A stretch of 64,000 bases of DNA from an uncultured Verrucomicrobiae bacterium. Lineage in GTDB: Bacteria; Verrucomicrobiota; Verrucomicrobiia; Chthoniobacterales; JAFAMB01. Below, one piece after another: positions 1 to 64,000 of the stretch. The notes beneath the pieces were generated by a model. It was not told where the DNA came from, did not search any database, and saw only the letters and a program-made list of their open reading frames with translations. A program made the translations under genes and the position numbers. Each line of letters opens with the position of its first letter. Position 1 is the stretch's first letter. The stretch lies in assembly GCA_963762565.1 (NCBI GenBank), contig CAVXLD010000001.1:544001-608000 (forward strand), read 5' to 3'.

Positions 1-34
1 CCATCGCAAGTCACAGCTCGGAACGACCGCAGGC

Positions 35-1150
35 ATGAGCGACTGGTTATCTGACCTCATTTTTTGGATCGCGTTTGCCGTCATTCTTTTTGCCGTACGC
101 CGGCAACGGATTTTTTGGACACTTGGCGTGCTGGCGTTGCTTCTGCTGTTCGACCAATTTTTCACCCCGGGCTTTTTTCACCTTCAGGTACTGGATGGTC
201 ACCTTTACGGCTCTCGCATTGACGTACTAAACGAGGGGGCAAAAGTGATGCTTTTGTCCATGGGCATGGTGCTGGTCATTGCCACCGGAGGAGTCGATCT
301 CTCGGTTGGCGCAGTGATGGCCATCTCCGCCGCCGTGTCATCGCGGCTGCTTGTTACCCAGCAACTGCCGGCAGGTGTGGCGATCGCAGCTGCGCTGGGT
401 GTCTCGATCCTAGCCGGCGCCTGGAACGGTTTGCTCGTTGCCGGATTCGGCATCCAACCGATTGTGGCAACCCTGGTGTTGATGGTAGCTGGACGCGGTA
501 TCGCACAGCTGATCACAGAAGGTCAGATCATCAATTTCCTGGACCCGACCATGGTGTACTTGGGAAACGGTCATCTATTTGGTTTGCCTTTTACACTGAC
601 GCTCGTGGTGGTGATGTTGTTGCTGACTTATTTTTTGGTGCGGAAGACGGCTTTGGGTCTTTTTATCGAGTCGGTCGGCGACAATGACGAGGCCAGCCGC
701 TACTCCGGCATTAATGCAAAACAGGTGAAGTTCCTGGTCTATACGTTCTCCGGACTTTGTGCGGGGCTCGCCGGACTGGTGGCCTGTTCAAATATTAAAA
801 GCGCCGACGCTAATAATATCGGTCTCTATTTGGAGTTGGACTCGATTTTGGCGGTTGTAGTCGGCGGGACCTCGCTTCAAGGAGGACGTTTCTATCTGGT
901 GGGCGCTGTGATCGGCGGCTTATTTATACAAACGCTGACGACCACGTTCTACGCCAAGAATGTCAGTTCCGATATCGCGCCGGTGCCAAAAGCTTTGGTG
1001 ATTATCGCGGTTTGCCTACTCCAGAGCGAAGCATTTCGGACCCGGTTCGCACGGATCCTTGGCCCCTTTCAGAAATTCTTAAAACCGGTTGGCTCTTGGC
1101 TGCCTCGCCATCAGCCGACGGTTGCGCGGCATGATTCGCCTAAACCCTAA
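35..1150 (+). CDS. ytfT: Sugar ABC transporter permease (RbsC/YtfT-like)
   Basis: Hydrophobic ORF with 'TGGVDLSVGAV', 'IQPIVATL', the EAA loop 'ESVGDNDEASRYSGI' and 'LELDSILAVVVGGTSL'; paired with a YjfF-like gene. Confidence 0.85.
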   Translation: MSDWLSDLIFWIAFAVILFAVRRQRIFWTLGVLALLLLFDQFFTPGFFHLQVLDGHLYGSRIDVLNEGAKVMLLSMGMVLVIATGGVDLSVGAVMAISAAVSSRLLVTQQLPAGVAIAAALGVSILAGAWNGLLVAGFGIQPIVATLVLMVAGRGIAQLITEGQIINFLDPTMVYLGNGHLFGLPFTLTLVVVMLLLTYFLVRKTALGLFIESVGDNDEASRYSGINAKQVKFLVYTFSGLCAGLAGLVACSNIKSADANNIGLYLELDSILAVVVGGTSLQGGRFYLVGAVIGGLFIQTLTTTFYAKNVSSDIAPVPKALVIIAVCLLQSEAFRTRFARILGPFQKFLKPVGSWLPRHQPTVARHDSPKP

Positions 1151-2099
1151 ATACATTCCGCTTCTGGCGACCGCTATCGTCCTGGTGGCCGTGTTTGGCA
1201 CCGGTACGGCGCTATACCCGAATTTTGGAACACCGCGGGTTTTTGTGAATCTCTTGAATGATAACGCTTTTGTTGGCGTCGCGGCGATTGGCGAATCGTT
1301 TGTGATTCTGTCTGGCGGCATCGATCTATCGGTGGGTTCAATGGTGGCGTTTGTCGGGATTCTCATCGCCAAACTGCTTCAGGCCGGCTGTGACCCGTTT
1401 CTGGCTATGGGGATTGCACTCTGCGCCGGTACTCTCTCCGGCGCGATTATGGGTTGTCTAATTTACTTTTTCGAAATGCCCCCGTTTTTGGTGACCCTCG
1501 CCGGCCTGTTTTGTCTGCGCGGCCTCGGTTTCGTCATTTACCCTGAATCGATTGGGATCGATCACCCGTTTTACAGCCAGATGCTGCCGCAGCTTTCTAT
1601 CCTCGTGGCTCCAAAAGCGGTCCTGCCATTTACCGCGATGTGTTTCCTGGCGGCGGTTTTAGCGGGTACTTTTATCGCGAATTTCACCCGCTTTGGACGC
1701 AACGTTTACGCGATCGGATCGAACGAGAACTCGGCTCGGCTGATGGGCTTGCCCATTGGCCAAACCAAAATCTTGACTTACGCGCTTGCTGGATTCTTCT
1801 CCGCGGCTGGAGGCGTAGTGGCAACGTTTTACATGCAGTCCGGTAACCCCGCCTCGTTCGTCGGCCTCGAATTGGACGCGATCGCGTCGGTCGTAATCGG
1901 CGGAACTCTACTTACTGGGGGTGTCGGGTTCATCCCTGGGACTTTGATGGGAGTCCTGATCCTGGGGCTTATCCAAACTTTGATCAACTTCAACGGCACA
2001 TTGAATAGCTGGTGGACAAAGATCGTGATCGGCGTTCTGCTGCTGATTTTCATCGTCCTGCAGAAGCTGATCTCGAGAAGGGCTGTGACGCAGTTGTAG
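1131..2099 (+). CDS. yjfF: Sugar ABC transporter permease YjfF-like
   Basis: 'ILSGGIDLSVGS', 'GRNVYAIGSNE', 'ELDAIASVVIGGTLLTGG', 'LNSWWTKIVIG'; ATG at 1131 overlaps the end of the upstream gene. Confidence 0.85.
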   Translation: MIRLNPKYIPLLATAIVLVAVFGTGTALYPNFGTPRVFVNLLNDNAFVGVAAIGESFVILSGGIDLSVGSMVAFVGILIAKLLQAGCDPFLAMGIALCAGTLSGAIMGCLIYFFEMPPFLVTLAGLFCLRGLGFVIYPESIGIDHPFYSQMLPQLSILVAPKAVLPFTAMCFLAAVLAGTFIANFTRFGRNVYAIGSNENSARLMGLPIGQTKILTYALAGFFSAAGGVVATFYMQSGNPASFVGLELDAIASVVIGGTLLTGGVGFIPGTLMGVLILGLIQTLINFNGTLNSWWTKIVIGVLLLIFIVLQKLISRRAVTQL

Positions 2100-2147
2100 A
2101 CTTTTTCCGGCAATCGGTCGATCAATAGCGGCCTTCCAGGTGCAAGC

Positions 2148-2186
2148 CTCCTGAACTCCTACAACTCCTTGAACTCCTGAACTCCT
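2148..2186. repeat. (GAACTCCT)n tandem micro-repeat, single arm
   Basis: ctcctgaactcctacaactccttgaactcctgaactcct just before ATG 2193; same unit as 37371-37567. Confidence 0.9.
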
Positions 2187-2192
2187 CTCTCT

Positions 2193-2948
2193 ATGAACTA
2201 CCGCATCATCGGAACGACGTTGCCGGTGCTCGAGCTCCAGATGAACCCTGGCGAAAGCGTATTCGCCGTTTCGGGTGAGCTTTCCTGGATGAACAGCGCG
2301 ATCACCATGAATACAACCACTCAATTGGGCGGTGGTGGTGGATTCTTTGGCGCATTGAAACGGATTGCCGGTGGAGGTTCATTATTTATGACCGATTACC
2401 GCGCCGAGGGCGGCGAAGGTCTCTTAGCCTTTGCCACTCGTGTACCAGGTAGCATCCTTTTCCTTGAGATCAGTCCAAGCAATACCTATCTGGTTCATCG
2501 TCACGGTTTTCTATGCGCTACTCACGGCGTCGAACTGAATGTTGCTTTTCAACAAACGCTCGGTGCCGGGATTTTCGGAGGGGACGGTTTTTTGCTCCAG
2601 AAGGTGGCCGGTACCGGTCACGCCTGGATTGAACTAGATGGCGAAGTGGTGACCTACGATCTGCAACCCGGGGAGACTCTACGGGTCCATCCCGGCCATG
2701 TAGGCATGTTCCAGGAATCCGTTGGTTTTCAGATAACCCGGGTGCCTGGCATCAAAAACATGCTGTTCGGCGGAGATGGAATTTTTCTAGCGGCCCTCAC
2801 TGGACCAGGCCGGGTTTGGCTTCAATCCCTGCCTCTATCGAATCTTGCGCATGCTCTTCAACCGTATTTGCCCAGAACAGTGGAACGCGTAGAAGACGCC
2901 GGCGCCGGCGCAGTGATCGGTTCGGTGATACGCGGACTGACGAAGTAG
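2193..2948 (+). CDS. TIGR00266/AIM24 family protein
   Basis: 'GESVFAVSGELSWM', 'GGGSLFMT', 'FGGDGFLLQKVAGTG', 'LTGPGRVWLQSLP'. Confidence 0.9.
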   Translation: MNYRIIGTTLPVLELQMNPGESVFAVSGELSWMNSAITMNTTTQLGGGGGFFGALKRIAGGGSLFMTDYRAEGGEGLLAFATRVPGSILFLEISPSNTYLVHRHGFLCATHGVELNVAFQQTLGAGIFGGDGFLLQKVAGTGHAWIELDGEVVTYDLQPGETLRVHPGHVGMFQESVGFQITRVPGIKNMLFGGDGIFLAALTGPGRVWLQSLPLSNLAHALQPYLPRTVERVEDAGAGAVIGSVIRGLTK

Positions 2949-3268
2949 GCGACGAAGCGAAAGGGCGAGACGGCGATGGGGCGAACCGTCGATGGGACGA
3001 TAGGCCCGGCAGGGCGAAAATCTCGGCGCGCCCTCGACGGATCATTCAGAACACATATGCACGCGCCGGATTTGAGCCGCGCCGTGCGGTCGCTAGCTCG
3101 CTGCTTCGATGATCCTGAGAACGAAGACGTGGTGGGCGTTGCAACGCGCACGCATGGCTCAAATCCTGCGCGTAGCCATCGATAGAAATGGCGCGTCGTG
3201 GGCGCGCCGAGATTTTCGCCCTACCGGTCCTATCGCCCTTTCGCCATTTCGCCCATTCGCCCATTCGC
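2948..3268. repeat. Nested inverted element: (GGCGA..)n arms around a GTAG-type REP doublet (REPIN/BIME-like)
   Basis: Core 3008-3225 GCAGGGCGAAAATCTCGGCGCG..CGCGCCGGATTTGAGCC plus its inverted copy; second copy at about 21071-21298. Confidence 0.9.
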
Positions 3269-3503
3269 AAAGCGCCCGACACTTGGCTATTCGCCCGAAG
3301 CGCGCTATCCTACCTCCGTTAACAACCTCCCGCGTGAACGAATTATGAATGGAATATTAGAAATCACGCGAACCTCGCATCTGTTCGGATAGCCAATCGT
3401 TCTGCCAAAAGTGGACTCTGCAGTTCTTTCCCACGTACAACGCTCCGGGGGCGAGCTGCGCGGTGATTTGGGCTGCCAAGCGAAACCCTAACTTTTGAAC
3501 TAC

Positions 3504-4292
3504 ATGCGAACCATCCCTATTCGGACACTTAAGGTCACGGAAAATACCGCTACCGGCTCCATGGTTGTGATCGGACTCACGATATCGCTGATACCGCTCG
3601 CGCTTCTCATCCTTCTTTTTACGTTACTCTATCCCGGGCTCAATGCCGACTCCCAAATCGCCAAAAATGCAGTTAAGGTCCACCAAGGCAGGGCTCACGG
3701 TGATGTGGTCTCAACGGTTGTGCTCAGTACGGCGAATTTGCCTATTGATTACGGCATCCCCGGTGGCAAGAAGTTCAGCTCCCAACGTTTGGCATTTGTA
3801 TTCGGAGAGTTTCACCACGAGAAACCTCTCCAGGTCTACTATCTGAAAGGTAGTCCGGAGATTGCCACGACAAATTGGGCTATCGATGCACTACCTTTGC
3901 GGTGGGGCACCTTCTGGGCTTTCGCCATGGTATTCGCGTTTGGTGCCCTGCTTGTCTGGGCGCTAACTGCCGTCGCCCTTTACAACGCAAAAAGTCTGCG
4001 CCGCACTGCCTCAAATCCGGTGGCGATCGAAGCCGCTATTTTCTCCGGCAACCAGGTAAAAAATAACCGCTACTGGAATTACACCTGGCAATTACCAAGC
4101 GGTAAGACTCGAAAGAACCAAGTTGCGTGGTCGCTGGAGCGAGAACCTTACTTCACGAATGAGGCAAAAGATCGAGCATTGGCCGTAGTGTGTGGAAACG
4201 GGCTCGCTCATTTGGTGGATGTCAATGGCCGCCCTTTTGATCTCGGTCCGTCTGAGCTTGAAGACATTGTGAATAAGCTGCGCTCCGCGTGA
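3504..4292 (+). CDS. Hypothetical membrane protein (2 TM segments)
   Basis: About 262 aa ORF with two hydrophobic stretches; no family recognised; start uncertain. Confidence 0.65.
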   Translation: MRTIPIRTLKVTENTATGSMVVIGLTISLIPLALLILLFTLLYPGLNADSQIAKNAVKVHQGRAHGDVVSTVVLSTANLPIDYGIPGGKKFSSQRLAFVFGEFHHEKPLQVYYLKGSPEIATTNWAIDALPLRWGTFWAFAMVFAFGALLVWALTAVALYNAKSLRRTASNPVAIEAAIFSGNQVKNNRYWNYTWQLPSGKTRKNQVAWSLEREPYFTNEAKDRALAVVCGNGLAHLVDVNGRPFDLGPSELEDIVNKLRSA

Positions 4293-4297
4293 GTTGA

Positions 4298-4518
4298 TCG
4301 TCCTCGTTCTCGTTCTCGTCGTCGTCCTCGTCCTTGGGTTTTAGCGGTTTGCATTCACTGCACGTTTTCATTTGCCGTGACGCCTCGCCTAAGTCCTAAC
4401 TCGATGGGCGACGAAAGCATGCGGTATGCGCTGGGCGTTGGACATCCCGAAGAAATCGAGGACGAGGACGACGACGAGAACGAGGACGAAGCGCTGTCGC
4501 GAACGGCGAACGGTGAAC
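4298..4518. repeat. Inverted (CTCGTY)n / (RACGAG)n hexamer element followed by GGCGAAC heptamers
   Basis: tcgtcctcgttctcgttctcgtcgtcgtcctcg (from 4298) versus cgaggacgaggacgacgacgagaacgaggacga (4457-4489). Confidence 0.9.
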
Positions 4519-4558
4519 AGTTAGTTTGATTTGTGAGCGATGCAGGCTAAAAGAGGGA

Positions 4559-5431
4559 ATGCCAGAGATTGGACTGATTCAGATGCGCTGTTCGGAGGAT
4601 CCAAGTGAAAACTTGGAGAACGCGATTGCTCTGATCCGAGATGCCGCAGCGCAGGGGGCCCAAATCATTTGCCTGCAAGAACTGTTTAGAACGGTCTACT
4701 TCTGCCAGGAAGAAAACCATAAATATTTTCAATACGCAGAGGCCATCCCGGGCCCAACGACGGAACGGTTGTCAACCTTAGCCAAAGAGTTGCAAGTTGT
4801 TATAGTTGCTTCGCTATTCGAACGGCGAGCCGCCGGTTTATATCATAACACTGCAGCGGTGATCGACGCGGATGGAAGCTTGCTCGGGATCTATCGGAAA
4901 ATGCATATCCCGGACGACCCGCTTTTTTATGAGAAGTTCTATTTTACTCCGGGTGATCTGGGATTCCGTTGCTGGCAAACTAAATACGCCCGTGTCGGTG
5001 TCTTGATCTGTTGGGATCAATGGTACCCAGAGGCAGCACGTTTGACCGCGTTACGCGGTGCTGAGATCATCTTCTATCCTACGGCCATTGGTTGGCATCC
5101 CTCTGAGAAAGCCGAGTTCGGCGAACGTCAACATTCGTCGTGGGAAACCGTCCAACGCGGGCACGCGATTGCAAACGGGTGTTACGTGGCCGTCCCGAAC
5201 CGGGTTGGACACGAGGCTCCGGCCGGCGGTGACGGTTTGGAGTTTTGGGGGCGAAGTTTTATAGCAGACCCGGCCGGGCAGATATTGGCCAGAGCTAACG
5301 GCGAGAAGCCGGAAGTACTCATTGCAAGCATTGACTCAAAAGCGCTGGAAACCCAGCGTGTTCATTGGCCTTTCTTGCGCGACCGCCGAATTGAAGCCTA
5401 CGGCGAACTAACTAAACGATTCATCGACTAA
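4559..5431 (+). CDS. aguB: N-carbamoylputrescine amidase (carbon-nitrogen hydrolase)
   Basis: Catalytic E/K/C motifs 'LQELF', 'YRKMHIPDDP', 'LICWDQWYPE'; adjacent to agmatine deiminase. Confidence 0.9.
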   Translation: MPEIGLIQMRCSEDPSENLENAIALIRDAAAQGAQIICLQELFRTVYFCQEENHKYFQYAEAIPGPTTERLSTLAKELQVVIVASLFERRAAGLYHNTAAVIDADGSLLGIYRKMHIPDDPLFYEKFYFTPGDLGFRCWQTKYARVGVLICWDQWYPEAARLTALRGAEIIFYPTAIGWHPSEKAEFGERQHSSWETVQRGHAIANGCYVAVPNRVGHEAPAGGDGLEFWGRSFIADPAGQILARANGEKPEVLIASIDSKALETQRVHWPFLRDRRIEAYGELTKRFID

Positions 5432-5460
5432 GCCTGCATTTATAAGCAATACAGGCTATG

Positions 5461-5494
5461 GCTGAATCATCCCGACTACGCGGGATGATTCAGC
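5461..5494. other. Perfect 14-bp hairpin between aguB and aguA
   Basis: GCTGAATCATCCCG-actacg-CGGGATGATTCAGC; no clear U-tract. Confidence 0.7.
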
Positions 5495-5524
5495 TTGCTG
5501 GTATAACTAGGGGAACAATTCGAA

Positions 5525-6574
5525 ATGACTGATTTTACTGCTGATTCACCTGCCGCTCTCGGCTACAAGATGCCGCCTGAATGGGCGCCGCACGAAGCGA
5601 CTTGGCTCTCGTGGCCGCGGCGGGACGGGATTAGTTTTCCTCATGCCTATGAAGAGGTAATTCCCGCTTTCGCGCAGATGATCGACGCTTTGCGCGGCTC
5701 CGAGAAAGTCAGGATCAATGTGATGGACGTGGATCATGAGAACGAGGTCCGATTCTTTCTGAAAGAGATCGATATTTCTCATGTCGAGTTCTTCATTATT
5801 CCCACCAATGAACCTTGGTGTCGGGATCATGGGCCGATCTTTGTCAAACGCGAGACCGATCCACCTCTGGCTGTTATCGACTGGAATTATAATGCCTGGG
5901 GCGGCAAATACCCTCCGTTTGATTTGGATGAGGTTGTTCCAACCAGAGTGGCAGAACAATTTAAGCTGCCGGTTTATTATCCCGGGCTTGTACTGGAAGG
6001 TGGATCCATCGATGTCAACGGAGCCGGAGCAGCTCTCTCCACCAAATCCTGTTTACTGAACCCGAACCGGAATCCGAAGCTCTCCCAAGAACAAATCGAA
6101 CAAGCGCTTCGAGATTATCTCGGCATCTCTGAGGTGTTATGGCTGACGGGCGGTATAGAAGGCGATGACACAGATGGTCATATCGACAACCTGACCCGTT
6201 TCGTGGCGCCAGATGTGGTGGTGACAGTGGTAGAAACGAATCAGGAAGATCCTAACTTTGAGCCGCTGCAGACGAACCTCTCGCTCTTAAAGAAGATGCG
6301 TTTATCCGGCGATTCGAAGCTCAACATTGTGCGGCTACCGATGCCCCCACGAATCCAGCGGGAAGACCGCCGGCTGCCCGCAAGTTATGCCAACTTTTAC
6401 ATTGGTAATAGCGTCGTGTTGGTACCCGCTTTCGACGCACCAACTGACAAGAAGGCAGTTTCTACCCTGAAGAAATGTTTTCCTGATCGAAAAATTGTGC
6501 CGATCGATTGCTGCCAGTTGGTCTGGGGGTTAGGAGCGTTTCATTGCCTGACCCAACAGCAACCGGCCATTTGA
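5525..6574 (+). CDS. aguA: Agmatine deiminase
   Basis: 'MPPEWAPH', 'WCRDHGP', 'EGGSIDVNG', 'DDTDGHID', 'ASYANFY', 'GAFHCLTQQQP'. Confidence 0.95.
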   Translation: MTDFTADSPAALGYKMPPEWAPHEATWLSWPRRDGISFPHAYEEVIPAFAQMIDALRGSEKVRINVMDVDHENEVRFFLKEIDISHVEFFIIPTNEPWCRDHGPIFVKRETDPPLAVIDWNYNAWGGKYPPFDLDEVVPTRVAEQFKLPVYYPGLVLEGGSIDVNGAGAALSTKSCLLNPNRNPKLSQEQIEQALRDYLGISEVLWLTGGIEGDDTDGHIDNLTRFVAPDVVVTVVETNQEDPNFEPLQTNLSLLKKMRLSGDSKLNIVRLPMPPRIQREDRRLPASYANFYIGNSVVLVPAFDAPTDKKAVSTLKKCFPDRKIVPIDCCQLVWGLGAFHCLTQQQPAI

Positions 6575-6575
6575 C

Positions 6576-6695
6576 GTATCGGCGTATGGGCGTGTCGGCG
6601 TGTGGGAGAAACGCTGGAGCAGCGACTACGCGCGACGCGAGTGGCCCGGCGGCGTGGTTCGGATGGGACCTATACGACCTATAGGACTTATAGGA
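6576..6695. repeat. (GGCGTRTS)n octamer and (GACCTATAG)n nonamer arms
   Basis: cgtatcggcgtatgggcgtgtcggcgtgtggg immediately after the aguA stop; gggacctatacgacctataggacttatagga; same families at 21950-22185. Confidence 0.8.
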
Positions 6696-6771
6696 GACAG
6701 CAGCGAAATGGGCCGGCTAGATCCGACCATTTTGCTGCCGTAGCCTGCGCCGCGGATCAATGCAGGTGCAT

Positions 6772-7614
6772 TTATCCGCGGCGCAGGCTAAATATTTCGT
6801 CACTGATCGTGCCGGTTCCTACTTTGGTAACCGGTCCAGAGAGGACTATAGAAAAATCGTCTCCAATTCTGATTTTCAGTTCGCCGCCGGGCATTTGTAC
6901 ACGGACATCCGAACCGCAAAGTCCAAGTCGCCGGGCAACGCCGGCCGCAGCGGACGAGCTACTACCGGAAGCCAACGTATAACCGGCACCGCGTTCCCAA
7001 ATCTCGATTTGAATCCTGTCTTTACTCAGCACCTTCACGAACTGAACGTTCGTCCGATTCGGGAACAGGGGGTGCCTCTCTATCTTGGGACCCAGCCGCT
7101 TGGCCAGATCGGGATCAACATCATCTCGCAAAATTACGCAATGGGGATTCCCGACGGTCGCGGCCGAAAATTTAACTCTCTCGCCATCAACCTCCAACGT
7201 TTCTTCAAGTACTTCCCGGCGTTCTCCTAATACCGGAATAACGTCGCTCCAGAAGTTCAACATCCCCATTTCGACCTCAATCTCATCATGAGCATCGCGG
7301 ACGCGACAGCGCACAACTCCCCCCGGAGTTTCCAACAAGAACGGCTCCGACCCGACCGACCCGCGCTCCCACAAGTGCCGGCAAAAGATGCGGATCCCGT
7401 TCCCGCTCTTTTCGGCCTCGGATCCGTCGGGATTAAAGATTCGTAACCCGGCCAATGCCGACTTCGATGGCAAAGGACCAAAGAGAATGCCGTCCGAACC
7501 AATCCCAAAGTTACGATCACAAACGATGCGGATCCGTTCCGGGTTCTGCATCAAGCTCATCTCGTCGATGACAAGGTAGTCGTTACCTAACCCGTGGTAT
7601 TTGCTAAAGCGCAT
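6772..7614 (-). CDS. dapF: Diaminopimelate epimerase
   Basis: 'KYHGLGNDY', 'RNFGIGSDG', 'NPDGSEAEKSGNG', 'VGNPHCV', 'ERGAGYTLASGS'. Confidence 0.9.
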   Translation of the reverse strand: MRFSKYHGLGNDYLVIDEMSLMQNPERIRIVCDRNFGIGSDGILFGPLPSKSALAGLRIFNPDGSEAEKSGNGIRIFCRHLWERGSVGSEPFLLETPGGVVRCRVRDAHDEIEVEMGMLNFWSDVIPVLGERREVLEETLEVDGERVKFSAATVGNPHCVILRDDVDPDLAKRLGPKIERHPLFPNRTNVQFVKVLSKDRIQIEIWERGAGYTLASGSSSSAAAGVARRLGLCGSDVRVQMPGGELKIRIGDDFSIVLSGPVTKVGTGTISDEIFSLRRG

Positions 7615-7662
7615 AGCCTGCATTTGTCAGAAAAGGCCTGCATTTCTGACAAATGCAGGCTA
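7614..7662. repeat. Perfect 20-bp inverted repeat spanning the lptF/G-dapF junction
   Basis: TAGCCTGCATTTGTCAGAAA-9 nt-TTTCTGACAAATGCAGGCTA. Confidence 0.9.
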
Positions 7663-8769
7663 GCGCCGGGCTAGGCGGTAGAACAACACCCCGCCCAAGG
7701 TCAGATAGATAACGTTCGGCAACCAGATCAGAAGCTCCGGATGAAGTTTGGCATTACCTTTAAGGTTGTCGGTCAGCACGATGAAAATAAAATAGGTAAA
7801 AGCAACAACGATACTGATACCCATTCCGATCGAGGTCTCGCGTCGATGCGCGCTGATGGCTAGAGGAATCCCTAACAGGACAAATGTGATAACGGCCATC
7901 GAATTTGCAAACCGCTTACTCAGCTCGGTTTGCAGGATCGTAAGCTGTTTCCCTTGCTTCTGTTCCATGGCTTCCCGCAGATGGCTCAGCGTTAGCTCGG
8001 TTGGCCGTTGGTTGCTATGGGCTTTTGCTATCAACTCTTCAAGTGAAATCGGGAAAACGCCTTCCTCTACGCTGATCCCATAATGCATCTTTTTTAGATC
8101 GTTAACATCGGACTCATCCCGGTCTTCATAACGCGCATCAAAGATCCTGAGCAAAATTCGCCGATTCGCTTTATCCACCTCCATGGTCCCCCGCCTGGCA
8201 TAAATGACGCGGACCGGAACCTGCTGCGCGTTCATTTCATAGATATAAAGGTCCTCCAGGGTGTTACCGTTCTTCCGGCCAACATAGATTTTCCGGTTAG
8301 GAAACGCATCAATCACCTCGTCAGAGCCAAACAACGCCAGCGGTTGGGTTGAGGCCAGGTTAAACGCCAATTCTTTGAACTTCTTTTCGCACTCGGGCGC
8401 TACGTAAAGGTTGATCCAAAGACAAAGCGCCAGGCAGCCCAACGTTATCACAAAGACCGGGACACAGATGCGGAGAATACTGATGCCGTGGGCGCGCAGA
8501 GCCAGGAGTTCGTTTTCGGAAGAGAGCCTGCCAAACACGAGCAATACGGCAAGGAGGGCGCCCCAGGGAATCGAATAAATCATCGAGAAGGGAAGCAGAT
8601 CACCAACAAACGAGAAGATATAACTCCAGGGCAATCCATGGGTCATCAGCAGCTCGAGCAGCTGACGCATGGCGTTAGCGACCACTAACATCAGGCTAAG
8701 CATGCATATCGTCCAGGTCAGCGTAGTGAGGATCTGGTTGCTGACGTATCGATCGATTATCTTAACCAC
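7660..8769 (-). CDS. LptF/LptG family LPS export permease
   Basis: 'KIIDRY', '[19 protein letters not shown]', 'LLGIPLAI', 'WLPNVI'; GTG start overlaps the gcvP stop. Confidence 0.85.
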
Positions 8770-11626
8770 AGGTGCAGAACAAATTGCGATCGCCGTACAC
8801 GTTGTCAATCCTGCCCACCGGCGGCCAATATTTATAGTCTTTGGTCCAAGGAGCGGGAAACGCGGCTGACTCCCGGCTGTAGCTGCGGCCCCAAGGCTCA
8901 ACCGCTAAGTCCTGGGCTGTGTGGGGCGCTCGCTTCAAAGCATTATCTTCGCGGTCTGCTTCCCCGGTCTCAATAGCCCGAATCTCGCCAAAGATTGAAA
9001 TCATGGCGTCACAGAATCGGTCGAGCTCAGCTTTCGACTCGCTTTCTGTAGGTTCGATCATGAGCGTGCCAGGAACCGGAAATGACATGGTGGGGGCGTG
9101 AAACCCGTAATCCATGAGGCGTTTGGCGACATCTTCTACCTCGATACCCGCAGATTTCTTGAATTGTCGCAGATCAATAATGCACTCGTGAGCCACCCGG
9201 CCAGATTTCCCTTTGTACAGAACCGGATAATACCCCTGGAGGCGCGTGGCAATATAGTTCGCGCTCGCGATAGCCACCTTTGTGGCTTGGGTAAGCCCTG
9301 GGGCACCCATGAGAGCAATGTAAGCCCAAGAAATACAGAGGATGCCAGCGCTCCCAAAGGGTGCGGCGGATACAGGCCCGATCGCATCCGGATTCCGGTC
9401 GTCAGCGAACGGATGGGACGGCAGGTAAGGAGCTAAATGCGCTTTGACTCCGATTGGACCAACGCCGGGGCCACCTCCTCCGTGCGGAATGCAGAACGTC
9501 TTGTGAAGATTGAGGTGGCAAACATCGGCGCCTAGATCCGCCGGCTGGCACAAACCAACTAGGGCGTTCATGTTCGCTCCATCCATGTAGACCTGGCCGC
9601 CGAAACGATGGACAATCTCGCAAAGGTCCACAATACCCTCTTCGAACACGCCATGGGTCGAGGGATACGTCACCATCAGCGCACCGAGCTCCGATTGATG
9701 AAGCTTTGCCTTCTTTTCCAGGTCTGCTAAATCGATGTTCCCGCCACCGTCGCAAGCAACCGGGACAACCTGAAATCCAGCCATCGCAGCCGAAGCGGGA
9801 TTAGTGCCATGCGCTGATGTGGGAATCAGGCATACGTTTCGATTCTTCTCTCCTCGCTTCTCATGATAGCGCCGAATCGTCAGCAAACCGGCATATTCCC
9901 CTTGCGAACCGGCGTTCGGCTGGACGGTGACCGCAGCGAAGCCCGTGATCTTGGCCAACCATTCCTCGAGGCCGCTGATCAGCTGGCGATAACCCGCGGT
10001 TTGTTCCCGCGGCGCGAACGGATGCATCTGACCAAAGCCGGGCCAAGTAACCGGCAACATCTCAACCGCCGCGTTCAGCTTCATGGTGCAGGAGCCGAGA
10101 GGAATCATTGACGTCGTCAGCGACAAATCTTTGTTCTCCAGCCGCTTCAAATAGCGCATCAGCTCGGTCTCAGTGTGGAAGGAGTTGAAGACGGGATGCT
10201 GTAAAAAGGCCGACGATCTTTGGAAAACATCGGGCACAGGCTCAATTTCTGTCTGGCGAAACCTGTCCCAGGAGAGGCGACTTTCGGTGTCGAACAGCTT
10301 CGCCAATTCTTCCAGATCCGCTTCCGACACGGTTTCATCGAGAGAGATGCCGATCCAACCATCCGGATAGAGCCGGAAATTGATTTTTTGCTTGGCTGCT
10401 TCTGCTAAGACTTTTTCGGCGGCTGCTCCCAGACGGATTTTGATGGTATCAAAGCGGACTCCGTCGAGCACCTGGTAGTCGAGAGCTTTTAACCATGAGG
10501 CAAGCAGCTCAGTCTTTCGTCGAATCTCGGCCGCAATCGCCTTCAATCCATCGGGTCCATGATAAATGGCATACGTGGCGGCGATAACCGCCAGCAAAAC
10601 CTGGGCGGTGCAAATGTTGCTGGTCGCCTTGTCGCGCCGGATGTGCTGTTCCCGGGTTTGCAGCGCCAGTCGATAGGCCGGGCGCCCAGCCGAATCTTTG
10701 GAAACGCCGACTAAACGTCCGGGCATGTGCCGTTTGAATGAGTCTCGGGTAGCAAAGAAAGCGGCATGCGGTCCCCCGAAACCAACCGGTACACCGAACC
10801 GTTGGGAAGAACCGACGCAAACATCTGCATCGAATTCGCCGGGAGGGACCAAAAGCGTCAGACTCAAAAGATCGGCGGCCACCACCACTAAACTGCCGGC
10901 GACGTGAGCCGCATCCACAAAAGCTCTGTAATCCTCGACTCGTCCTTCCGTAGTCGGGTATTGGACGAGCACACCGCAAAAGTGTTCCGTCCAATCGATG
11001 TTCTCGGGTGACCCAACCACAATCTCGATCCCTAACGCCTCGGCCCGGGTGCGAACGACTGCGATTGTTTGTGGATGGCAATTATTAGCAACGAAAAATC
11101 GGGAGCGGTCCTCGTGCTTATTGACGGCAAAACAGAGTGCCATCGCCTCTGCAGCTGCAGTGGCCTCATCCAGCAGCGACGCGTTTGCGATCTCCATCCC
11201 GGTGAGATCGACAATCATGGTTTGGAAGTTCAGCAATACCTCCAACCTTCCTTGAGCAATCTCGGCTTGGTAGGGTGTATAGGCTGTGTACCATCCTGGA
11301 TTTTCCAGGACGTTTCGCTGGATCGGGGGCGGAGTCAACGTGGCGTAATAGCCGAGACCAATGTAAGATTTAGCGATCGTATTCAGGTAAGCCAGCGAGC
11401 GGAGCTGCCGTAGCGCCTCCGCCTCGCTCAGGGGGTCTGGAAGACCAAGGTTACCGTTAAATCGAATCTTCTCCGGCACTACAGAATCGATGAGCGCGTC
11501 AAGGGTTTCAAACCCCGTGGCGTTTATCAAGCTTTCTAACTCGTTGCCGGTCACACCGATATGGCGACGGCTGAATGATGGCAGCGTAGTTACCGGTACG
11601 TCGTGAAGGGTTCCCTGTGTTCGCAT
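8762..11626 (-). CDS. gcvP: Glycine dehydrogenase (decarboxylating), P protein
   Basis: 'FSRRHIG', '[17 protein letters not shown]', '[18 protein letters not shown]', '[18 protein letters not shown]'. Confidence 0.97.
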
Positions 11627-11689
11627 TCGGCGAAAAACAGATATTGCATTCACTTTGGACGTTTCGCAAACCCATCTATGTTTGCGGCC

Positions 11690-12793
11690 ATGGCTCCAAG
11701 TCCATCAGAACTACAACGCACGCCACTGCACGGGGAACATCTGAGGTTACGCGCTAAGTTGATCGGCTTCGGCGGTTGGGAAATGCCAGTTTACTACACT
11801 GGTATTCTGGAAGAGCACCAGGCTGTGCGGCAGCGCGCCGGCATTTTCGACATTTCTCACATGGGGGAAGTCGAAATCTCGGGGCCAAAAGCACCGGGGT
11901 GGCTGAACTCGCTGCTGACAAACAACCTGGATCGCCTCGCGGTGGGGGAGGGCCAGTACACCCTGATGTTGAATGACCGCGGGGGGGTGATCGATGACTT
12001 GATCGTCTACCGTCGATCGGAGACCGGCTATTTTCTGGTGGTCAATGCCGCCAAGATCGCGGAGGACGTTTCCTGGCTCCAGGATCACCAGGTAGAAGGG
12101 GTTTCGGTATCAGACCAGAGCCAGTTGTTTGCTGCGGTGGCGATACAAGGACCAAATGCCGCCAAGGTCTTTCAGACGATCGGCGAACTCCCGGCCCGAA
12201 ACCATATTGGAAAGTTCAAGCTTGGCCGAGCTCCGATGTTGGTGGCGCGTACCGGTTACACCGGTGAGGACGGGTTTGAAGCATTTTTGCCAGCCGAGAC
12301 CGCGGAAGAGGTTTGGCGCGCCTTTCTTGAACTCGGACAGGGTGAGGGCTTAACTCCATGCGGTTTAGGAGCGCGGGATACACTGAGACTGGAAGCTTGT
12401 TATCCGTTGAATGGCTCGGATTTATCCCCGGAGACAACACCTTTGGAAGCAGGCCTGGGATTCTTTGTAGATTTGAAGAAGACCAGGTTCATTGGACAAG
12501 AGACTCTGCTGCAGCAGGCGGAAGCAGGGCTGACCAGACGCTTAGTCGCCGTAAGATTAGCTCCAAAGTCTCCTCCTCCCCGCCCGCACTATTCGATTTC
12601 AGTCGGATCGGAGATTATCGGTGAGCTGACCAGCGGCACTCAATCACCAACTCTCGGCATTGGCATCGGCTTGGGTTATGTAAAGATTCCATTCACTAAA
12701 CCTGGGCAAGCCATCGAGATCGATGTGCGAGGCCGCAAATTTCCCGCGACTGTCGAAAAAAAACCGCTATACAAGAGAAATGTCACTGCCTGA
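11690..12793 (+). CDS. gcvT: Glycine cleavage aminomethyltransferase T
   Basis: 'FGGWEMPV', 'FDISHMGE', '[11 protein letters not shown]', '[12 protein letters not shown]'. Confidence 0.97.
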
Positions 12794-13163
12794 GGACCTA
12801 AAATACGCCGAGACCCATGAATGGCTTCGGATCGACGGAACAATTGGTACCGTCGGGATTACAGATCATGCTCAAGCTGAGCTGTCAGACATTGTTTTCG
12901 TCGAATTACCTAAGGTCGGCGACAAAGTGACCGCTAAGGAAAAAGCTGCCGTCGTTGAATCCGTTAAGGCCGCAAGCGATATTTATTCACCCGTTTCTGG
13001 CGAAGTTACCGAAGTTAACGGCCAACTGGAGAGTAATCCGGCGATCGTCAATAACGAGCCTTATGGCGAAGGCTGGCTTTTCAAGGTCCGACTGGAAGGC
13101 GGAGCGGACCTTTCTGAGCTAAAGGATGCAGCGGCTTATGGTGCACAGATCGGGGCCGGCTAA
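12780..13163 (+). CDS. gcvH: Glycine cleavage H protein
   Basis: 'HEW', 'GITDHAQ', lipoyl motif '[13 protein letters not shown]', 'PYGEGW'. Confidence 0.97.
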
Positions 13164-13165
13164 AG

Positions 13166-13293
13166 AAATGACAGATGACAAATTGCAGATGACAGATGAC
13201 AGATTGTCGCGCTGCAAATTCGTGAGACTGTTGGCGTCTTCACAGATCGGAGACGATCGCATTTGTCATTCTGTCATTTGTCATCTGTCATTT
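13166..13293. repeat. Inverted (ATGACAR)n heptamer element
   Basis: aaatgacagatgacaaattgcagatgacagatgacagat ... atttgtcattctgtcatttgtcatctgtcattt. Confidence 0.92.
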
Positions 13294-13300
13294 TGATTTT

Positions 13301-14122
13301 ATGTCTTGGCTGAATTGGTTGGAGAACCGGGTCGGTTTTCTCGCGATCCCACGTCTAATCCCGGCGATCGCGCTCTTGAATCTTTTCGTTTATATCCTTT
13401 TCCAACTCAATCGCGAGTACGTCCTCTATCTGACCCTGGACCCTGCGCTGGTTTTACAGGGACAAATATGGCGACTGGTTTCTTATATCTTTATTCCAGC
13501 AGTTTTTTTAGGCGGGGGCTCACCTCTAGGGCCTATTTTTCTTCTGCTGTACGTCTGGTTCATGATCTGGATAGGGAACTCGCTTGAACATGCATGGGGA
13601 GCATTTCGCCTAACCCTGTACTACTTCCTGGGGATGGTGGGTGTAACCGTCGCCGCCTTTGTAGCCTTTCTATTCACAGGGCAACTCGAAGGAAACTACT
13701 TCCCTGTTTTTATAAACACCTCGTTGTTCTTCGCGTTCGCGACACTTTTTCCAAACGTTCAGGTTTATCTGCTGCTCTTCATTCCCATTAAGGTGAAATG
13801 GATGGCTTTGTTCAGTCTGGTTCCGATTCTTCTAATCTTTATAGGGTCGGACGCTGCAACCAGAGTAGCCATGATCATTTCACTGCTGAATTACGTTCTT
13901 TTCTTTGCACCCGTCGCGGTCTCGAATGCTCGTCACAATCGCGACGTTCAGAAACGTCGATTAAAGTTTGCGGCTGGTTCCTTGCCGGCTGACGAGCCGC
14001 TCCACCGCTGCGCCGTCTGTAAACGAACCGAACGCGACGACCCCGAACTAGAGTTTCGCGTCGCCCGAGACGGCGAAGAATATTGCGTCGAGCACTTGCC
14101 GAAGCCCGTCGCGAAGAGTTGA
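13301..14122 (+). CDS. Rhomboid-like membrane protein with C-terminal Cys/His zinc-binding motif
   Basis: 'GQIWRLVSYIF', 'GNSLEHAWG', 'FFAFATLFP', 'HRCAVC..EEYCVEH'. Confidence 0.75.
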   Translation: MSWLNWLENRVGFLAIPRLIPAIALLNLFVYILFQLNREYVLYLTLDPALVLQGQIWRLVSYIFIPAVFLGGGSPLGPIFLLLYVWFMIWIGNSLEHAWGAFRLTLYYFLGMVGVTVAAFVAFLFTGQLEGNYFPVFINTSLFFAFATLFPNVQVYLLLFIPIKVKWMALFSLVPILLIFIGSDAATRVAMIISLLNYVLFFAPVAVSNARHNRDVQKRRLKFAAGSLPADEPLHRCAVCKRTERDDPELEFRVARDGEEYCVEHLPKPVAKS

Positions 14123-14326
14123 GGCGTTTGGCGTTCGGCGTTTGGCGTTTGGCGTTCGGCGGTTGCGGTTAGGGAGGGCACGCGTCCTCGCGCGCCGTGA
14201 GGACGTGCCATCACCTTAAAGGTGTATTCTTGTTCCGCGATTACAGCATGTCCTCGACTTCGATAACAACGGATCGCGAGGACGCGATCCCTCCCGGACC
14301 ACCGCCAAACGCCGGACGCCAAACGC
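14122..14326. repeat. (GGCGTTY)n arms around a GGAG-tagged REP doublet
   Basis: GGAG-GGCACGCG-TCCT-CGCGCGCC (about 14172) and inverted GGAG-GGATCGCG-TCCT-CGCGATCC (about 14271-14294); fills the gap between two convergent stop codons. Confidence 0.9.
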
Positions 14327-15361
14327 TTAACGGAAAAACGCTTGGAATTCTCTGAGCTTGGCCAATGCTTGACCGGAGTCGACCAATTGGGCGGCCAATT
14401 GTAAACCTTTCTCCATTCGAGGGGCCAAACCTGCGATCACCAAGCCGGCCGCGGCATTGATCAAGACAAAGTCCCGCTTTGCCCCTCGCTCCGTGCCGGA
14501 AAGAATTGCACTCAGGCTCTTAGCGTTCTGTTCGGCATCGCCGCCTCTCAATTCATGCAACGTCGGCGTTCGTATTCCAAGTTGATCAGGAAACAAATGA
14601 AAATAGTTGAACGATGAGTCTTTGACCTCGTGAACCGCCGTTTCACCCATCGTCGAGATCTCGTCCATGCCGGAGCCACTTTGCACCTGTCCATGGACCA
14701 CCCACGCTCGTTTCCGTCCTAATCTGGCTAATGCCAACGCATATTTCTCAAGGATCGTGGGAGAGAAAACTCCGATCAGCTGGTATTGCGGTCGCAACGG
14801 GTTCAACAGTGGCCCCAGCAGATTGAAAACTGTGGCTATTCCTTGCTCAGCCAGTTTCTTCCGAGCATTTGCTACGGATGCGAACGCCGGATGATAGAGC
14901 GGTGCAAAAAGAAATCCGATCCCGGTTTGCTCAATTGCAGCAATCATCTTCTCCGGCGAACTGGTTACTGGGATCCCAAGCTTCTCCAAAGCGTCGGCTC
15001 CGCCGGAGCGTGACGTAATGGCTCGATTCCCATGTTTCACCACCACCGCACCGCCTGCCGCAACGATAAACGTCGCAGTAGTTGAAACATTGATCAGTTC
15101 CAACCGATCACCGCCGGTGCCGCAAAGATCGATGCTCGGTTTCCCACCTAGATCCGCTTCCGGCCTCAACGCTAAGCTCAGAAAAGCTTCGGCGAAATAG
15201 CCTACTTCTTCACCGCTTTCCCCTTTGTCTCTGAGCGCGGCGAGAAACTCAATCTTCTCTCCATCGGGAAACTCGCGATTAGCCAGAAAATTGGCCGCAG
15301 TCCGAACCTCACTTGGCGTGAGATCGACGCCCGCCCGCAATTGTTCGATGAGTTCCTTCAA
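14327..15361 (-). CDS. trpD: Anthranilate phosphoribosyltransferase
   Basis: 'DLCGTGGD', 'NVSTT', 'KHGNRAITSRSGGAD', 'FNLLGPLLNP', 'MDEIS'. Confidence 0.95.
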   Translation of the reverse strand: MKELIEQLRAGVDLTPSEVRTAANFLANREFPDGEKIEFLAALRDKGESGEEVGYFAEAFLSLALRPEADLGGKPSIDLCGTGGDRLELINVSTTATFIVAAGGAVVVKHGNRAITSRSGGADALEKLGIPVTSSPEKMIAAIEQTGIGFLFAPLYHPAFASVANARKKLAEQGIATVFNLLGPLLNPLRPQYQLIGVFSPTILEKYALALARLGRKRAWVVHGQVQSGSGMDEISTMGETAVHEVKDSSFNYFHLFPDQLGIRTPTLHELRGGDAEQNAKSLSAILSGTERGAKRDFVLINAAAGLVIAGLAPRMEKGLQLAAQLVDSGQALAKLREFQAFFR

Positions 15362-15470
15362 GTTCAGTTAACCGGAAACGGTTCTTCTCTGCCCGTGCAG
15401 GCTGCTTTGCTACCTTCTTTTGAAAGGGTGGTTTTACCCAAGCTCATCCGCGAGCATACTAGGAGAAAGC

Positions 15471-16409
15471 ATGACTGCGTCAACGGGGGAAACGAGCGAG
15501 AGCGCCGGCTTGTCCGACGAAGCTTCGGGAGTTTCAGACGACCGAGCGAAGGCGGAGAACCTGCCAGAACGCAAAACCGCTCAGAGCGTCTTGGTGATCG
15601 GTTGCGGTTACCTCGGGGCGCAGCTGCTAAGACAACTTGCCCGAAACGGATGGAAGGCGACGGGGATTACTCTGTCTGAATCGTCTGCCGGCGCGCTCAG
15701 GAGCCAGGGGCTAAAGGTCGTCGCCGCAGACCTGCGCACGTCCGATTTGCGAGTTCTCACCGAGACTAATCCGTCCGTAATCATTCACTGCGCCAGTTCC
15801 GGGAAAGGTGGAGCGATGGCCTATCGGGAGATCTTTCTCGAAACGACGAGGCGCCTCATTAACGAGACGAGCTTTGAGCATTTGTTCTTTACAAGCTCTA
15901 CCTCGGTCTATGCGCAAACAGACGGTTCGACCGTGACGGAGACGGACATCGCAGAACCGGAACGGGAGACCGGACAGATCCTGAGACAGACTGAAGAACT
16001 AGTGCTGGCATGCGATGGAACCGTTTTGCGCCTCGCCGGTATCTACGGCCCTGGACGTTGTGTCCCATTAGAGAAATTACTTTCCGGCGAAGCCGTGATT
16101 GAGGGTAATGGTGAACGTCTCGTCAACTCGATTCATCGGGATGATGCGGTATCCGCTTTTTGCCTGGCCGTTGGTGGCCGCTGGAAGGGCCTATTTAATG
16201 TTGTTGATAACGAGCCGGTAACTCAACTCGAGTGGTTCCAATGGGTGTGTGCTCGACTCGAGCGCCCTCTCCCCGCGTTTGCTCCGCGAGATCTGAACCG
16301 AAAACGGGCTTGGACCAGCAAACGAGTTACCAACGCGAAATTGCGTTCTATGGGGTGGATACCGCAGTATCCGAGCTTTCGGGAAGGTGTGCAGCAGATT
16401 CTGGCTTAG
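15471..16409 (+). CDS. NAD-dependent epimerase/dehydratase (atypical SDR, YeeZ-like)
   Basis: 'VIGCGYLG', 'TSSTSVY', 'LRLAGIYGPGR', 'IHRDD'; AGGAG upstream of ATG 15471. Confidence 0.85.
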   Translation: MTASTGETSESAGLSDEASGVSDDRAKAENLPERKTAQSVLVIGCGYLGAQLLRQLARNGWKATGITLSESSAGALRSQGLKVVAADLRTSDLRVLTETNPSVIIHCASSGKGGAMAYREIFLETTRRLINETSFEHLFFTSSTSVYAQTDGSTVTETDIAEPERETGQILRQTEELVLACDGTVLRLAGIYGPGRCVPLEKLLSGEAVIEGNGERLVNSIHRDDAVSAFCLAVGGRWKGLFNVVDNEPVTQLEWFQWVCARLERPLPAFAPRDLNRKRAWTSKRVTNAKLRSMGWIPQYPSFREGVQQILA

Positions 16410-16760
16410 GAGCTAGGAGCTAGGAGGTGAGGGGTGAGGTACGCCAGGGGGTGAGCCGAACGCTAGTGAACGCTAGTCGACGGAGTGGAACCTGGTGGAC
16501 GGGGTGGCTGATCTCTGCTCTCCACTAAGGCCACTCCGTCCACGACGTCCACTCTGACTTCGCGCCGTGAGGTATCGGCGTCACGCCGGGCTATTCGCGG
16601 GAGCCGCTTGTTGCTTCGTTTTACGACCGTTCCGAGCGTCGAGACAAATAAGCGAGATCGAAGCGGATCGTTCCAAAGCGGCTCCCCTCCAGCGCTCGGC
16701 GCCGTGTCGCCATATCGCCCACTCGCCGCACGGCCATTCGCCCGCACGCCGTTACCTCAC
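16408..16760. repeat. Composite repeat block: GGAGCTA heptamers, an inverted GTGGA-type element, a RAYT-type REP on the minus strand, and CGCC octamers
   Basis: taggagctaggagctagg; inverted pair 16465-16553; gggagccgc(16599)..gcggctcccctcc(16690). Confidence 0.85.
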
Positions 16761-18059
16761 CACCCCGACACGTCCTTGCGGTCGCGGAGCAACGGCTAGC
16801 ACTAACAGACCGCCTAGCAACACTGCTCCACCGATCCCATAGAATGCATAATCCGATTTTTTGGTCGCCTCGCTTACCGCACCGACGATGGTGGGACCAA
16901 AAAAACCAGCCAAACCGCCGAGGGAATTGATCCAGGCAATTCCAGCGGCAGCGCTAGTGCCGGCCAACATGTCCGCCGGGATCGGCCAAAAAATGGGAAA
17001 CAACGACAATACGCCAATCGAAGAGAGGGTCACCCCTGTCATGGTTAACCAGGTGCTATTACTAGATGTGCCGACGACCACCAGGCCAGCACAACCAAGC
17101 AGCGCTCCGAAAAAATAATGCCAACGCCGTTCATTCGCTCGATCCGAACTATGCCCTAAAATCACCATCGCTACCGCTGCGAACCCGTAAGGAATCGCAG
17201 ATAAGAGCCCAACGTCGAGAGGATCACTTATTCCGGAGTTCTTGATGATCTGTGGCAACCAAAACCCGATGCCGTAAAGCCCGAGCGAATTGCAGAAGTA
17301 AATGAGTGACAGCACCAGTAGTTTCGGTTCCAGCAGTACGCGAACTAGCGGCAATCTGTCCTTAACTGCGTTCTCAGCGTCGATATTCGCTTCTAGCGTT
17401 TTCTTCTCAGCCTCCGTCAACCAGCGCGCGAACCGAATGCCATTCGGTAGCATGAACGGGACGCAAACGCCGATGATAATCGCCGGTAAAGCCTCCACCA
17501 AAAAAAGCATCTGCCACCCTCTCAAACCCGCGACCCCGGAGAACTGATGCAAAATCCACCCCGACAGGGGGTTGCCGATCATTCCAGTCACGGCGATAGC
17601 CGTCATAAACCAGGCGACGATCTGTGCTCGCCAGTTGGATGGGAACCAGTAAGTCAGATAAAGAATGATGCCCGGGAAAAAGCCGGCCTCGGCGAAGCCA
17701 AGCAAAAACCGTAAGGCGTAGAATGAGGCGGCAGAATTTACGAAAAGCGTCATTCCGGAGATAATCCCCCAGGTGATCATAATGCGGGCAATCCAGAGAC
17801 GGGCGCCGATCTTTTCCAGCAGCAGATTGCTTGGCACCTCAAAGAGCAAGTACCCAAAGAAGAAAATGCCGGAAGCAAAGCCGTAGACCGAGTCGCTCAG
17901 ACCGAGATCGCTTTGCATCTGCAGTTTGGCAAAGCCTACATTGATCCGGTCGAGATAAGCCGTGACGTAACAAAGAAAAAGCAGCGGTAATAAACGCAGC
18001 GCGACCTTGGTGTAAAGCCGGTCCGCGGAAACGGAGGCAATCTGGGGAGAAACGGCCAT
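16752..18059 (-). CDS. MFS transporter, anion:cation symporter family (TtuB/HpaX-like)
   Basis: 'AYLDRINVGFA', 'FEVPSNL', 'GARLWIARIMITWG', 'EAGFFPG', 'ERRWH'. Confidence 0.92.
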   Translation of the reverse strand: MAVSPQIASVSADRLYTKVALRLLPLLFLCYVTAYLDRINVGFAKLQMQSDLGLSDSVYGFASGIFFFGYLLFEVPSNLLLEKIGARLWIARIMITWGIISGMTLFVNSAASFYALRFLLGFAEAGFFPGIILYLTYWFPSNWRAQIVAWFMTAIAVTGMIGNPLSGWILHQFSGVAGLRGWQMLFLVEALPAIIIGVCVPFMLPNGIRFARWLTEAEKKTLEANIDAENAVKDRLPLVRVLLEPKLLVLSLIYFCNSLGLYGIGFWLPQIIKNSGISDPLDVGLLSAIPYGFAAVAMVILGHSSDRANERRWHYFFGALLGCAGLVVVGTSSNSTWLTMTGVTLSSIGVLSLFPIFWPIPADMLAGTSAAAGIAWINSLGGLAGFFGPTIVGAVSEATKKSDYAFYGIGGAVLLGGLLVLAVAPRPQGRVGVVR

Positions 18060-18159
18060 TCTGGGGGGTAGGTTCTAAGTTGTAGGTTAGAGGTTGCGGG
18101 TTTGGGGTCAATTCCTGGGGAGTTCTGGCGAATCCGCGAAATCTGATCCTGATAGACGG

Positions 18160-18733
18160 CTAGACATCCTTGATATCCGGGCGCGCAGGCGCCAACCGGG
18201 CGCCGCCGAATCCGGGTGCTCTGATCCAAGCCAAAACGGCAAGCGGCATCATGAGAAAAATGGAAATCAGGCGAGAAGCCCAGAGAATACTGGAGACGAT
18301 CCAAGACCTGCCAGTGGCATCGACAAAAACGCCGTTTAAAGAGGCTGGAACCGCGATCAACAGGTTCCCCAGAGCGGAGACACCATAGAAAAGGATGGCT
18401 AGGCGCCAATGTCTCTTCGATGCTGATTGGGTAGGTCTCGACCTCAAGTATAACGCGAATAGCTGGTAGAAAATATAAACGGTGAGCAACCAGCCGAAGA
18501 AGTTGCTGAGTGGCACGCCGTAGAACGGGCCTCCATCGCGCCACACCCAAGCTCTATCAATGTCTGCCCAGACCGTACATGCGGCCCCCGTGGATCACGG
18601 CGAACAAGATCGGTGGAACAACGTGCAGGCCGGCGATCACGAGACCGGGAACCTCCTCAGGAAAGAGCTGCAGAACCCTGCCCACTAGATACGCCAGCAG
18701 CAAAACCCACAGTAGAAATCGCCGCTCTTTCAT
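18160..18733 (-). pseudogene. Carotenoid biosynthesis (CruF/DUF422-like) membrane protein with an internal out-of-frame deletion
   Basis: N-terminal part 'MKERRFLLW..HGGRMYGL' joined out of frame to the C-terminal part 'VWADIDRAWVWRDGGPFYGVPLSNFFGW'. Confidence 0.7.
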
Positions 18734-18829
18734 GGAAGCCGGGAGAGATGAGCGATCTGCGAGACCAGCAGCAAACGGGTTGCGCCAGCAACCCATTTGC
18801 TGCCAATAGCCTGAACCGTCGAAAAATCG

Positions 18830-20965
18830 TCAGCGATTTTTTGACGGTTCAGGCTTGGTGTTATCCCACATAAACGCCATTACATCGGCAGCTTCGTCGA
18901 CCGCTTTGGCCAATGGTTTACCACCTCCATGCCCGGCCTTGGTATCAATCCTGATCAAGACCGGATTATCGCATCCCTGAGCTGCTTGTAAGGTTGCGGC
19001 GAACTTGAAGGAATGTCCCGGCACGACTCGATCATCATGGTCGGCAGTCGTAATTAAAGTCGGCGGATAGCAGGTTCCCGGATGGACGTTGTGTAACGGA
19101 GAGTACTTAATCAAATATTTGAAATCTTCGGGATTGTCGGAACTGCCGTAATCCGAGATCCATCCGTAACCGACGGTAAACTTCTGAAACCGCAGCATAT
19201 CAAGGACGCCAACCCCTGGCACAGCCGCGCCAAACAGATCAGGTCGTTGGGTCATGCAGGCGCCGATTAAGAGACCACCGTTTGATTTCCCGGTAATACT
19301 AAGCTGTTTCGAGGTCGTGTACTTCAGCTTAACGAGCGTTTCCGCCGCCGCGATGAAATCGTCAAACACGTTTTGTTTGCGTTCTCGGGTCCCTGCTTCG
19401 TGCCATTCCCTTCCGTACTCACCGCCTCCCCGCATATTGGGTTGGGCAAAGATACCGCCCTTTTGTACCCAAGCGAGATAGCCCGCGGAGAATAGCGGTT
19501 TCATGGAGACGTCGAATCCACCATAGCCAGTCAGGTACACCTGGTTATTGCCGTCGAGCCGGCTGTCTTTACGCCGGACAATGAACATCGGGACACGAGT
19601 TCCGTCTTTGGAGTGATAGAAGATTTGCTCCGTCACGTAATCGTCCGCGTTAATATCGAGAGACGGCTTTTTGAATACCGCTCCTTTGCCGGTTTCAACA
19701 TCGTAGCTGAAGATTGTGGCTGGATAGAGAAACGAGGTAAACGCGTAGAACAGCTCCGGTCGATCTTGATCGCCGCTGATACTATTAATAGAGCCCAGCC
19801 CCGGCAACGGGACCTCAGCCGTTGCCTGGCCGTCGAGTGAAACCACCTTCAGCTGGTTCCTGGCGTCGACCAAGTAGTTCAATACCAGCTTTCCGCCAAC
19901 GATCCCAGCGTCTTCCAAGAGATCTTTAGCGCCCGGAACCACCTCATCAGCCTGATTCGCTTCATGCTTGGTTAAATCGATGGAAATGACTCGGCAGGTC
20001 GGAGCATCCTTGTCAGTTCTCAGAAATAGTCGTCCCCCAACCACCGCGATCGGCCAATACTTGGCATCGAACCGATCAAAAACCGGCTGCGCCGCTCCGT
20101 CCAATTTAGGCTGGCCGGTTTCGCCAAGGTCTTTCACATAGATCGCGTTCTTATTCTCTTGGTTCTGGGAAACATCGATAATCAGGTAGCGGCTATCTTT
20201 GGAGGTAGATGCCGAAAGGAACCATTGAGGCGCGTCTGTTCTTTGGTAGACCAGCACATCCTCGCTCTGCGGATGACCTAGTCGGTGATAATAGATGGCC
20301 GGGGCGCCCAGTTTAGCCAACTTCTGGTCGGTCTCATTATCCGGCTGCGGGTAACGGGTATAAAAGAACCCTGAATTGTCTTTCGACCAACCCAGATCGG
20401 AAAACTTCACCCATTTGATCACGTCGGGAAGCTCTTGTCCTGAGTCGAGATCCTTTACGTGAATCTCCGTCCAGTCAGAACCGCTGGCCTCTAGCCCATA
20501 AGCAAAAAATTTGCCGTCATTGCTGAGGCTTTCGATCCCAACCGAGACCGTCCCATCTTTTGAGAGTTGATTAGGGTCAAGAACGACTTGTGGTGTGTCG
20601 TCCAAGTTTTTGACGGTATAAATCACGCTCTGGTTCTGCAGACCGTCGTTCTTTTGATAAATGTAGCGGCCGCCGACCCAGTACGGAGTGCTGTAGCGTT
20701 CGTAATTCAAAAGCTTCATCATGCGTTCGTGAAAATCTTCACGGTCTGGAAGCTTCTCGAGATAAGGACGACTGAGATCGTTCTCCGCCTTAATCCAGGC
20801 AACCGATTCAGGCGAATCGCTGTTCTCGAGCCACCGATAGGGATCCGCTACCTTGGTCCCAAAGTAGTCATCGACGACATCTTGTTTCTTGGCGATGGGG
20901 TACTTCAACGCCCCACCTATCGCGATTCCCGCCATAGAAATTAGAAGCAAAAACGCTCGTAGCAT
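18830..20965 (-). CDS. Prolyl oligopeptidase (S9A), with signal peptide
   Basis: 'VADPYRWLE', 'GYGGF', 'RGGGEYG', catalytic 'GKSNGG', 'DHDDRV', 'AGHG'. Confidence 0.95.
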   Translation of the reverse strand: MLRAFLLLISMAGIAIGGALKYPIAKKQDVVDDYFGTKVADPYRWLENSDSPESVAWIKAENDLSRPYLEKLPDREDFHERMMKLLNYERYSTPYWVGGRYIYQKNDGLQNQSVIYTVKNLDDTPQVVLDPNQLSKDGTVSVGIESLSNDGKFFAYGLEASGSDWTEIHVKDLDSGQELPDVIKWVKFSDLGWSKDNSGFFYTRYPQPDNETDQKLAKLGAPAIYYHRLGHPQSEDVLVYQRTDAPQWFLSASTSKDSRYLIIDVSQNQENKNAIYVKDLGETGQPKLDGAAQPVFDRFDAKYWPIAVVGGRLFLRTDKDAPTCRVISIDLTKHEANQADEVVPGAKDLLEDAGIVGGKLVLNYLVDARNQLKVVSLDGQATAEVPLPGLGSINSISGDQDRPELFYAFTSFLYPATIFSYDVETGKGAVFKKPSLDINADDYVTEQIFYHSKDGTRVPMFIVRRKDSRLDGNNQVYLTGYGGFDVSMKPLFSAGYLAWVQKGGIFAQPNMRGGGEYGREWHEAGTRERKQNVFDDFIAAAETLVKLKYTTSKQLSITGKSNGGLLIGACMTQRPDLFGAAVPGVGVLDMLRFQKFTVGYGWISDYGSSDNPEDFKYLIKYSPLHNVHPGTCYPPTLITTADHDDRVVPGHSFKFAATLQAAQGCDNPVLIRIDTKAGHGGGKPLAKAVDEAADVMAFMWDNTKPEPSKNR

Positions 20966-20987
20966 GCGCGACACGGAAGCACTAAAA

Positions 20988-21360
20988 GTGAGAAGTGAGA
21001 AGTGAGAAGTGATTGGTGAGAGGCGTAACGGCGTGTGGGCGAAACGGCGAAAGGGCGACGCGCCGGGGTCGGTAGGGCGAAAAACTCGGCGCGCCCAAAG
21101 CCTTGTTTTTTCCCCTGACACGTCCGCGCCGGTTTTGAGCCGCGCCGTGCGGCAGGCTTGCCCATGACGCAACTCGACACAGACGCTGGATTTAGGAACA
21201 GCGATTGATGATGCCAGCCCCACGGCGCGGCTCAAATCCGGCGCGGAACCGTAATTGAAAATGGCCTATCCTCGGCGCGCCGAGATTTTCGCCCTACCGG
21301 TCCTGGCGACGCTCGCCCTATCGCCCCGTCGCCGTATCGCCCCGTCGCTACCTCTCACCG
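20988..21360. repeat. Second copy of the nested GTAG REP doublet, with GTGAGAA and GGCGA arms
   Basis: GGTAGGGCGAAAAACTCGGCGCG..CGCGCCGGTTTTGAGCC and inverted GGCTCAAATCCGGCGCG..CGCGCCGAGATTTTCGCCCTACC. Confidence 0.9.
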
Positions 21361-21416
21361 CCCCTCGGAGCTACCCCTTTACAAATGCATGAACCCACCC
21401 CATATTCTGCGCCCTT

Positions 21417-21947
21417 ATGTGGCTGTCGATTCTGATTCCGATCTTGCTCACCATATTGGTGATTGTCTGCGTCCTGCTGACATTAGTGATCCTCATGCAG
21501 AGGCCGCGCAGCGAAGGATTAGGGGCGGCATTCGGCTCAGGGATGACCGAGAACATTTTCGGCGCCCAGACCACGACTGTCCTCACTAAGGCGACGGTCT
21601 ATCTCGGCGGAACATTATTCGGGGTTACCCTTCTTATTACGATTTTGGTTGCCAGACAGAGTTCTGAGAGACGGGTCGGCCTCCTGGAAAATGAGCTAAA
21701 AAGCGCGAAACCGGCTGCGACCTCAACGGTGGCACCCAAAACGATCGCCGTCCCGAGCCCTGCGACTGCTTTGCCAAGCCCGACGGTAAACTCCTCCAGC
21801 ACTCCTGGGGCCAGCGTAACACCGGAAGCGTCCGCGTCGGCGCAGACTTCAGCAACCCCCGAAGTATCAGCGACTCCCGTGGTTTCGGCGACACCCCAAG
21901 TGACGCCTAGCCCGGTGGCATCTCCGAGCGCCACGGCCACACCGTAA
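21417..21947 (+). CDS. secG: Preprotein translocase SecG with a long S/T/P/A-rich tail
   Basis: 'VILMQRPRSEGLGAAFGSG..FGAQTTTVLTKAT'. Confidence 0.9.
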   Translation: MWLSILIPILLTILVIVCVLLTLVILMQRPRSEGLGAAFGSGMTENIFGAQTTTVLTKATVYLGGTLFGVTLLITILVARQSSERRVGLLENELKSAKPAATSTVAPKTIAVPSPATALPSPTVNSSSTPGASVTPEASASAQTSATPEVSATPVVSATPQVTPSPVASPSATATP

Positions 21948-21949
21948 CG

Positions 21950-22185
21950 AGGCGGATGGGCGTGTCGGCGTAACCGCATGCCCGGTAATTCTCAAGGGCT
22001 CGACCTTGGTGACAAATAAGACTTATGGGACCTATATGACTTATATGACGAAGGCCTTATAAGTCCCATGTGTCCTATAGAGTCCAGTCGCGCCGCAGGC
22101 TTGGCGAAGGCGGATCCCATCCGCAGTTAGCCCCAGTGGACGCCGACACGCCGATACGCCGACACGCCCACACGCCCATACGCCT
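21950..22185. repeat. Nested octamer (GGCGTGTC / CACGCCGA) and nonamer (GACYTATRN) inverted arms
   Basis: ggcggatgggcgtgtcggcg ... gacttatgggacctatatgacttata / tataagtcccatgtgtcctata ... cgccgacacgccgatacgccgacacgcccacacgcccatacgcc. Confidence 0.85.
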
Positions 22186-23773
22186 AGTGCTCCCCGTCTC
22201 AGCGATTGCCATCGCCTGCGCGCTCGCCGGCTGCGATTCGCCTGGTTCGCGCGCTGACCTTGTGGTTCTCAATGGAGCAGAACCCGAGTCGATCGATCCG
22301 GCCGAGATTACCGGTCAGCTTGATGGACGCATCGCTTACGCCCTATTCGAAGGGTTACTACATTTTGATCGTTTTGGGCATCCTCAACCTGGCATTGCGC
22401 AGTCCTGGGATATCTCGTCCGATCGCCGGACTTATACCTTTCACCTTCGGCCGGAAGCCAAATGGAGCAACGGTGATCCCGTTACAGCAGACGATTTTGT
22501 AGCTTCCTGGAGACGAGAGCTATTACCAGCGACCGCCTCAGAATATGCCTATATTTTCTATCCAATTCGGAATGCTGAAGCTTTTAACGACGGCACCGCA
22601 AAAGACTTTTCCACGGTCGGTGTTAAGGCACAGGATCGGCAGACGCTGCAGGTAGAACTGGAGAATCCGACTCCTTACTTCCTGGATCTTTGTTGTTTCT
22701 TCACCTATTTGCCGGTCCACGTGCCATCCATCCAGAAGTTCGGTGACGACTGGTTCAAGCCAGGCAACTTGGTCAGCGACGGGCCGTTCTTGCTTAAGGA
22801 ATGGAAACTGAACTATCGGATGCGGCTAAAAAAGAATCCCACTTTCTGGGATGCGAAGAACGTCCAGTTGGAGACCATCGATATTTTGCCGATCGAGAAC
22901 GCGATTACCGCGTACAACTTTTATGCCTCCAAAGTGGCGGACCTGATTCTCGACAAAGGATTAACGCCGCCTTCGCTTATCCCCGAACTAAAAGCTCGCT
23001 CCGATTTCCACGCCGCTCCATTCCTGGGCGACTATTTCATTCGATTCAACGTAACGCGTAAGCCATTTTCGGATCCTAGGGTACGACAGGCGTTTGCTAT
23101 GGTTATCGACCGGGAACGGATAGTCCGGAAAATTACTCAGGCGGGCGAACATCCTGCTTATTCGTTTACCCCGCCGGGGACTGGGGGCGATTATCAGCCG
23201 CCAAATATGTTTGGTTTGAATCCAAGCCGAGCCAGGGAACTGTTAGCGGACGCCGGTTATCCTGGGGGAAAAGGGTTCCCCCCTATTTCTTATCTCTACG
23301 ACAATAAGAAACTAAACGAAGATATTGCCGTTGAAATTCAGAGCATGCTTTCGCAGGAGCTGGGCGTCCATGTGGAGCTCGTGAAGCAAGAATGGAAGGT
23401 TTATCTCAACTCAACAAATCGCCTTGATTACGATTTTTGCCGGTCGAGTTGGATTGGCGACTATGATGACCCAAATTCGTTCCTCGAGTGTTTCGTCACG
23501 AATAGCGGCAACAATCGGACGGGCTGGAGCAACCGAACTTATGATGAGCTGCTCGACCGAGCAGCCAAAGAAGCAGATCCGCAGACTAGGTTAAGAATCC
23601 TGGCCCAGGCCGAAGACATATTGCTCAACCAAGGGACGCCTATCTGTCCGCTTTATTTTTACATGGGAATCCAGATTTACGATGGAACCAAATTCGGCGG
23701 AATTGAGCCGAACCTCCTCGATAATCATCCGTTCCGTGAGATCTATCGCGTGAGCGGAGAGAGCGCAAAGTGA
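22136..23773 (+). CDS. Oligopeptide ABC substrate-binding lipoprotein (OppA-like, family 5)
   Basis: Lipobox 'LAGC', 'EPESIDP', 'YTFHLR..AKWSNGDPVTADDF', 'WIGDYDDP'; start uncertain (22136 or 22187). Confidence 0.9.
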   Translation: MDADTPIRRHAHTPIRLVLPVSAIAIACALAGCDSPGSRADLVVLNGAEPESIDPAEITGQLDGRIAYALFEGLLHFDRFGHPQPGIAQSWDISSDRRTYTFHLRPEAKWSNGDPVTADDFVASWRRELLPATASEYAYIFYPIRNAEAFNDGTAKDFSTVGVKAQDRQTLQVELENPTPYFLDLCCFFTYLPVHVPSIQKFGDDWFKPGNLVSDGPFLLKEWKLNYRMRLKKNPTFWDAKNVQLETIDILPIENAITAYNFYASKVADLILDKGLTPPSLIPELKARSDFHAAPFLGDYFIRFNVTRKPFSDPRVRQAFAMVIDRERIVRKITQAGEHPAYSFTPPGTGGDYQPPNMFGLNPSRARELLADAGYPGGKGFPPISYLYDNKKLNEDIAVEIQSMLSQELGVHVELVKQEWKVYLNSTNRLDYDFCRSSWIGDYDDPNSFLECFVTNSGNNRTGWSNRTYDELLDRAAKEADPQTRLRILAQAEDILLNQGTPICPLYFYMGIQIYDGTKFGGIEPNLLDNHPFREIYRVSGESAK

Positions 23774-24095
23774 GAGGTGATTAGGGATTGGTGATTGGTG
23801 GGGCGAGGCTCCCGAACGTCCTAAAGGGGTTCGCAAAGGATACTGATTCTTTTCGCAGATGCGTCGCCCTGCGCCTTTACGCTCGCCGAGCCGTGCCCAG
23901 CGCACTGACCTCGTCACAACTGCCGACCACAATCGAGTCAGCAACCGAACCGCTGCAAATGACTACACCTAGCAACGCGCTGGGACCGGCTCGGCAAGCG
24001 TAATGACTCGGCACATTCATTCACCGGGGAAAACTAGCGGCCTTGCGCACCTCCCCAGTCCGTTCGGGAGCCTCGCCCCACCAAATTACTGCTTA
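23770..24095. repeat. GTGATTG arm plus a REP doublet of the GGCGAGGC..GCCGAGCC type
   Basis: GGTGGGGCGAGGCTCCCGAACG (23797) ... CGTTCGGGAGCCTCGCCCCACC (24082); inner GCCGAGCCG/CGGCTCGGC. Confidence 0.88.
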
Positions 24096-24160
24096 CCGCT
24101 TGCGTGCTAAATCGGGAATAAATAACCCCCACCTGAAGTCATATCGGTTGAAGGACTTGT

Positions 24161-24709
24161 ATGAGAAACCACAATTTTTGGTACCTCGCTCCGCTGATGA
24201 CGATTATGATCGGTTCATCCGCGTTCGCGTCATCGCCGTCCAACGTGATCATCACCTTCGTTCATCCAGAACGATTCACGGATTTCAGAGCGCAGGACTG
24301 GCCGGAGCAGAGGACTGCACTTTGGTTTGCAAAAGACATGACGGCCGCGCTCGCGCCGTTAGTCGCCAACCGGGCGCCCGGGTGTAGGCTCACCTTGCAG
24401 TTCACAGACATCGACCTAGGCGGCCGTTACGAGCCTCGATTGGAGCCTAAGTTCAGTCAGATCCGCTTTTATCATAACGGCCGCGAACCGGTCCGATTGT
24501 ATTTTAATTACACCCTCACGGATCCACACGGCGGCGTTCTAGCAAGTGGCTCGGACGCAGCCACCGACGCCTTGTATTTGGATAGGTACCCGACTGAATC
24601 CATCGAGATCCGTTACGAGGAGTTCTTTTTCGAGAAACAGGTTTTGCTTTCTTGGGTCAGAACGAAAGTCAGCCCATCCACCAACACCCAGTTTATCCAA
24701 AAACGCTAA
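24161..24709 (+). CDS. DUF3016-like secreted protein
   Basis: Signal peptide, 'F.HPERFTDF', 'FTDIDLGG.YEP', 'YTLTD..G.VLASG', 'EK..L..W'. Confidence 0.8.
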   Translation: MRNHNFWYLAPLMTIMIGSSAFASSPSNVIITFVHPERFTDFRAQDWPEQRTALWFAKDMTAALAPLVANRAPGCRLTLQFTDIDLGGRYEPRLEPKFSQIRFYHNGREPVRLYFNYTLTDPHGGVLASGSDAATDALYLDRYPTESIEIRYEEFFFEKQVLLSWVRTKVSPSTNTQFIQKR

Positions 24710-24749
24710 CCAATGGTTTTGGCGACCCGAGAGTCTTTTGGGCGGGCCA

Positions 24750-24922
24750 CCGAAAGTCTTCGGGGCAGGCAGGCGGCTCTCTGAGTTGTCTAGCATCGCT
24801 GCCTGAGTAGGCCCAGCGATGCTAGATGGAAAAACGCGCACCCGCGCATTTTGAACTAACCGGGTTGGAGGCCCCGGATCGTTCTCAGATGAGCTCGCCT
24901 TGCCTGCCCCGAAGGCTTTCGG
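24750..24922. repeat. Inverted element with CCGAAAGYCTTCGGGGCAGGC termini and an inner hairpin
   Basis: ccgaaagtcttcggggcaggcaggcggctctctgag ... ctcagatgagctcgccttgcctgccccgaaggctttcgg; inner tctagcatcgctg/cagcgatgctaga. Confidence 0.85.
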
Positions 24923-24934
24923 AAGGCATCCGTA

Positions 24935-25139
24935 GGTAGGGCGAGGCTCCGGAACGTCTGAAGGGCATAGCAGGGTGAAATCGCTCTTCGCCTGCACATG
25001 GCACGCAGCGCCTGAAAGCTGCCGAGCCGTGTGTCGCGCAACCCACGGCTCGGCAACTGTTAGGCGGTGCAACCCAGGAATCAATCACCGCGCCAGCCCT
25101 TGCGAAACGTTTTCGGTTGTGCGGGAGCCTCGCCCTACC
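24935..25139. repeat. Second GGCGAGGC-type GTAG REP doublet
   Basis: GGTAGGGCGAGGCTCC..TGCCGAGCCGTG / CACGGCTCGGCA..GGAGCCTCGCCCTACC. Confidence 0.88.
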
Positions 25140-25151
25140 AGATTCTCCCCT

Positions 25152-26597
25152 ATGCTTGATCACTTTATTGGCGGCCAATGGATAAGTGGCCAAGGCCAAT
25201 CCTTTTCTTCGACTGACCCGGCAACCGCAAAAGAAGTTTTTAAAACCAGGAACGCCAATTCTTCTGAAGTGGCCGCAGCTTTCGAGTCAGCCAAAGCGGC
25301 GTTCCAAAGTTGGGCTGAATGTTCCCCGGAACAACGCTTCGAGGTTGCTCGTAAATTCGCGATTATCGTTGAGAGCCGGCGACAGGAGTTTGTAGCCGCT
25401 ATCTCTGGCGAGACTGGGAAACCGCTCTGGGAGACGAATCAAGAGGTGGATACAGTCATCAAAAAGGTCGACATCAGCATCTCGGCTTACGACAAGCGAA
25501 CCGGTTATCACGACCAGCAGACAGGCCAGGTGCGCTCAGTCTTATTGCACGCGCCGCACGGTATCGTCGCCATTCTTGGTCCGTTTAATTTCCCCGCGCA
25601 TCTGCCGAATGGGCATATCGTTCCGGCGCTAATTGCCGGTAATTGCGCTGTGTTCAAGCCAAGCGAACTAACTCCGTTAAGCGGAGCCCTGATGGCAGAC
25701 TGCTGGCGGGAAGCCGGTCTTCCGCCAGGTTGTCTGAACCTTCTGCAAGGCAATCGCTCCACCGCGGAGATCATCCTCACGCGATCGGAACTCCGCGGCG
25801 TTTTTTTTACGGGAAGCGCGGCCACTGGTGTCGCCATTCATGAGCGGTTCGCAGGGCGGCCGGAGGTAATTCTGGCTCTCGAAATGGGCGGTAATAACCC
25901 GATGGTTGTTCTGGACACGAATGACGCAGTCGTGGCCGCGCGGATAGTTGCTGTCTCGGCATTTATCAGCGCCGGTCAACGTTGTACCTGTACCCGGCGA
26001 TTGATCTTGGTCGGTGAAGAGATCTTGCCCGAGCTCATTCGCGTCACCGAAACGATCCGCGTGGGCGCTCCCAATGATCTTCCAGAGCCGTTCTTAGGGC
26101 CCGTCATCAATTCCCCGGCTGCCAACAAAGTCCTAAATGCGCAGAAAGAACTAGTAGCGACCGGAGCGAAAATCCTAGTCGAATGCCAACCGGCTAAGAA
26201 CGGAATCCCTTTTCTGAAGCCTGGCATCCTGGATGTAACCGCAGTCAGCAACCCACCAGATGACGAGATTTTTGGACCCCTGATTCAGCTGATCCGCAGA
26301 GCGGATTTTGAAACTGCGATCACTGCGGCGAACCGGACTCGCTTCGGCCTCGCGGCGGGTTTGATCGGCGGCACGGAAAAAGATTTCGAAATTTTTCGGC
26401 GCCGTGTCCGAGCGGGTATTATTAATTGGAACCGGCCGACCACCGGAGCCAGCAGTGCTGCGCCTTTCGGCGGTATCGGCCTATCCGGCAACCATCGCCC
26501 CAGCGCGTTTTATGCCGCTGACTATTGCGCCTATCCAGTTGCGACCTTGCAGAGCCAAGAGCCAGGCGCCGTCGAGTATCCAGGGCTGATGGATTAA
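25152..26597 (+). CDS. astD: Succinylglutamate-semialdehyde dehydrogenase
   Basis: 'GPFNFPAHLPNGH', 'FKPSELTP', 'LALEMGGNNP', 'SAGQRCTC', 'SGNHRPSAFYAADYCAYP'. Confidence 0.92.
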   Translation: MLDHFIGGQWISGQGQSFSSTDPATAKEVFKTRNANSSEVAAAFESAKAAFQSWAECSPEQRFEVARKFAIIVESRRQEFVAAISGETGKPLWETNQEVDTVIKKVDISISAYDKRTGYHDQQTGQVRSVLLHAPHGIVAILGPFNFPAHLPNGHIVPALIAGNCAVFKPSELTPLSGALMADCWREAGLPPGCLNLLQGNRSTAEIILTRSELRGVFFTGSAATGVAIHERFAGRPEVILALEMGGNNPMVVLDTNDAVVAARIVAVSAFISAGQRCTCTRRLILVGEEILPELIRVTETIRVGAPNDLPEPFLGPVINSPAANKVLNAQKELVATGAKILVECQPAKNGIPFLKPGILDVTAVSNPPDDEIFGPLIQLIRRADFETAITAANRTRFGLAAGLIGGTEKDFEIFRRRVRAGIINWNRPTTGASSAAPFGGIGLSGNHRPSAFYAADYCAYPVATLQSQEPGAVEYPGLMD

Positions 26598-26730
26598 GCC
26601 TGGAGAGGAGCCGCTTTGTAGTATGGCAGCTCTGCAGGATGGAGGGGAGCCGCTTTATAGGTCTCTAGCTCTATCGGTTGGCAGCAAGCGGCTCCCGGGA
26701 ACGTTTCCTGGTGTCACCATAGCGCAGCGC
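26598..26730 (+). repeat. Dispersed copy of the RAYT-flanking GGAG REP (1.5 units)
   Basis: cctggagaggagccgctttgtagtatggcagctctgcagg-atggaggggagccgc..gcggctcccgggaacg. Confidence 0.9.
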
Positions 26731-26791
26731 GTATTCCGGACCCGCTTACGAGCCGGGCCCGGGCGGGCTGATCATCTAACCGACAGGATTG

Positions 26792-27178
26792 CTACCCAGC
26801 TACATACGAACAAAACCAAATCTTGTTTCCTTCGGTGTCCAAAAAGCTGCCGACGGCATGCGTCCGGTCGTAAATCTCAACCGGATCAGAGATAACGACG
26901 CCGCGGGAACGTAATGCTTTTTCGGTTTCACGAGCATCATCAGTTTCGACCGTGATACGCGGATTTGGATTTTGCACCGGGGGCTGGTCCCAGCCCGCTT
27001 TTAGCATCAAGATGGTCTCACCAACTAAGTAGCCGACCTGCTCCTTCTCTTCATACGCGGGCGGCAGACCCAAGGTCTCAGCATAGAATTTATTCGCACG
27101 GTCAGAATCAAGCACAGAGACAGCAACGACTCTTACCCGGTGAAATTGAAGCGGTTTTGCAGTCATGTTGTTCTCCAA
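26792..27178 (-). CDS. VOC/glyoxalase family protein
   Basis: 'V.V.D.DRA.KFY.ETLGL', 'FLDTEGNKI'. Confidence 0.85.
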   Translation of the reverse strand: MENNMTAKPLQFHRVRVVAVSVLDSDRANKFYAETLGLPPAYEEKEQVGYLVGETILMLKAGWDQPPVQNPNPRITVETDDARETEKALRSRGVVISDPVEIYDRTHAVGSFLDTEGNKIWFCSYVAG

Positions 27179-27187
27179 GGTTTGCGG

Positions 27188-28564
27188 TCAGTTTGGTTTT
27201 ATGTTCTGATTAACGCGGAAGAAGTTGGTGGGATCGTATTTTTGCTTAATTTCCACTAGTCGATCGTAATTTCCCCGATAGGTGGCTTTGATCCGCTCAA
27301 TTCCTTCGTCCATCATAAAGTTTACGTACGCGCCGCCGAGCGTGTAAGGATGCACGGCCTCCCAATATCCCTTGGCCCACTTGGTGACCTCCCCCGCTTT
27401 AGCCGGGTCTGGATCGATACCGGCGATGACCATAGACCATGTCGCGTTCCGAAAACCCCAGGCTGTGTCATTTTGCCCTACGTCGTGAACGGCGCCGTCG
27501 ATAGGGTACAGATGCGTCAACGAAAGCTCGCTCGGAGCCTTCGCGGCCCATTCCAAATGCACGTCAATGGCTTTGTCGGTAAGTTCCTTTACGAAGTCAC
27601 CTTTCCAGTACCACTGAAGGCCCGTAGGCAGCAGTGGGTCGAACAGGCCCTGCAGAGCCGGGAAAGGCATTGGCCCCATCCAGTCAAGGATTGGTGTTGG
27701 CAGCTCTCGGCGAATCGGTTTGACCACCTCTTCTGCTTGGGCCGGTGGTCCGCTGTAGCAGGAGATCAAGGCACAGATTTTCTTTCCCCAAAGTTCCTTG
27801 GGAAAGGGATCCGTGGAGGGCACCGTCTTCAGCCCCAGAAACGCGCCCAGCTCTAAAGGCGCTTTCGGCAGGAACTGCCGGTACCATTGCATCACGGTCC
27901 GCGCGTCCTTTATATCCCAAAAAATCGGTCCGGCGTAAACCATGCTTACAGGATGAGCCCGGAAAACAAAGCTCGTTACAATGCCAAAATTACCACCACC
28001 ACCGCGTAGGGCCCAGAAGAGATCCTCATGGTCCGACGCATTGACGGTCGTAAAACTCCCGTCAGCCAGCAAGACATCGGCCTCGATGAGGTTGTCAATG
28101 GTCAGGCCGTATTTCCGAGTCAGATAGCCAGTCCCGCCGCCCAAGGTGAGACCTGCAATGCCAGTCGTCGAGACGATACCTGCCGGCACTGCCAACCCAA
28201 ACGCATGAGTGGCGTGATCAACGTCGCCTTGCGTGCAACCGGGTTCCACCCTGACGGTGCGGGTCGCGGGATCGACGCGGACCCCTTTCATCGGGGAGAG
28301 GTCAATGACAAGTCCTTGATCACAAACTCCCAATCCGGCACCGTTATGGCCTCCACCGCGTATCGCGACCGTTAACGCATTCTCTCGAGCAAATCCGACG
28401 GCGGTTCTTACATCCGCGATGTTGGCGCACCGGACGATCATATCCGGATGACGATCAATCATGGCATTATAGACTTTACGAGCAGTCTCGTATTCCGGGC
28501 TGGTAGGCGTGATAACGCTTCCCCGTATTGCGGCGGTTAACGCCGTAATTTTCTCTTCTTGCAT
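27188..28564 (-). CDS. FAD-binding oxidoreductase (VAO/berberine-bridge-enzyme family)
   Basis: 'RGGGHN', 'GLTLGGG', 'DLFWALRGGGGNFGIVT', 'YVNF', 'KYDPTNFF'. Confidence 0.92.
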   Translation of the reverse strand: MQEEKITALTAAIRGSVITPTSPEYETARKVYNAMIDRHPDMIVRCANIADVRTAVGFARENALTVAIRGGGHNGAGLGVCDQGLVIDLSPMKGVRVDPATRTVRVEPGCTQGDVDHATHAFGLAVPAGIVSTTGIAGLTLGGGTGYLTRKYGLTIDNLIEADVLLADGSFTTVNASDHEDLFWALRGGGGNFGIVTSFVFRAHPVSMVYAGPIFWDIKDARTVMQWYRQFLPKAPLELGAFLGLKTVPSTDPFPKELWGKKICALISCYSGPPAQAEEVVKPIRRELPTPILDWMGPMPFPALQGLFDPLLPTGLQWYWKGDFVKELTDKAIDVHLEWAAKAPSELSLTHLYPIDGAVHDVGQNDTAWGFRNATWSMVIAGIDPDPAKAGEVTKWAKGYWEAVHPYTLGGAYVNFMMDEGIERIKATYRGNYDRLVEIKQKYDPTNFFRVNQNIKPN

Positions 28565-28738
28565 GGATTCAACAGGTAGGAGGTGGACCTTGGCCCCTCA
28601 CCGGTGACAGCCGATTCAGGGCCTCTTAAGAGTTACTAAGGTTTCTCGGAGTGAAAGTTCTGTGGAAAATGGAATCACCTTTCCCACTCTCTCGCCTTCC
28701 CAATTCGGATAAACATTGTAAAATGCAATGTTCGATAA

Positions 28739-29518
28739 GTGGCGCAGGTGAAACCTAAGGACAGCTCCGTTACTGGTGACGCTCGTGAATTCCGAACGAC
28801 GCGTTGGAGCGAAGTTTTACTCTCTGCTGAGAGCCAGGCGCCCGGCTCAAAACAAGCGCTGGCAGATCTATGCCGGCTCTATTGGTATCCCCTATATGCG
28901 TACGTCCGCCGACGAGGTTATACGCCGGAGGATGCTCAAGATCTGACGCAGGGTTTCTTTCTTAGCTTGCTGGATCGAAGAGCCCTTCGCCAAGCCACCC
29001 CTCTCAGAGGAAAATTCCGTTCCTTCCTCTTGAGCTCGCTAAAAAACTATCTGTCCGATCAATTGGACCGGGAGCGCACCCTGAAGCGAGGACGAGAGAT
29101 CCGATTTGAGCATTTCGATTTCGAAAGCGGGGAAGGAAGGTATCAGTCCGAGCTGGCCGATCCTTTGACACCGGAAAAGATATTCGATGCACGCTGGGCA
29201 ATGACACTTCTGGCGGAGGTTCTTCGTTTACTCAGGACGGAATACGCAGCTCTCGGAAAAACTTCGATCATCGAAACGCTTGAACCTTACCTAGACCCGG
29301 CTAACAGCCGGAAATTACCAACCTACGAAGAAGCCGCTGCAAAACTCCAGCTGAGTGTCGGAGCGGTCAAATCCCTCATCCACCGGCTACGCAGACGGCA
29401 TCATACCATTTTGCGCGAAGAGGTCAGCCGGACAGTAACCAGCCCAGCTTCAGTGGACGAAGAGCTGCGCTCTCTATGCGATGCCTTTATCGCAGCCGAG
29501 GGCCATATCGCTTCGTGA
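28739..29518 (+). CDS. ECF sigma factor (kinase-associated PVC type)
   Basis: 'FRTTRWS', 'YWYPLYAYVRR', 'DAQDLTQGFF', 'GKFRSFL', region 4 'YEEAAAKL..S.GAVK..IHRLR'. Confidence 0.88.
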   Translation: MAQVKPKDSSVTGDAREFRTTRWSEVLLSAESQAPGSKQALADLCRLYWYPLYAYVRRRGYTPEDAQDLTQGFFLSLLDRRALRQATPLRGKFRSFLLSSLKNYLSDQLDRERTLKRGREIRFEHFDFESGEGRYQSELADPLTPEKIFDARWAMTLLAEVLRLLRTEYAALGKTSIIETLEPYLDPANSRKLPTYEEAAAKLQLSVGAVKSLIHRLRRRHHTILREEVSRTVTSPASVDEELRSLCDAFIAAEGHIAS

Positions 29519-32409
29519 AAGCGCAAGGCCAACGCATTTGTTCAGTCTGCGGAGGTTTGGTTCCCGCAGAGAGCGACCTCTGCCCAGTCTGTCTGTTACG
29601 AGACGCCATCGAGGATGGGATCCAGGGTGGCGATACAGAGTTTGACCCGATCGACCTGCTTGTTGATCGCCGCCTTGATCATTACGAAATCCTGCTTCGC
29701 GAAGATGGAAAACCTCTCGAACTGGGTCGTGGCGCCATGGGTGTTACCTACAAGGCAATCGATGTAAATCTTCGGTGCCCTGTCGCCCTTAAGGTGATTG
29801 GCGCCCGATTCATCGGGGACCAGGCCGCCTGCCAGCGGTTTGTTCAAGAGGCTCGAGCGGCAGCTAGCGTCCGCCACCCAAACGTTGCTTCTGTATTTCA
29901 TCTCGGAACGCTCCAGGAAAACTACTTCTACGCGATGGAATTTGTCGCGGGCGAGTCTCTGGAAATGTTGCTCCGGCGTTTCGAACATCTGAAAGTCGCG
30001 GACGCGCTTAGCATCTTAGCTTACGTGGCTGGCGGGTTGGATGGGATTTGGAAACAGAACTTGATCCATCGAGACATCAAGCCCGCCAATATCATGGTGA
30101 CCACGGAACGCGATCAGATCGTCAATGCGAAGATCATTGACCTTGGCTTAGCTAAAAGTGGAGTTGAAGCCGGCGCCGGTTCGGAGGTCTCTGCAGTGGG
30201 AACATTTGCCGGGACCGTCGAGTACGCCAGCCCGGAACAATTCGCTGGCTTGAGCGGGGACATTCGTTCTGACCTCTATTCGCTGGGAATTACCTTTTGG
30301 GAAATGCTGACCGGAGAACCCCCGTTCTCCGGTACCCCTAGTGAGCTGATGTACTGCCATCAGAGAAAATCCTTGCCGATCGACAAGCTCGTTGGCTTAC
30401 CCCACCCCATAGTCGCTTTACTTGAAGTTCTTTTGGCAAAAGACCCCGCAGAACGTGTCCAAAACCCGAGCCAACTCCTGCGAGTAATACCGAGCGTAGT
30501 AGAAGCCATTGGTTCTGGCAAAAAACTGCCAGCGCACACGCTACGGTCTTCATCCTTCGATCCGATTCACTCGCAAACTCAGCCGGTCGATAAAAATAAA
30601 AAGCCCAGACTAAAAGCAGCTCCAAAAGGTAGATGGCCGGTTCCACTAATCGCGGCTGCGCTATTGCTGACTGGGCTGCTGTGGCTTTTGGGATCTCGCA
30701 CCAATCTTTTGAATGCGCCAAGCAGCTCAATTAGCCGCTCGGATCGGAGCATAGCGGTGCTCCCATTCGATAGTCGTGATGCCAACCAGGAAGAGAGTTA
30801 TTTCGCCAACGGTATACAAGAAGAAATCTTGAACGATTTAGCCAGAGTTGCGCAGCTGAAGGTCATCAGCCCAAGATCGGTTATGCAATATCGGGCGGAA
30901 GCAAAACGAGATGTACGCCAGATCGCGCAAGCATTGGGAGTCAGCAACGTTCTTGAGGGAACCGTTCAGAGAAATGGTGATAAAATCGGAGTAACAGCCG
31001 AGCTGATCGATGCTACTAACGGCCGCACGATCTGGGCTGACTCTTACAACCGTGATCAAACCGATATTTTTGCTATTCAGAGTGAAATAGCTCGGGCGAT
31101 CGTTGGTAAATTAAATGCCAGCCTCTCACCGGAGGAGGAGCAGAGGATCGCTGCCAAACCAACCGATAGCATCAAGGCGTACGATCTCTATCTTAAAGCG
31201 AAGCTGATTGTCGATCAGGCTGTCATTAATTGGGATACAGGCGCTTTAGAAAAACCTTTGCGTGACGCGATTAACCTCCTGGAGAAGGCGGTCGACCTAG
31301 ATCCGAATTTTGCTTTGGCCTACTGCACTTCCGCTATCGCACACGACTTCATTTATCTCCTATACGAGCATACCCCAGAGCGACGCGCTTTGGCAGATGC
31401 CGCCCTGAACAAAGCTTTACGGCTGCGTCGCGACTTACCAGAAGTTCACTTGACCTACGCGAAACACCTTCATTGGGCTTACGGCAATTATGAAGCCGCA
31501 AGACTACAATTGGCGATTGCCAAGCAAGGTCTACCTAACGATTCCGGGGTCTCCGCTCTGGAAGCGGATATTGATCGGCACGAAGGTAAATTCGATAAAT
31601 CAATCCAGGAATTTAACGACGCACTCACCCGAGACCCGCTCAATGAGAATTTGATCTCGAATCTCGCCCTTTGCTATGGGTACGTGCGCCAATACCATGC
31701 TTCAGCGCAGCTGTTTCATCGACTGGCGGAGCTCGCTCCGGACCTGTCGATGGTCGATGTCCAAAAAGCGGTCGTTGTGGACTTCAACGAAAGAGGCGAT
31801 ACCAGTGCAGTCGAATCCGCGATCGCCCAGCTTCCCCGATCGCAGGCGGACGATAGAGAAACGCTTTCGTTGCAACTGGCCATCGCCATTACTCGCGAGG
31901 AGTGGCAGAAGGCCAACCAATTGATAGAACGGCTAGGAGGAGACGACGAAGGCGAATTCGGTTATGGGAGTGTGCCGGTTCCAGTCGGCTGCTACTCAAT
32001 TCTCGTCGCTGCGGTGCAAGGGCAACCGTTGAGCCCCTCGTTAACAAAGACACGTGAGGAATTGAATGATCGAGTGCAGCGAGAGCCTGCCAACGCCGCC
32101 CTGCTCAGTAGCTTGGCACTGGTTGATGCCTTGCTCGGAGATAAAGCAAAAGCTAATCCAGAGGCGGAACGCGCCCTGGAGCTGACACCGGTAGCAAAAG
32201 ACGCGATGCATGGCCCAGACATCCTAAAAAATGTCGCCGCTGTGCATGTTTGGACTGGCGAGCTGGAAAAAGCGTTCGCGGAGCTAAGTTCCCTAGCGAA
32301 AATACCAAAGGGGATTTCATACGGAGAATTGAAGTGCGATCAGTATTGGGGTCCCATCAGGAACGATCCGCGCTACAAAATGATCTTGGCCGACCTGACG
32401 CCGAATTGA
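29515..32409 (+). CDS. Ser/Thr protein kinase with Zn-ribbon, TM segment, TolB-like module and TPRs
   Basis: CxxC..CPxC; 'LGRGAMG', 'VALK', 'HRDIKPANI', 'DLGLA', 'YASPE'; 'SIAVLPF'; GTGA overlap with the sigma gene stop. Confidence 0.92.
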   Translation: MKAQGQRICSVCGGLVPAESDLCPVCLLRDAIEDGIQGGDTEFDPIDLLVDRRLDHYEILLREDGKPLELGRGAMGVTYKAIDVNLRCPVALKVIGARFIGDQAACQRFVQEARAAASVRHPNVASVFHLGTLQENYFYAMEFVAGESLEMLLRRFEHLKVADALSILAYVAGGLDGIWKQNLIHRDIKPANIMVTTERDQIVNAKIIDLGLAKSGVEAGAGSEVSAVGTFAGTVEYASPEQFAGLSGDIRSDLYSLGITFWEMLTGEPPFSGTPSELMYCHQRKSLPIDKLVGLPHPIVALLEVLLAKDPAERVQNPSQLLRVIPSVVEAIGSGKKLPAHTLRSSSFDPIHSQTQPVDKNKKPRLKAAPKGRWPVPLIAAALLLTGLLWLLGSRTNLLNAPSSSISRSDRSIAVLPFDSRDANQEESYFANGIQEEILNDLARVAQLKVISPRSVMQYRAEAKRDVRQIAQALGVSNVLEGTVQRNGDKIGVTAELIDATNGRTIWADSYNRDQTDIFAIQSEIARAIVGKLNASLSPEEEQRIAAKPTDSIKAYDLYLKAKLIVDQAVINWDTGALEKPLRDAINLLEKAVDLDPNFALAYCTSAIAHDFIYLLYEHTPERRALADAALNKALRLRRDLPEVHLTYAKHLHWAYGNYEAARLQLAIAKQGLPNDSGVSALEADIDRHEGKFDKSIQEFNDALTRDPLNENLISNLALCYGYVRQYHASAQLFHRLAELAPDLSMVDVQKAVVVDFNERGDTSAVESAIAQLPRSQADDRETLSLQLAIAITREEWQKANQLIERLGGDDEGEFGYGSVPVPVGCYSILVAAVQGQPLSPSLTKTREELNDRVQREPANAALLSSLALVDALLGDKAKANPEAERALELTPVAKDAMHGPDILKNVAAVHVWTGELEKAFAELSSLAKIPKGISYGELKCDQYWGPIRNDPRYKMILADLTPN

Positions 32410-32504
32410 GGAGTGAGAAGTGATTGGCCGAAAGTCCGATCGAACGGCTGTGTAAAAATTGGTCCAAGAAACCCGAGATGCTGAGACAAAGTTGCGGCGG
32501 CCGA

Positions 32505-35414
32505 TTACCAAAGCGATAGCAGGAATCCTTGGCCCCGTGACTCGCTGCCTTTTTGTCTGCAATATTCCGCGTGGGTTCCTTTTGCGCGTGTTTCCAGTGA
32601 AATCGAGTTCTGCTGATACGCGGTGCGGATAGCTTCGTGGAAAGAAGCCTCAATTTCGGCCTCGTCAGCGCCCTTAGCGGTGAGAAACACTGCCTTGAGC
32701 CGATGCAGTTCAGCACACCACCAGCGCTCCTCAGAAGTTTCAACGACTGCTTGTGCCTCTCTGATCGCCTCGAGAGCTTCGGACGTCCGGCCGGCGAAGT
32801 GGAAAGCTTCGGCCTTGAGCGCTAAGAAATAGGGCACGGCCCAAATCGATCCGATTGCGCGCCAGTCGGCCAATCCTTTCTCGATCCATGAGAGGCCCTC
32901 TGGCGGGTTACCAGAAGCGCTGCGGGCCCAGCCCCGAAAAATCTCTCCTCCGGCCAGCCAAAGCGCAAAACTCTGACGGGTTGACAGTTCGACCAAATCG
33001 GCAGCATGGGCTTCCACTTCAGCAGGCTTATGCTCAAGGTGACAGAGGATTGCTGCATACCATAGTACCACGGCTAATCCATGCGTATCATTCAGTTCTT
33101 TTGCCAGCAAGATGGCTTCCGCCATTTTCGCTTGGCAAAAAGAGAGCTCTCCTAGATGCCACTCGGCTACCGCCTCACAGGAAAGACAAATAACCTCAGG
33201 CGTGCTGATCTCTTCGATCGAAAACTGTACGCCTACCGAGCGCCAGATCTGAACCCCTTCGCTCGCATATCGTCGCGCAGCCTCGAAATCGCCCAAAAAA
33301 AAGAGCGTGACGCTCAACTGTCGATAAGCTCGAATCATTAACGCGGAGTTATTCTGCTCCTGTGCCAACGAATAAGCTCGTTTGGCAATCTGCAGTGTTG
33401 TGGTGAACTTTTCGGTGACGCAGGAATAGCGCCATTGACCTTCGAGTGCAAAAATCAGGGCTAAAGGCCGGTTAAGCGAATGACATAGAGCCTCCGCGCG
33501 CTCATAACAAATTCGCGCCTCCGGCGCTGCGAATCCTCGCGTGTGTATCAGATATCGCCCCGCCTCCATAAGGATAAAGAGCTGATCTTCCGCGGTGAGA
33601 CTTTGCCCGGCGGCACTCACTTCCGCCAGTGATCCCCAGCGCTCCTTTTCAAAGAAATGGGCCAATGCCGAGAGCAATGCTCCTCTCAGCCCAAGAACGT
33701 TGGAAGCGAAGGAGGCATTTCCCCGCTGAATCCGGGGAATATAGACTTCATGGAGCGCCTTTCGAAACAGACCGGCGTTGCATCCACAGATCACCGCTAA
33801 GAAAAGCGGCTCCATCTCCCTAAAACTATCCGGCAGCTCAGGCGCAAGGGTTTGATAATAATTGTAAAGCCGCTTATTGCATTCCTGCCAGGCATCGGGG
33901 TTTTGATCCCGGAGTTGCCCGCCGAAATATTCACGAACGAGAGGATGCGTGTCTAGATGTCCACGATAATGCGGATCTTCGCCGGCCAGAAGCCTTGCTC
34001 TCCTTAACTTGGCAAGAATCCTTCTCCACTCGGTTGGGCTCAAACTCGTTAACGACTCAGTAAGGCCGGAGATCGCAGGCGGCTTCAGCAGTGCGCTCAG
34101 CGCCTTCTCGTCGGCAGGTCGATCAAATAGACCTAACATCCGCAGAACTGACATTTCAGGACCCTCGCCAAGCCAGCTCTGATAAGATGCCATGACCTTT
34201 CGGGCGTGGACTCCCTGGCGTACGTCGTCGACCAGACGCGCTGATACTTCTTCCCGACACCGAAGATCTCCGTCATAAGCGTCGGTCAGATAGCTGCCCA
34301 ACAGCGTTAAGGCGAGACAGTGGCCGGCGAATTCGTCACTGGTCGTTTGCAGCTCCGCCTCATGCCCTTTAACCCCCAATGCTCGGAGCAGCTTCGCACC
34401 GGCATCGCTGGATAATTGCTCCAATTCTAATCTTAGAGCTGAGGCACCCTCATGGTCCGCAATATCAGCGATTGGCGTTCGGGTGGTGATCAGGCAAAGC
34501 CCTGTGTTGAAAGCGGCGAGCTCGCGCAGAAGCGCCTGCAACGAAGGATCGCGTAACCGTCCTTCCTGTGGGCCAGGCGGGTTTTGCAGCGGCTCCAGGC
34601 CGTCCAGAACCATTAAAGTTCGACGATGCGCTATCAGTTTGGCTAATCGTTCGCCCTTTTCCCAGCCCGTTCCGATCCGCGGATCTGGATCGCCAAACCA
34701 ACTTAGAGCGGTGTCTAGGAATTGATCTGCAGACGGAGCCTCCCCACTCGTGCCCTGTCTGTAAAAGGACCAGCCGAAGACAAGCTCCGCAGCGCGATAA
34801 TGTTCGGTAGCCAGGCTTCGGAGCCAGTGGTTGATGAGCGTCGATTTACCGACACCGCCCCAGGCGACAATTGTGACGATGTTAACCTGCTGATTCGCCA
34901 ATGCAGCGTCCAGGAAAGATATGTCCTCTGTTCGCCCAAAAACATCGCTTCCGGTAATTGGCAGTCTGGCTATGGAAATCTTTTCGGGTCCCAGCGTTTT
35001 TGCCGGCCTGCGAGACGATTCAGTCACCAGCAACCTTCTAACACGCTCAGCTAGTGTACCCAGATGCTTTTCCAAAGGCGGAGCGGTTGCGTCTAGCCAT
35101 TGAACGGTGTCCAGGAAATAACTCAGATTTTGGTCCGGCGAAACATTCTTGATTCGGAAAGGGATGACTGCCAGGCCGGAAGAGAAAGCTTTAGCCACTT
35201 CTCGCTGAACATGATCGGAATCATCGGAATGCTCCGAGAAGACCAGAACGAACACTCGACAGGCTTCAAGAGCCTGTATGATTCCTTTTGTCCAAGACGT
35301 TCCTGGTTCGATATCACGGGGAGCGATCCAACATTTGATACCCGCGGACTCGAGATGGGCACAAATCGCGTCCGCAGTCGCCCGATCTTTACTCGAATGA
35401 CTGATGAAGACCAT
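32505..35414 (-). CDS. TIR domain - P-loop (STAND-like) NTPase - TPR/helical repeat protein
   Basis: 'VFISHSSKD..CWIAPRDI..VQREV'; Walker A 'AWGGVGKST'; Walker B 'LMVLDGLE'; 'LITTR'; 'GHCLAL'; helical repeat tail. Confidence 0.88.
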   Translation of the reverse strand: MVFISHSSKDRATADAICAHLESAGIKCWIAPRDIEPGTSWTKGIIQALEACRVFVLVFSEHSDDSDHVQREVAKAFSSGLAVIPFRIKNVSPDQNLSYFLDTVQWLDATAPPLEKHLGTLAERVRRLLVTESSRRPAKTLGPEKISIARLPITGSDVFGRTEDISFLDAALANQQVNIVTIVAWGGVGKSTLINHWLRSLATEHYRAAELVFGWSFYRQGTSGEAPSADQFLDTALSWFGDPDPRIGTGWEKGERLAKLIAHRRTLMVLDGLEPLQNPPGPQEGRLRDPSLQALLRELAAFNTGLCLITTRTPIADIADHEGASALRLELEQLSSDAGAKLLRALGVKGHEAELQTTSDEFAGHCLALTLLGSYLTDAYDGDLRCREEVSARLVDDVRQGVHARKVMASYQSWLGEGPEMSVLRMLGLFDRPADEKALSALLKPPAISGLTESLTSLSPTEWRRILAKLRRARLLAGEDPHYRGHLDTHPLVREYFGGQLRDQNPDAWQECNKRLYNYYQTLAPELPDSFREMEPLFLAVICGCNAGLFRKALHEVYIPRIQRGNASFASNVLGLRGALLSALAHFFEKERWGSLAEVSAAGQSLTAEDQLFILMEAGRYLIHTRGFAAPEARICYERAEALCHSLNRPLALIFALEGQWRYSCVTEKFTTTLQIAKRAYSLAQEQNNSALMIRAYRQLSVTLFFLGDFEAARRYASEGVQIWRSVGVQFSIEEISTPEVICLSCEAVAEWHLGELSFCQAKMAEAILLAKELNDTHGLAVVLWYAAILCHLEHKPAEVEAHAADLVELSTRQSFALWLAGGEIFRGWARSASGNPPEGLSWIEKGLADWRAIGSIWAVPYFLALKAEAFHFAGRTSEALEAIREAQAVVETSEERWWCAELHRLKAVFLTAKGADEAEIEASFHEAIRTAYQQNSISLETRAKGTHAEYCRQKGSESRGQGFLLSLW

Positions 35415-35527
35415 CGGCGTATGGTTCCTCTGCGGTAACCTGAACTTTAGCCGATTTGATCGCCGATAGCTTGCAAAAAATCCCGTCGCCGAAGTGACGG
35501 GTAAGACACGCCACACCCCGCCCGTCG

Positions 35528-35753
35528 CCTGGAGGGGAGTTGCTTTGTAGCATGGCAGCTCTGCAGGTTGGAGGGGAGCCGCTTTGTAGTGTGGCAACTC
35601 TGCAGGTCGGCAGCAGGCGGCTCCCGCGAACGGCCCCACGCGTCACCATCGCCCAGCGCACCCTGGAGGGGAGCCGCTTCGTAACGTGGCAGCTCTGCAG
35701 GTCGGCAGCAGGCGGCTCCCGGGAACGTCTCCAGGCGTCGCCATCGCCCAACG
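35528..35753 (+). repeat. Left REP array of the RAYT (2.5 units of about 95 bp)
   Basis: GGAG-GGGAGCCGC-~34 nt-GCGGCTCCC units starting at about 35531 (partial), 35570 and 35665. Confidence 0.92.
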
Positions 35754-35807
35754 TTTTCTGGTTTTTAATCGTTTGACGCTGAATATAACACACAATATTT
35801 ATAGGTT

Positions 35808-36269
35808 GTGATATTGCCAGAACGCGAGCACCCGCCACACCTAACATCTTTAGATCTTAAGGCGGTCGTTCTGCTCCTGACCATCTGTACAAAAAATCGC
35901 GGCAAGATTTTGGCGCACGACTGGGTCCACGAATTGGTTCGCGAGGCTTGGACCCTCTGCGCTGATTATCCAGTCGGCCGATACGTGATAATGCCGGATC
36001 ATATCCATGCGTTTGTTGGCGAGAGCAATCTAGCAAGGTATCCGTTAGCCAACTGGGTCGCCGCTTGGAAATCCTTCGTAGCGCTGCGCTGGCCATCGCC
36101 CAAGGACAAGCCAATTTGGCAGCGGAGCTTTTGGGATCGCCAAATCCGCAGCAGTGACGCGTACGATCAGAAGTGGTTGTATGTGCGGAACAATCCCGTC
36201 CGACATGGGTACGTTACGAACCCGGATGATTGGCCGTTCCAAGGATCCATGAATAGTCTATCGTGGTAG
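35808..36269 (+). mobile_element. rayT: REP-associated tyrosine transposase (HUH Y1, TnpA-REP)
   Basis: 'TICT', HUH motif 'IMPDHIH', 'WQRSFWDRQIR', 'YVRNNPV', 'DWPF'; inverted REPs on both sides. Confidence 0.92.
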
Positions 36270-36286
36270 AGAAAAAGCCAAATCCG

Positions 36287-36410
36287 CGATGGGTTATGGC
36301 GTGCCAGGGGTTATTCCCGGGAGCCGCCTGCTGACAACCGATAGAACTAGAGACCTACAAAGCGGCTCCCCTCCGACCGATAGCCCCTCCAGGCCGCGGG
36401 CCGCGACGGG
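36287..36410 (-). repeat. Right, inverted REP of the RAYT
   Basis: Reverse complement reads ggaggggagccgctttgtaggtctctagttctatcggttgtcagcaggcggctcccgggaa. Confidence 0.92.
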
Positions 36411-36423
36411 CAGATTGTCCTCC

Positions 36424-37362
36424 TTATACCAACGGAAACTCGTCCAACCGCGCCTCCAGCCGTTTTCGCAGCGCTTCACGCGCGCTAGCGGTGGTTTCTT
36501 CCGCTGCCCCAATTGCGACGCAAAACGCAATCAGTCCTTCAAGGTCCCCAATATCGATAAACTCTGCATCGATCCGCCCGTCCGGCGTGCAGTTATGGTA
36601 GTTACCTAGAGCAATACAAAGCGCGGCCGATCGATATCCGTAGAGCTGAAATGCAGTTGCCTCGCAAGTTCCCCCAGGCATTAAACAACGTTGAAACCCG
36701 AATTTTTCTTTCTTTGCCACCTCAACAAGAAAGTCCGTGGTCTGCGGATCGAAAATCGACGTTCGATCTCCCACGCGGATGATCGGTCCCTCTCCCATCT
36801 TAGCCGGAGGGATTTCTTTGCTGGTCTCAAGTGAAATGATGGTTGTGTCAAATGGCAGCAGCTTCGATTTCGCCAGATGAATGGCGCCGATGAAACCGAC
36901 CTCTTCAGCCCGAGTGAAAACTCCTGCCACCGGTCCGGCAGATCCATTTGCAGACAACGTCCGCAGCATCGCTATAATCGTTGCACAGCCGATCAGATCG
37001 TCACAGGCGCGCGAATAAAGACGGTCGCCATCGAGCCTGAAACCCGGAAAATCCCACATTCCGAAATCGCCAAATTCACGCACTTGGCCCTTGTCCTGGA
37101 GGCTTTCCGGGACACCTCCCAGAAAGCGGCGGACCGGACGTAGCTGCCATCCGGGATGATCCATGTGCGCAACGAAGGCATATTTCGGCGCCTCGCCGAA
37201 GTACCAAGCAATGAGGTTGCCATAGGCGTCCGTTTGCAATTTTAGTCCGTTGATCCCGAGCAGTTGCCGCTCGATCTCATCCCCGACAGCGCCCTCATAC
37301 GTGGGGGCTGTTGGGCACTCGAGCAGGGGGTGAACGATTTGCAGGAGTTCATCGCGGTTCAT
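36424..37362 (-). CDS. M20/M28/M42-type metallohydrolase
   Basis: 'VAHMDHPG', 'RACDDL', 'RAEEVG', 'GGTCEA', 'NYHN'. Confidence 0.85.
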   Translation of the reverse strand: MNRDELLQIVHPLLECPTAPTYEGAVGDEIERQLLGINGLKLQTDAYGNLIAWYFGEAPKYAFVAHMDHPGWQLRPVRRFLGGVPESLQDKGQVREFGDFGMWDFPGFRLDGDRLYSRACDDLIGCATIIAMLRTLSANGSAGPVAGVFTRAEEVGFIGAIHLAKSKLLPFDTTIISLETSKEIPPAKMGEGPIIRVGDRTSIFDPQTTDFLVEVAKKEKFGFQRCLMPGGTCEATAFQLYGYRSAALCIALGNYHNCTPDGRIDAEFIDIGDLEGLIAFCVAIGAAEETTASAREALRKRLEARLDEFPLV

Positions 37363-37370
37363 GAGGGGTA

Positions 37371-37567
37371 AGGAGTTCAGCGAGTTAGGAGTTCAGGAGT
37401 TCAAGGAGTTACAGGAGTTCAGGAGGGCGGACAACCGCGAATTCAGACAAATATCAGGCAGAGCTGAACCGCAGATGGACGCGGATTTAATTCTTGTCCG
37501 TTCGCGTGAATTCGAGGTTAAGAATTTCCTCCTGAACTCCTTGAACTCCTCGAACTCCTGAACTCCT
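37371..37567. repeat. Inverted (AGGAGTTC)n element with an inner AACCGCGAATTC/GAATTCGAGGTT pair
   Basis: aggagttcag..aggagttcaggagttcaaggagttacaggagttcaggag ... ctcctgaactccttgaactcctcgaactcctgaactcct. Confidence 0.92.
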
Positions 37568-37588
37568 TTAGGATTTGGCCAATTTCGC

Positions 37589-38575
37589 ATGTTTAAGAAA
37601 ATCCGTTACTGGCTCGAATTTGTTGGTCTAGAAGCTGTGGCCCGCGTAGTTCCGATTTTTCCGCTGCCGGTTCTACGCTGGCTCGCACGGGGGGTCAGTT
37701 GGCCGGTTTTCTATCTCGATCGCAGGAGTCGATCGGTCGCGTTGGCAAACTTAGAGGCCGTCTTCGGCGATCGATATACACCGAAGGAACGGGAACGGAT
37801 TGCCCGAAAGTCGATGCAATTACTCGGACAAAGCTTCTTGGAACTCTTTTGGGCACCCAGAATCCGCCCGGAAAACTGTCAGCCCTACCTGCGCATGCAG
37901 AATGAAGAGTCTTATCAGGAAATCCTTCGACTGAAAGGGGATCGTCCCGTGATTGGTGTTACCTTTCACTTTGGCAACTTTGAATGGGGAAGTCTGCTGT
38001 TCGCTTTTCGTGGGATAGGCGGTTACGTACTAATGCAGCGTTTCAAAAACGACCGCTTGACCGGCCTTTTCCAACGGCTCAGAGAAAGCACGGGGCAGAA
38101 GGCGATTACTCAAGAAAAATCGATGGTGAAGTTCTTCAAATTATTGAAGCAAGGCACCAGTGTCGGGATGTTAGGCGACCTTACATTGAAAATGTCGGAA
38201 CCGGGCGTGCTCATCAAAACGTTCGGTCTTTGGATGCGCACAACGGTGATGCACGGAGCATTACAGCAGCGAACCGGGATGCCGATTTTATTATTTGTGA
38301 CGATACCGGTCCGGAACGGGTATGAGGTTCACATTCCCGGGCTAATCGAATACTCTCCAAGGGCGACGCCGGAGGAAATCGCCCAGACCTGTTGGGACCG
38401 ATTCGAACCACTGATAAGAGAACGCCCAGAGCTATGGCTCTGGTCTTATAAACATTGGCGATACCGGCCACCAGTCGAAGGCGACCGTTATCCGTTTTAC
38501 GCTAATCGAAACGAGTTCTTCGACGCGGAATTTAATAAGAGGCTCGGGACAGCGGCGCGTCAGCCCGGCGAGTAG
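37589..38575 (+). CDS. Lipid A late acyltransferase (LpxL/HtrB family)
   Basis: 'ALANL..VF', 'FHFGNFE', 'MLGD', 'PELWLWSYKHWR'. Confidence 0.85.
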   Translation: MFKKIRYWLEFVGLEAVARVVPIFPLPVLRWLARGVSWPVFYLDRRSRSVALANLEAVFGDRYTPKERERIARKSMQLLGQSFLELFWAPRIRPENCQPYLRMQNEESYQEILRLKGDRPVIGVTFHFGNFEWGSLLFAFRGIGGYVLMQRFKNDRLTGLFQRLRESTGQKAITQEKSMVKFFKLLKQGTSVGMLGDLTLKMSEPGVLIKTFGLWMRTTVMHGALQQRTGMPILLFVTIPVRNGYEVHIPGLIEYSPRATPEEIAQTCWDRFEPLIRERPELWLWSYKHWRYRPPVEGDRYPFYANRNEFFDAEFNKRLGTAARQPGE

Positions 38576-38646
38576 CCCGGGAGGGCTCGCGTCCTCGCGG
38601 CACCATGCGGCCTTGTTGTGTAAATGATTTTCGTTACCGTCCCATT

Positions 38647-39144
38647 GTGAGCAGACTATTTACCGACTTGGAAGAAAGGGACGTGCTTGCTCTGGCGATT
38701 TCACTCGAAGAAGAAGACAGTCGCATCTATCGAGATTACGCCGAGAGGATGAAAGAAAAGTATCCGGAAACCGCGTCGATTCTGCAATCGATGTCCGAAG
38801 TGGAACTCTCTCATCATCGCCGTCTGATTGAGGTTTTCCAAGGCCGGTTCGGAGATCATGTTCCTTATTTTCGACGACAGGACGTTAAGGGATTTATCAA
38901 ACGCAAACCAATCTGGTTGAATATCCACCTTAAACCTAAGCGGGTGCGCCAGGAGGTGATGGGTATGGAAGCAGAAAGCCGCCGTTTCTATCAGCAGGGT
39001 ATGGAGCAGGTTAAGTCCCCCGAAGTGCGTGTGCTCTTGGAAGAGCTCGCCGCCGTCGAAGAAGAGCACCAAGACATTTTTGTGGAAGAGGTCAGAAAGA
39101 AAAAGAAATCAGGAGCGCTGGAGAAGGAAGACGAAAGGAGCTAG
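38647..39144 (+). CDS. Ferritin/rubrerythrin-like domain resembling the N-terminus of iron exporter MbfA; membrane domain absent
   Basis: 'VLALAISLEEEDSRIY', 'E..H', 'E...FY', 'LAAVEEEH'; stop codon lies inside a GGAGCTA repeat. Confidence 0.75.
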   Translation: MSRLFTDLEERDVLALAISLEEEDSRIYRDYAERMKEKYPETASILQSMSEVELSHHRRLIEVFQGRFGDHVPYFRRQDVKGFIKRKPIWLNIHLKPKRVRQEVMGMEAESRRFYQQGMEQVKSPEVRVLLEELAAVEEEHQDIFVEEVRKKKKSGALEKEDERS

Positions 39145-39168
39145 GAGCTAGAATCTAGCTCCTTTCCC

Positions 39169-39711
39169 ATGGGTAAAATCTACACCGCTATCGACGAGAA
39201 ACTGAAGGGCTGGCTTGCCGCGCAAAAAGTGTTTTTTGTTGCCAGCGCTCCCCTCTCTCCTAACGGACATATTAATTGTTCGCCAAAAAACGGCGCATCT
39301 TTCCGCATTCTCGACGAACAAACTGTGGCCTACCTGGATCTGACTGGGAGCGGAATTGAAACGATCGCCCATTTGAAAGAGAACGGCCGCATCGTTCTCA
39401 TGTTCTGCGCCATGGAAGGCGCGCCAAAGATTGTCCGCCTGCATGGACAAGGCGAAACGATTGAACCTGGGCATCCGGATTTTGAATCAATGCGAGCGCA
39501 GTACCAAGACGCAACCGGCTTGCGCGCATTTATCCGGATCCGTTTGACTCGAATCTCGGATTCCTGCGGGTTCGGTGTACCGCGGTATGAATTCCGCGGG
39601 GAACGATCGCAGTTAGAAGAATGGGCAGAACGCAAAGGCGAACCCAACTTAGCCGTCTATCGCCAGGAGAAAAACAGCCGCTCGATCGACGGATTGCCAG
39701 GGGTTGGTTAA
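39169..39711 (+). CDS. Pyridoxamine 5'-phosphate oxidase-like FMN-binding protein
   Basis: 'VFFVASAP', 'NCSPK', 'LDLTGSGIETIAH..ENGRI', 'SCGFGVP', 'NSRSIDGLP'. Confidence 0.9.
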   Translation: MGKIYTAIDEKLKGWLAAQKVFFVASAPLSPNGHINCSPKNGASFRILDEQTVAYLDLTGSGIETIAHLKENGRIVLMFCAMEGAPKIVRLHGQGETIEPGHPDFESMRAQYQDATGLRAFIRIRLTRISDSCGFGVPRYEFRGERSQLEEWAERKGEPNLAVYRQEKNSRSIDGLPGVG

Positions 39712-39741
39712 CGGAGAACGGCGACCGCGAATTGTCGGACA

Positions 39742-39964
39742 TCGTCCCAAAGGGACTTGAGGACTCAGCCTGGGGTTTAACCCCAGGTACTGGTTTAACA
39801 ATACCCAGCCCTGAAGGGGCGGTAGAACCGTTGCATAGAATGTCGATGGGTTAGCCAAAAAAGCGTCGAGTACAACAATCTTCCGCCCCTACAGGGCGGG
39901 CCGTTATGCGAATGGATACCAGGGGTTAAAACCCCTGGCTGAGTCCTTTCATCCCTTCGGGATA
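39742..39964. mobile_element. MITE-like multi-hairpin inverted element
   Basis: gtcccaaagggac..ggactcagcctggggtttaaccccagg..ccctgaaggggcgg / ccgcccctacaggg..ccaggggttaaaacccctggctgagtcc..tcccttcggga; lies between convergent genes. Confidence 0.8.
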
Positions 39965-39980
39965 AGTCCATTTCTGGTCC

Positions 39981-42900
39981 TTATTTCTTTACCACATCCA
40001 CCACGTTGTCTTCCGCGGTAAGATCGATGAGTTTGTTGAGCGGATCGATGCCGGCTTTAGCCGGCACCTTATCCACAACAATCTTGATTGTAGAATCACC
40101 GCTCTGAATTTGTTGTTTCTGCAGATAGATCGGATTCCCCTGCGCGTCTAACACCCCGATATCGATCCAATCGTTCATCCGTACTTCGGTTTCAGCCCCC
40201 AAGCCATCCGCGCGCAATTTTTTAGCTCTTACCTTCAACTCGACCTCATACTTACCGTCATCGACGGCGCGGTAACTCGCTTCGGTGGCTCGATTATCGA
40301 AGAGCGTGATCGTTTCGAACAGGTCCGTAATCAGATACTGCTTATCCGGCGGAGTGATTTTACGAAACTCAGCCAATAAATCGCGTGAAGTGGGATAAGG
40401 CGGCCCCTGAAATGCCCATTTACGATCAAAGGCAGCCAGGGCTTGATCGACTGCGTCCTCCCCAATGGCATCCTGGAGGGCGTAGATAGCGAGCGATCCC
40501 TTATTGTAATGCACGTAAGCGTCTCCATCTTCTCGCACGAGTGGCTGCTCCCGTTTGCTTTCAGTGCTCCGACCCAAGAGATACGTATTCAATTCAAACT
40601 GCAGAAAGCGATGCATCTTGGCGTCCCCGTACTTGTGCTTCAACACCAGTAGCGCGGAATATTCGGCCAGACTTTCCGTGATGAATTCCGCTCCTTGAAC
40701 GTTGGCCGGGTCCTCCTGGTGAGCCCACCATTGATGCGCAACTTCATGAGCGGTTACGAAATAGGGATAATCGATATCCTTCGAATCCTTATCATCCACC
40801 TTCGCAATGAAACCAATGGATTCACTGAACGGAACCGTATTTGGAAAATGACTCGGCGAATGATTTGTATCTTGGAAATTCAATGATCCGGAGAACCCGA
40901 TGTTGATACGGCCCGAAATGCGCCGTGTAATACGAGAGAGAGTCCTTCACTCCGGCGATCATCCGGTCCAGATCAAATTCATGACCGGGTTGATAGTCGA
41001 TCTCGATTGCAACCGACTGAGTCCCGTTACTCCATTGATCTCTTCTGACACTGTATTTACCCGACAGTATCGGAAAAATGTCCGCCATTTTTGCGTCCAT
41101 TCGATACCGGAAATAGCGGCGGTCATTTTCCGTCCAATCCTTCTCCAAATAGCCCGTGGTGATACCGATCTGATCTGGATCCGTGCTGATGGTCGCGGTG
41201 TAGTCAATCCAATCCGAGTCTCGACTGATAGCATTGATTTGCTGGTTCGCCTTATCGTCGAGGTCGTGCATCCGCTCTTTCGGCGGCAAACCGAATCGTT
41301 TGCGATCATAGTCAGAAACAATCTCAACCGCTTCGTTATAACCGAAACTTGGTATCAGGCTGGAATTCGGATCCAAACCGGCGTTAAGAAATGTCCCATT
41401 GTCGAGAATGGTATCAGCCGCGCCGTCGTTACGGAAACCGTGGACGGCATACTCCACATCAAACTTAAATGGCATGGTTGCTCCCGGCGCCAGTGGCTCG
41501 TCTAAGGTATAGTGATGCCAATAAAGCTCAGGTGCGGCGTCGGCCAATTGCCATGATCGATCTACTGCCAACTGATTTATTTTTGCGATAACTGGCAGAT
41601 TCACATAAAGATCGCGAATCGGTGCGTTGGTTTTGTTCTGCAACGTCAGTACACCATGGAGACGCGCTCGATATTCGTGCGGAACAATATCCGCGTTCAA
41701 ATCCACCGCGATAACTCTGGGCTGGCGCGCTCCGGTTAACGATTTGTACCGTTTTTCATATTCGGCTTGCAAACGTTCACGCTCCAGCTTGGGCAGATAG
41801 GGATTCAGGATATGAGTATTATAATAGATCCAACCCCCGGCGCCGGCGAAGCAGACCGCTGCAACAGCCAAAATACCGATGGATAAAGGAGTGATTGCCT
41901 TGCCGGCGGCCCGTAACCGGTTTTTCCAATCTGTGTCTTTGCCTCGAACCCAAAACCATCCGGCCACTACCAAAAGCAAAACCGCACAAGCACCCCAATA
42001 GAAACGAAACCAGGCTACTGCACTTAGGAAATGGCCGTAGCCGTTAACATCTGAGTACACCAGGTCGGGCGCCGAATCGTACAAGTAAAGCTTGTTCTCC
42101 AAGCCGAAATTCGGCAGCTGCAAGGTCACAAAATAAATCAGGATTACGAAGGTATGCCCGAGATACTTGTGGTTTATCAGAACATGAATTGTTAACGCGA
42201 GCGCGGCCAAGATCCAATACGCCGGCATCCGGACCACGAAAAGGTCGAACAAGTAGTGACCAAATTCGATTCGCGTAAAATGCTGGAACAACTGAATTCC
42301 GATCCCGCAGGCCATCACGACGATCAAAAGTAACCATTGAATGGCAAACAGGGTTAGAAGTTTCCCCAAGAAAAGCAGCCAGCCCGGCGCGGCAGTTCCA
42401 TCCACGATTTCGTCAATCTTGGCGTCGCGTTCCCTCCACACGAGGTCGCCCGCATAGATGGAGGTGACCGTGAGGATGATTATTCCAAAGAGCCGTCCCG
42501 TTATTTCTAATATCTTATAAGTGATCGGGTAAGTGTTAGTCCCATAGAACGATCCCAGGACATACGAATTCCCGACGATGAAGAGAACACCGGCCGCCAC
42601 CAGCACTAGAAACCGGGGACGCCGGACAGTTTCACGCAGATGCAGCCGGATCAACCCGGGCAGAAATCGCAGATAAGCAATCGTACTGTGATTTAGAAGA
42701 GCAGCCGGCGCCGCACTCAGCTTCCCGATGGGCGCTAATACGGCTTCGCTTAGTTCCCGCCGCCGGCGCTTGACCACAATGGCTCGGGCGCTATCGAAAC
42801 GAAAGAAGGTATACCCAAAAACCAAGGTCACGATCCCAATACCGCCCCAAATCAGCCGGTTCCATAAGAGCACTCCATCCAGCGAGATCTGACGGGTATT

Positions 42901-43602
42901 TTGTTCGGCTACGCTCCAATATTGGGTCTGAACGTTCAGAGCGGTCAAGCCGCTGGAGTCAAGCAACGCTGCCAATGTCTTGTTTTCAAAATTGGCTAGG
43001 AGATTCAGCGACAGAAAATACGCCACTAACGCCAAGGTACCCGTGATGTATACGGGCGCCATTTGCCGCGAGAAAGCACCAACCACCAGGAATACTCCCC
43101 CCAGCCAAAATATGTTCGGCAGTACTGAAAAAAGATAAGGTCGCGCGAAAGCTTCGACAGAATACGGACCGAGGCGAGTTGGATCATTGCCAGGCCAGTT
43201 CCCTCCAATCAATATCCCGGCGACTATACCAAGGAAAACAACGATTAACGTGACATAACTTCCAATGAATCGGCCGAAGAAATAGTCTCGCTTCGAGATT
43301 GGCGCGCTAAATAGAAGTGTGTAAGTGCCGTGTTCGAAATCTTGTTGGATTGATCTACCCATTACAGCCGCGATAGCTGTTACCCCCACAAAACCGAGAA
43401 TCGTGATGGCAAAACTAAGGCCTTCCGGGCCGTTGATTAAAATCTTCTCACTCCCAAAGCTAACTAGAGAACCTGGGATGGCTCCGGCAGCCGCTGCCAT
43501 CCAGAGACCCGCTAAGAGTCCGTAAATAGCGAAATAGATCCAGGTCGAGGTGGACCGCAGTCGGTTCCTGAATTCAAACCACGCGATGGTGAACAGATTC
43601 AT
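39981..43602 (-). pseudogene. ABC-2-type permease - M1 aminopeptidase fusion, split by a one-base frameshift (possibly a sequencing error)
   Basis: Two multi-TM blocks, then 'IIEFPRY.SFAESF|PNTVPFSESIGF', 'HEVAHQWW', 'ESLAEY', 'HYNKG'; extra base in the A-run at 40845-40848. Confidence 0.85.
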
Positions 43603-43652
43603 AAGTCTGACATAGAGCGGAAAATACAATCACCGGCAGAACAAGCGCTTCT

Positions 43653-44549
43653 TCATGTTTCCGCGGTCTCGAGCGCAGCCAGACGACCGGCAATCGCGCT
43701 GAAATAAACGTCTTCAAGGTCGGGCGCCGCGAGTTCGAATCCTGGGTCCGGTGCTTCGTCCGAATATGCCCGAACAAACGTTTTTCCCGCGTGTAGACGC
43801 CCCGAGATAATGGGTAACCTTGACCTCAGTGCCTCCACTTCGCTTTTCGCGACCGTCTTCGACCAGATTTTCCCGGCAAATGAATCCACCAGCGACCTGG
43901 GATCGCCGGTCATGAGCACGCGACCCTCGTTAATAATCGCCAGGTTCGAGCACAGATCTGAAACGTCGTCTACGATATGCGTCGACAGGATCACAATCAC
44001 GTTATCGGCAATATCGGCGAGCAAGTTATGGAACCGGACCCTTTCCTCAGGGTCAAGCCCGGCTGTTGGTTCGTCGACGATGACCAGCTTCGGGTCACCA
44101 ATTAACGCCTGAGCGATGCCGAACCGCTGGCGCATCCCGCCGGAAAAAGTGCCCAGTTTCTGGCGCCGAACCGAATACAGATTGGTTCGCTGTAATAGTT
44201 CTTCGATCACTTCCCGGCGGTTCTTGCCCTCGGTCAATCCTTTTAAACGAGCTAGATGATCGAGGAGATCATAGGCAGATACCTTCGGATAAACTCCGAA
44301 ATCCTGCGGAAGATACCCAAACAATTTTCGAATCTGCCGGGGTTGCCTTAGTAAGTTAATTTTCCCAAGCGTGACTTCGCCGCTGTCGGCTTCCTGCAAA
44401 GTAGCCAAGGTCCGCATCAAGGTTGATTTCCCGGCGCCATTTGGGCCCAATAATCCGAACATCCCCGGCGGGATGGTCAATGAAACCCCGTCCAAAGCCT
44501 GAACGCCATTCGGGTATCGCTTTGAAAGATCCTCAATAGCTAGCTTCAT
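43653..44549 (-). CDS. ABC transporter ATP-binding protein
   Basis: 'GPNGAGKST', 'FSGGMRQR', 'IVDEPTAGLD', 'LSTH'. Confidence 0.95.
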   Translation of the reverse strand: MKLAIEDLSKRYPNGVQALDGVSLTIPPGMFGLLGPNGAGKSTLMRTLATLQEADSGEVTLGKINLLRQPRQIRKLFGYLPQDFGVYPKVSAYDLLDHLARLKGLTEGKNRREVIEELLQRTNLYSVRRQKLGTFSGGMRQRFGIAQALIGDPKLVIVDEPTAGLDPEERVRFHNLLADIADNVIVILSTHIVDDVSDLCSNLAIINEGRVLMTGDPRSLVDSFAGKIWSKTVAKSEVEALRSRLPIISGRLHAGKTFVRAYSDEAPDPGFELAAPDLEDVYFSAIAGRLAALETAET

Positions 44550-44777
44550 GAGTTTGTGTGGATAACACCAATCGACTGAAGGAAGTTTCAAGGCTCAAGA
44601 ATAAAACGCACAGAAGAACACAGAAAATCTTAACAGGAAGGACACAAAGGCCACGAAGACTGAACTTTTTTACAGAAGGCAACGCACGCTATAAAGATTT
44701 TGCTCCTAAGGAGCTTGATCCCTCCGGGACAACCTTTGTGTCTCCATGGTAATAATAGACTATAAATCGGAAACACC

Positions 44778-45803
44778 ATGAGCGAGACACGATCCACAAA
44801 TTCGGAGGTGAGAATTGGGATCCTGGGCAGCGGCTGGATGGGGTCGGTTCACGCTGAGTGTTATCAACGAATCAAGGGCGCTAAAGTCGTCGGCGTGTTT
44901 AGCCGCAACCGGGAGCGAGCAGAAGCCTTGGCCAAAATGTCTGGCGCCAACGCGGTCAGCGATGCGTCCGCACTCCTTGAAGACCCTACCGTCGACGCAA
45001 TCGATGTTTGTGTGCCGACAGCGAACCATGCGGAATTCGTGGTGGCGGCACTTCGACGCGGTAAGCATATCTTTTGCGAAAGTCCTCTTGCACTTCGGTT
45101 GACAGATTCAGAGGCAATGATCGAGGCAGCAAAACAGGCAAGCCGAATTTTTTTGGTTGGTCTACTGGAACGGTCCATCGCTCAATATGAACACGTGCAG
45201 GAGGCGGCTGCTGGCGGCCATCTAGGCAAGGTTTTAAGCATAACAACCTACCGGCTCGGCTCCTACCTACTGTCAGAAGAGACCAGAAAACATTACGCCG
45301 ATCCCGCGTTAGAGCTCATGACCTTAGATTTCGACTTCATCCGCTGGATGATTGGACTGCCGGCCTCGGTCTATGCAACAGCTGTATTGTGGAGCGGCCT
45401 CGCTTGCGAGGCCGACACTCCAGGCGAAATCTCGACAATCTTGAATTACGACTCCCGCGTTAGGGCAACAGTTTTGGCCAGCGGCATCATGCCGAGAGGA
45501 TTCCCGTTCTCGGTTGGCTTCCGTGTTCTTTTTGAGAAAGGTGCATTCGAGCTCAAGACCGTGTTCCAAGAAGCTGGTCCGCCGAAGAACCTGTTTCAGT
45601 TCTATTCCGAAGAGGGCGGGCAACTGTTAACGATCGAGGAGCACGATCCTTACGAGCAGGAACTCCGGCATTTTGTAAACGCGATCCGCGGCAATGCAGA
45701 CCCAGGATTACTCGATGCGCAGGATGCCGCTGAAGCCCTGAAGCTATCACTCGCCACCCTGCGATCAGCGAAAGAGGGCCGCGTCATAACACTGCCTCGC
45801 TAA
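44778..45803 (+). CDS. Gfo/Idh/MocA oxidoreductase
   Basis: 'IGILGSGWMG..H', 'DAIDVCVPT..H', 'GKHIFCESP'. Confidence 0.9.
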   Translation: MSETRSTNSEVRIGILGSGWMGSVHAECYQRIKGAKVVGVFSRNRERAEALAKMSGANAVSDASALLEDPTVDAIDVCVPTANHAEFVVAALRRGKHIFCESPLALRLTDSEAMIEAAKQASRIFLVGLLERSIAQYEHVQEAAAGGHLGKVLSITTYRLGSYLLSEETRKHYADPALELMTLDFDFIRWMIGLPASVYATAVLWSGLACEADTPGEISTILNYDSRVRATVLASGIMPRGFPFSVGFRVLFEKGAFELKTVFQEAGPPKNLFQFYSEEGGQLLTIEEHDPYEQELRHFVNAIRGNADPGLLDAQDAAEALKLSLATLRSAKEGRVITLPR

Positions 45804-45830
45804 CCCTCAAACCCTAAAAACCAGTATAAC

Positions 45831-45978
45831 ATCCGCAGATTACACAGATTACGCAGATTACGTTTTGGGGTCACACGATGTCAGGGGAGTTAAGGGAACG
45901 CCTCATCCTTAGAAGCCGGTGTCTTTCTCCGATTCGTATATCGAACCTTTAACCGAAATCTGCGTAATCTGCGGATAT
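45831..45978. repeat. Inverted (CRCAGATTA)n nonamer element
   Basis: atccgcagattacacagattacgcagatt ... aatctgcgtaatctgcggat. Confidence 0.9.
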
Positions 45979-46079
45979 TAAAAATCTACGGTTGTGTCGC
46001 GACCATGTCGTTTTCTGCCCAGCGACATGTCGCGAAAATTTGCTATTTGCTATTCCGGACGAGCCTCAGGCGAGTCCGG

Positions 46080-47456
46080 CTATGGTTGCGTCGTTACCAT
46101 ATCGCTGAAATCGAGCTTCCTATCGGGCGTGATAATATCCGGCGCCAAAGGCTTCTGCTCAAAATCAAAACAGGCCAACATATCATTCGACTCGGCGTCC
46201 CGATGCGTTAATGGTTTCAGGCCGAAGCGTTTCTCGATCAGCTTCAATGGGGATGTTAAATCGAAACGGGTGTGTATTACCTTCCCTGCCCTGGAATATG
46301 GAGAGATAATCAGACAAGGGACGCGTGGACCGAATCCATATCTATCCGTTTTCGGCGGAGGGACGTGATCATAAAAACCACCGTAGTCGTCCCACACCAA
46401 AATAATCGCACAGTCGTTCCAAAATTGGCTTTTCATCACGCGGTTGATCAGAGTCGTGACATACAACATCCCAACGGTGACATCATAAGGCGGGTGCTCA
46501 CTATTAAAAGCATTCGGCACTATCCAGGAAACTTCCGGAAGCGTGCCATCCTTCAAATCGTTGATGAATTGAGTCGTATAAACCAAGTGCGCCAAAAGAT
46601 CTGGGTCATCTTGGAACTGCTTAAAGGCGGGTAATGGATTCCAGACCGTATGTACCTGAGGTTCCGGCTTGCCCAAGACAGTGGTGAAACCAGAGTAAAA
46701 TTTCCAACTGACGTTCGCTGACTGCAACAGATCGCACATGGTCGGGAAATCATAAGTACCTGGTTCTTCACCTGTTACTTCCGATATCTGGGCTGGATTA
46801 AAAACGAGCCCTCCCGACTGAGCGGCAACCGCGTACAGATGGTTCGGTTGGCTAGGTCCCATCAGCGAAGAAAAAAAGTAATCGCACAAGGTGTATGACC
46901 GAGCATACTCCCAGTAGTTAGGAATCTGGTTATAATCCATGTACGACAAAGTATTCAGGACCCAACCCGGCGGCGGAAGCTGAGGCGGCGCAGTTGCCAC
47001 CGGCGACGGTGTTGGTGTAGGCACTCCTTGGATCTTATTCGGGTTAGGAGTCGGGTATGGTTTGGTGCCCCAATAGTAGGACAATGCGTCCGGCCATTCC
47101 GCCCAGATGAAACCGTCCATCGCTCCGTCATTCCAGGCGGTAATCGCCGATTGCCAACCATGAGCCAAGTCTCTGGGAACAGCGTTTCCAACAAAATGAA
47201 AGGGCTTATACTTTCGCGGACCGTTGGGATGATCGGCTAGCTTGGTTCCCGCTGGAATCCCGTTCGCGCCAGGATACGTTCCAAAGTAATTGTCGAACGA
47301 ATGATTCTCTTGGATGATGTAGATGAAATGATTGATCGGAATTTGAGACGACGACGTTGCGTCCTGCGCATAAACGTCGCCCGAAAACAAAAACACGGCG
47401 GGCGCACAAGTAAGTAATCCTAAGCACCAGGCTGCGGCTAATCGCGATTGGCACAT
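46080..47456 (-). CDS. Phospholipase C / AcpA-type phosphoesterase, secreted
   Basis: 'QENHSFDNYFG', 'GPSQPNH', 'SEHPP', 'WDDYGGFYDHVPPP', 'GPRVP'. Confidence 0.9.
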   Translation of the reverse strand: MCQSRLAAAWCLGLLTCAPAVFLFSGDVYAQDATSSSQIPINHFIYIIQENHSFDNYFGTYPGANGIPAGTKLADHPNGPRKYKPFHFVGNAVPRDLAHGWQSAITAWNDGAMDGFIWAEWPDALSYYWGTKPYPTPNPNKIQGVPTPTPSPVATAPPQLPPPGWVLNTLSYMDYNQIPNYWEYARSYTLCDYFFSSLMGPSQPNHLYAVAAQSGGLVFNPAQISEVTGEEPGTYDFPTMCDLLQSANVSWKFYSGFTTVLGKPEPQVHTVWNPLPAFKQFQDDPDLLAHLVYTTQFINDLKDGTLPEVSWIVPNAFNSEHPPYDVTVGMLYVTTLINRVMKSQFWNDCAIILVWDDYGGFYDHVPPPKTDRYGFGPRVPCLIISPYSRAGKVIHTRFDLTSPLKLIEKRFGLKPLTHRDAESNDMLACFDFEQKPLAPDIITPDRKLDFSDMVTTQP

Positions 47457-47506
47457 GGCAACTCTGACGATCGGGAACCGGGGGGCGTTACAAATTTAAC
47501 CGGGAA

Positions 47507-48247
47507 ATGAAAAATCTAGGGCTCGCTCTCGGCGTCTGTTGGTTGGTCTTAAGTAAAACAGTTGAGGCTGGACCACCATTTATAACGGATGATCCGGAGG
47601 TTCCTCCTGTGGGCGGCTGGGAAATCAATGTCCCGTTCACGTTGAATCGTAGCCCAGGGTCAACCCAGATGCAGGCGCCACTAGTCGACATGAACTATGG
47701 GTTGCCCCAACTGCAACTCGAGTTCGATATTCCCTTGGCGGTTGTTAGCGACGACCGGAAAGGGACTAATGCCGGACTAGGCGACCTCTTGTATGGGATC
47801 AAATGGCGATTTTACAAAGACGACAAAACCCAAACCCAAATCGGTGTTTATCCACAAATGTTCGCGCCAACCGGAGATTACCAGCGCGGGCTGGGCGGAG
47901 GCCGGCCGAACTACATCTTACCGTTACTGGCGGAAAAGAGCTGGGATAGATGGACGCTATACGGCAACATCGGTTATCGCTTACAAACTGCTCTCGGCCA
48001 ACAAAACTATTGGTACGCGGGCAGCGTCTTACAACGCGATATCACTGACCGGCTGAGTCTTGGGGTCGAGCTTTTTGGTAATACACCAACTGCCCCAAAC
48101 AGCCGACCCGACGTCGCCTTCAATATCGGGGGCAGCTTTAAGTTACAAGAGCACCTGAACTTCATTTTCACCGCTGGACGGGACATCGTGGGTGATACGC
48201 ACGCGACGCTATACCTGGGTCTGCAGATCGTGACGAATAAGGAATAG
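47507..48247 (+). CDS. Putative outer-membrane beta-barrel 'transporter' protein
   Basis: Signal peptide, 'GPPFITDDP', 'GLGD...GIKWRF', alternating beta-strand pattern, 'YLGLQI'. Confidence 0.7.
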   Translation: MKNLGLALGVCWLVLSKTVEAGPPFITDDPEVPPVGGWEINVPFTLNRSPGSTQMQAPLVDMNYGLPQLQLEFDIPLAVVSDDRKGTNAGLGDLLYGIKWRFYKDDKTQTQIGVYPQMFAPTGDYQRGLGGGRPNYILPLLAEKSWDRWTLYGNIGYRLQTALGQQNYWYAGSVLQRDITDRLSLGVELFGNTPTAPNSRPDVAFNIGGSFKLQEHLNFIFTAGRDIVGDTHATLYLGLQIVTNKE

Positions 48248-48292
48248 CCGCGAGAGATCAACCAGCGCCAAAGCCCAACCAAAAAGAAAAAC

Positions 48293-48493
48293 CTCACGCA
48301 AAAACGCAAAGGCGCAAAGGTTAAGACACAGGCAAGTATTGAGCAAAGTCCGGGGAGACCAGGGGAGACAACAATTCTGAACCAACGCGTTTCTTCGTAG
48401 CTCGGCCTATCTTCGCTAGCCAACCAGATCCATCGCTTCGAAATCGGAAACGCTCAGCCCTGCATGGTATTAACCTTTGCGTCTTTGCGTGAG
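48293..48493. repeat. Inverted (CGCAAAGR)n element
   Basis: ctcacgcaaaaacgcaaaggcgcaaaggttaa ... ttaacctttgcgtctttgcgtgag. Confidence 0.88.
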
Positions 48494-48550
48494 ATTTTCT
48501 GTGCTTGGGTTGCGGCTATGCCACGCTGTGTTCTCTTGCAGCTATTCAGT

Positions 48551-50980
48551 TTATTCGCGTAGGGCCGTGATCGGGTTAACTCGCACGGCCCGCAAGGCTG
48601 GCAGGAGACAGGCTAACAAAGCAGTCGTGCTAAGCACGACGATCGCAATCAATAGCGAGAGCGGATCAGTCGGCGATACCCCGTACAGCAGGGTGGTCAT
48701 TACACGGGACAGGGCCAGCGCGGCCATAACACCAATCACAAGCCCAATCCCGGCTAGTTTCAGTCCGCGGCGTATCACAAGCCGCAAAATGTCAGCCGGG
48801 CGAGCGCCAACCGCTTTTCGGATACCGATCTCGCGGGTTCGTTGGCTAACCGCGTACGCCAAAACTCCATACAAGCCAATCGCGGAGAGGAACAAGGTAG
48901 CCCCGGAAAAGAAGCCGACCATTAGGATGCCGAGGCGTCGAATTCCAAATTTCTTCGTGATCAACTCGCTCAATGTACCGATCTTGGCCAGAGGAACATC
49001 CGGGTCAGCGGACGCAATAGCAGAACGGATGCTAGACGTCAGTGCCAGAGGATCACCCGCTGAACGCACAGTCAGGATTCCAAAGCTATATTCGGTCTCT
49101 TGACCGGATGCCAAATACGCATGAAACGGCGCCGGCTGAAAGTCAGGAGCATTATATCGGACATCTGAGGCAACCCCGATAACGCTGTATGACCGGTCGC
49201 CGGTCCAACCACCAATTCTTATTTGTTTCCCAAGCGGATTCTCATTCCGAAAGAGTTTCTGGGCCAACGATTCACCCAAAATCACAACCGGCTGGCTGGA
49301 TAAGGTATCTTGGGTGTTGAAGTCGCGACCTTGCAACAGCGGAACTCTCAGCGTTCGAAAATAGCCCGGTGATACGCCATGTCCGTCTAGCGTGGGCCGA
49401 CGGCCAGGCCCCGGGTCGGGCTGGCCCACCACATAGAATGGACTAGCCCAATAAACGAAATTCCAATAAAAAGGCGGGTAATCGCTAACCGCCGCTTCCG
49501 TGACCCCCGGGAGCCGGCGAATCTTCTGTAATACCGAGTCCCAGAAGGCCTGCATCGCTCCATCGTTTCCTCGATATTTTGTGCTCGTGAGATAGAGTTC
49601 GCCGGTAAGAATATTCCCCGGATCAAAGCCGAGCGGCAAATCCTGCGTCGCTTTAAGACTACGGGCAAGCAACCCGGTACCAACCAGCAAGACGCAGGTT
49701 GCGGCCATCTGTGCGATTATCAAGATTGACTGCGCGTGTTGCCTCTGCGGCCCAGCCGTGCCAGTTCTACCGGTCTCTTGAGTCAGAGTTGAAGAAACAT
49801 TCGCCTTGGAAAGACTCCGAGCAGGCAAACAGCCGGAAATTAACGATGCCAGCGCAGTAACTCCCAGCACAAACAGCAACGCTTCACCATTGAGCGTTAC
49901 ACCTTCAAAGCGATACTGCATGTAATACAAGTCGTGCGGAACCAAAGCTTTGACGGCTCCAATTGTCCAAAAAGCAACTACTAGACCGCCAATTCCTCCG
50001 ATAAATGAGAGGCATATAGTCTCTCTGAGAAGCTCTGCTGCCAGCCGTAAACGGCTCGCACCGAGGGCGGCTCGAACCGCCATTTCTCTTCGCCGATCCA
50101 AGGCTCGAGCAAATAAAAGATTGGCAACGTTGGCGCATGAGACCAACAACAGGCCCGCAGCAGCTGCGCTAACCAACCAAATCGTTTGTGAGAATCCAGC
50201 CACCAGATTATCAATCGGCCTTATTACCCGTATGCCATAACCTTTATCGGTATCCGGATACTCACTACTTAGCCTAGCCTGGATAACGCTCAAGTCAGCC
50301 TCCGCATCAGCAACATTTATTCCGTCCTTTAGCCGACCGATCCCAGTCCCTATATGTCTGTCCCGTTTCCACGGGTCGGAGTCGACCCGTTCAATTGTAG
50401 TAATTGGAACGTATACGTCGCACGAAGCCCAATAGTTGACCTGGGCCGGCACGACTCCGATTACTTCGAAGCTCACACCGTCGAGGATTAGATTCTCACC
50501 CACGACCTTTGGATCGGAGTTGAATCGGGTTCGCCAGAATTGCTCGTTCAGGACCGCGACCAATGGCCCACCTTTCACTTCCTCCGCCGAGGTAAACACG
50601 CGGCCGAGAATTGGCGGAAGCGCGCTTACCTCAAACATGCTCGCCGATACAAAATCGGTGTTGAGCCGCTGAGCGTCGCCCTTACCCGTCAGGTCTACAA
50701 GTCCACTGCAGACGAACGCAAGGCTTTCACAGGTATGTTGAGCGGCAGCCATATCCAGGTAATCGGGATAATCGAGCGCGTTCTCCTTCCCTTGGTCCGT
50801 CAGATAATACTGTATGAGTCGATCTGGCTTTGGGTACGAGAATGGCCTTAGTAAAACCCCATCGATGACGCTAAACATGGCCGCGGTCGTACCAATACCG
50901 AGGCTTAAAACTAAGACCGCCGTAATGGTAAATCCCGGCGACTTGAGAAGTGGACGGATTGTGTGGCGAAGGGGGAACAT
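48551..50980 (-). CDS. Duplicated MacB/FtsX-type ABC permease (ADOP-like), copy E
   Basis: 'KSPGFT', 'CANVANLL..RRREMAVRAALGA', 'LGFDP', '[18 protein letters not shown]', 'NPITALRE'. Confidence 0.92.
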   Translation of the reverse strand: MFPLRHTIRPLLKSPGFTITAVLVLSLGIGTTAAMFSVIDGVLLRPFSYPKPDRLIQYYLTDQGKENALDYPDYLDMAAAQHTCESLAFVCSGLVDLTGKGDAQRLNTDFVSASMFEVSALPPILGRVFTSAEEVKGGPLVAVLNEQFWRTRFNSDPKVVGENLILDGVSFEVIGVVPAQVNYWASCDVYVPITTIERVDSDPWKRDRHIGTGIGRLKDGINVADAEADLSVIQARLSSEYPDTDKGYGIRVIRPIDNLVAGFSQTIWLVSAAAAGLLLVSCANVANLLFARALDRRREMAVRAALGASRLRLAAELLRETICLSFIGGIGGLVVAFWTIGAVKALVPHDLYYMQYRFEGVTLNGEALLFVLGVTALASLISGCLPARSLSKANVSSTLTQETGRTGTAGPQRQHAQSILIIAQMAATCVLLVGTGLLARSLKATQDLPLGFDPGNILTGELYLTSTKYRGNDGAMQAFWDSVLQKIRRLPGVTEAAVSDYPPFYWNFVYWASPFYVVGQPDPGPGRRPTLDGHGVSPGYFRTLRVPLLQGRDFNTQDTLSSQPVVILGESLAQKLFRNENPLGKQIRIGGWTGDRSYSVIGVASDVRYNAPDFQPAPFHAYLASGQETEYSFGILTVRSAGDPLALTSSIRSAIASADPDVPLAKIGTLSELITKKFGIRRLGILMVGFFSGATLFLSAIGLYGVLAYAVSQRTREIGIRKAVGARPADILRLVIRRGLKLAGIGLVIGVMAALALSRVMTTLLYGVSPTDPLSLLIAIVVLSTTALLACLLPALRAVRVNPITALRE

Positions 50981-51156
50981 GGAGCAGTGAGAGGTGATTA
51001 GTGATTGGTGATTTGTGATTGGTAGAGGAGCTAGGATCTAGGAGCTAGGAGTCTTACTGTTCTAGTCGATCCTCTTCGCGATCTTCGCGGCCTTGTTGTG
51101 GTTGTATTTTTTTTTGCGCTTTTTGTGCCTTTTTGCGGCTATTCTTTCTGGCTTTG
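50981..51156. repeat. Composite spacer of stacked micro-repeat arms
   Basis: GTGATTR, GGAGCTA, CTTCGCG and TTTTTGYGC units in the same order as 52588-52783. Confidence 0.85.
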
Positions 51157-52587
51157 TTATTCACGCAGCGCGGTGATCGGGTTGGTTCTAGCAGCGCGCC
51201 ATGCTGGTAAGAGACACGCTAAGCCCCCGGTTAGAGTCAGTACGAGAATCGTCAAACCGAGTGTAACGGGATCATCCCCAGATACACCGTAAAGCAAGCT
51301 GTTAGTAAACCGTACTATCAGTAGTGAAATACAAAGCCCAGCGGCCAATCCTAAACCCACAATTTTTAATCCCTGCCCCATTACGAGCTGTACAATATTC
51401 AACGCCTGGGCCCCGACGGCGATGCGTACGCCGATTTCACGGCGTCGTTGGGTAACCGAGTAGGCTAGCACTCCATATAATCCGATTGCGGACAAAAAGA
51501 GTGCAAAACCAGAGAACGAACTCACTAACAAGGTACTGAGCCGTCGAGTCGTCAACTTAGCTTCGATCCAGTCATCAAAGGCGCCAACCTTGGATAGAGC
51601 CACGGTAGGATCGACCGACGCGACGGCCGCCCGAATAGCGGGTACCATCGCCAATGGATCACCCTCCGTCCGCACCAACAGCGTTCCGTCGCGTAACCAG
51701 GCAGGAAAAGGATGATAAGCTTGAAATTCCGTTACTCGCACGCCCGGACTATCATGAGCCACATGTTTGGTGACACCGACTATCGTAAAGTACTCTCTCG
51801 GGAAGCCGTAACGATCGCTAAAGTCGTGAATCTGTTTTCCGATTGGATCCTGGCCCGGGAAGAAGCGATCGGCGATGATCTGGTCGATAATCACGACATT
51901 CGGATCCTTTCGCATGTCGTTCTCTTCAAAATCGCGGCCGGCGATTAATGGTATCTTCAAGGTTTTGAAGTAGTCAGGGCTTACTACCTGCCATTCGTAA
52001 GCTGGTTCTTCGCCCGGTTTCGGATCTGGTTGTCCCGGGATGCCGAAGCGTACGACCTCGCTCCAGTTATTAAACGGGGGGTTTGGATTTAGGGCGGCGG
52101 CAGTAACTCCGGGCTGGCTGCGTACCGTAACGAGCAGGTCTTTAAAGAATTTGAGGCTTCGCCCGTCTTTACCGTAGCGGACACCGGCCAATTCAATTTT
52201 AGCCGCGAGCAGATGGTGCGGATCAAAGCCGAGCGACATCGTCTCCGATGCTTGAAGGCTCCGAGCCAGGAGCCCAGCTCCTATCATGAGAACGCAGGCA
52301 ATGCCTACTTGGGCTATTGCAGCCAGATCTTCGAAGCTGCTTTGAGTCCGACAGAAGTCCTGATAATCGGGATAGTCAAACCAGGTCCATGGTGCGTTAG
52401 GAATCTCTTGATAGATCTGTACTAACCGCTCCGCGTGCGGATAAGGCAGCGGTTTCAGCAGCACCGCGTCGACCAAACTGAAGATCGCCGTATTGGTGCC
52501 GATGCCGAAGCCGAGGATTAGGATCGCGGTGATCGAGAAGCCTGGCGATTTGAGTAGGAGGCGGAGTGTGTAGCGGAGGGGGAACAC
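51157..52587 (-). pseudogene. ADOP-like permease copy D with an in-frame internal deletion of about 333 codons
   Basis: 476 aa versus about 810 aa for paralogues; '..[18 protein letters not shown]..' joins early periplasmic domain 1 to the start of repeat 2. Confidence 0.8.
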
Positions 52588-52783
52588 GGGGCAGTGAGAG
52601 GTGATTCGTGATTAGTGATTGGTCCAAGCGCTACGAGCCAGAGTCTAGGAGCTAGGAGTCGTACTGGTCTAGTTGGTCGTCTTCGCGATCTTTGTGGCCT
52701 TGCGGTGGTTAAATTCTTGCTCTTTTTGTGCCTTTTTGCGGCTGTTTCCTATTTGATTATTGGCTATTTGTCATGTGCTCGCG
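52588..52783. repeat. Composite spacer homologous to 50981-51156
   Basis: gcagtgagaggtgatt..tctaggagctaggagtc.tactg.tctagt..tcttcgcgatctt..ggccttg..tttttgtgcctttttgcggct. Confidence 0.85.
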
Positions 52784-55228
52784 TCATTCGCGCAGCGCGG
52801 TAACCGGGTTAATGCGGATGGCTCGTAGGGCCGGTAATAGGCAAGCGGTCGCGGCTGCCAGACCAAGCACTAGAACTGTTACTCCCAACGTGACTGGATC
52901 AGCCGGCGATACCTGATAGAGCATGCTCTGAATTAGACGGGTTGAGAGCAGGGCAATGCCGACGCCCATCATTAGCCCTACGAGCACCAAACTGAATCCG
53001 CGCCGGGCGACTAATTTTAAGATATTGCTGGGTTGAGCACCCAGACTGATCCGGATTCCGATCTCACGCGTTTTCTGACGAACCGAATAAGCTAAGAGGC
53101 CGTACAGACCGATCGCAGACAAAAACAAGGCTACCCCGGAAAACAATCCGACTAACAAAACGCCGACTCGTCTGGTGCTAAACCGGCTGGCAATCCGTTC
53201 TTCGAATAGTCCTATCTTGGATACAGGAACATCGGGATCAATCGAAGCCGCCAATCTTCGTACGCCAGACACCAAAGCGGCTGGATCACCAGCCACTCTG
53301 ACTAGAAGTTGGCCATAGCGAGCGAAGCTATAGGGAAAATAGATTTGGAAAACGGCTTGCGGAACATCTGGGCTATCGTGGCGGCTGTTGGCGACGACCC
53401 CAACAATCGTGTAGTAATGGACGGGTTCACCGAATCGCGAGTAGGTATCGCGAATCTGTTTCCCGAGCGGATTTTCGCCTGGGAAAAAGCGCTCTGCCAG
53501 CGCCTGATCGACAATGGCGACCTTCTTTTCGTGATATTCGTCTTCCGCAGTGACGTCACGTCCGGTCAGCAAAGGAATCCCCATGGTTTGAAAGTATCCT
53601 GGAGTGATTGATTGGAATTCTGCCTTAGCAGCTTCTCCAAAATACGGATCAGGGTGACCGGCTATTCCGAAAGGTTCGACGATGTTCCAAGCTAAATTGA
53701 ACGGCGGATCATTGGCTATGGACGCACCGATCACCGCCGGCATCAGGCGAACCTTTTCTAGCAACTGATCAAAAAAACGAGCGCCACGAGCTGGATCAGA
53801 GTCAAAATGAGCATCTTCTTGGGAAATTTCCGCGACTAAGAGATGACCTGGGTTGAACCCGAGTGGCACGCTTTGGGCCGCCTGATAGCTCCGAACCAAC
53901 AAGCCTGCTCCCATCAAAAGCGCGCAGGTAAAAGCGACCTGCCCAGCAATCAACATCGATTGTAGCAGCTGCCGAGGCCGTCCTACCGTGCCGGTCCGCC
54001 CAGCATCACACCGAAGCGCAGAATCTAGCTCCCCACCGGATAATCCCCAGGCTGGGATTAATCCAAACAATAGCGATACCGCAAGCGTGGCGGCCAATAC
54101 GAAAAGGAACGCCAACGGATCCAGACTTATCCTATGAAACCGGGTTAGGTCATCTTGAGGACACATCGCTTTGACTATGGATATCGCGCAGGAGGCTACG
54201 ATCAGACCAGCCGCGCCACCGAGCAGAACCAGGAGGCCATTCTCCAGAAGCAACTGAACAAGCAATTGTGATCGGCTGGCTCCAAGGGCAACGCGGACAG
54301 CAATTTCTTGGGACCGGTCCAGCCCTCTCACTAGGAGTAAGCCGGCCACATTCGCACAAGCGATCAACAACATACAGGCCACGGCGCCACCTAACAGCCA
54401 GAGAGTGCTTGCATAGTCACTCACCTGAGAATCCAGAATCGAACTGACTGAGATACCGTACCATTGGTTAGTCGCTGGATATTGCTTCGCCAACCGAGTG
54501 TTGATCACCTCGAGATCTGCTTCGGCTTCTGCTGCGCTCACGGCCTGTTTAAGGCGGCCGTAACAACCAAATATGTGCAGATCGCGCTCCGGTTTACCCC
54601 GATGTGGATCGTGGAAAGGAGGATCCAGTCCCAGCGGAGTAAAGAAATCTATCCTGGCGCTCCAATCGTCGACTGTCTCCGCGACCACTCCGATCACTTC
54701 GTAAATCTGACCGTCCATCGTGATGTGGGCACCGAGGATATTGGGATCCGCATCGAAAATGGATCTCCATATACGCTCGTTAATCACGACGACTGACGGT
54801 CCGCCCGGCTTTGCCTCCTTTTCAGTAAAGGGTCTTCCGAGGAGGAAAGGAGCTTGCAAAACATCGAAGAAACTTCCAGTCGCGGATTCGCCGAATAGCT
54901 GTTCCGAACCCTCTTTCGTTCGAAGATGGAAGCTACGATAGTAAATCAGGCTAAGGCTCACGAAACTGTGCTGAGTTGCACAGATCTCCTCGTAGTCTGG
55001 GTAATCCATCCCTCCCCATTTAGCCCCCGGCGAGGGCATGTTGATCTGCAGCAACTGATCCGCGTCCGCAAATGGTAGAGGCCTAAGTAAAATCGCATTG
55101 ATCAGACTAAAGATCGCCGTATTAGCTCCGATACCAAAGCTAAGGATCAGGATCGCGGTGATGGTAAAACCCGGCGATTTGAGCAGGAGGCGGAGCGTGT
55201 GATGGAGATGTGAAGTTAGGCTTCGCAT
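52784..55228 (-). CDS. ADOP-like permease copy C
   Basis: Same motifs as copy E; 814 aa. Confidence 0.92.
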   Translation of the reverse strand: MRSLTSHLHHTLRLLLKSPGFTITAILILSFGIGANTAIFSLINAILLRPLPFADADQLLQINMPSPGAKWGGMDYPDYEEICATQHSFVSLSLIYYRSFHLRTKEGSEQLFGESATGSFFDVLQAPFLLGRPFTEKEAKPGGPSVVVINERIWRSIFDADPNILGAHITMDGQIYEVIGVVAETVDDWSARIDFFTPLGLDPPFHDPHRGKPERDLHIFGCYGRLKQAVSAAEAEADLEVINTRLAKQYPATNQWYGISVSSILDSQVSDYASTLWLLGGAVACMLLIACANVAGLLLVRGLDRSQEIAVRVALGASRSQLLVQLLLENGLLVLLGGAAGLIVASCAISIVKAMCPQDDLTRFHRISLDPLAFLFVLAATLAVSLLFGLIPAWGLSGGELDSALRCDAGRTGTVGRPRQLLQSMLIAGQVAFTCALLMGAGLLVRSYQAAQSVPLGFNPGHLLVAEISQEDAHFDSDPARGARFFDQLLEKVRLMPAVIGASIANDPPFNLAWNIVEPFGIAGHPDPYFGEAAKAEFQSITPGYFQTMGIPLLTGRDVTAEDEYHEKKVAIVDQALAERFFPGENPLGKQIRDTYSRFGEPVHYYTIVGVVANSRHDSPDVPQAVFQIYFPYSFARYGQLLVRVAGDPAALVSGVRRLAASIDPDVPVSKIGLFEERIASRFSTRRVGVLLVGLFSGVALFLSAIGLYGLLAYSVRQKTREIGIRISLGAQPSNILKLVARRGFSLVLVGLMMGVGIALLSTRLIQSMLYQVSPADPVTLGVTVLVLGLAAATACLLPALRAIRINPVTALRE

Positions 55229-55242
55229 TCAGTTTAGAATTG

Positions 55243-55341
55243 ATTTACCACAGAGACACGGAGGACACCGAGACAGATCTTCCAAATGGGTTAGATCTTG
55301 GGGTGTCCGATCTTTGCGCACTCTGTGTCTCTGTGGTGAAT
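55243..55341. repeat. Inverted CACAGAGACAC element
   Basis: tttaccacagagacacggaggacaccgaga ... tctttgcgcactctgtgtctctgtggtgaa. Confidence 0.88.
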
Positions 55342-55354
55342 TTTGGTTTTTCAA

Positions 55355-57781
55355 TCACTCGCGCAGGACTGTGACTGGGTTGACTCGGATGGCTCGCAGC
55401 GCTGGCAACAAGCATGCGAGTAGCGCAGCGAAAGAGAGCACGACGATGCTGGCGGCAATCGTGATTGGATCGTTACCGCTAACGCCATAGAGCAGACTTC
55501 CCAGGAATTGGCTCAAGACCGACGCAGTGAGTACACCGGCAACGACTCCTATCCCAACCATTTTGAAGCCCTGTTTCAGGACGAGGTTCACGATATGATG
55601 CCGCAAGGCGCCTACCGCAATTCGCACCCCAATTTCAGGAGTTTGGCGAGTCACTGAATAAGCCAAAACTCCGTACAAGCCGACGGCGGCCAAAAGTAAA
55701 GCAGTCCCGGAAAAGATGCTCACTACGAGCGCCACTAATTTTCGCATCGAAAGTGCCCGTGAAATGAAGTTAGAAAAAGTATCGACTCTTGCCAACGGCA
55801 CGTCAGGATCGATTGAGGCAACGGCTTGTCGCAAGGCCGGCAGTAATCCTGACGGATCTCCATCTGATCGTACGAGTAAGATTTCGTAATGAGTGAACTG
55901 CTGATAACAAGGGAAATAACCAGCGAACTTGCGCGAATGATTCGGGCCGCCGTGTCGCATGTCTTGTACAACACCGACGATCGTGTACCGCTTTTGCGAC
56001 ATGTAAGAACCGGGTACCTCGATCTGTTCGCCGATCGCGCTCTGGCCTGGGAAAAAGGTGCCGGCCAGTGCGTGATTAACTATGACTACCCCTTGGCTAT
56101 TGCGCGCGTCGCCTTCGTTGAAATCCCGCCCCTCAATTATCGGGGTCTCTACCGTATGAAAATACCCAGGCGAAATGTTTTGGGCGTTCAAAGTCGGTTC
56201 ATGACCGGGCTCAACTTGCGTCTGTTCAGGAACGATGAACGGGTCATACCCGCCGCCCTCCGAGTTAACAAAGGGCGGGTCGTCACTTAACGCTGCAGAC
56301 GTAACGCCCGGCACCTGCGACACTTTTTGTAAGACGGCTTTAAAGAAAGCGTCCGCTTGCGATTGTTCTTTATACTTCGCGTTCCCCAGGTTGATTTCGG
56401 CAGCAAGCAAGTAATCGGGATTGAACCCCAGCGGAATGCTCTGCGCTGCCTCGAAACTCCGAACCAGTAGCCCAGTACCAATTAGCAATACGCAAGCCAA
56501 TGCTACCTGGCTCATCATCATCACTGATTGCATTCGGCTGCGCTGCGGCCCGGCCGTGCGGTTTCGGCTGCCTGAACCCCTAAGCACCGCCGCTACCTCT
56601 GTCTTTGACGAAATAAAGGCCGGGAAGAGCCCCGATAAAAGAGCGGTCAGCGTAATAGCCCCGGCACAGAACAAAAGTGCTTGGGAACTAAGAGAAAGAT
56701 CAGAGACCCGGTTTAAGTCCGCAGGGCTGATCCGCTTTATCAATTGGATTGCCCCTACCGCTAAGGGTATCCCAACCCATCCGCCGGCCAGTGAAAGAAG
56801 TGCGCTCTCGAGGATTAAATGACTAATGAGGCGGAAGCGAGACGCTCCCATGGCGGCTCGAATGGTTAGATCGCGTTGTCGATCCGATGCTCTGGACACA
56901 AGTAGAGTTGCGACGTTTGTGCTCGAAAGCAGAAGCAGGAAAGCCGCTGCCGCGCCCAAAACCCAAAGAGTCGTCGCATAGTCAGATACCTCAGCTTGCA
57001 GAATGCTCTCCAGACGAACCCCGTTACCCTTGTCTTCTGGGTACCGAGCGGCCAGGTCATTGGTGATTATTTTAAGATCCGCCTCAGCCTGCGCCAGCGT
57101 GACGCCCTCCTTCAGCCGACCGAAACACGTAAAGACACCATAGTCACGGTTCCGCCACGCGTCCCAGCCAGAAATGACGTCAGCCGTATTCAGCGGCAAC
57201 AAAATTCTCGGAGGCTCGCTGTATTCGCTATAGAATGCTTTTATCACTCCGACGACCTCAAAGCCGACACCATTGAGAACAATGTTCTTGCCAAGGATAT
57301 TGGGATCGGCGTTAAATCGGCTCCTCCAGAGCGGTTCCGTGAGCACCGCTACGGCTGGTCCTCCGGGCTGATCCTCCTCGGCGGTAAATGGTCTCCCTAA
57401 AATGAACGGCAGGCCGTAAGCTTGAAACGCGCTTGCGGTATCAAATGCAGCCCTAACCTGTTCTGTTCTGCCGTCGGCACTCAGGTTGATCGAGTCCCAA
57501 TGTTCCAGCGCCAGCGTAACGAAAGAGTTCTGTGCCCGGCAGTAATCAAGAAAATCGGGATAGCCGAAGTACCCATAGTAGACGTTTTGAGCCGGGTTCG
57601 TCCTAATCACTTCTACTAACCTGTCCGGTTCTGGATACGGCAGAGGCTTCAGCAGCACAGCATCGATTAGACTAAAGATGGCTGTGTTCGCCCCGATACC
57701 GAACCCGAGCACCAGCACTGCGGTGATAGTGAACCCGGGTGATTTGAGCAGAAGTCGGAGCGTGTGGCGCAAGGCAGACAT
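55355..57781 (-). CDS. ADOP-like permease copy B
   Basis: Same motifs; close paralogue of copy A. Confidence 0.92.
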
Positions 57782-57948
57782 GGTGAAAGGTGAGAAGTGA
57801 AAGGTGAAAGGAAAGTAGTCAGTAGGTCAGTAATCAGTAACAGACAGGAGCTAGGAGTTAGCAGTCGTATTTCTTTGCGATCTTTGCACTCTTTCGCGGC
57901 TATTCCTTCTTGGCTATCGGCTATTGGCTATTGGTCATGCGCGCAGCG
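57782..57948. repeat. Composite spacer of stacked micro-repeat arms
   Basis: GGTGAAA/GTGAGAA, TCAGTAR, GGAGCTA, CTTTGCG and GGCTATY units. Confidence 0.8.
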
Positions 57949-60387
57949 CTATTCGCGCAGTGCTGTTACAGGGTTAATTCGGATGGCACGTAGCGCCGGC
58001 AACAAGCACGCGAGTAACGCAGCGAAAGAGAGCACGACGATGCTGGCGGCAATCGTGATTGGATCGTTACCGCTAACGCCATAGAGCAGACTTCCCAGGA
58101 ATTGGCTCAAGACCGACGCAGTGAGTACACCGGCAACGACTCCTATCCCAACCATTTTGAAGCCCTGTTTCAGGACGAGGTTCACGATATGATGCCGCAA
58201 GGCGCCTACCGCAATTCGCACCCCAATCTCAGGAGTTTGCCGAGTGACTGAATAAGCCAAAACTCCGTACAAGCCCACGGCGGCCAAAAGTAACGCAGTC
58301 CCGGAGAAGATGCTCACTAAGAGCGCAGCTAATTGTCGCGTCGAAAATCGCTGCGAAATGAAGTTAGAGAAATTGTCGACTCTGGCCAACGGCACGTCAG
58401 GATCGATTGAAGCAACGGCTTGTCGTAAAGCCGGTAGTAATCCTGACGGATCTCGGGCTGATCGGACAAGTAAGATTTCGTAATGAGTAAACTGCTGATA
58501 AAAAGGAAAATAACCGCTGAACTTGGGCGAGTTATTTGGTCCGCCATGTCGCATGTCTTGTACAACACCGACGATCGTCAACCGCTTCTGTGCCATGTAA
58601 GAGCCGGGCAAATCTATTTGTTTGCCGATGGCACTCTGCCCGGGGAAAAAAATATCGGCCAGCCCGCGATTGACAATGACCACCCCTTGCTTATTGCGAG
58701 TGTCACCGTAATTAAAATCTCGTCCCTCCACGATCGAGGCTTTTAGCGTACGGAAATAGCCGGGTGAAATGTTTTGGCCGTTCAAAGTTGGTTCATGTCC
58801 GGGCTCAACCGGCGGCTGAGAAGGAACGATGAACGGCGAATATTCCCCGCCCTCCGAGTTAACAAAGGGTGGGTCATCGCTTAGCGCTGCCGCTGTCACG
58901 CCAGGCACCTGCGACACTTTTTCTAGGACGGATTTGAAGAAGGCGTCGGCTTGCGATTGTTCTTTATACTTCGCGTTCGCCAGGTTGATCTCCACAGCGA
59001 GCACGTTTTGGGGTTCGAACCCTAGCGGGATATTCTGCGCAGCCTCGAAGCTCCGGACGAGCAATCCAGTACCAATTAACAAGACGCAAGCAAGCGCTAC
59101 TTGTCCTGTCGTCATTATTGATTGTGTCCGGGTTCGCTGCGGGCCCGCAGTCCGGTTTCGGCTGCCGGCACTCCTTAGCACCGTCGCTACATCAGTCTTC
59201 GACGAGATAAAGGCCGGGAAGAGCCCGGATAGAAGAGCGGTAAGGCTAATAGCGCCGCCACAGAACAAAAGCGCTTGGGGACTAAGAGAAAGATCAGGGA
59301 CGCGAATTATATCTGCTGGGCTGATCAGTTTTATCAATTCGATCGCCGCTAACGCTATCGGTATCCCAACCAGTCCGCCCACGAGCGAAAGAAGCGTACT
59401 CTCGATGATTAAGTGACCAATCAAGCGGAAGCGAGAGGCTCCTATGGCAGCTCGAATGGTTAGGTCCCGTTGTCGATCCGATGCTCTGGCAACAATAAGA
59501 GTCGCTACGTTTGTGCTCGAAAGCAGAAGCAGGAAAGCGGCAGCGGCGCCCAAGACCCAAAGAGTCGACGCATAATCCGATACCTCGATTTGCTGGGCGC
59601 TCTCCACGTGAACGCCGTAGCCTTTATCTTCCGGGTATCGAGCAGCTAAGTTATCTGCGATTACCTTAAGATCCGCCTCAGCTTGCGCCGGTGTGACGCC
59701 CTCCTTCAGGCGCCCCCAACCCATCAGAAATCGGTTGTCACGAGCCCTCCACGTGTCCCAGCCTGCAATCACGTCAGCTGTATTTAACGGCACCAGAATT
59801 TTTACAGGTTCTCTGGACTCGGTCTCGAGTGCTTCTACCACTCCGATAACCTGAAAACCGGCGCCATTCAGAACGATATTTTTCCCAAGAATGTTGGGAT
59901 CGGCATTAAAGCGATTCCTCCAAAACGGTTCCGTCAGGACCGCGACCCGCGGGCCGCCCGGCTGGTCTTCCTCGGACGTAAACGGTCTCCCTAAAATGAA
60001 AGGGAGGCCATAAGCTTGAAATGCGCTTGCCGTAGCAAAGGCAGCCTTGACCTGTTCTGTTCTGCCTCCGGCACTCAGGCCAATCGAATCCCAATGTTCC
60101 AGCGCGAACGAAGCGAATGAGTGTTGCGCTCGGCAGAAATCAAGAAAATCAGGATAGTCAAAGCTCCCGTAATAGACGTTTTGTGCCGGGTTCGGCGTAA
60201 GCACTGTTACTAACCTGTCCGGCTCCGGATACGGCATGGGTCTCAGCAGCACGGTATCGATTAGACTAAAGATGGCAGTGTTTGCCCCGATACCGAACCC
60301 GAGCACGAGCACTGCGGTGATGGTGAAGCCGGGCGACTTTAGCAAAAGTCGGAGGCTGTAGCGCACAGATGCCAGGAAGCCGTGCAT
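57949..60387 (-). CDS. ADOP-like permease copy A
   Basis: Same motifs; likely start 'MHGFLASVRYSLR'. Confidence 0.92.
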   Translation of the reverse strand: MHGFLASVRYSLRLLLKSPGFTITAVLVLGFGIGANTAIFSLIDTVLLRPMPYPEPDRLVTVLTPNPAQNVYYGSFDYPDFLDFCRAQHSFASFALEHWDSIGLSAGGRTEQVKAAFATASAFQAYGLPFILGRPFTSEEDQPGGPRVAVLTEPFWRNRFNADPNILGKNIVLNGAGFQVIGVVEALETESREPVKILVPLNTADVIAGWDTWRARDNRFLMGWGRLKEGVTPAQAEADLKVIADNLAARYPEDKGYGVHVESAQQIEVSDYASTLWVLGAAAAFLLLLSSTNVATLIVARASDRQRDLTIRAAIGASRFRLIGHLIIESTLLSLVGGLVGIPIALAAIELIKLISPADIIRVPDLSLSPQALLFCGGAISLTALLSGLFPAFISSKTDVATVLRSAGSRNRTAGPQRTRTQSIMTTGQVALACVLLIGTGLLVRSFEAAQNIPLGFEPQNVLAVEINLANAKYKEQSQADAFFKSVLEKVSQVPGVTAAALSDDPPFVNSEGGEYSPFIVPSQPPVEPGHEPTLNGQNISPGYFRTLKASIVEGRDFNYGDTRNKQGVVIVNRGLADIFFPGQSAIGKQIDLPGSYMAQKRLTIVGVVQDMRHGGPNNSPKFSGYFPFYQQFTHYEILLVRSARDPSGLLPALRQAVASIDPDVPLARVDNFSNFISQRFSTRQLAALLVSIFSGTALLLAAVGLYGVLAYSVTRQTPEIGVRIAVGALRHHIVNLVLKQGFKMVGIGVVAGVLTASVLSQFLGSLLYGVSGNDPITIAASIVVLSFAALLACLLPALRAIRINPVTALRE

Positions 60388-60592
60388 AAGTTCCAGGGGG
60401 ATTCCGTGAAGTAGATGGCAGGTTACATGCCAGGTGGAGGGGGGAAGAGGTGATTGGTGATTGGTGATTGGTGGGAGCACCGCGTCAGGCCGAACTGTGG
60501 GTGGACGGTAACTAGGGATCAGTTCGGGGCTGGTGGTCGCCGTATAGCGGTTTGAAGGCAGGTGCGTGCCGCGCGGATGTCGGTTGTGTGGA

Positions 60593-60637
60593 CAACCGTC
60601 TCAAAATGAGAAACGGCGTCTCAACTTGAGACGGTTG
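60593..60637. promoter_or_regulatory. Candidate operator: two GTCTCA-N3-TGAGA(C) palindromes 20 bp apart
   Basis: GTCTCAAAATGAGAA (60598-60612) and GTCTCAACTTGAGAC (60618-60632) in the divergent gap. Confidence 0.5.
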
Positions 60638-60669
60638 CCGAGACAGCCGAGTAACGTAGTGTGCTGGTC

Positions 60670-61275
60670 ATGCCAAGGTTTTTGCTGGGCATTGTCTTTC
60701 TGTTTATGGCCGTTAATTTCGATCCTGTTGTGCATGCCGAAGACAACCGTACAATCCCGAGTACTGGGGGAGAATATTTCGACCACCGCGTGGAAATTCC
60801 GGTACCGGCCTTTGCGCAGGATGATCCGCGGTGGAGCAATGTTCGGCTTGGGCCATCTACGGACACGCTGGGCGACCAGGGCTGCGCGGTGACCTCGGCC
60901 GCGATGGTCGTCGCTTTTTACGGGATCAAAACCGATCCGCAGCAGCTGAATAGTTTCCTTACAAAAGCAGGCGGACTCTCCGATGATGGACTTATTCAGT
61001 GGAGCCGGGTGCCGGCGATCGCGCCCTCCCATTTAGAATTGGCTTACAATGGCTACGCGGCGTACGACCTGATCGACTCGAATTTGCTGACAAAAAATCC
61101 CGTCATTGCGATCATCCATCTGCGGGACGGCGCTTATCATTTCGTTGTGATCGTGGGTAAGGAAGGCCGCAACTACTTGATCCGTGATCCGGCGGCTCCT
61201 GTTTTTCGCCGACCCTACCCGCTGTCCTACCTGACCGATCGGATTGACGGTATCTGCTTTTTTCGGACGATATAG
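60670..61275 (+). CDS. C39-like (papain-fold) peptidase, secreted
   Basis: Signal peptide, 'FAQDDPRW', 'GCAVTSAAM', 'HFVVIVG', 'IRDP'. Confidence 0.85.
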   Translation: MPRFLLGIVFLFMAVNFDPVVHAEDNRTIPSTGGEYFDHRVEIPVPAFAQDDPRWSNVRLGPSTDTLGDQGCAVTSAAMVVAFYGIKTDPQQLNSFLTKAGGLSDDGLIQWSRVPAIAPSHLELAYNGYAAYDLIDSNLLTKNPVIAIIHLRDGAYHFVVIVGKEGRNYLIRDPAAPVFRRPYPLSYLTDRIDGICFFRTI

Positions 61276-61289
61276 CGGGACTCGCCATA

Positions 61290-61372
61290 GGCGTTTGGCG
61301 TTTGGCGTTTGGCGTTTGCGTTTGGCGTTCGGCGTTCGGCGTTTGGCGTTTGGCGTTTGGCGTTCGGCGTCG
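61290..61372. repeat. (GGCGTTY)n heptamer tract of about 11 units
   Basis: ggcgtttggcgtttggcgttt..ggcgttcggcgttcggcg. Confidence 0.95.
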
Positions 61373-61689
61373 GAAATAGCAAATCGCAAATAGCAGATGC
61401 GTTCTGTACGCGATGAATGAATGGCGGTGCCGACACCTTTATGCATCGTCGCGCTCGGTAGGGGGCGATAAAAAAAGGGGTTTCGCCTGGAATAAAAGAG
61501 TTCCCAGGAATCTCGGAACAACGACAGATCCTTCTGCGCAGGATTCGCGCAAAATGCATCACATCCGGCTAGCGACGCAGTTTGCAGGTAAAGCAATTGT
61601 AATCCTCGCCGATACAATTTGACCTACCCCGCCGTCCAATGAACCAAGCAAATAGCACACAAAAAATGCTCCGCAACGCGGCGTTGTTA

Positions 61690-61985
61690 CATCGGCTATC
61701 GGCTATTGGCTATCGGCTATTCGGAGCGAGCTTCAGGCGAGTCTCCGCGGTAAACCAAGGTGGAATAGCTCGTTTGTCGAAATACTGCCAACTTCCACGC
61801 GGCAAAGACCCGAAGATGAATACAAAATTTCACAACAAGGCATCAAAGGCCGCAGTGCAGCGAGACAGAGGATCCACAATACGGAAAGATCACAAAGGAC
61901 ACAAAGACTGAAACTGCAAATCGAATTCCTAAGTTCAGTCCTTGTGACCTTTCCGTATTGTGATCTCTGGTTCCGGTCTTCGGGA
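61690..61985. repeat. GGCTATY heptamers plus an inverted CACAAAG-type element
   Basis: cggctatcggctattggctatcggctat; cagaggatccacaatacggaaagatcacaaaggac / gtccttgtgacctttccgtattgtgatctctg. Confidence 0.8.
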
Positions 61986-62127
61986 ATTTTCTGCGAACTT
62001 GTTGTGTCATTAGCTCACGATGAGGATGATGAGTCGCTTTCTTCGTTTCGTTGGATCCGAAAGTTTCGGCATGATCGCCTCTTCCTCAATTCATGATACC
62101 TTTAGCCCCCCAGGAGTCTTTTTCCCC

Positions 62128-62689
62128 ATGAACAAGCTAATATCCCTCCTCACTATCGGCGCCATCTTCGGCTGCATATCGCCGTCAATGGCGCAGCAGC
62201 ACAAGCGCATCAGCCCCCACGAAACTGTCAGCAAGGTTATTGACGGAAATCGGGTCATGGTTGTTTATGGCCGGCCTTACACCAAAGATCCGAAGAGCGG
62301 CCAAAATCGGAAAATCTGGGGTGAACTCGTTCCTTACGGCGAAGTCTGGCGCACCGGTGCTGACGAAGCCACACTCCTGATCACACAAAAACCGATTGTG
62401 ATGGGCAGTCCACGATTCCGGCCGGCGCTTACACCTTGTGGACTTTGCCAAATGAAGACGGCACCGCCAAACTGATCATCAATAAACAGATTGGCCAATG
62501 GGGAATAGGTCCCGGATCTTATGACGAGAAAGAGGATCTTGCGCGCGTTGATCTGAAGAAAGAAGCACTGGATGCGCCCGTCGATCAATTCACGATGGAG
62601 GTTTCCAAAAAATCGTCTGGTGTGGCGGCGTATTGAGAATGATGTGGGAGAAAACCGCGTTTTCAGTACCGTTCACCGTCCAGAAATAG
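62128..62689 (+). pseudogene. DUF2911 family protein with two single-base frameshifts
   Basis: 'SP..TV', 'YGRP', 'R.IWG.LVPYG.VWRTGADEAT'; continues out of frame as 'TIPAGAYTLWTLP..IINKQIGQWG', then 'GGVLRMMWEKT..VPF'. Confidence 0.8.
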
Positions 62690-62833
62690 CGCCGATCATT
62701 GGACGTGGCAGGATCGTGCCGATGACCGGATGCGTTCACCGGTTCAGTCCAGGGACTGCAGATCGATTCGTGTTGATTCGCTGGCCATTCGCAGTTGATG
62801 AATCAAGTCGTTTCGAATCTTTTATCAGTATCA

Positions 62834-64000
62834 ATGTGTAGACTACCGCATCCACCGGTCAGTCTGGCCTGTGGAATTGCCATGCTCAGCCTGCCAATAG
62901 GCGGATTCTCGCAACCGGTTCCCGGGGCAGAGATTTTACGACAGTTGCGCGGCTTCCGCGAAATGGGCAGCGTGCTTTATATTGCGGCGCATCCCGATGA
63001 TGAAAACACAGAATTGATCACCTATTTCGCCCGGGGCAGAAATTATCGCACCGCCTATCTTTCGCTTACACGCGGCGATGGCGGACAAAATGTGCTCGGC
63101 CCCGAATTTGGCAGTGAGATCGGCGTGATTCGCACCCAGGAATTGCTCGCCGCTCGACGCATTGATGGCGGCCGGCAATTCTTTTCCCGGGCGGTTGATT
63201 TCGGTTTTTCCAAGGATTACCGCGAGACCTTGAGAATTTGGGATCGGCAAGAGGTATTGAGCGACATCGTGCGGGTCATCCGCCAGTTTCGACCCGACGT
63301 CCTGATCACGCGTTTTTCTCCCATTCCGGGCCGCACGCACGGACACCACACAGCGTCAACGGTGCTGGCCCTGGAAGCCTTTAAACTTGCCGGCGATCCG
63401 AAGGCTTTTCCAGAACAGGGACTGAAGCCGTGGCAACCAAAACGCATTGTTTGGAATGAATCAATTTATCAAAAGGATGATATCGGTGGAGCTCAACAAG
63501 TACGCATTGACGTCGGCGGCAAAGATCCGGTAACCGGGGAGCCATTCACGGTTCTCGCCGGCCGGAGCCGTTCCATGCACAAGACTCAAGGCTTTGGCAA
63601 CTTCGCCATTCCTGTCAGGCCGGGACCGAGATTTGAAACATTCCAACTTCTGGATGGCGCGCCGATGCAAATGATGTGCTCGACGGCGTTGATACTACTT
63701 GGGGCCGCGTACCTGGCGGCGCTGAAATTGGGAAATCGGTTGACGAAATTATTGCTCAATTCGATTCACAAAATCCGGCCGCAAGCGTGCCCGCATTATT
63801 AAAATTGCGGAGCGAACTGGCTGCATTGCCAATCGGCGATTCTGTGGTGACCGAAAAACGGGCTCAGCTTGACCGTATTTTGCAGGCTTGTCTCGGTCTG
63901 GAAGTGCAGACCACAATTTCAGCGGCCGAAGTAGTGCCAGGCGAAACGATGAAGCTGCATCACTCTGTGGTGATTCATTCCAGCATTCCAGTCCGTTGGG
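62834..64000 (+). CDS. PIG-L/LmbE family deacetylase, large secreted type; frameshift near 63665; runs off the window
   Basis: 'IAAHPDDE', 'TRGDGGQN', 'RTQEL', 'DFGFSK', 'HGHH', 'SMHKTQGFG'; after the shift 'DVLDGVDTTW.RVPGG..NPAASVPALL' stays open to the window end. Confidence 0.85.

Follow-up and report, generated by a model that had tools for sequence, protein, structure and literature searches.

Hairpins with mirror-image arms of 6–10-base repeats pack the intergenic gaps of a soil bacterium of the Chthoniobacterales

Introduction

Heterocystous cyanobacteria carry several families of tandem heptamers (STRR) in the intergenic DNA of one genome. To our knowledge these form direct arrays, with no systematic inverted pairing and no genes enclosed; the arrays described here resemble them in having several tandem-heptamer families per genome and differ in forming inverted, gene-enclosing arms. 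In 23S rRNA, intervening sequences (IVS) with an ORF form a long stem from inverted flanks, with a four-helix-bundle gene in its loop, and are insertable and tolerated by the host. The cassettes of the present genome share this layout, with a small gene of that family between the flanks, but they lie between protein genes, have stems of tandem 7–8-nt units and are mostly gene-less. The protein family PF05635 is named '23S_rRNA_IVP' (10.1101/2024.02.27.582315). REP/REPIN elements and RAYTs (Bertels & Rainey, 2011, PMC3116915; Di Nocera et al., 2013, PMC3733652) are, as described there, similar to our elements in being high-copy intergenic palindromes and hairpin doublets, gene-less, non-autonomous and evolving within genomes.

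Tandem intergenic heptamers have been described in Xanthomonas (GGGAATC) and Nostoc (GGGGAYT). Each Xanthomonas genome has 70–75 convergent (inverted) pairs; the G-rich strand is the sense strand in the 50 bp that follow stop codons and the antisense strand in the 50 bp ahead of ORFs, and between species the repeat type is preserved and its length varies (Rehm et al., 2015, PMC4692102). For Xanthomonas, inverted heptamer pairs that follow the strand rule seen here are already published; the likeness extends to the intergenic tandem 7-nt units and to orthologous gaps, where the repeat type is kept and its length varies. The account cited describes a single unit family, read as G-quadruplex DNA, and reports no link to a mobile element or gene family, whereas the present genome has more than 12 families of 6–10 nt, mostly incapable of forming G-quadruplexes, and arms with a conserved order of variants, nested cores and cargo genes between them.

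The TAACTGA direct repeats of marine Beggiatoaceae are intergenic heptamers adjoining start codons, in many cases where a ribosome-binding site is lacking; their forward orientation gives stops in three frames, limiting overlap to the very end of ORFs, and their scatter across phyla suggests transfer (MacGregor, 2015, PMC4679880). The position beside starts, the three-frame stops and the multi-phylum scatter recur in our arrays. In contrast to these, TAACTGA is described there as one direct unit, mostly upstream of genes, with a single inverted case and no description of a cargo gene.

Results and discussion

Arrays in the window and across the genome

The window analysed is a stretch of 64,000 nucleotides from an uncultured Verrucomicrobiae bacterium (GCA_963762565.1, contig CAVXLD010000001.1, positions 544,001 to 608,000). 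TRF gave 68 rows, which merged into 46 arrays of period 6–10, 25 of them with a score of at least 40. An earlier sequence-only reading had described about 25 intergenic gaps filled with tandem units; the arrays do lie in gaps, but by TRF these number about 20, while all 12 unit families that it named were recovered (Table 1). A repeat search of the window found 46 inverted pairs within 500 nt, and the predicted fold of the cassette at 2940–3290 had an energy of −203 kcal/mol (z = −10.5), confirming that hairpins with mirror-image repeat arms pack these gaps. REP doublets, by that reading often nested in the cassette centres, are present in some (2957–3268 and 21022–21348, which have two conserved inner inverted-repeat layers in common) but not in all.

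Table 1. Repeat families and features of the window (positions in nucleotides from its first base)
Feature	Position	Details
AGGAGTTC unit family	37371/37529
ATGACAR unit family	13168/13260
GGCGTTY unit family	14123/14303, 61290
GGAGCTA unit family	16407, 39136, 51026
GTGATTG/GTGAGAA unit family	20986, 23776, 50994, 52601, 60449
RACGAG unit family	4298/4457
GGCGTRTS unit family	6575, 21947/22140
GACCTATAG unit family	6666, 22016
CRCAGATTA unit family	45834/45956
CGCAAAG unit family	48297/48475
CACAGAGAC unit family	55249/55321
GGCTATY unit family	57910, 61691
Unpaired pyrimidine-type array CTCCTGAA x4.6	2148..2186	ends 6 nt before ATG (2193) of AIM24-family gene
Nested cassette	2957..3268	outer arms GGCGAAAG-type 8-mers, 2957–3000 / 3229–3268
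Cassette, 6-mer arms TCGTCC x6.2 / CGAGGA x5.5	4298..4489	122-nt core; begins 5 nt past stop codon
Arrays CGTATCGG x3.4 and GGACCTATA x3.3 with palindrome 6741–6790	6575..6790	31-nt deletion inside palindrome in three other soil runs
Cassette ATGACAG x5.3 / CTGTCAT x4.7	13168..13293	fills gap from gcvH to next gene; in three congeners same arm family, copy numbers different, cores diverged
Cassette GGCGTTY x6.1 / AAACGCC x3.4	14123..14326	core: REP-like inverted repeat 14167–14300, at least 10 further genomic copies; congeners keep left arm, cores differ
Composite gap	16407..16750	TAGGAGC x2.9 overlapping stop codon, GGTGAGG units, GAACGCTAGT x2, GGAGTGGA/CCACTCCGT pair, GGAGGGGAGCCGCTT REP copy, CGCC-rich array
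AAGTGAG x3.9, then GGCGAAAC-type arms	20986..21348	arms 21022–21058 / 21313–21348; inner layers as in 2957–3268
Cassette, GGCGKRTS arms	21947..22188	arms 21947–21980 / 22140–22188; inner 9-mer array pair, GACTTATRG type, 22016–22090
GGTGATT x3.6	23776..24084	begins 2 nt past stop codon; runs into next feature
42-nt REP-like inverted repeat	23795–23836 / 24043–24084
RAYT-like ORF	35808–36269, within 35531..36374	+ strand; weak Y1_Tnp match
Cassette AGGAGTTC x6.6 / GAACTCCT x4.7	37371..37568	between divergent genes; CGCGAAT-type inner pair in core
Minimal hairpin AGGAGCTAGGAGCTAG-AAT-CTAGCTCCT	39136..39168	fills 24-nt gap; three other fillings in three congeners
40-nt inverted repeat	39745..39964	right arm matches Rfam Acido-Lenti-1 (39919–39964), sole Rfam match in window
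Gene-less cassette, CGCAGATTA 9-mer arms	45834..45980	arm type also encloses GxxExxY gene C1:643974, same genome
Gene-less cassette, CGCAAAGG arms, terminal motif AAAAYCTCACGCAAAG	48288..48498	arm type accompanies GxxExxY genes
Non-complementary stack GTGATTA x3.9, AGGAGCT x3.7, pyrimidine-type TTTTTGCGCC x2.8	50994..51137	upstream of FtsX-permease paralogue; similar stacks at 52601–52780 and 57782–57934
Gene-less cassette, CACAGAGA arms	55249..55335	arm type also encloses GxxExxY gene C1:116916 and its orthologues in many phyla
Stack GGTGAAA x4.3, AGTAGTC x3.6, TCTTTGCAA x2.6, TTGGCTA x3.6	57782..57934
Unpaired GGTGATT x3.6	60449..60473	at 5' edge of minus-strand permease gene
GGCGTTT x11.7, AAATAGC x3.1, ATCGGCT x4.3 and CACAAAG-armed hairpin (~61880–61960)	61290..61960

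Genome-wide, 2165 arrays of period 5–12 and score of at least 40 were found as compared with 45 in an order-3 Markov shuffle (841 and 0, respectively, at a score of at least 50). An inverted partner lay within 500 nt of 901 of 1911 arrays, while only 33 had a direct partner and controls displaced by 5 kb gave 43 inverted and 48 direct partners, so that the inverted pairing proposed from the window exceeds chance throughout the genome; about half of the arrays had no detectable partner. Arm polarity is fixed, the purine-rich arm leading. Among short cassettes, AAATGAC (36/36), GGTGATT (23/23) and AGCTAGG (26/26) always formed the left arm, which held more G than C in 216 cases, less in 39 and equal amounts in 104, and unpaired arrays obey the same rule. 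The median copy number of the unit was 4.4 in left and right arms alike.

The arms are copies and not local inventions, since the same strings recur exactly across the genome: a 26-nt AGGAGCT-type string had 53 exact copies (106 with at most one mismatch) and seven further strings had 16–115 exact copies each. Arm sequences of about 30 nt with an identical order of unit variants stood at 50 to more than 100 loci, bearing out the earlier argument that local slippage alone is insufficient. It is nevertheless conceivable, if rather unlikely, that the arrays grew in place, local slippage producing them and intrastrand template switching at hairpins mirroring the arms, with the elements immobile and the cargo genes incidental. 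This mechanism is assumed for the heptamers of Xanthomonas and Nostoc, and it would agree with the inward polarity of unpaired arrays and with the moderate correlation between left and right copy numbers (Spearman 0.45); however, it predicts locus-specific units and not a dozen families with conserved variant order at so many loci, nor does it fit the conserved non-repetitive termini or outer stems found past the arrays in several families.

Unit design and position relative to genes

Of 253 7-mer left arms, 225 contained a stop codon; their reverse complements did so in 60 of 253 cases and letter-shuffled units in 140.5±7, and ATG was nearly absent from outward-reading units (1/253, 0/48, 0/44 and 0/15). 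In 432 of the 1105 genes that had a downstream array, the array began on the stop codon or at most 15 nt from it, and arrays ending 0–12 nt before an in-frame start were in mild excess (164 vs 98 displaced controls). These features, together with the conservation of arm families at orthologous gaps whose cores drift, would be expected if the host kept the hairpins as insulators, as RNA processing or termination sites, or as binding-site arrays for cargo proteins acting as regulators, and most Xanthomonas repeats are reported to be transcribed (Rehm et al., 2015, PMC4692102). We regard such a function as improbable. Arrays were equally common in co-directional (601/2008), convergent (262/765) and divergent gaps (207/770), which argues against a terminator role, and G–U-compatible arm mismatches on the sense strand were not in excess (127 vs 106), transversions being as common; thus, neither the gap orientation counts nor the mismatch test gave a signal of a terminator or RNA-level role. 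Few arrays in genomes rich in cargo genes, and the gap fillings of congeners described below, also speak against it.

Genes between the arms

The sequence-only reading had placed similar arms around TIGR02436 and GxxExxY genes of other genomes, as candidate autonomous partners, both rightly said to be absent from the window, and a search for full-length elements enclosing a small ORF had been suggested. Both families were found between arms elsewhere in this genome. Inverted arrays of 7–8-nt units stood on both sides of 6 of the 8 TIGR02436 (four-helix-bundle) loci, while 10 of the 12 GxxExxY (PD-(D/E)XK) loci lay between inverted arms of 8–10-nt units (8 with TRF rows flanking the gene on each side, 2 more from inspection of the flanks), the remaining two being single-armed and ambiguous, respectively. 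Cargo proteins 83% identical had the arm unit in common, and at 37–67% identity the units differed. The CACAGAG arm type accompanied GxxExxY orthologues (59–80% identity) across phyla at 56 of 75 loci, counted where at least two CACAGAG-like units lay upstream and at least two CTCTGTG-like units downstream (scrambled motifs, 0 and 4; reverse arrangement, 15), and this retention of one motif by a gene lineage in many phyla is not what in-place growth would produce.

The cargo protein had two sequence matches, of which the PF05635-type Xanthomonas protein XCC0516 (PDB 2gsc) was one. We know of no catalytic activity of the four-helix-bundle protein, and the GxxExxY nuclease is the sole catalytic candidate for cassette movement. 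The 6-mer TCGTCC and 8-mer GGCGAAAG arm classes had no identified cargo. In 40-kb samples, nine other genomes of the class with 2–11 copies of each cargo family had 0–3 arrays and six genomes with neither family had 0–1; since cargo-rich and cargo-free genomes have similar counts, array abundance cannot be predicted from cargo genes. A lineage-specific density unrelated to cargo number would suit in-place growth.

Cargo decay and turnover between relatives

Arms were kept around decayed cargo in three cases, two of which now have short gene-less cores. The core at C10:371496–371655 is a C-terminal GxxExxY remnant (E 5e-10); at a second site, ATGACAA arms enclose the 3' part of a TIGR02436 gene in genome G002 and only its last ~100 nt at the orthologous site of G003; at another, about 240 nt are missing from inside the cargo of G001. 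The first two cases demonstrate that particular gene-less cassettes are deleted forms of gene-carrying ones. By blastn, 283 of 344 short cassettes had singleton cores and one had a recognisable cargo remnant, so this descent is shown for few and assumed for the rest, and the unique cores could equally be expected of arrays grown in place.

Comparison of orthologous gaps revealed both presence/absence and replacement polymorphism among congeners. One gap had four different, unrelated fillings in four congeners; another, filled in G003, was empty in G000, the entire arms-plus-core unit being missing, which growth in place does not explain; and, between flanks of 77–82% identity, one cassette had been swapped for another whose arms differed and whose cargo was 46% identical. 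Near-identical strains, represented by contigs of other soil runs, differed by indels of entire units, 9 and 8 nt long (deletions at 16537 in one run and at 21337 in two), which, like the differing copy numbers of orthologous gaps, would also follow from local growth. One cargo cassette, 79–80% identical in G003 and G005, is genus-old and evolves like its flanks, so a resident gene describes it more aptly than an active mobile element. No comparison caught an insertion with target-site duplication, and no transposase associated with the arrays was found.

We estimate a probability of roughly 60% that most arrays are the remains of decayed, selfish hairpin cassettes like the 23S IVS, of which the window samples a genome-wide population, and we infer that their spread was selfish. 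The full-length cassette consists of two mirrored arms of about 30 nt, each with about 4.4 tandem 6–10-nt units and the purine-rich arm leading, around a small cargo gene: a protein of the four-helix-bundle 23S-rRNA-intervening-sequence/Avd family with 7–8-nt arms, or a GxxExxY PD-(D/E)XK nuclease with 8–10-nt CRCRRAG-type arms. Cassettes may have multiplied in this Chthoniobacterales lineage and mostly lost their cargo through internal deletion, leaving arms around short, drifting cores; the arms would stay recognisable because they are constrained or continually homogenised by whole-unit slippage and, probably, arm-to-arm correction. The surviving unit families are safe for translation, with 7-mers that read inward from a gene as stops in all three frames and units that, read outward to a start codon, almost never hold ATG. 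Sites are re-used, in that entire cassettes are replaced and newly arriving hairpin repeats, unrelated REP/RAYT-type palindromes among them, would invade existing ones, giving rise to nesting and side-by-side stacks; deletions between adjacent cassettes would leave 'unpaired' arms still pointing inwards. The sequence-only reading had offered two explanations. Its hairpin-forming non-autonomous elements agree with the cargo link, the deleted forms and the polymorphism, their insertion into each other being suggested by nesting and refilled cores; the writing of arms at gene boundaries by a shared mechanism gained no direct support.

A separate REP/RAYT-like system

This genome also has a REP/RAYT-like system. 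It is represented in the window, where a RAYT-like ORF, with a Y1_Tnp match (E 2e-4, 21.9 bits) under the cut-off of 23, lies between inverted GGAGGGGAGCCGCTT copies (35531, 35570 and 35665 on the plus strand, 36360 on the minus strand). Y1_Tnp matches above the cut-off occur at 10 loci of the genome, which also has several palindromic REP families of high copy number (14-mers at 200–430 copies) and two RAYT genes flanked by their own REPs; some cassette cores, moreover, are REP-like palindromes. All of this could point to RAYT genes mobilising the tandem-armed hairpins in trans, like the REP doublets of Pseudomonas and E. coli. This seems very improbable, as cassette-type arrays adjoin 0 of the 10 Y1 loci (seven are without any TRF row and three have weak rows with about two copies of other units) and the arms were found to enclose TIGR02436 and GxxExxY genes, not Y1 tyrosine transposases. 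Shared REP-type cores combine with many different arm families, indicating that the REPs form a layer independent of the arms. The REP doublets of the earlier picture belong to separate repeat systems, and the REP/RAYT-like one supplies some of the cassette cores.

Tandem arrays and their inverted pairing

The genome under study (G000) is a soil metagenome-assembled genome of 6.12 Mb in 15 contigs with 54% G+C. An acidobacterial origin, hinted at by its FtsX/MacB paralogues and an Acido-Lenti-1 match, was rejected, since by one protein the nearest named records are Chthoniobacterales/Verrucomicrobiota MAGs. For the window (C1:544001–608000), TRF gave 68 rows, which merged into 46 arrays of period 6–10 (25 with a score of at least 40) and included every unit family named in the sequence-only reading; its picture of array-filled intergenic gaps held, but its count of about 25 such gaps came down to ~20 by TRF. 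A repeat search found 46 inverted pairs at most 500 nt apart in the window, and one 351-nt cassette, that is, two mirror-orientation arms around a core (2940–3290), folded at −203 kcal/mol as compared with −139±6 in shuffles. In the whole genome, 4479 arrays remained after merging, most often of period 7 (n=1542), with 1065 canonical units, among which a dozen families were major and most lacked G-runs. The arrays are strongly non-random: at periods 5–12, the genome held 2165 arrays with a score of at least 40 and 841 with a score of at least 50, against 45 and 0, respectively, in an order-3 Markov shuffle of the same genome.

Pairing was evaluated on arrays of period 6–10 and score of at least 40 by searching up to 500 nt away for two units in reverse complement. 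An inverted partner was present for 901 of 1911 arrays and a direct partner for 33, while probes displaced by 5 kb gave 43 inverted and 48 direct partners; spacings below 300 nt were enriched for inverted pairs and not for direct ones. The arms are thus paired beyond chance throughout the genome (901 versus 43 in the displaced control), as had been supposed from the window. A CRISPR array was ruled out, since CRISPR arrays have direct repeats of 25–40 nt, unique spacers and cas genes, whereas the partners observed here are inverted (901) and not direct (33), and the units measure only 6–10 nt.

Polarity and sequence of the arms

Flipping a palindrome leaves its arm order unchanged, so that X...rcX and rcX...X (X being the left-arm orientation of a unit and rcX its reverse complement) are distinct objects. 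Short cassettes had a single arm order per unit family, the left arm reading AAATGAC in 36/36, GGTGATT in 23/23, AGCTAGG in 26/26 and AAGTGAG in 19/19. In the first arm, G outnumbered C in 216 cassettes and C outnumbered G in 39, with equal counts in 104. Arrays with no partner kept to the same sides, X-type arrays lying in the left half of the gap in 147 cases and in the right half in 32, and rcX-type arrays in the right half in 149 and in the left half in 30. In the sense of the neighbouring gene, the purine-rich strand follows stops and the pyrimidine-rich strand precedes starts.

Arms were ~30 nt long, most cores were shorter than 300 nt, and arm length was narrow (median 4.4 units, left and right alike); the copy numbers of left and right arms were only moderately correlated (Spearman 0.45, 372 pairs). 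Contigs from other soil metagenomes showed whole-unit deletions of 9 nt at 16537 (9-mer array) and 8 nt at 21337 (8-mer array), and three other soil runs shared a 31-nt deletion within the palindrome at 6750–6782. The order of unit variants within an arm was kept from locus to locus. One 26-nt AGGAGCT-type arm string had 53 exact copies and 106 with at most one mismatch, seven further arm strings had 16–115 exact copies each, and some families carried non-repetitive conserved ends or outer stems outside the arrays. Independent local slippage is therefore insufficient, in agreement with the earlier view that ordinary slippage does not explain the arrays. The main rival explanation, slippage in place combined with copying from arm to arm, we consider unlikely, since the variant order and strings of ~26 nt recur at many loci.

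Genes enclosed by the arms

To our knowledge, the 23S-IVS/Avd-like four-helix bundles and the GxxExxY PD-(D/E)XK proteins are widespread small families with no assigned function. Both had been named in the sequence-only reading as candidate partners of such arms and, as it said, neither gene is in the window. G000 contains eight TIGR02436 loci above the cut-off (PF05635, '23S rRNA intervening sequence protein', with weak Avd matches), six of which are flanked on both sides by inverted arrays of 7–8-nt units (GGTGATT, GTGAGAA, AGCAGTA/GTAAGCA, ATAGCCA and TGGAGTGG) belonging to major families also present in the window. The GxxExxY profile (TIGR04256, PF13366) gave 11 above-threshold and 3 sub-threshold matches at 12 loci, of which two are split into two pieces. 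Inverted arrays of 8–10-nt units, including CACAGAGA, CGCAAAGGA, CGCAGATTA, CACAAAGAT and CGCGAATAGA, enclose 10 of the 12 (8 by TRF rows on both sides, 2 by inspected flanks), and of the remaining two one is single-armed and one ambiguous. The partner genes named from the sequence, and with them full-length elements around a small ORF, were thus found between inverted arms at 6/8 and 10/12 loci. On the same grounds, the CRCAGATTA, CGCAAAG, CACAGAGA and CACAAAG hairpins of the window fall into the GxxExxY arm class and its heptamer arms into the four-helix-bundle class.

Cargo proteins (those encoded between arms) that were 83% identical had an arm unit in common, and those at 37–67% identity had different units. 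Nine full-length GxxExxY proteins have invariant E22, D62 and K74. The predicted fold was confident (pLDDT 93.9), and its fold matches were all weak and all to PD-(D/E)XK nucleases (among them Cas4, lambda exonuclease and Hjc), none reaching E ≤0.001 in Foldseek; a search by sequence found no solved structure, and a close-relative search found no close relative on viral contigs. A survey of the PD-(D/E)XK superfamily gives the function of GxxExxY as 'unknown' and reports multiple transfers (PMC3424549). For the TIGR02436 cargo at G000:C11:15956–16444, both solved relatives (PDB 2rld and 2gsc) have five chains per entry, and 2gsc is XCC0516 of Xanthomonas campestris, a species with published GGGAATC inverted heptamer pairs. 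All-against-all blastp among 55 ORFs between arms gave no third cargo family, and 10 of the 20 such ORFs compared with NCBIfam and Pfam belonged to no family; these ten are probably not genes.

Relatives of the CACAGAGA-armed GxxExxY protein at 59–80% identity were taken from 80 genomes, spanning Verrucomicrobiota, Bacteroidota, Ignavibacteriota-type, Chloroflexota, Calditrichota, Lentisphaerota, Proteobacteria and other phyla as named in the records. In 75 of the loci, 400 nt or more of flank was available on each side; 56 of these 75 carried two or more CACAGAG-like units upstream together with two or more CTCTGTG-like units downstream, as compared with 0 and 4 for scrambled motifs and 15 for the reverse arrangement; with the exact motifs the counts were 29 versus 6. 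Mismatched partners are unfit as an inverted-repeat control because the arm motif is common to different loci, and the scrambled-motif counts were used instead. The CACAGAG core was kept among these relatives, with a unit length of 8, 9 or 10 nt. As judged from these sequence comparisons, the CACAGAG arm motif travels with its GxxExxY nuclease across phyla.

Among 101 sampled genomes of the class, TIGR02436 was present in 75 and GxxExxY in 67. Arrays per 40 kb numbered 0–3 in nine genomes with both cargo families, 0–2 in three with TIGR02436 only and 0–1 in six with neither, against 17 in a 40-kb stretch of the window and 6 in another member of the family to which G000 belongs. Across 20 related genomes, each a small sample of 40 kb, array density showed no relation to cargo gene count. 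Cargo genes alone thus do not predict the abundance of gene-less arrays, which is characteristic of this genus and family.

Gene-less cassettes and turnover at orthologous gaps

Three sites captured the loss of cargo. The 160-nt core at C10:371496–371655, between CGCAAAAAG arms, is the remnant of a GxxExxY gene, matching its C-terminal 40 residues. At the site orthologous to C1:1345239 of G000, ATGACAA-type arms in the congener G002 enclose the 3′ part of a TIGR02436 gene truncated by the contig end (profile positions 45–109, E 2e-4). The congener G003 shares the right arm and flank with G002 and has a left arm from the ATGACAA family, and its core is just the last ~100 nt of the gene, with ~90% identity onward. 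The cassette at C11:15956 is complete in G003 and G005 (79–80% identical), and in G001 ~240 nt are missing from the middle of the TIGR02436 gene. Gene-less hairpins can be deleted gene-carrying cassettes. Generalizing from these three cases is opposed by the cores themselves: by blastn, 283 of 344 short cores were singletons (a few paralogous cassette copies were 72–86% identical), and six-frame translations of the 344 searched with HMMs built from this genome gave one GxxExxY match and no TIGR02436 remnant (best E 0.75), with no matches in shuffled cores.

The flanking genes of the congeners are ~80% identical, which allowed the same gaps to be compared. In four species the gcvH gap carries ATGACAR arms that differ in copy number and enclose diverged cores, with an additional insertion inside one arm; the gap after it keeps its GGCGTTY left arm but contains three different cores. 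Four fillings were seen in the 24-nt gap at 39145–39168: a minimal AGGAGCT hairpin (G000), a cassette with CGCAAAG arms (G004), a REP-like palindrome (G003) and a hybrid (G002). The presence/absence polymorphism that the sequence-only reading had proposed to look for was observed at 47457–47506, cassette-free in G000 and occupied in G003 by a complete CGCAAAG cassette whose core is absent from G000; in this single empty/filled pair no target-site duplication was readable. In G002, the C11:15956 site holds instead a cassette with AGTAATC arms, a different family, whose cargo shares just 46% identity; it begins at the same junction, 2–3 nt after the stop, and the flanks are 77–82% identical.

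On balance, at a probability of about 60%, we read the arrays as decayed hairpin cassettes of a selfish, IVS-like kind, which form a population with two classes of cargo and on which REP/RAYT repeats are superimposed. Their arms would be retained through constraint or homogenization, and their cores would drift. A more specific and, in our estimate, rather improbable proposal is that the protein encoded between two arms recognizes them as its cognate arrays: the GxxExxY paralogues would each recognize and cut hairpins or cruciforms of their own CRCRRAG-type unit, and the four-helix-bundle paralogues would each bind a heptad array of their own, a reading in which the five chains per solved entry are set beside the ~4.4 units per arm. 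If true, it would explain site re-use, nesting and arm–protein co-variation, and would define a new class of hairpin-targeted homing element with 'programmable' tandem words as ends, the hundreds of gene-less cassettes being both relics and landing sites.

Short-read contigs of other soil metagenomes end at many cassettes (window 2101–22100), for example between 2892 and 3199, and the congener genomes are in 350–790 contigs; the cassettes break short-read assemblies of this lineage at many sites. Contig 'joints' with sides of 20–27 nt were discarded as evidence, being mostly cassettes of other loci with common arms.

Position relative to genes

On a crude longest-ORF gene map, arrays were present in 601/2008 co-directional, 262/765 convergent and 207/770 divergent gaps, similar rates that indicate no bias toward gaps needing terminators. 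Arm mismatches were G-U-compatible 127 times in the sense transcript and 106 in the antisense, with transversions equally frequent, and this lack of a G-U excess gives no indication that pairing is selected at the RNA level.

Of 4206 ORFs of at least 150 aa, 1105 had an array within 400 nt after the stop, 236 had one starting 0–14 nt after it and 196 had one overlapping the stop codon, so that arrays supply stops to ~5% of larger ORFs; at 16407–16409 of the window, for instance, the TAG is part of the first unit of a TAGGAGC array. The inward-reading unit contained a stop codon in 225 of 253 7-mer cassettes, as compared with 60 for the reverse complement and 140.5±7 for letter-shuffled units, and among distinct 7-mer units the counts were 25/33 inward-reading and 11/33 for the reverse complement. 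A stop in a 7-mer unit places stops in all three frames after three units. ATG was nearly absent from outward-reading units (by period, 1/253, 0/48, 0/44 and 0/15). By analogy with TAACTGA repeats, we read the stop and ATG pattern as a filter on families able to spread harmlessly and not as a purpose-built device; MacGregor argues likewise for TAACTGA (PMC4679880). Arrays also sit directly on start codons. Through assembly breaks, supplied stops and their place at starts, the elements affect annotation and probably gene expression.

Comparison with known systems

Among the long simple repeats of bacterial genomes, heptamers are the most frequent, and the question of their origin goes back to the STRR and Xanthomonas reports. 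As in Xanthomonas-type heptamer pairs, the units here are tandem, intergenic and over-represented, and the pairs are convergent, with the G-rich strand sense after stops and antisense before starts; unlike the single G-quadruplex-capable Xanthomonas family, they belong to many families. Rehm et al. report the identical strand rule for one family, GGGAATC, with 70–75 convergent pairs per genome (PMC4692102). The small size, terminal inverted repeats and non-coding cores of a MITE also fit. A MITE would have an autonomous, transposase-encoding partner with the same ends; partners with the same arms do exist here, and they encode a four-helix bundle or a predicted PD-(D/E)XK nuclease and no known transposase. 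As in 23S rRNA IVSs, a PF05635 gene lies between stem-forming inverted flanks at 6/8 TIGR02436 loci; IVSs, however, lie in helix 25 or 45 and are excised by RNase III, whereas the cassettes studied here lie between protein genes, and the window contains no rRNA. The single-family architecture and the strand rule are thus known in print from Xanthomonas; in the literature searched, with subscription journals outside the scope, we found neither the cargo link nor the multi-family vocabulary, nor any paper describing arms and cargo as a class. G000 connects heptamer repeats with both protein families and shows the arm class that belongs to each gene.

REP elements and neighbouring loci

G000 has several high-copy palindromic families with 14-mers present 200–430 times, and 10 Y1_Tnp loci above the cut-off. 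Both RAYT-like genes whose flanks were inspected (G000:C7:408772 and C3:712536) are bordered by their own REP copies, and none of the 10 Y1 loci has a cassette-type tandem array beside it. The REPIN/RAYT arrangement, in which a RAYT is flanked by the same repeats, is therefore true here for the separate REP families and not for the tandem arms. REP-type cores common to several cassettes occur with many different arm families which, together with the lack of arrays at Y1 loci, makes the central REP doublets independent tenants; the doublets described in the sequence-only reading do exist as cores of some cassettes, but they form a layer of their own and not part of the arm system.

Features of the window beside the arrays
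Feature	Position	Strand	Remarks
TIR-NACHT-TPR protein, 1044 aa	32505–35639	minus	Antiphage/STAND-type architecture; adjoins the RAYT-like locus
RAYT-like ORF, 153 aa	35808–36269		IS200-like Y1_Tnp match below threshold (E 2e-4, 21.9 bits, cut-off 23)
Acido-Lenti-1 RNA	39919–39964		Sole Rfam match of the window; right arm of a 40-nt inverted repeat
Five tandem MacB/FtsX-type permease paralogues	48551–60480	minus	Four of 808–843 aa, one of 476 aa

Inverted GGAGGGGAGCCGCTT REP copies bound the RAYT-like ORF of the window (35531–36374), three to its left, inside a tandem duplication of 95 nt, and one to its right, and 14-mers of this family occur ~370 times in the genome. From its sequence, the ORF is likely a divergent RAYT with its own REP family. 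The Acido-Lenti-1 match resembles the REPs (GTCCC..GGGAC and CCAGGC..GCCTGG hairpins) flanking the RAYT-like genes at C7:408772 and C3:712536 and may, despite its annotation as an RNA motif, be a REP element. Three of the gaps between the permease genes carry a similar stack of non-complementary arrays, in the order GTGATT- or GGTGAAA-type, AGGAGCT, CTTYGCGAT-type and then TTTTTGCGC- or GGCTATT-type, and the repetition of the stack suggests that it was probably duplicated along with the genes.
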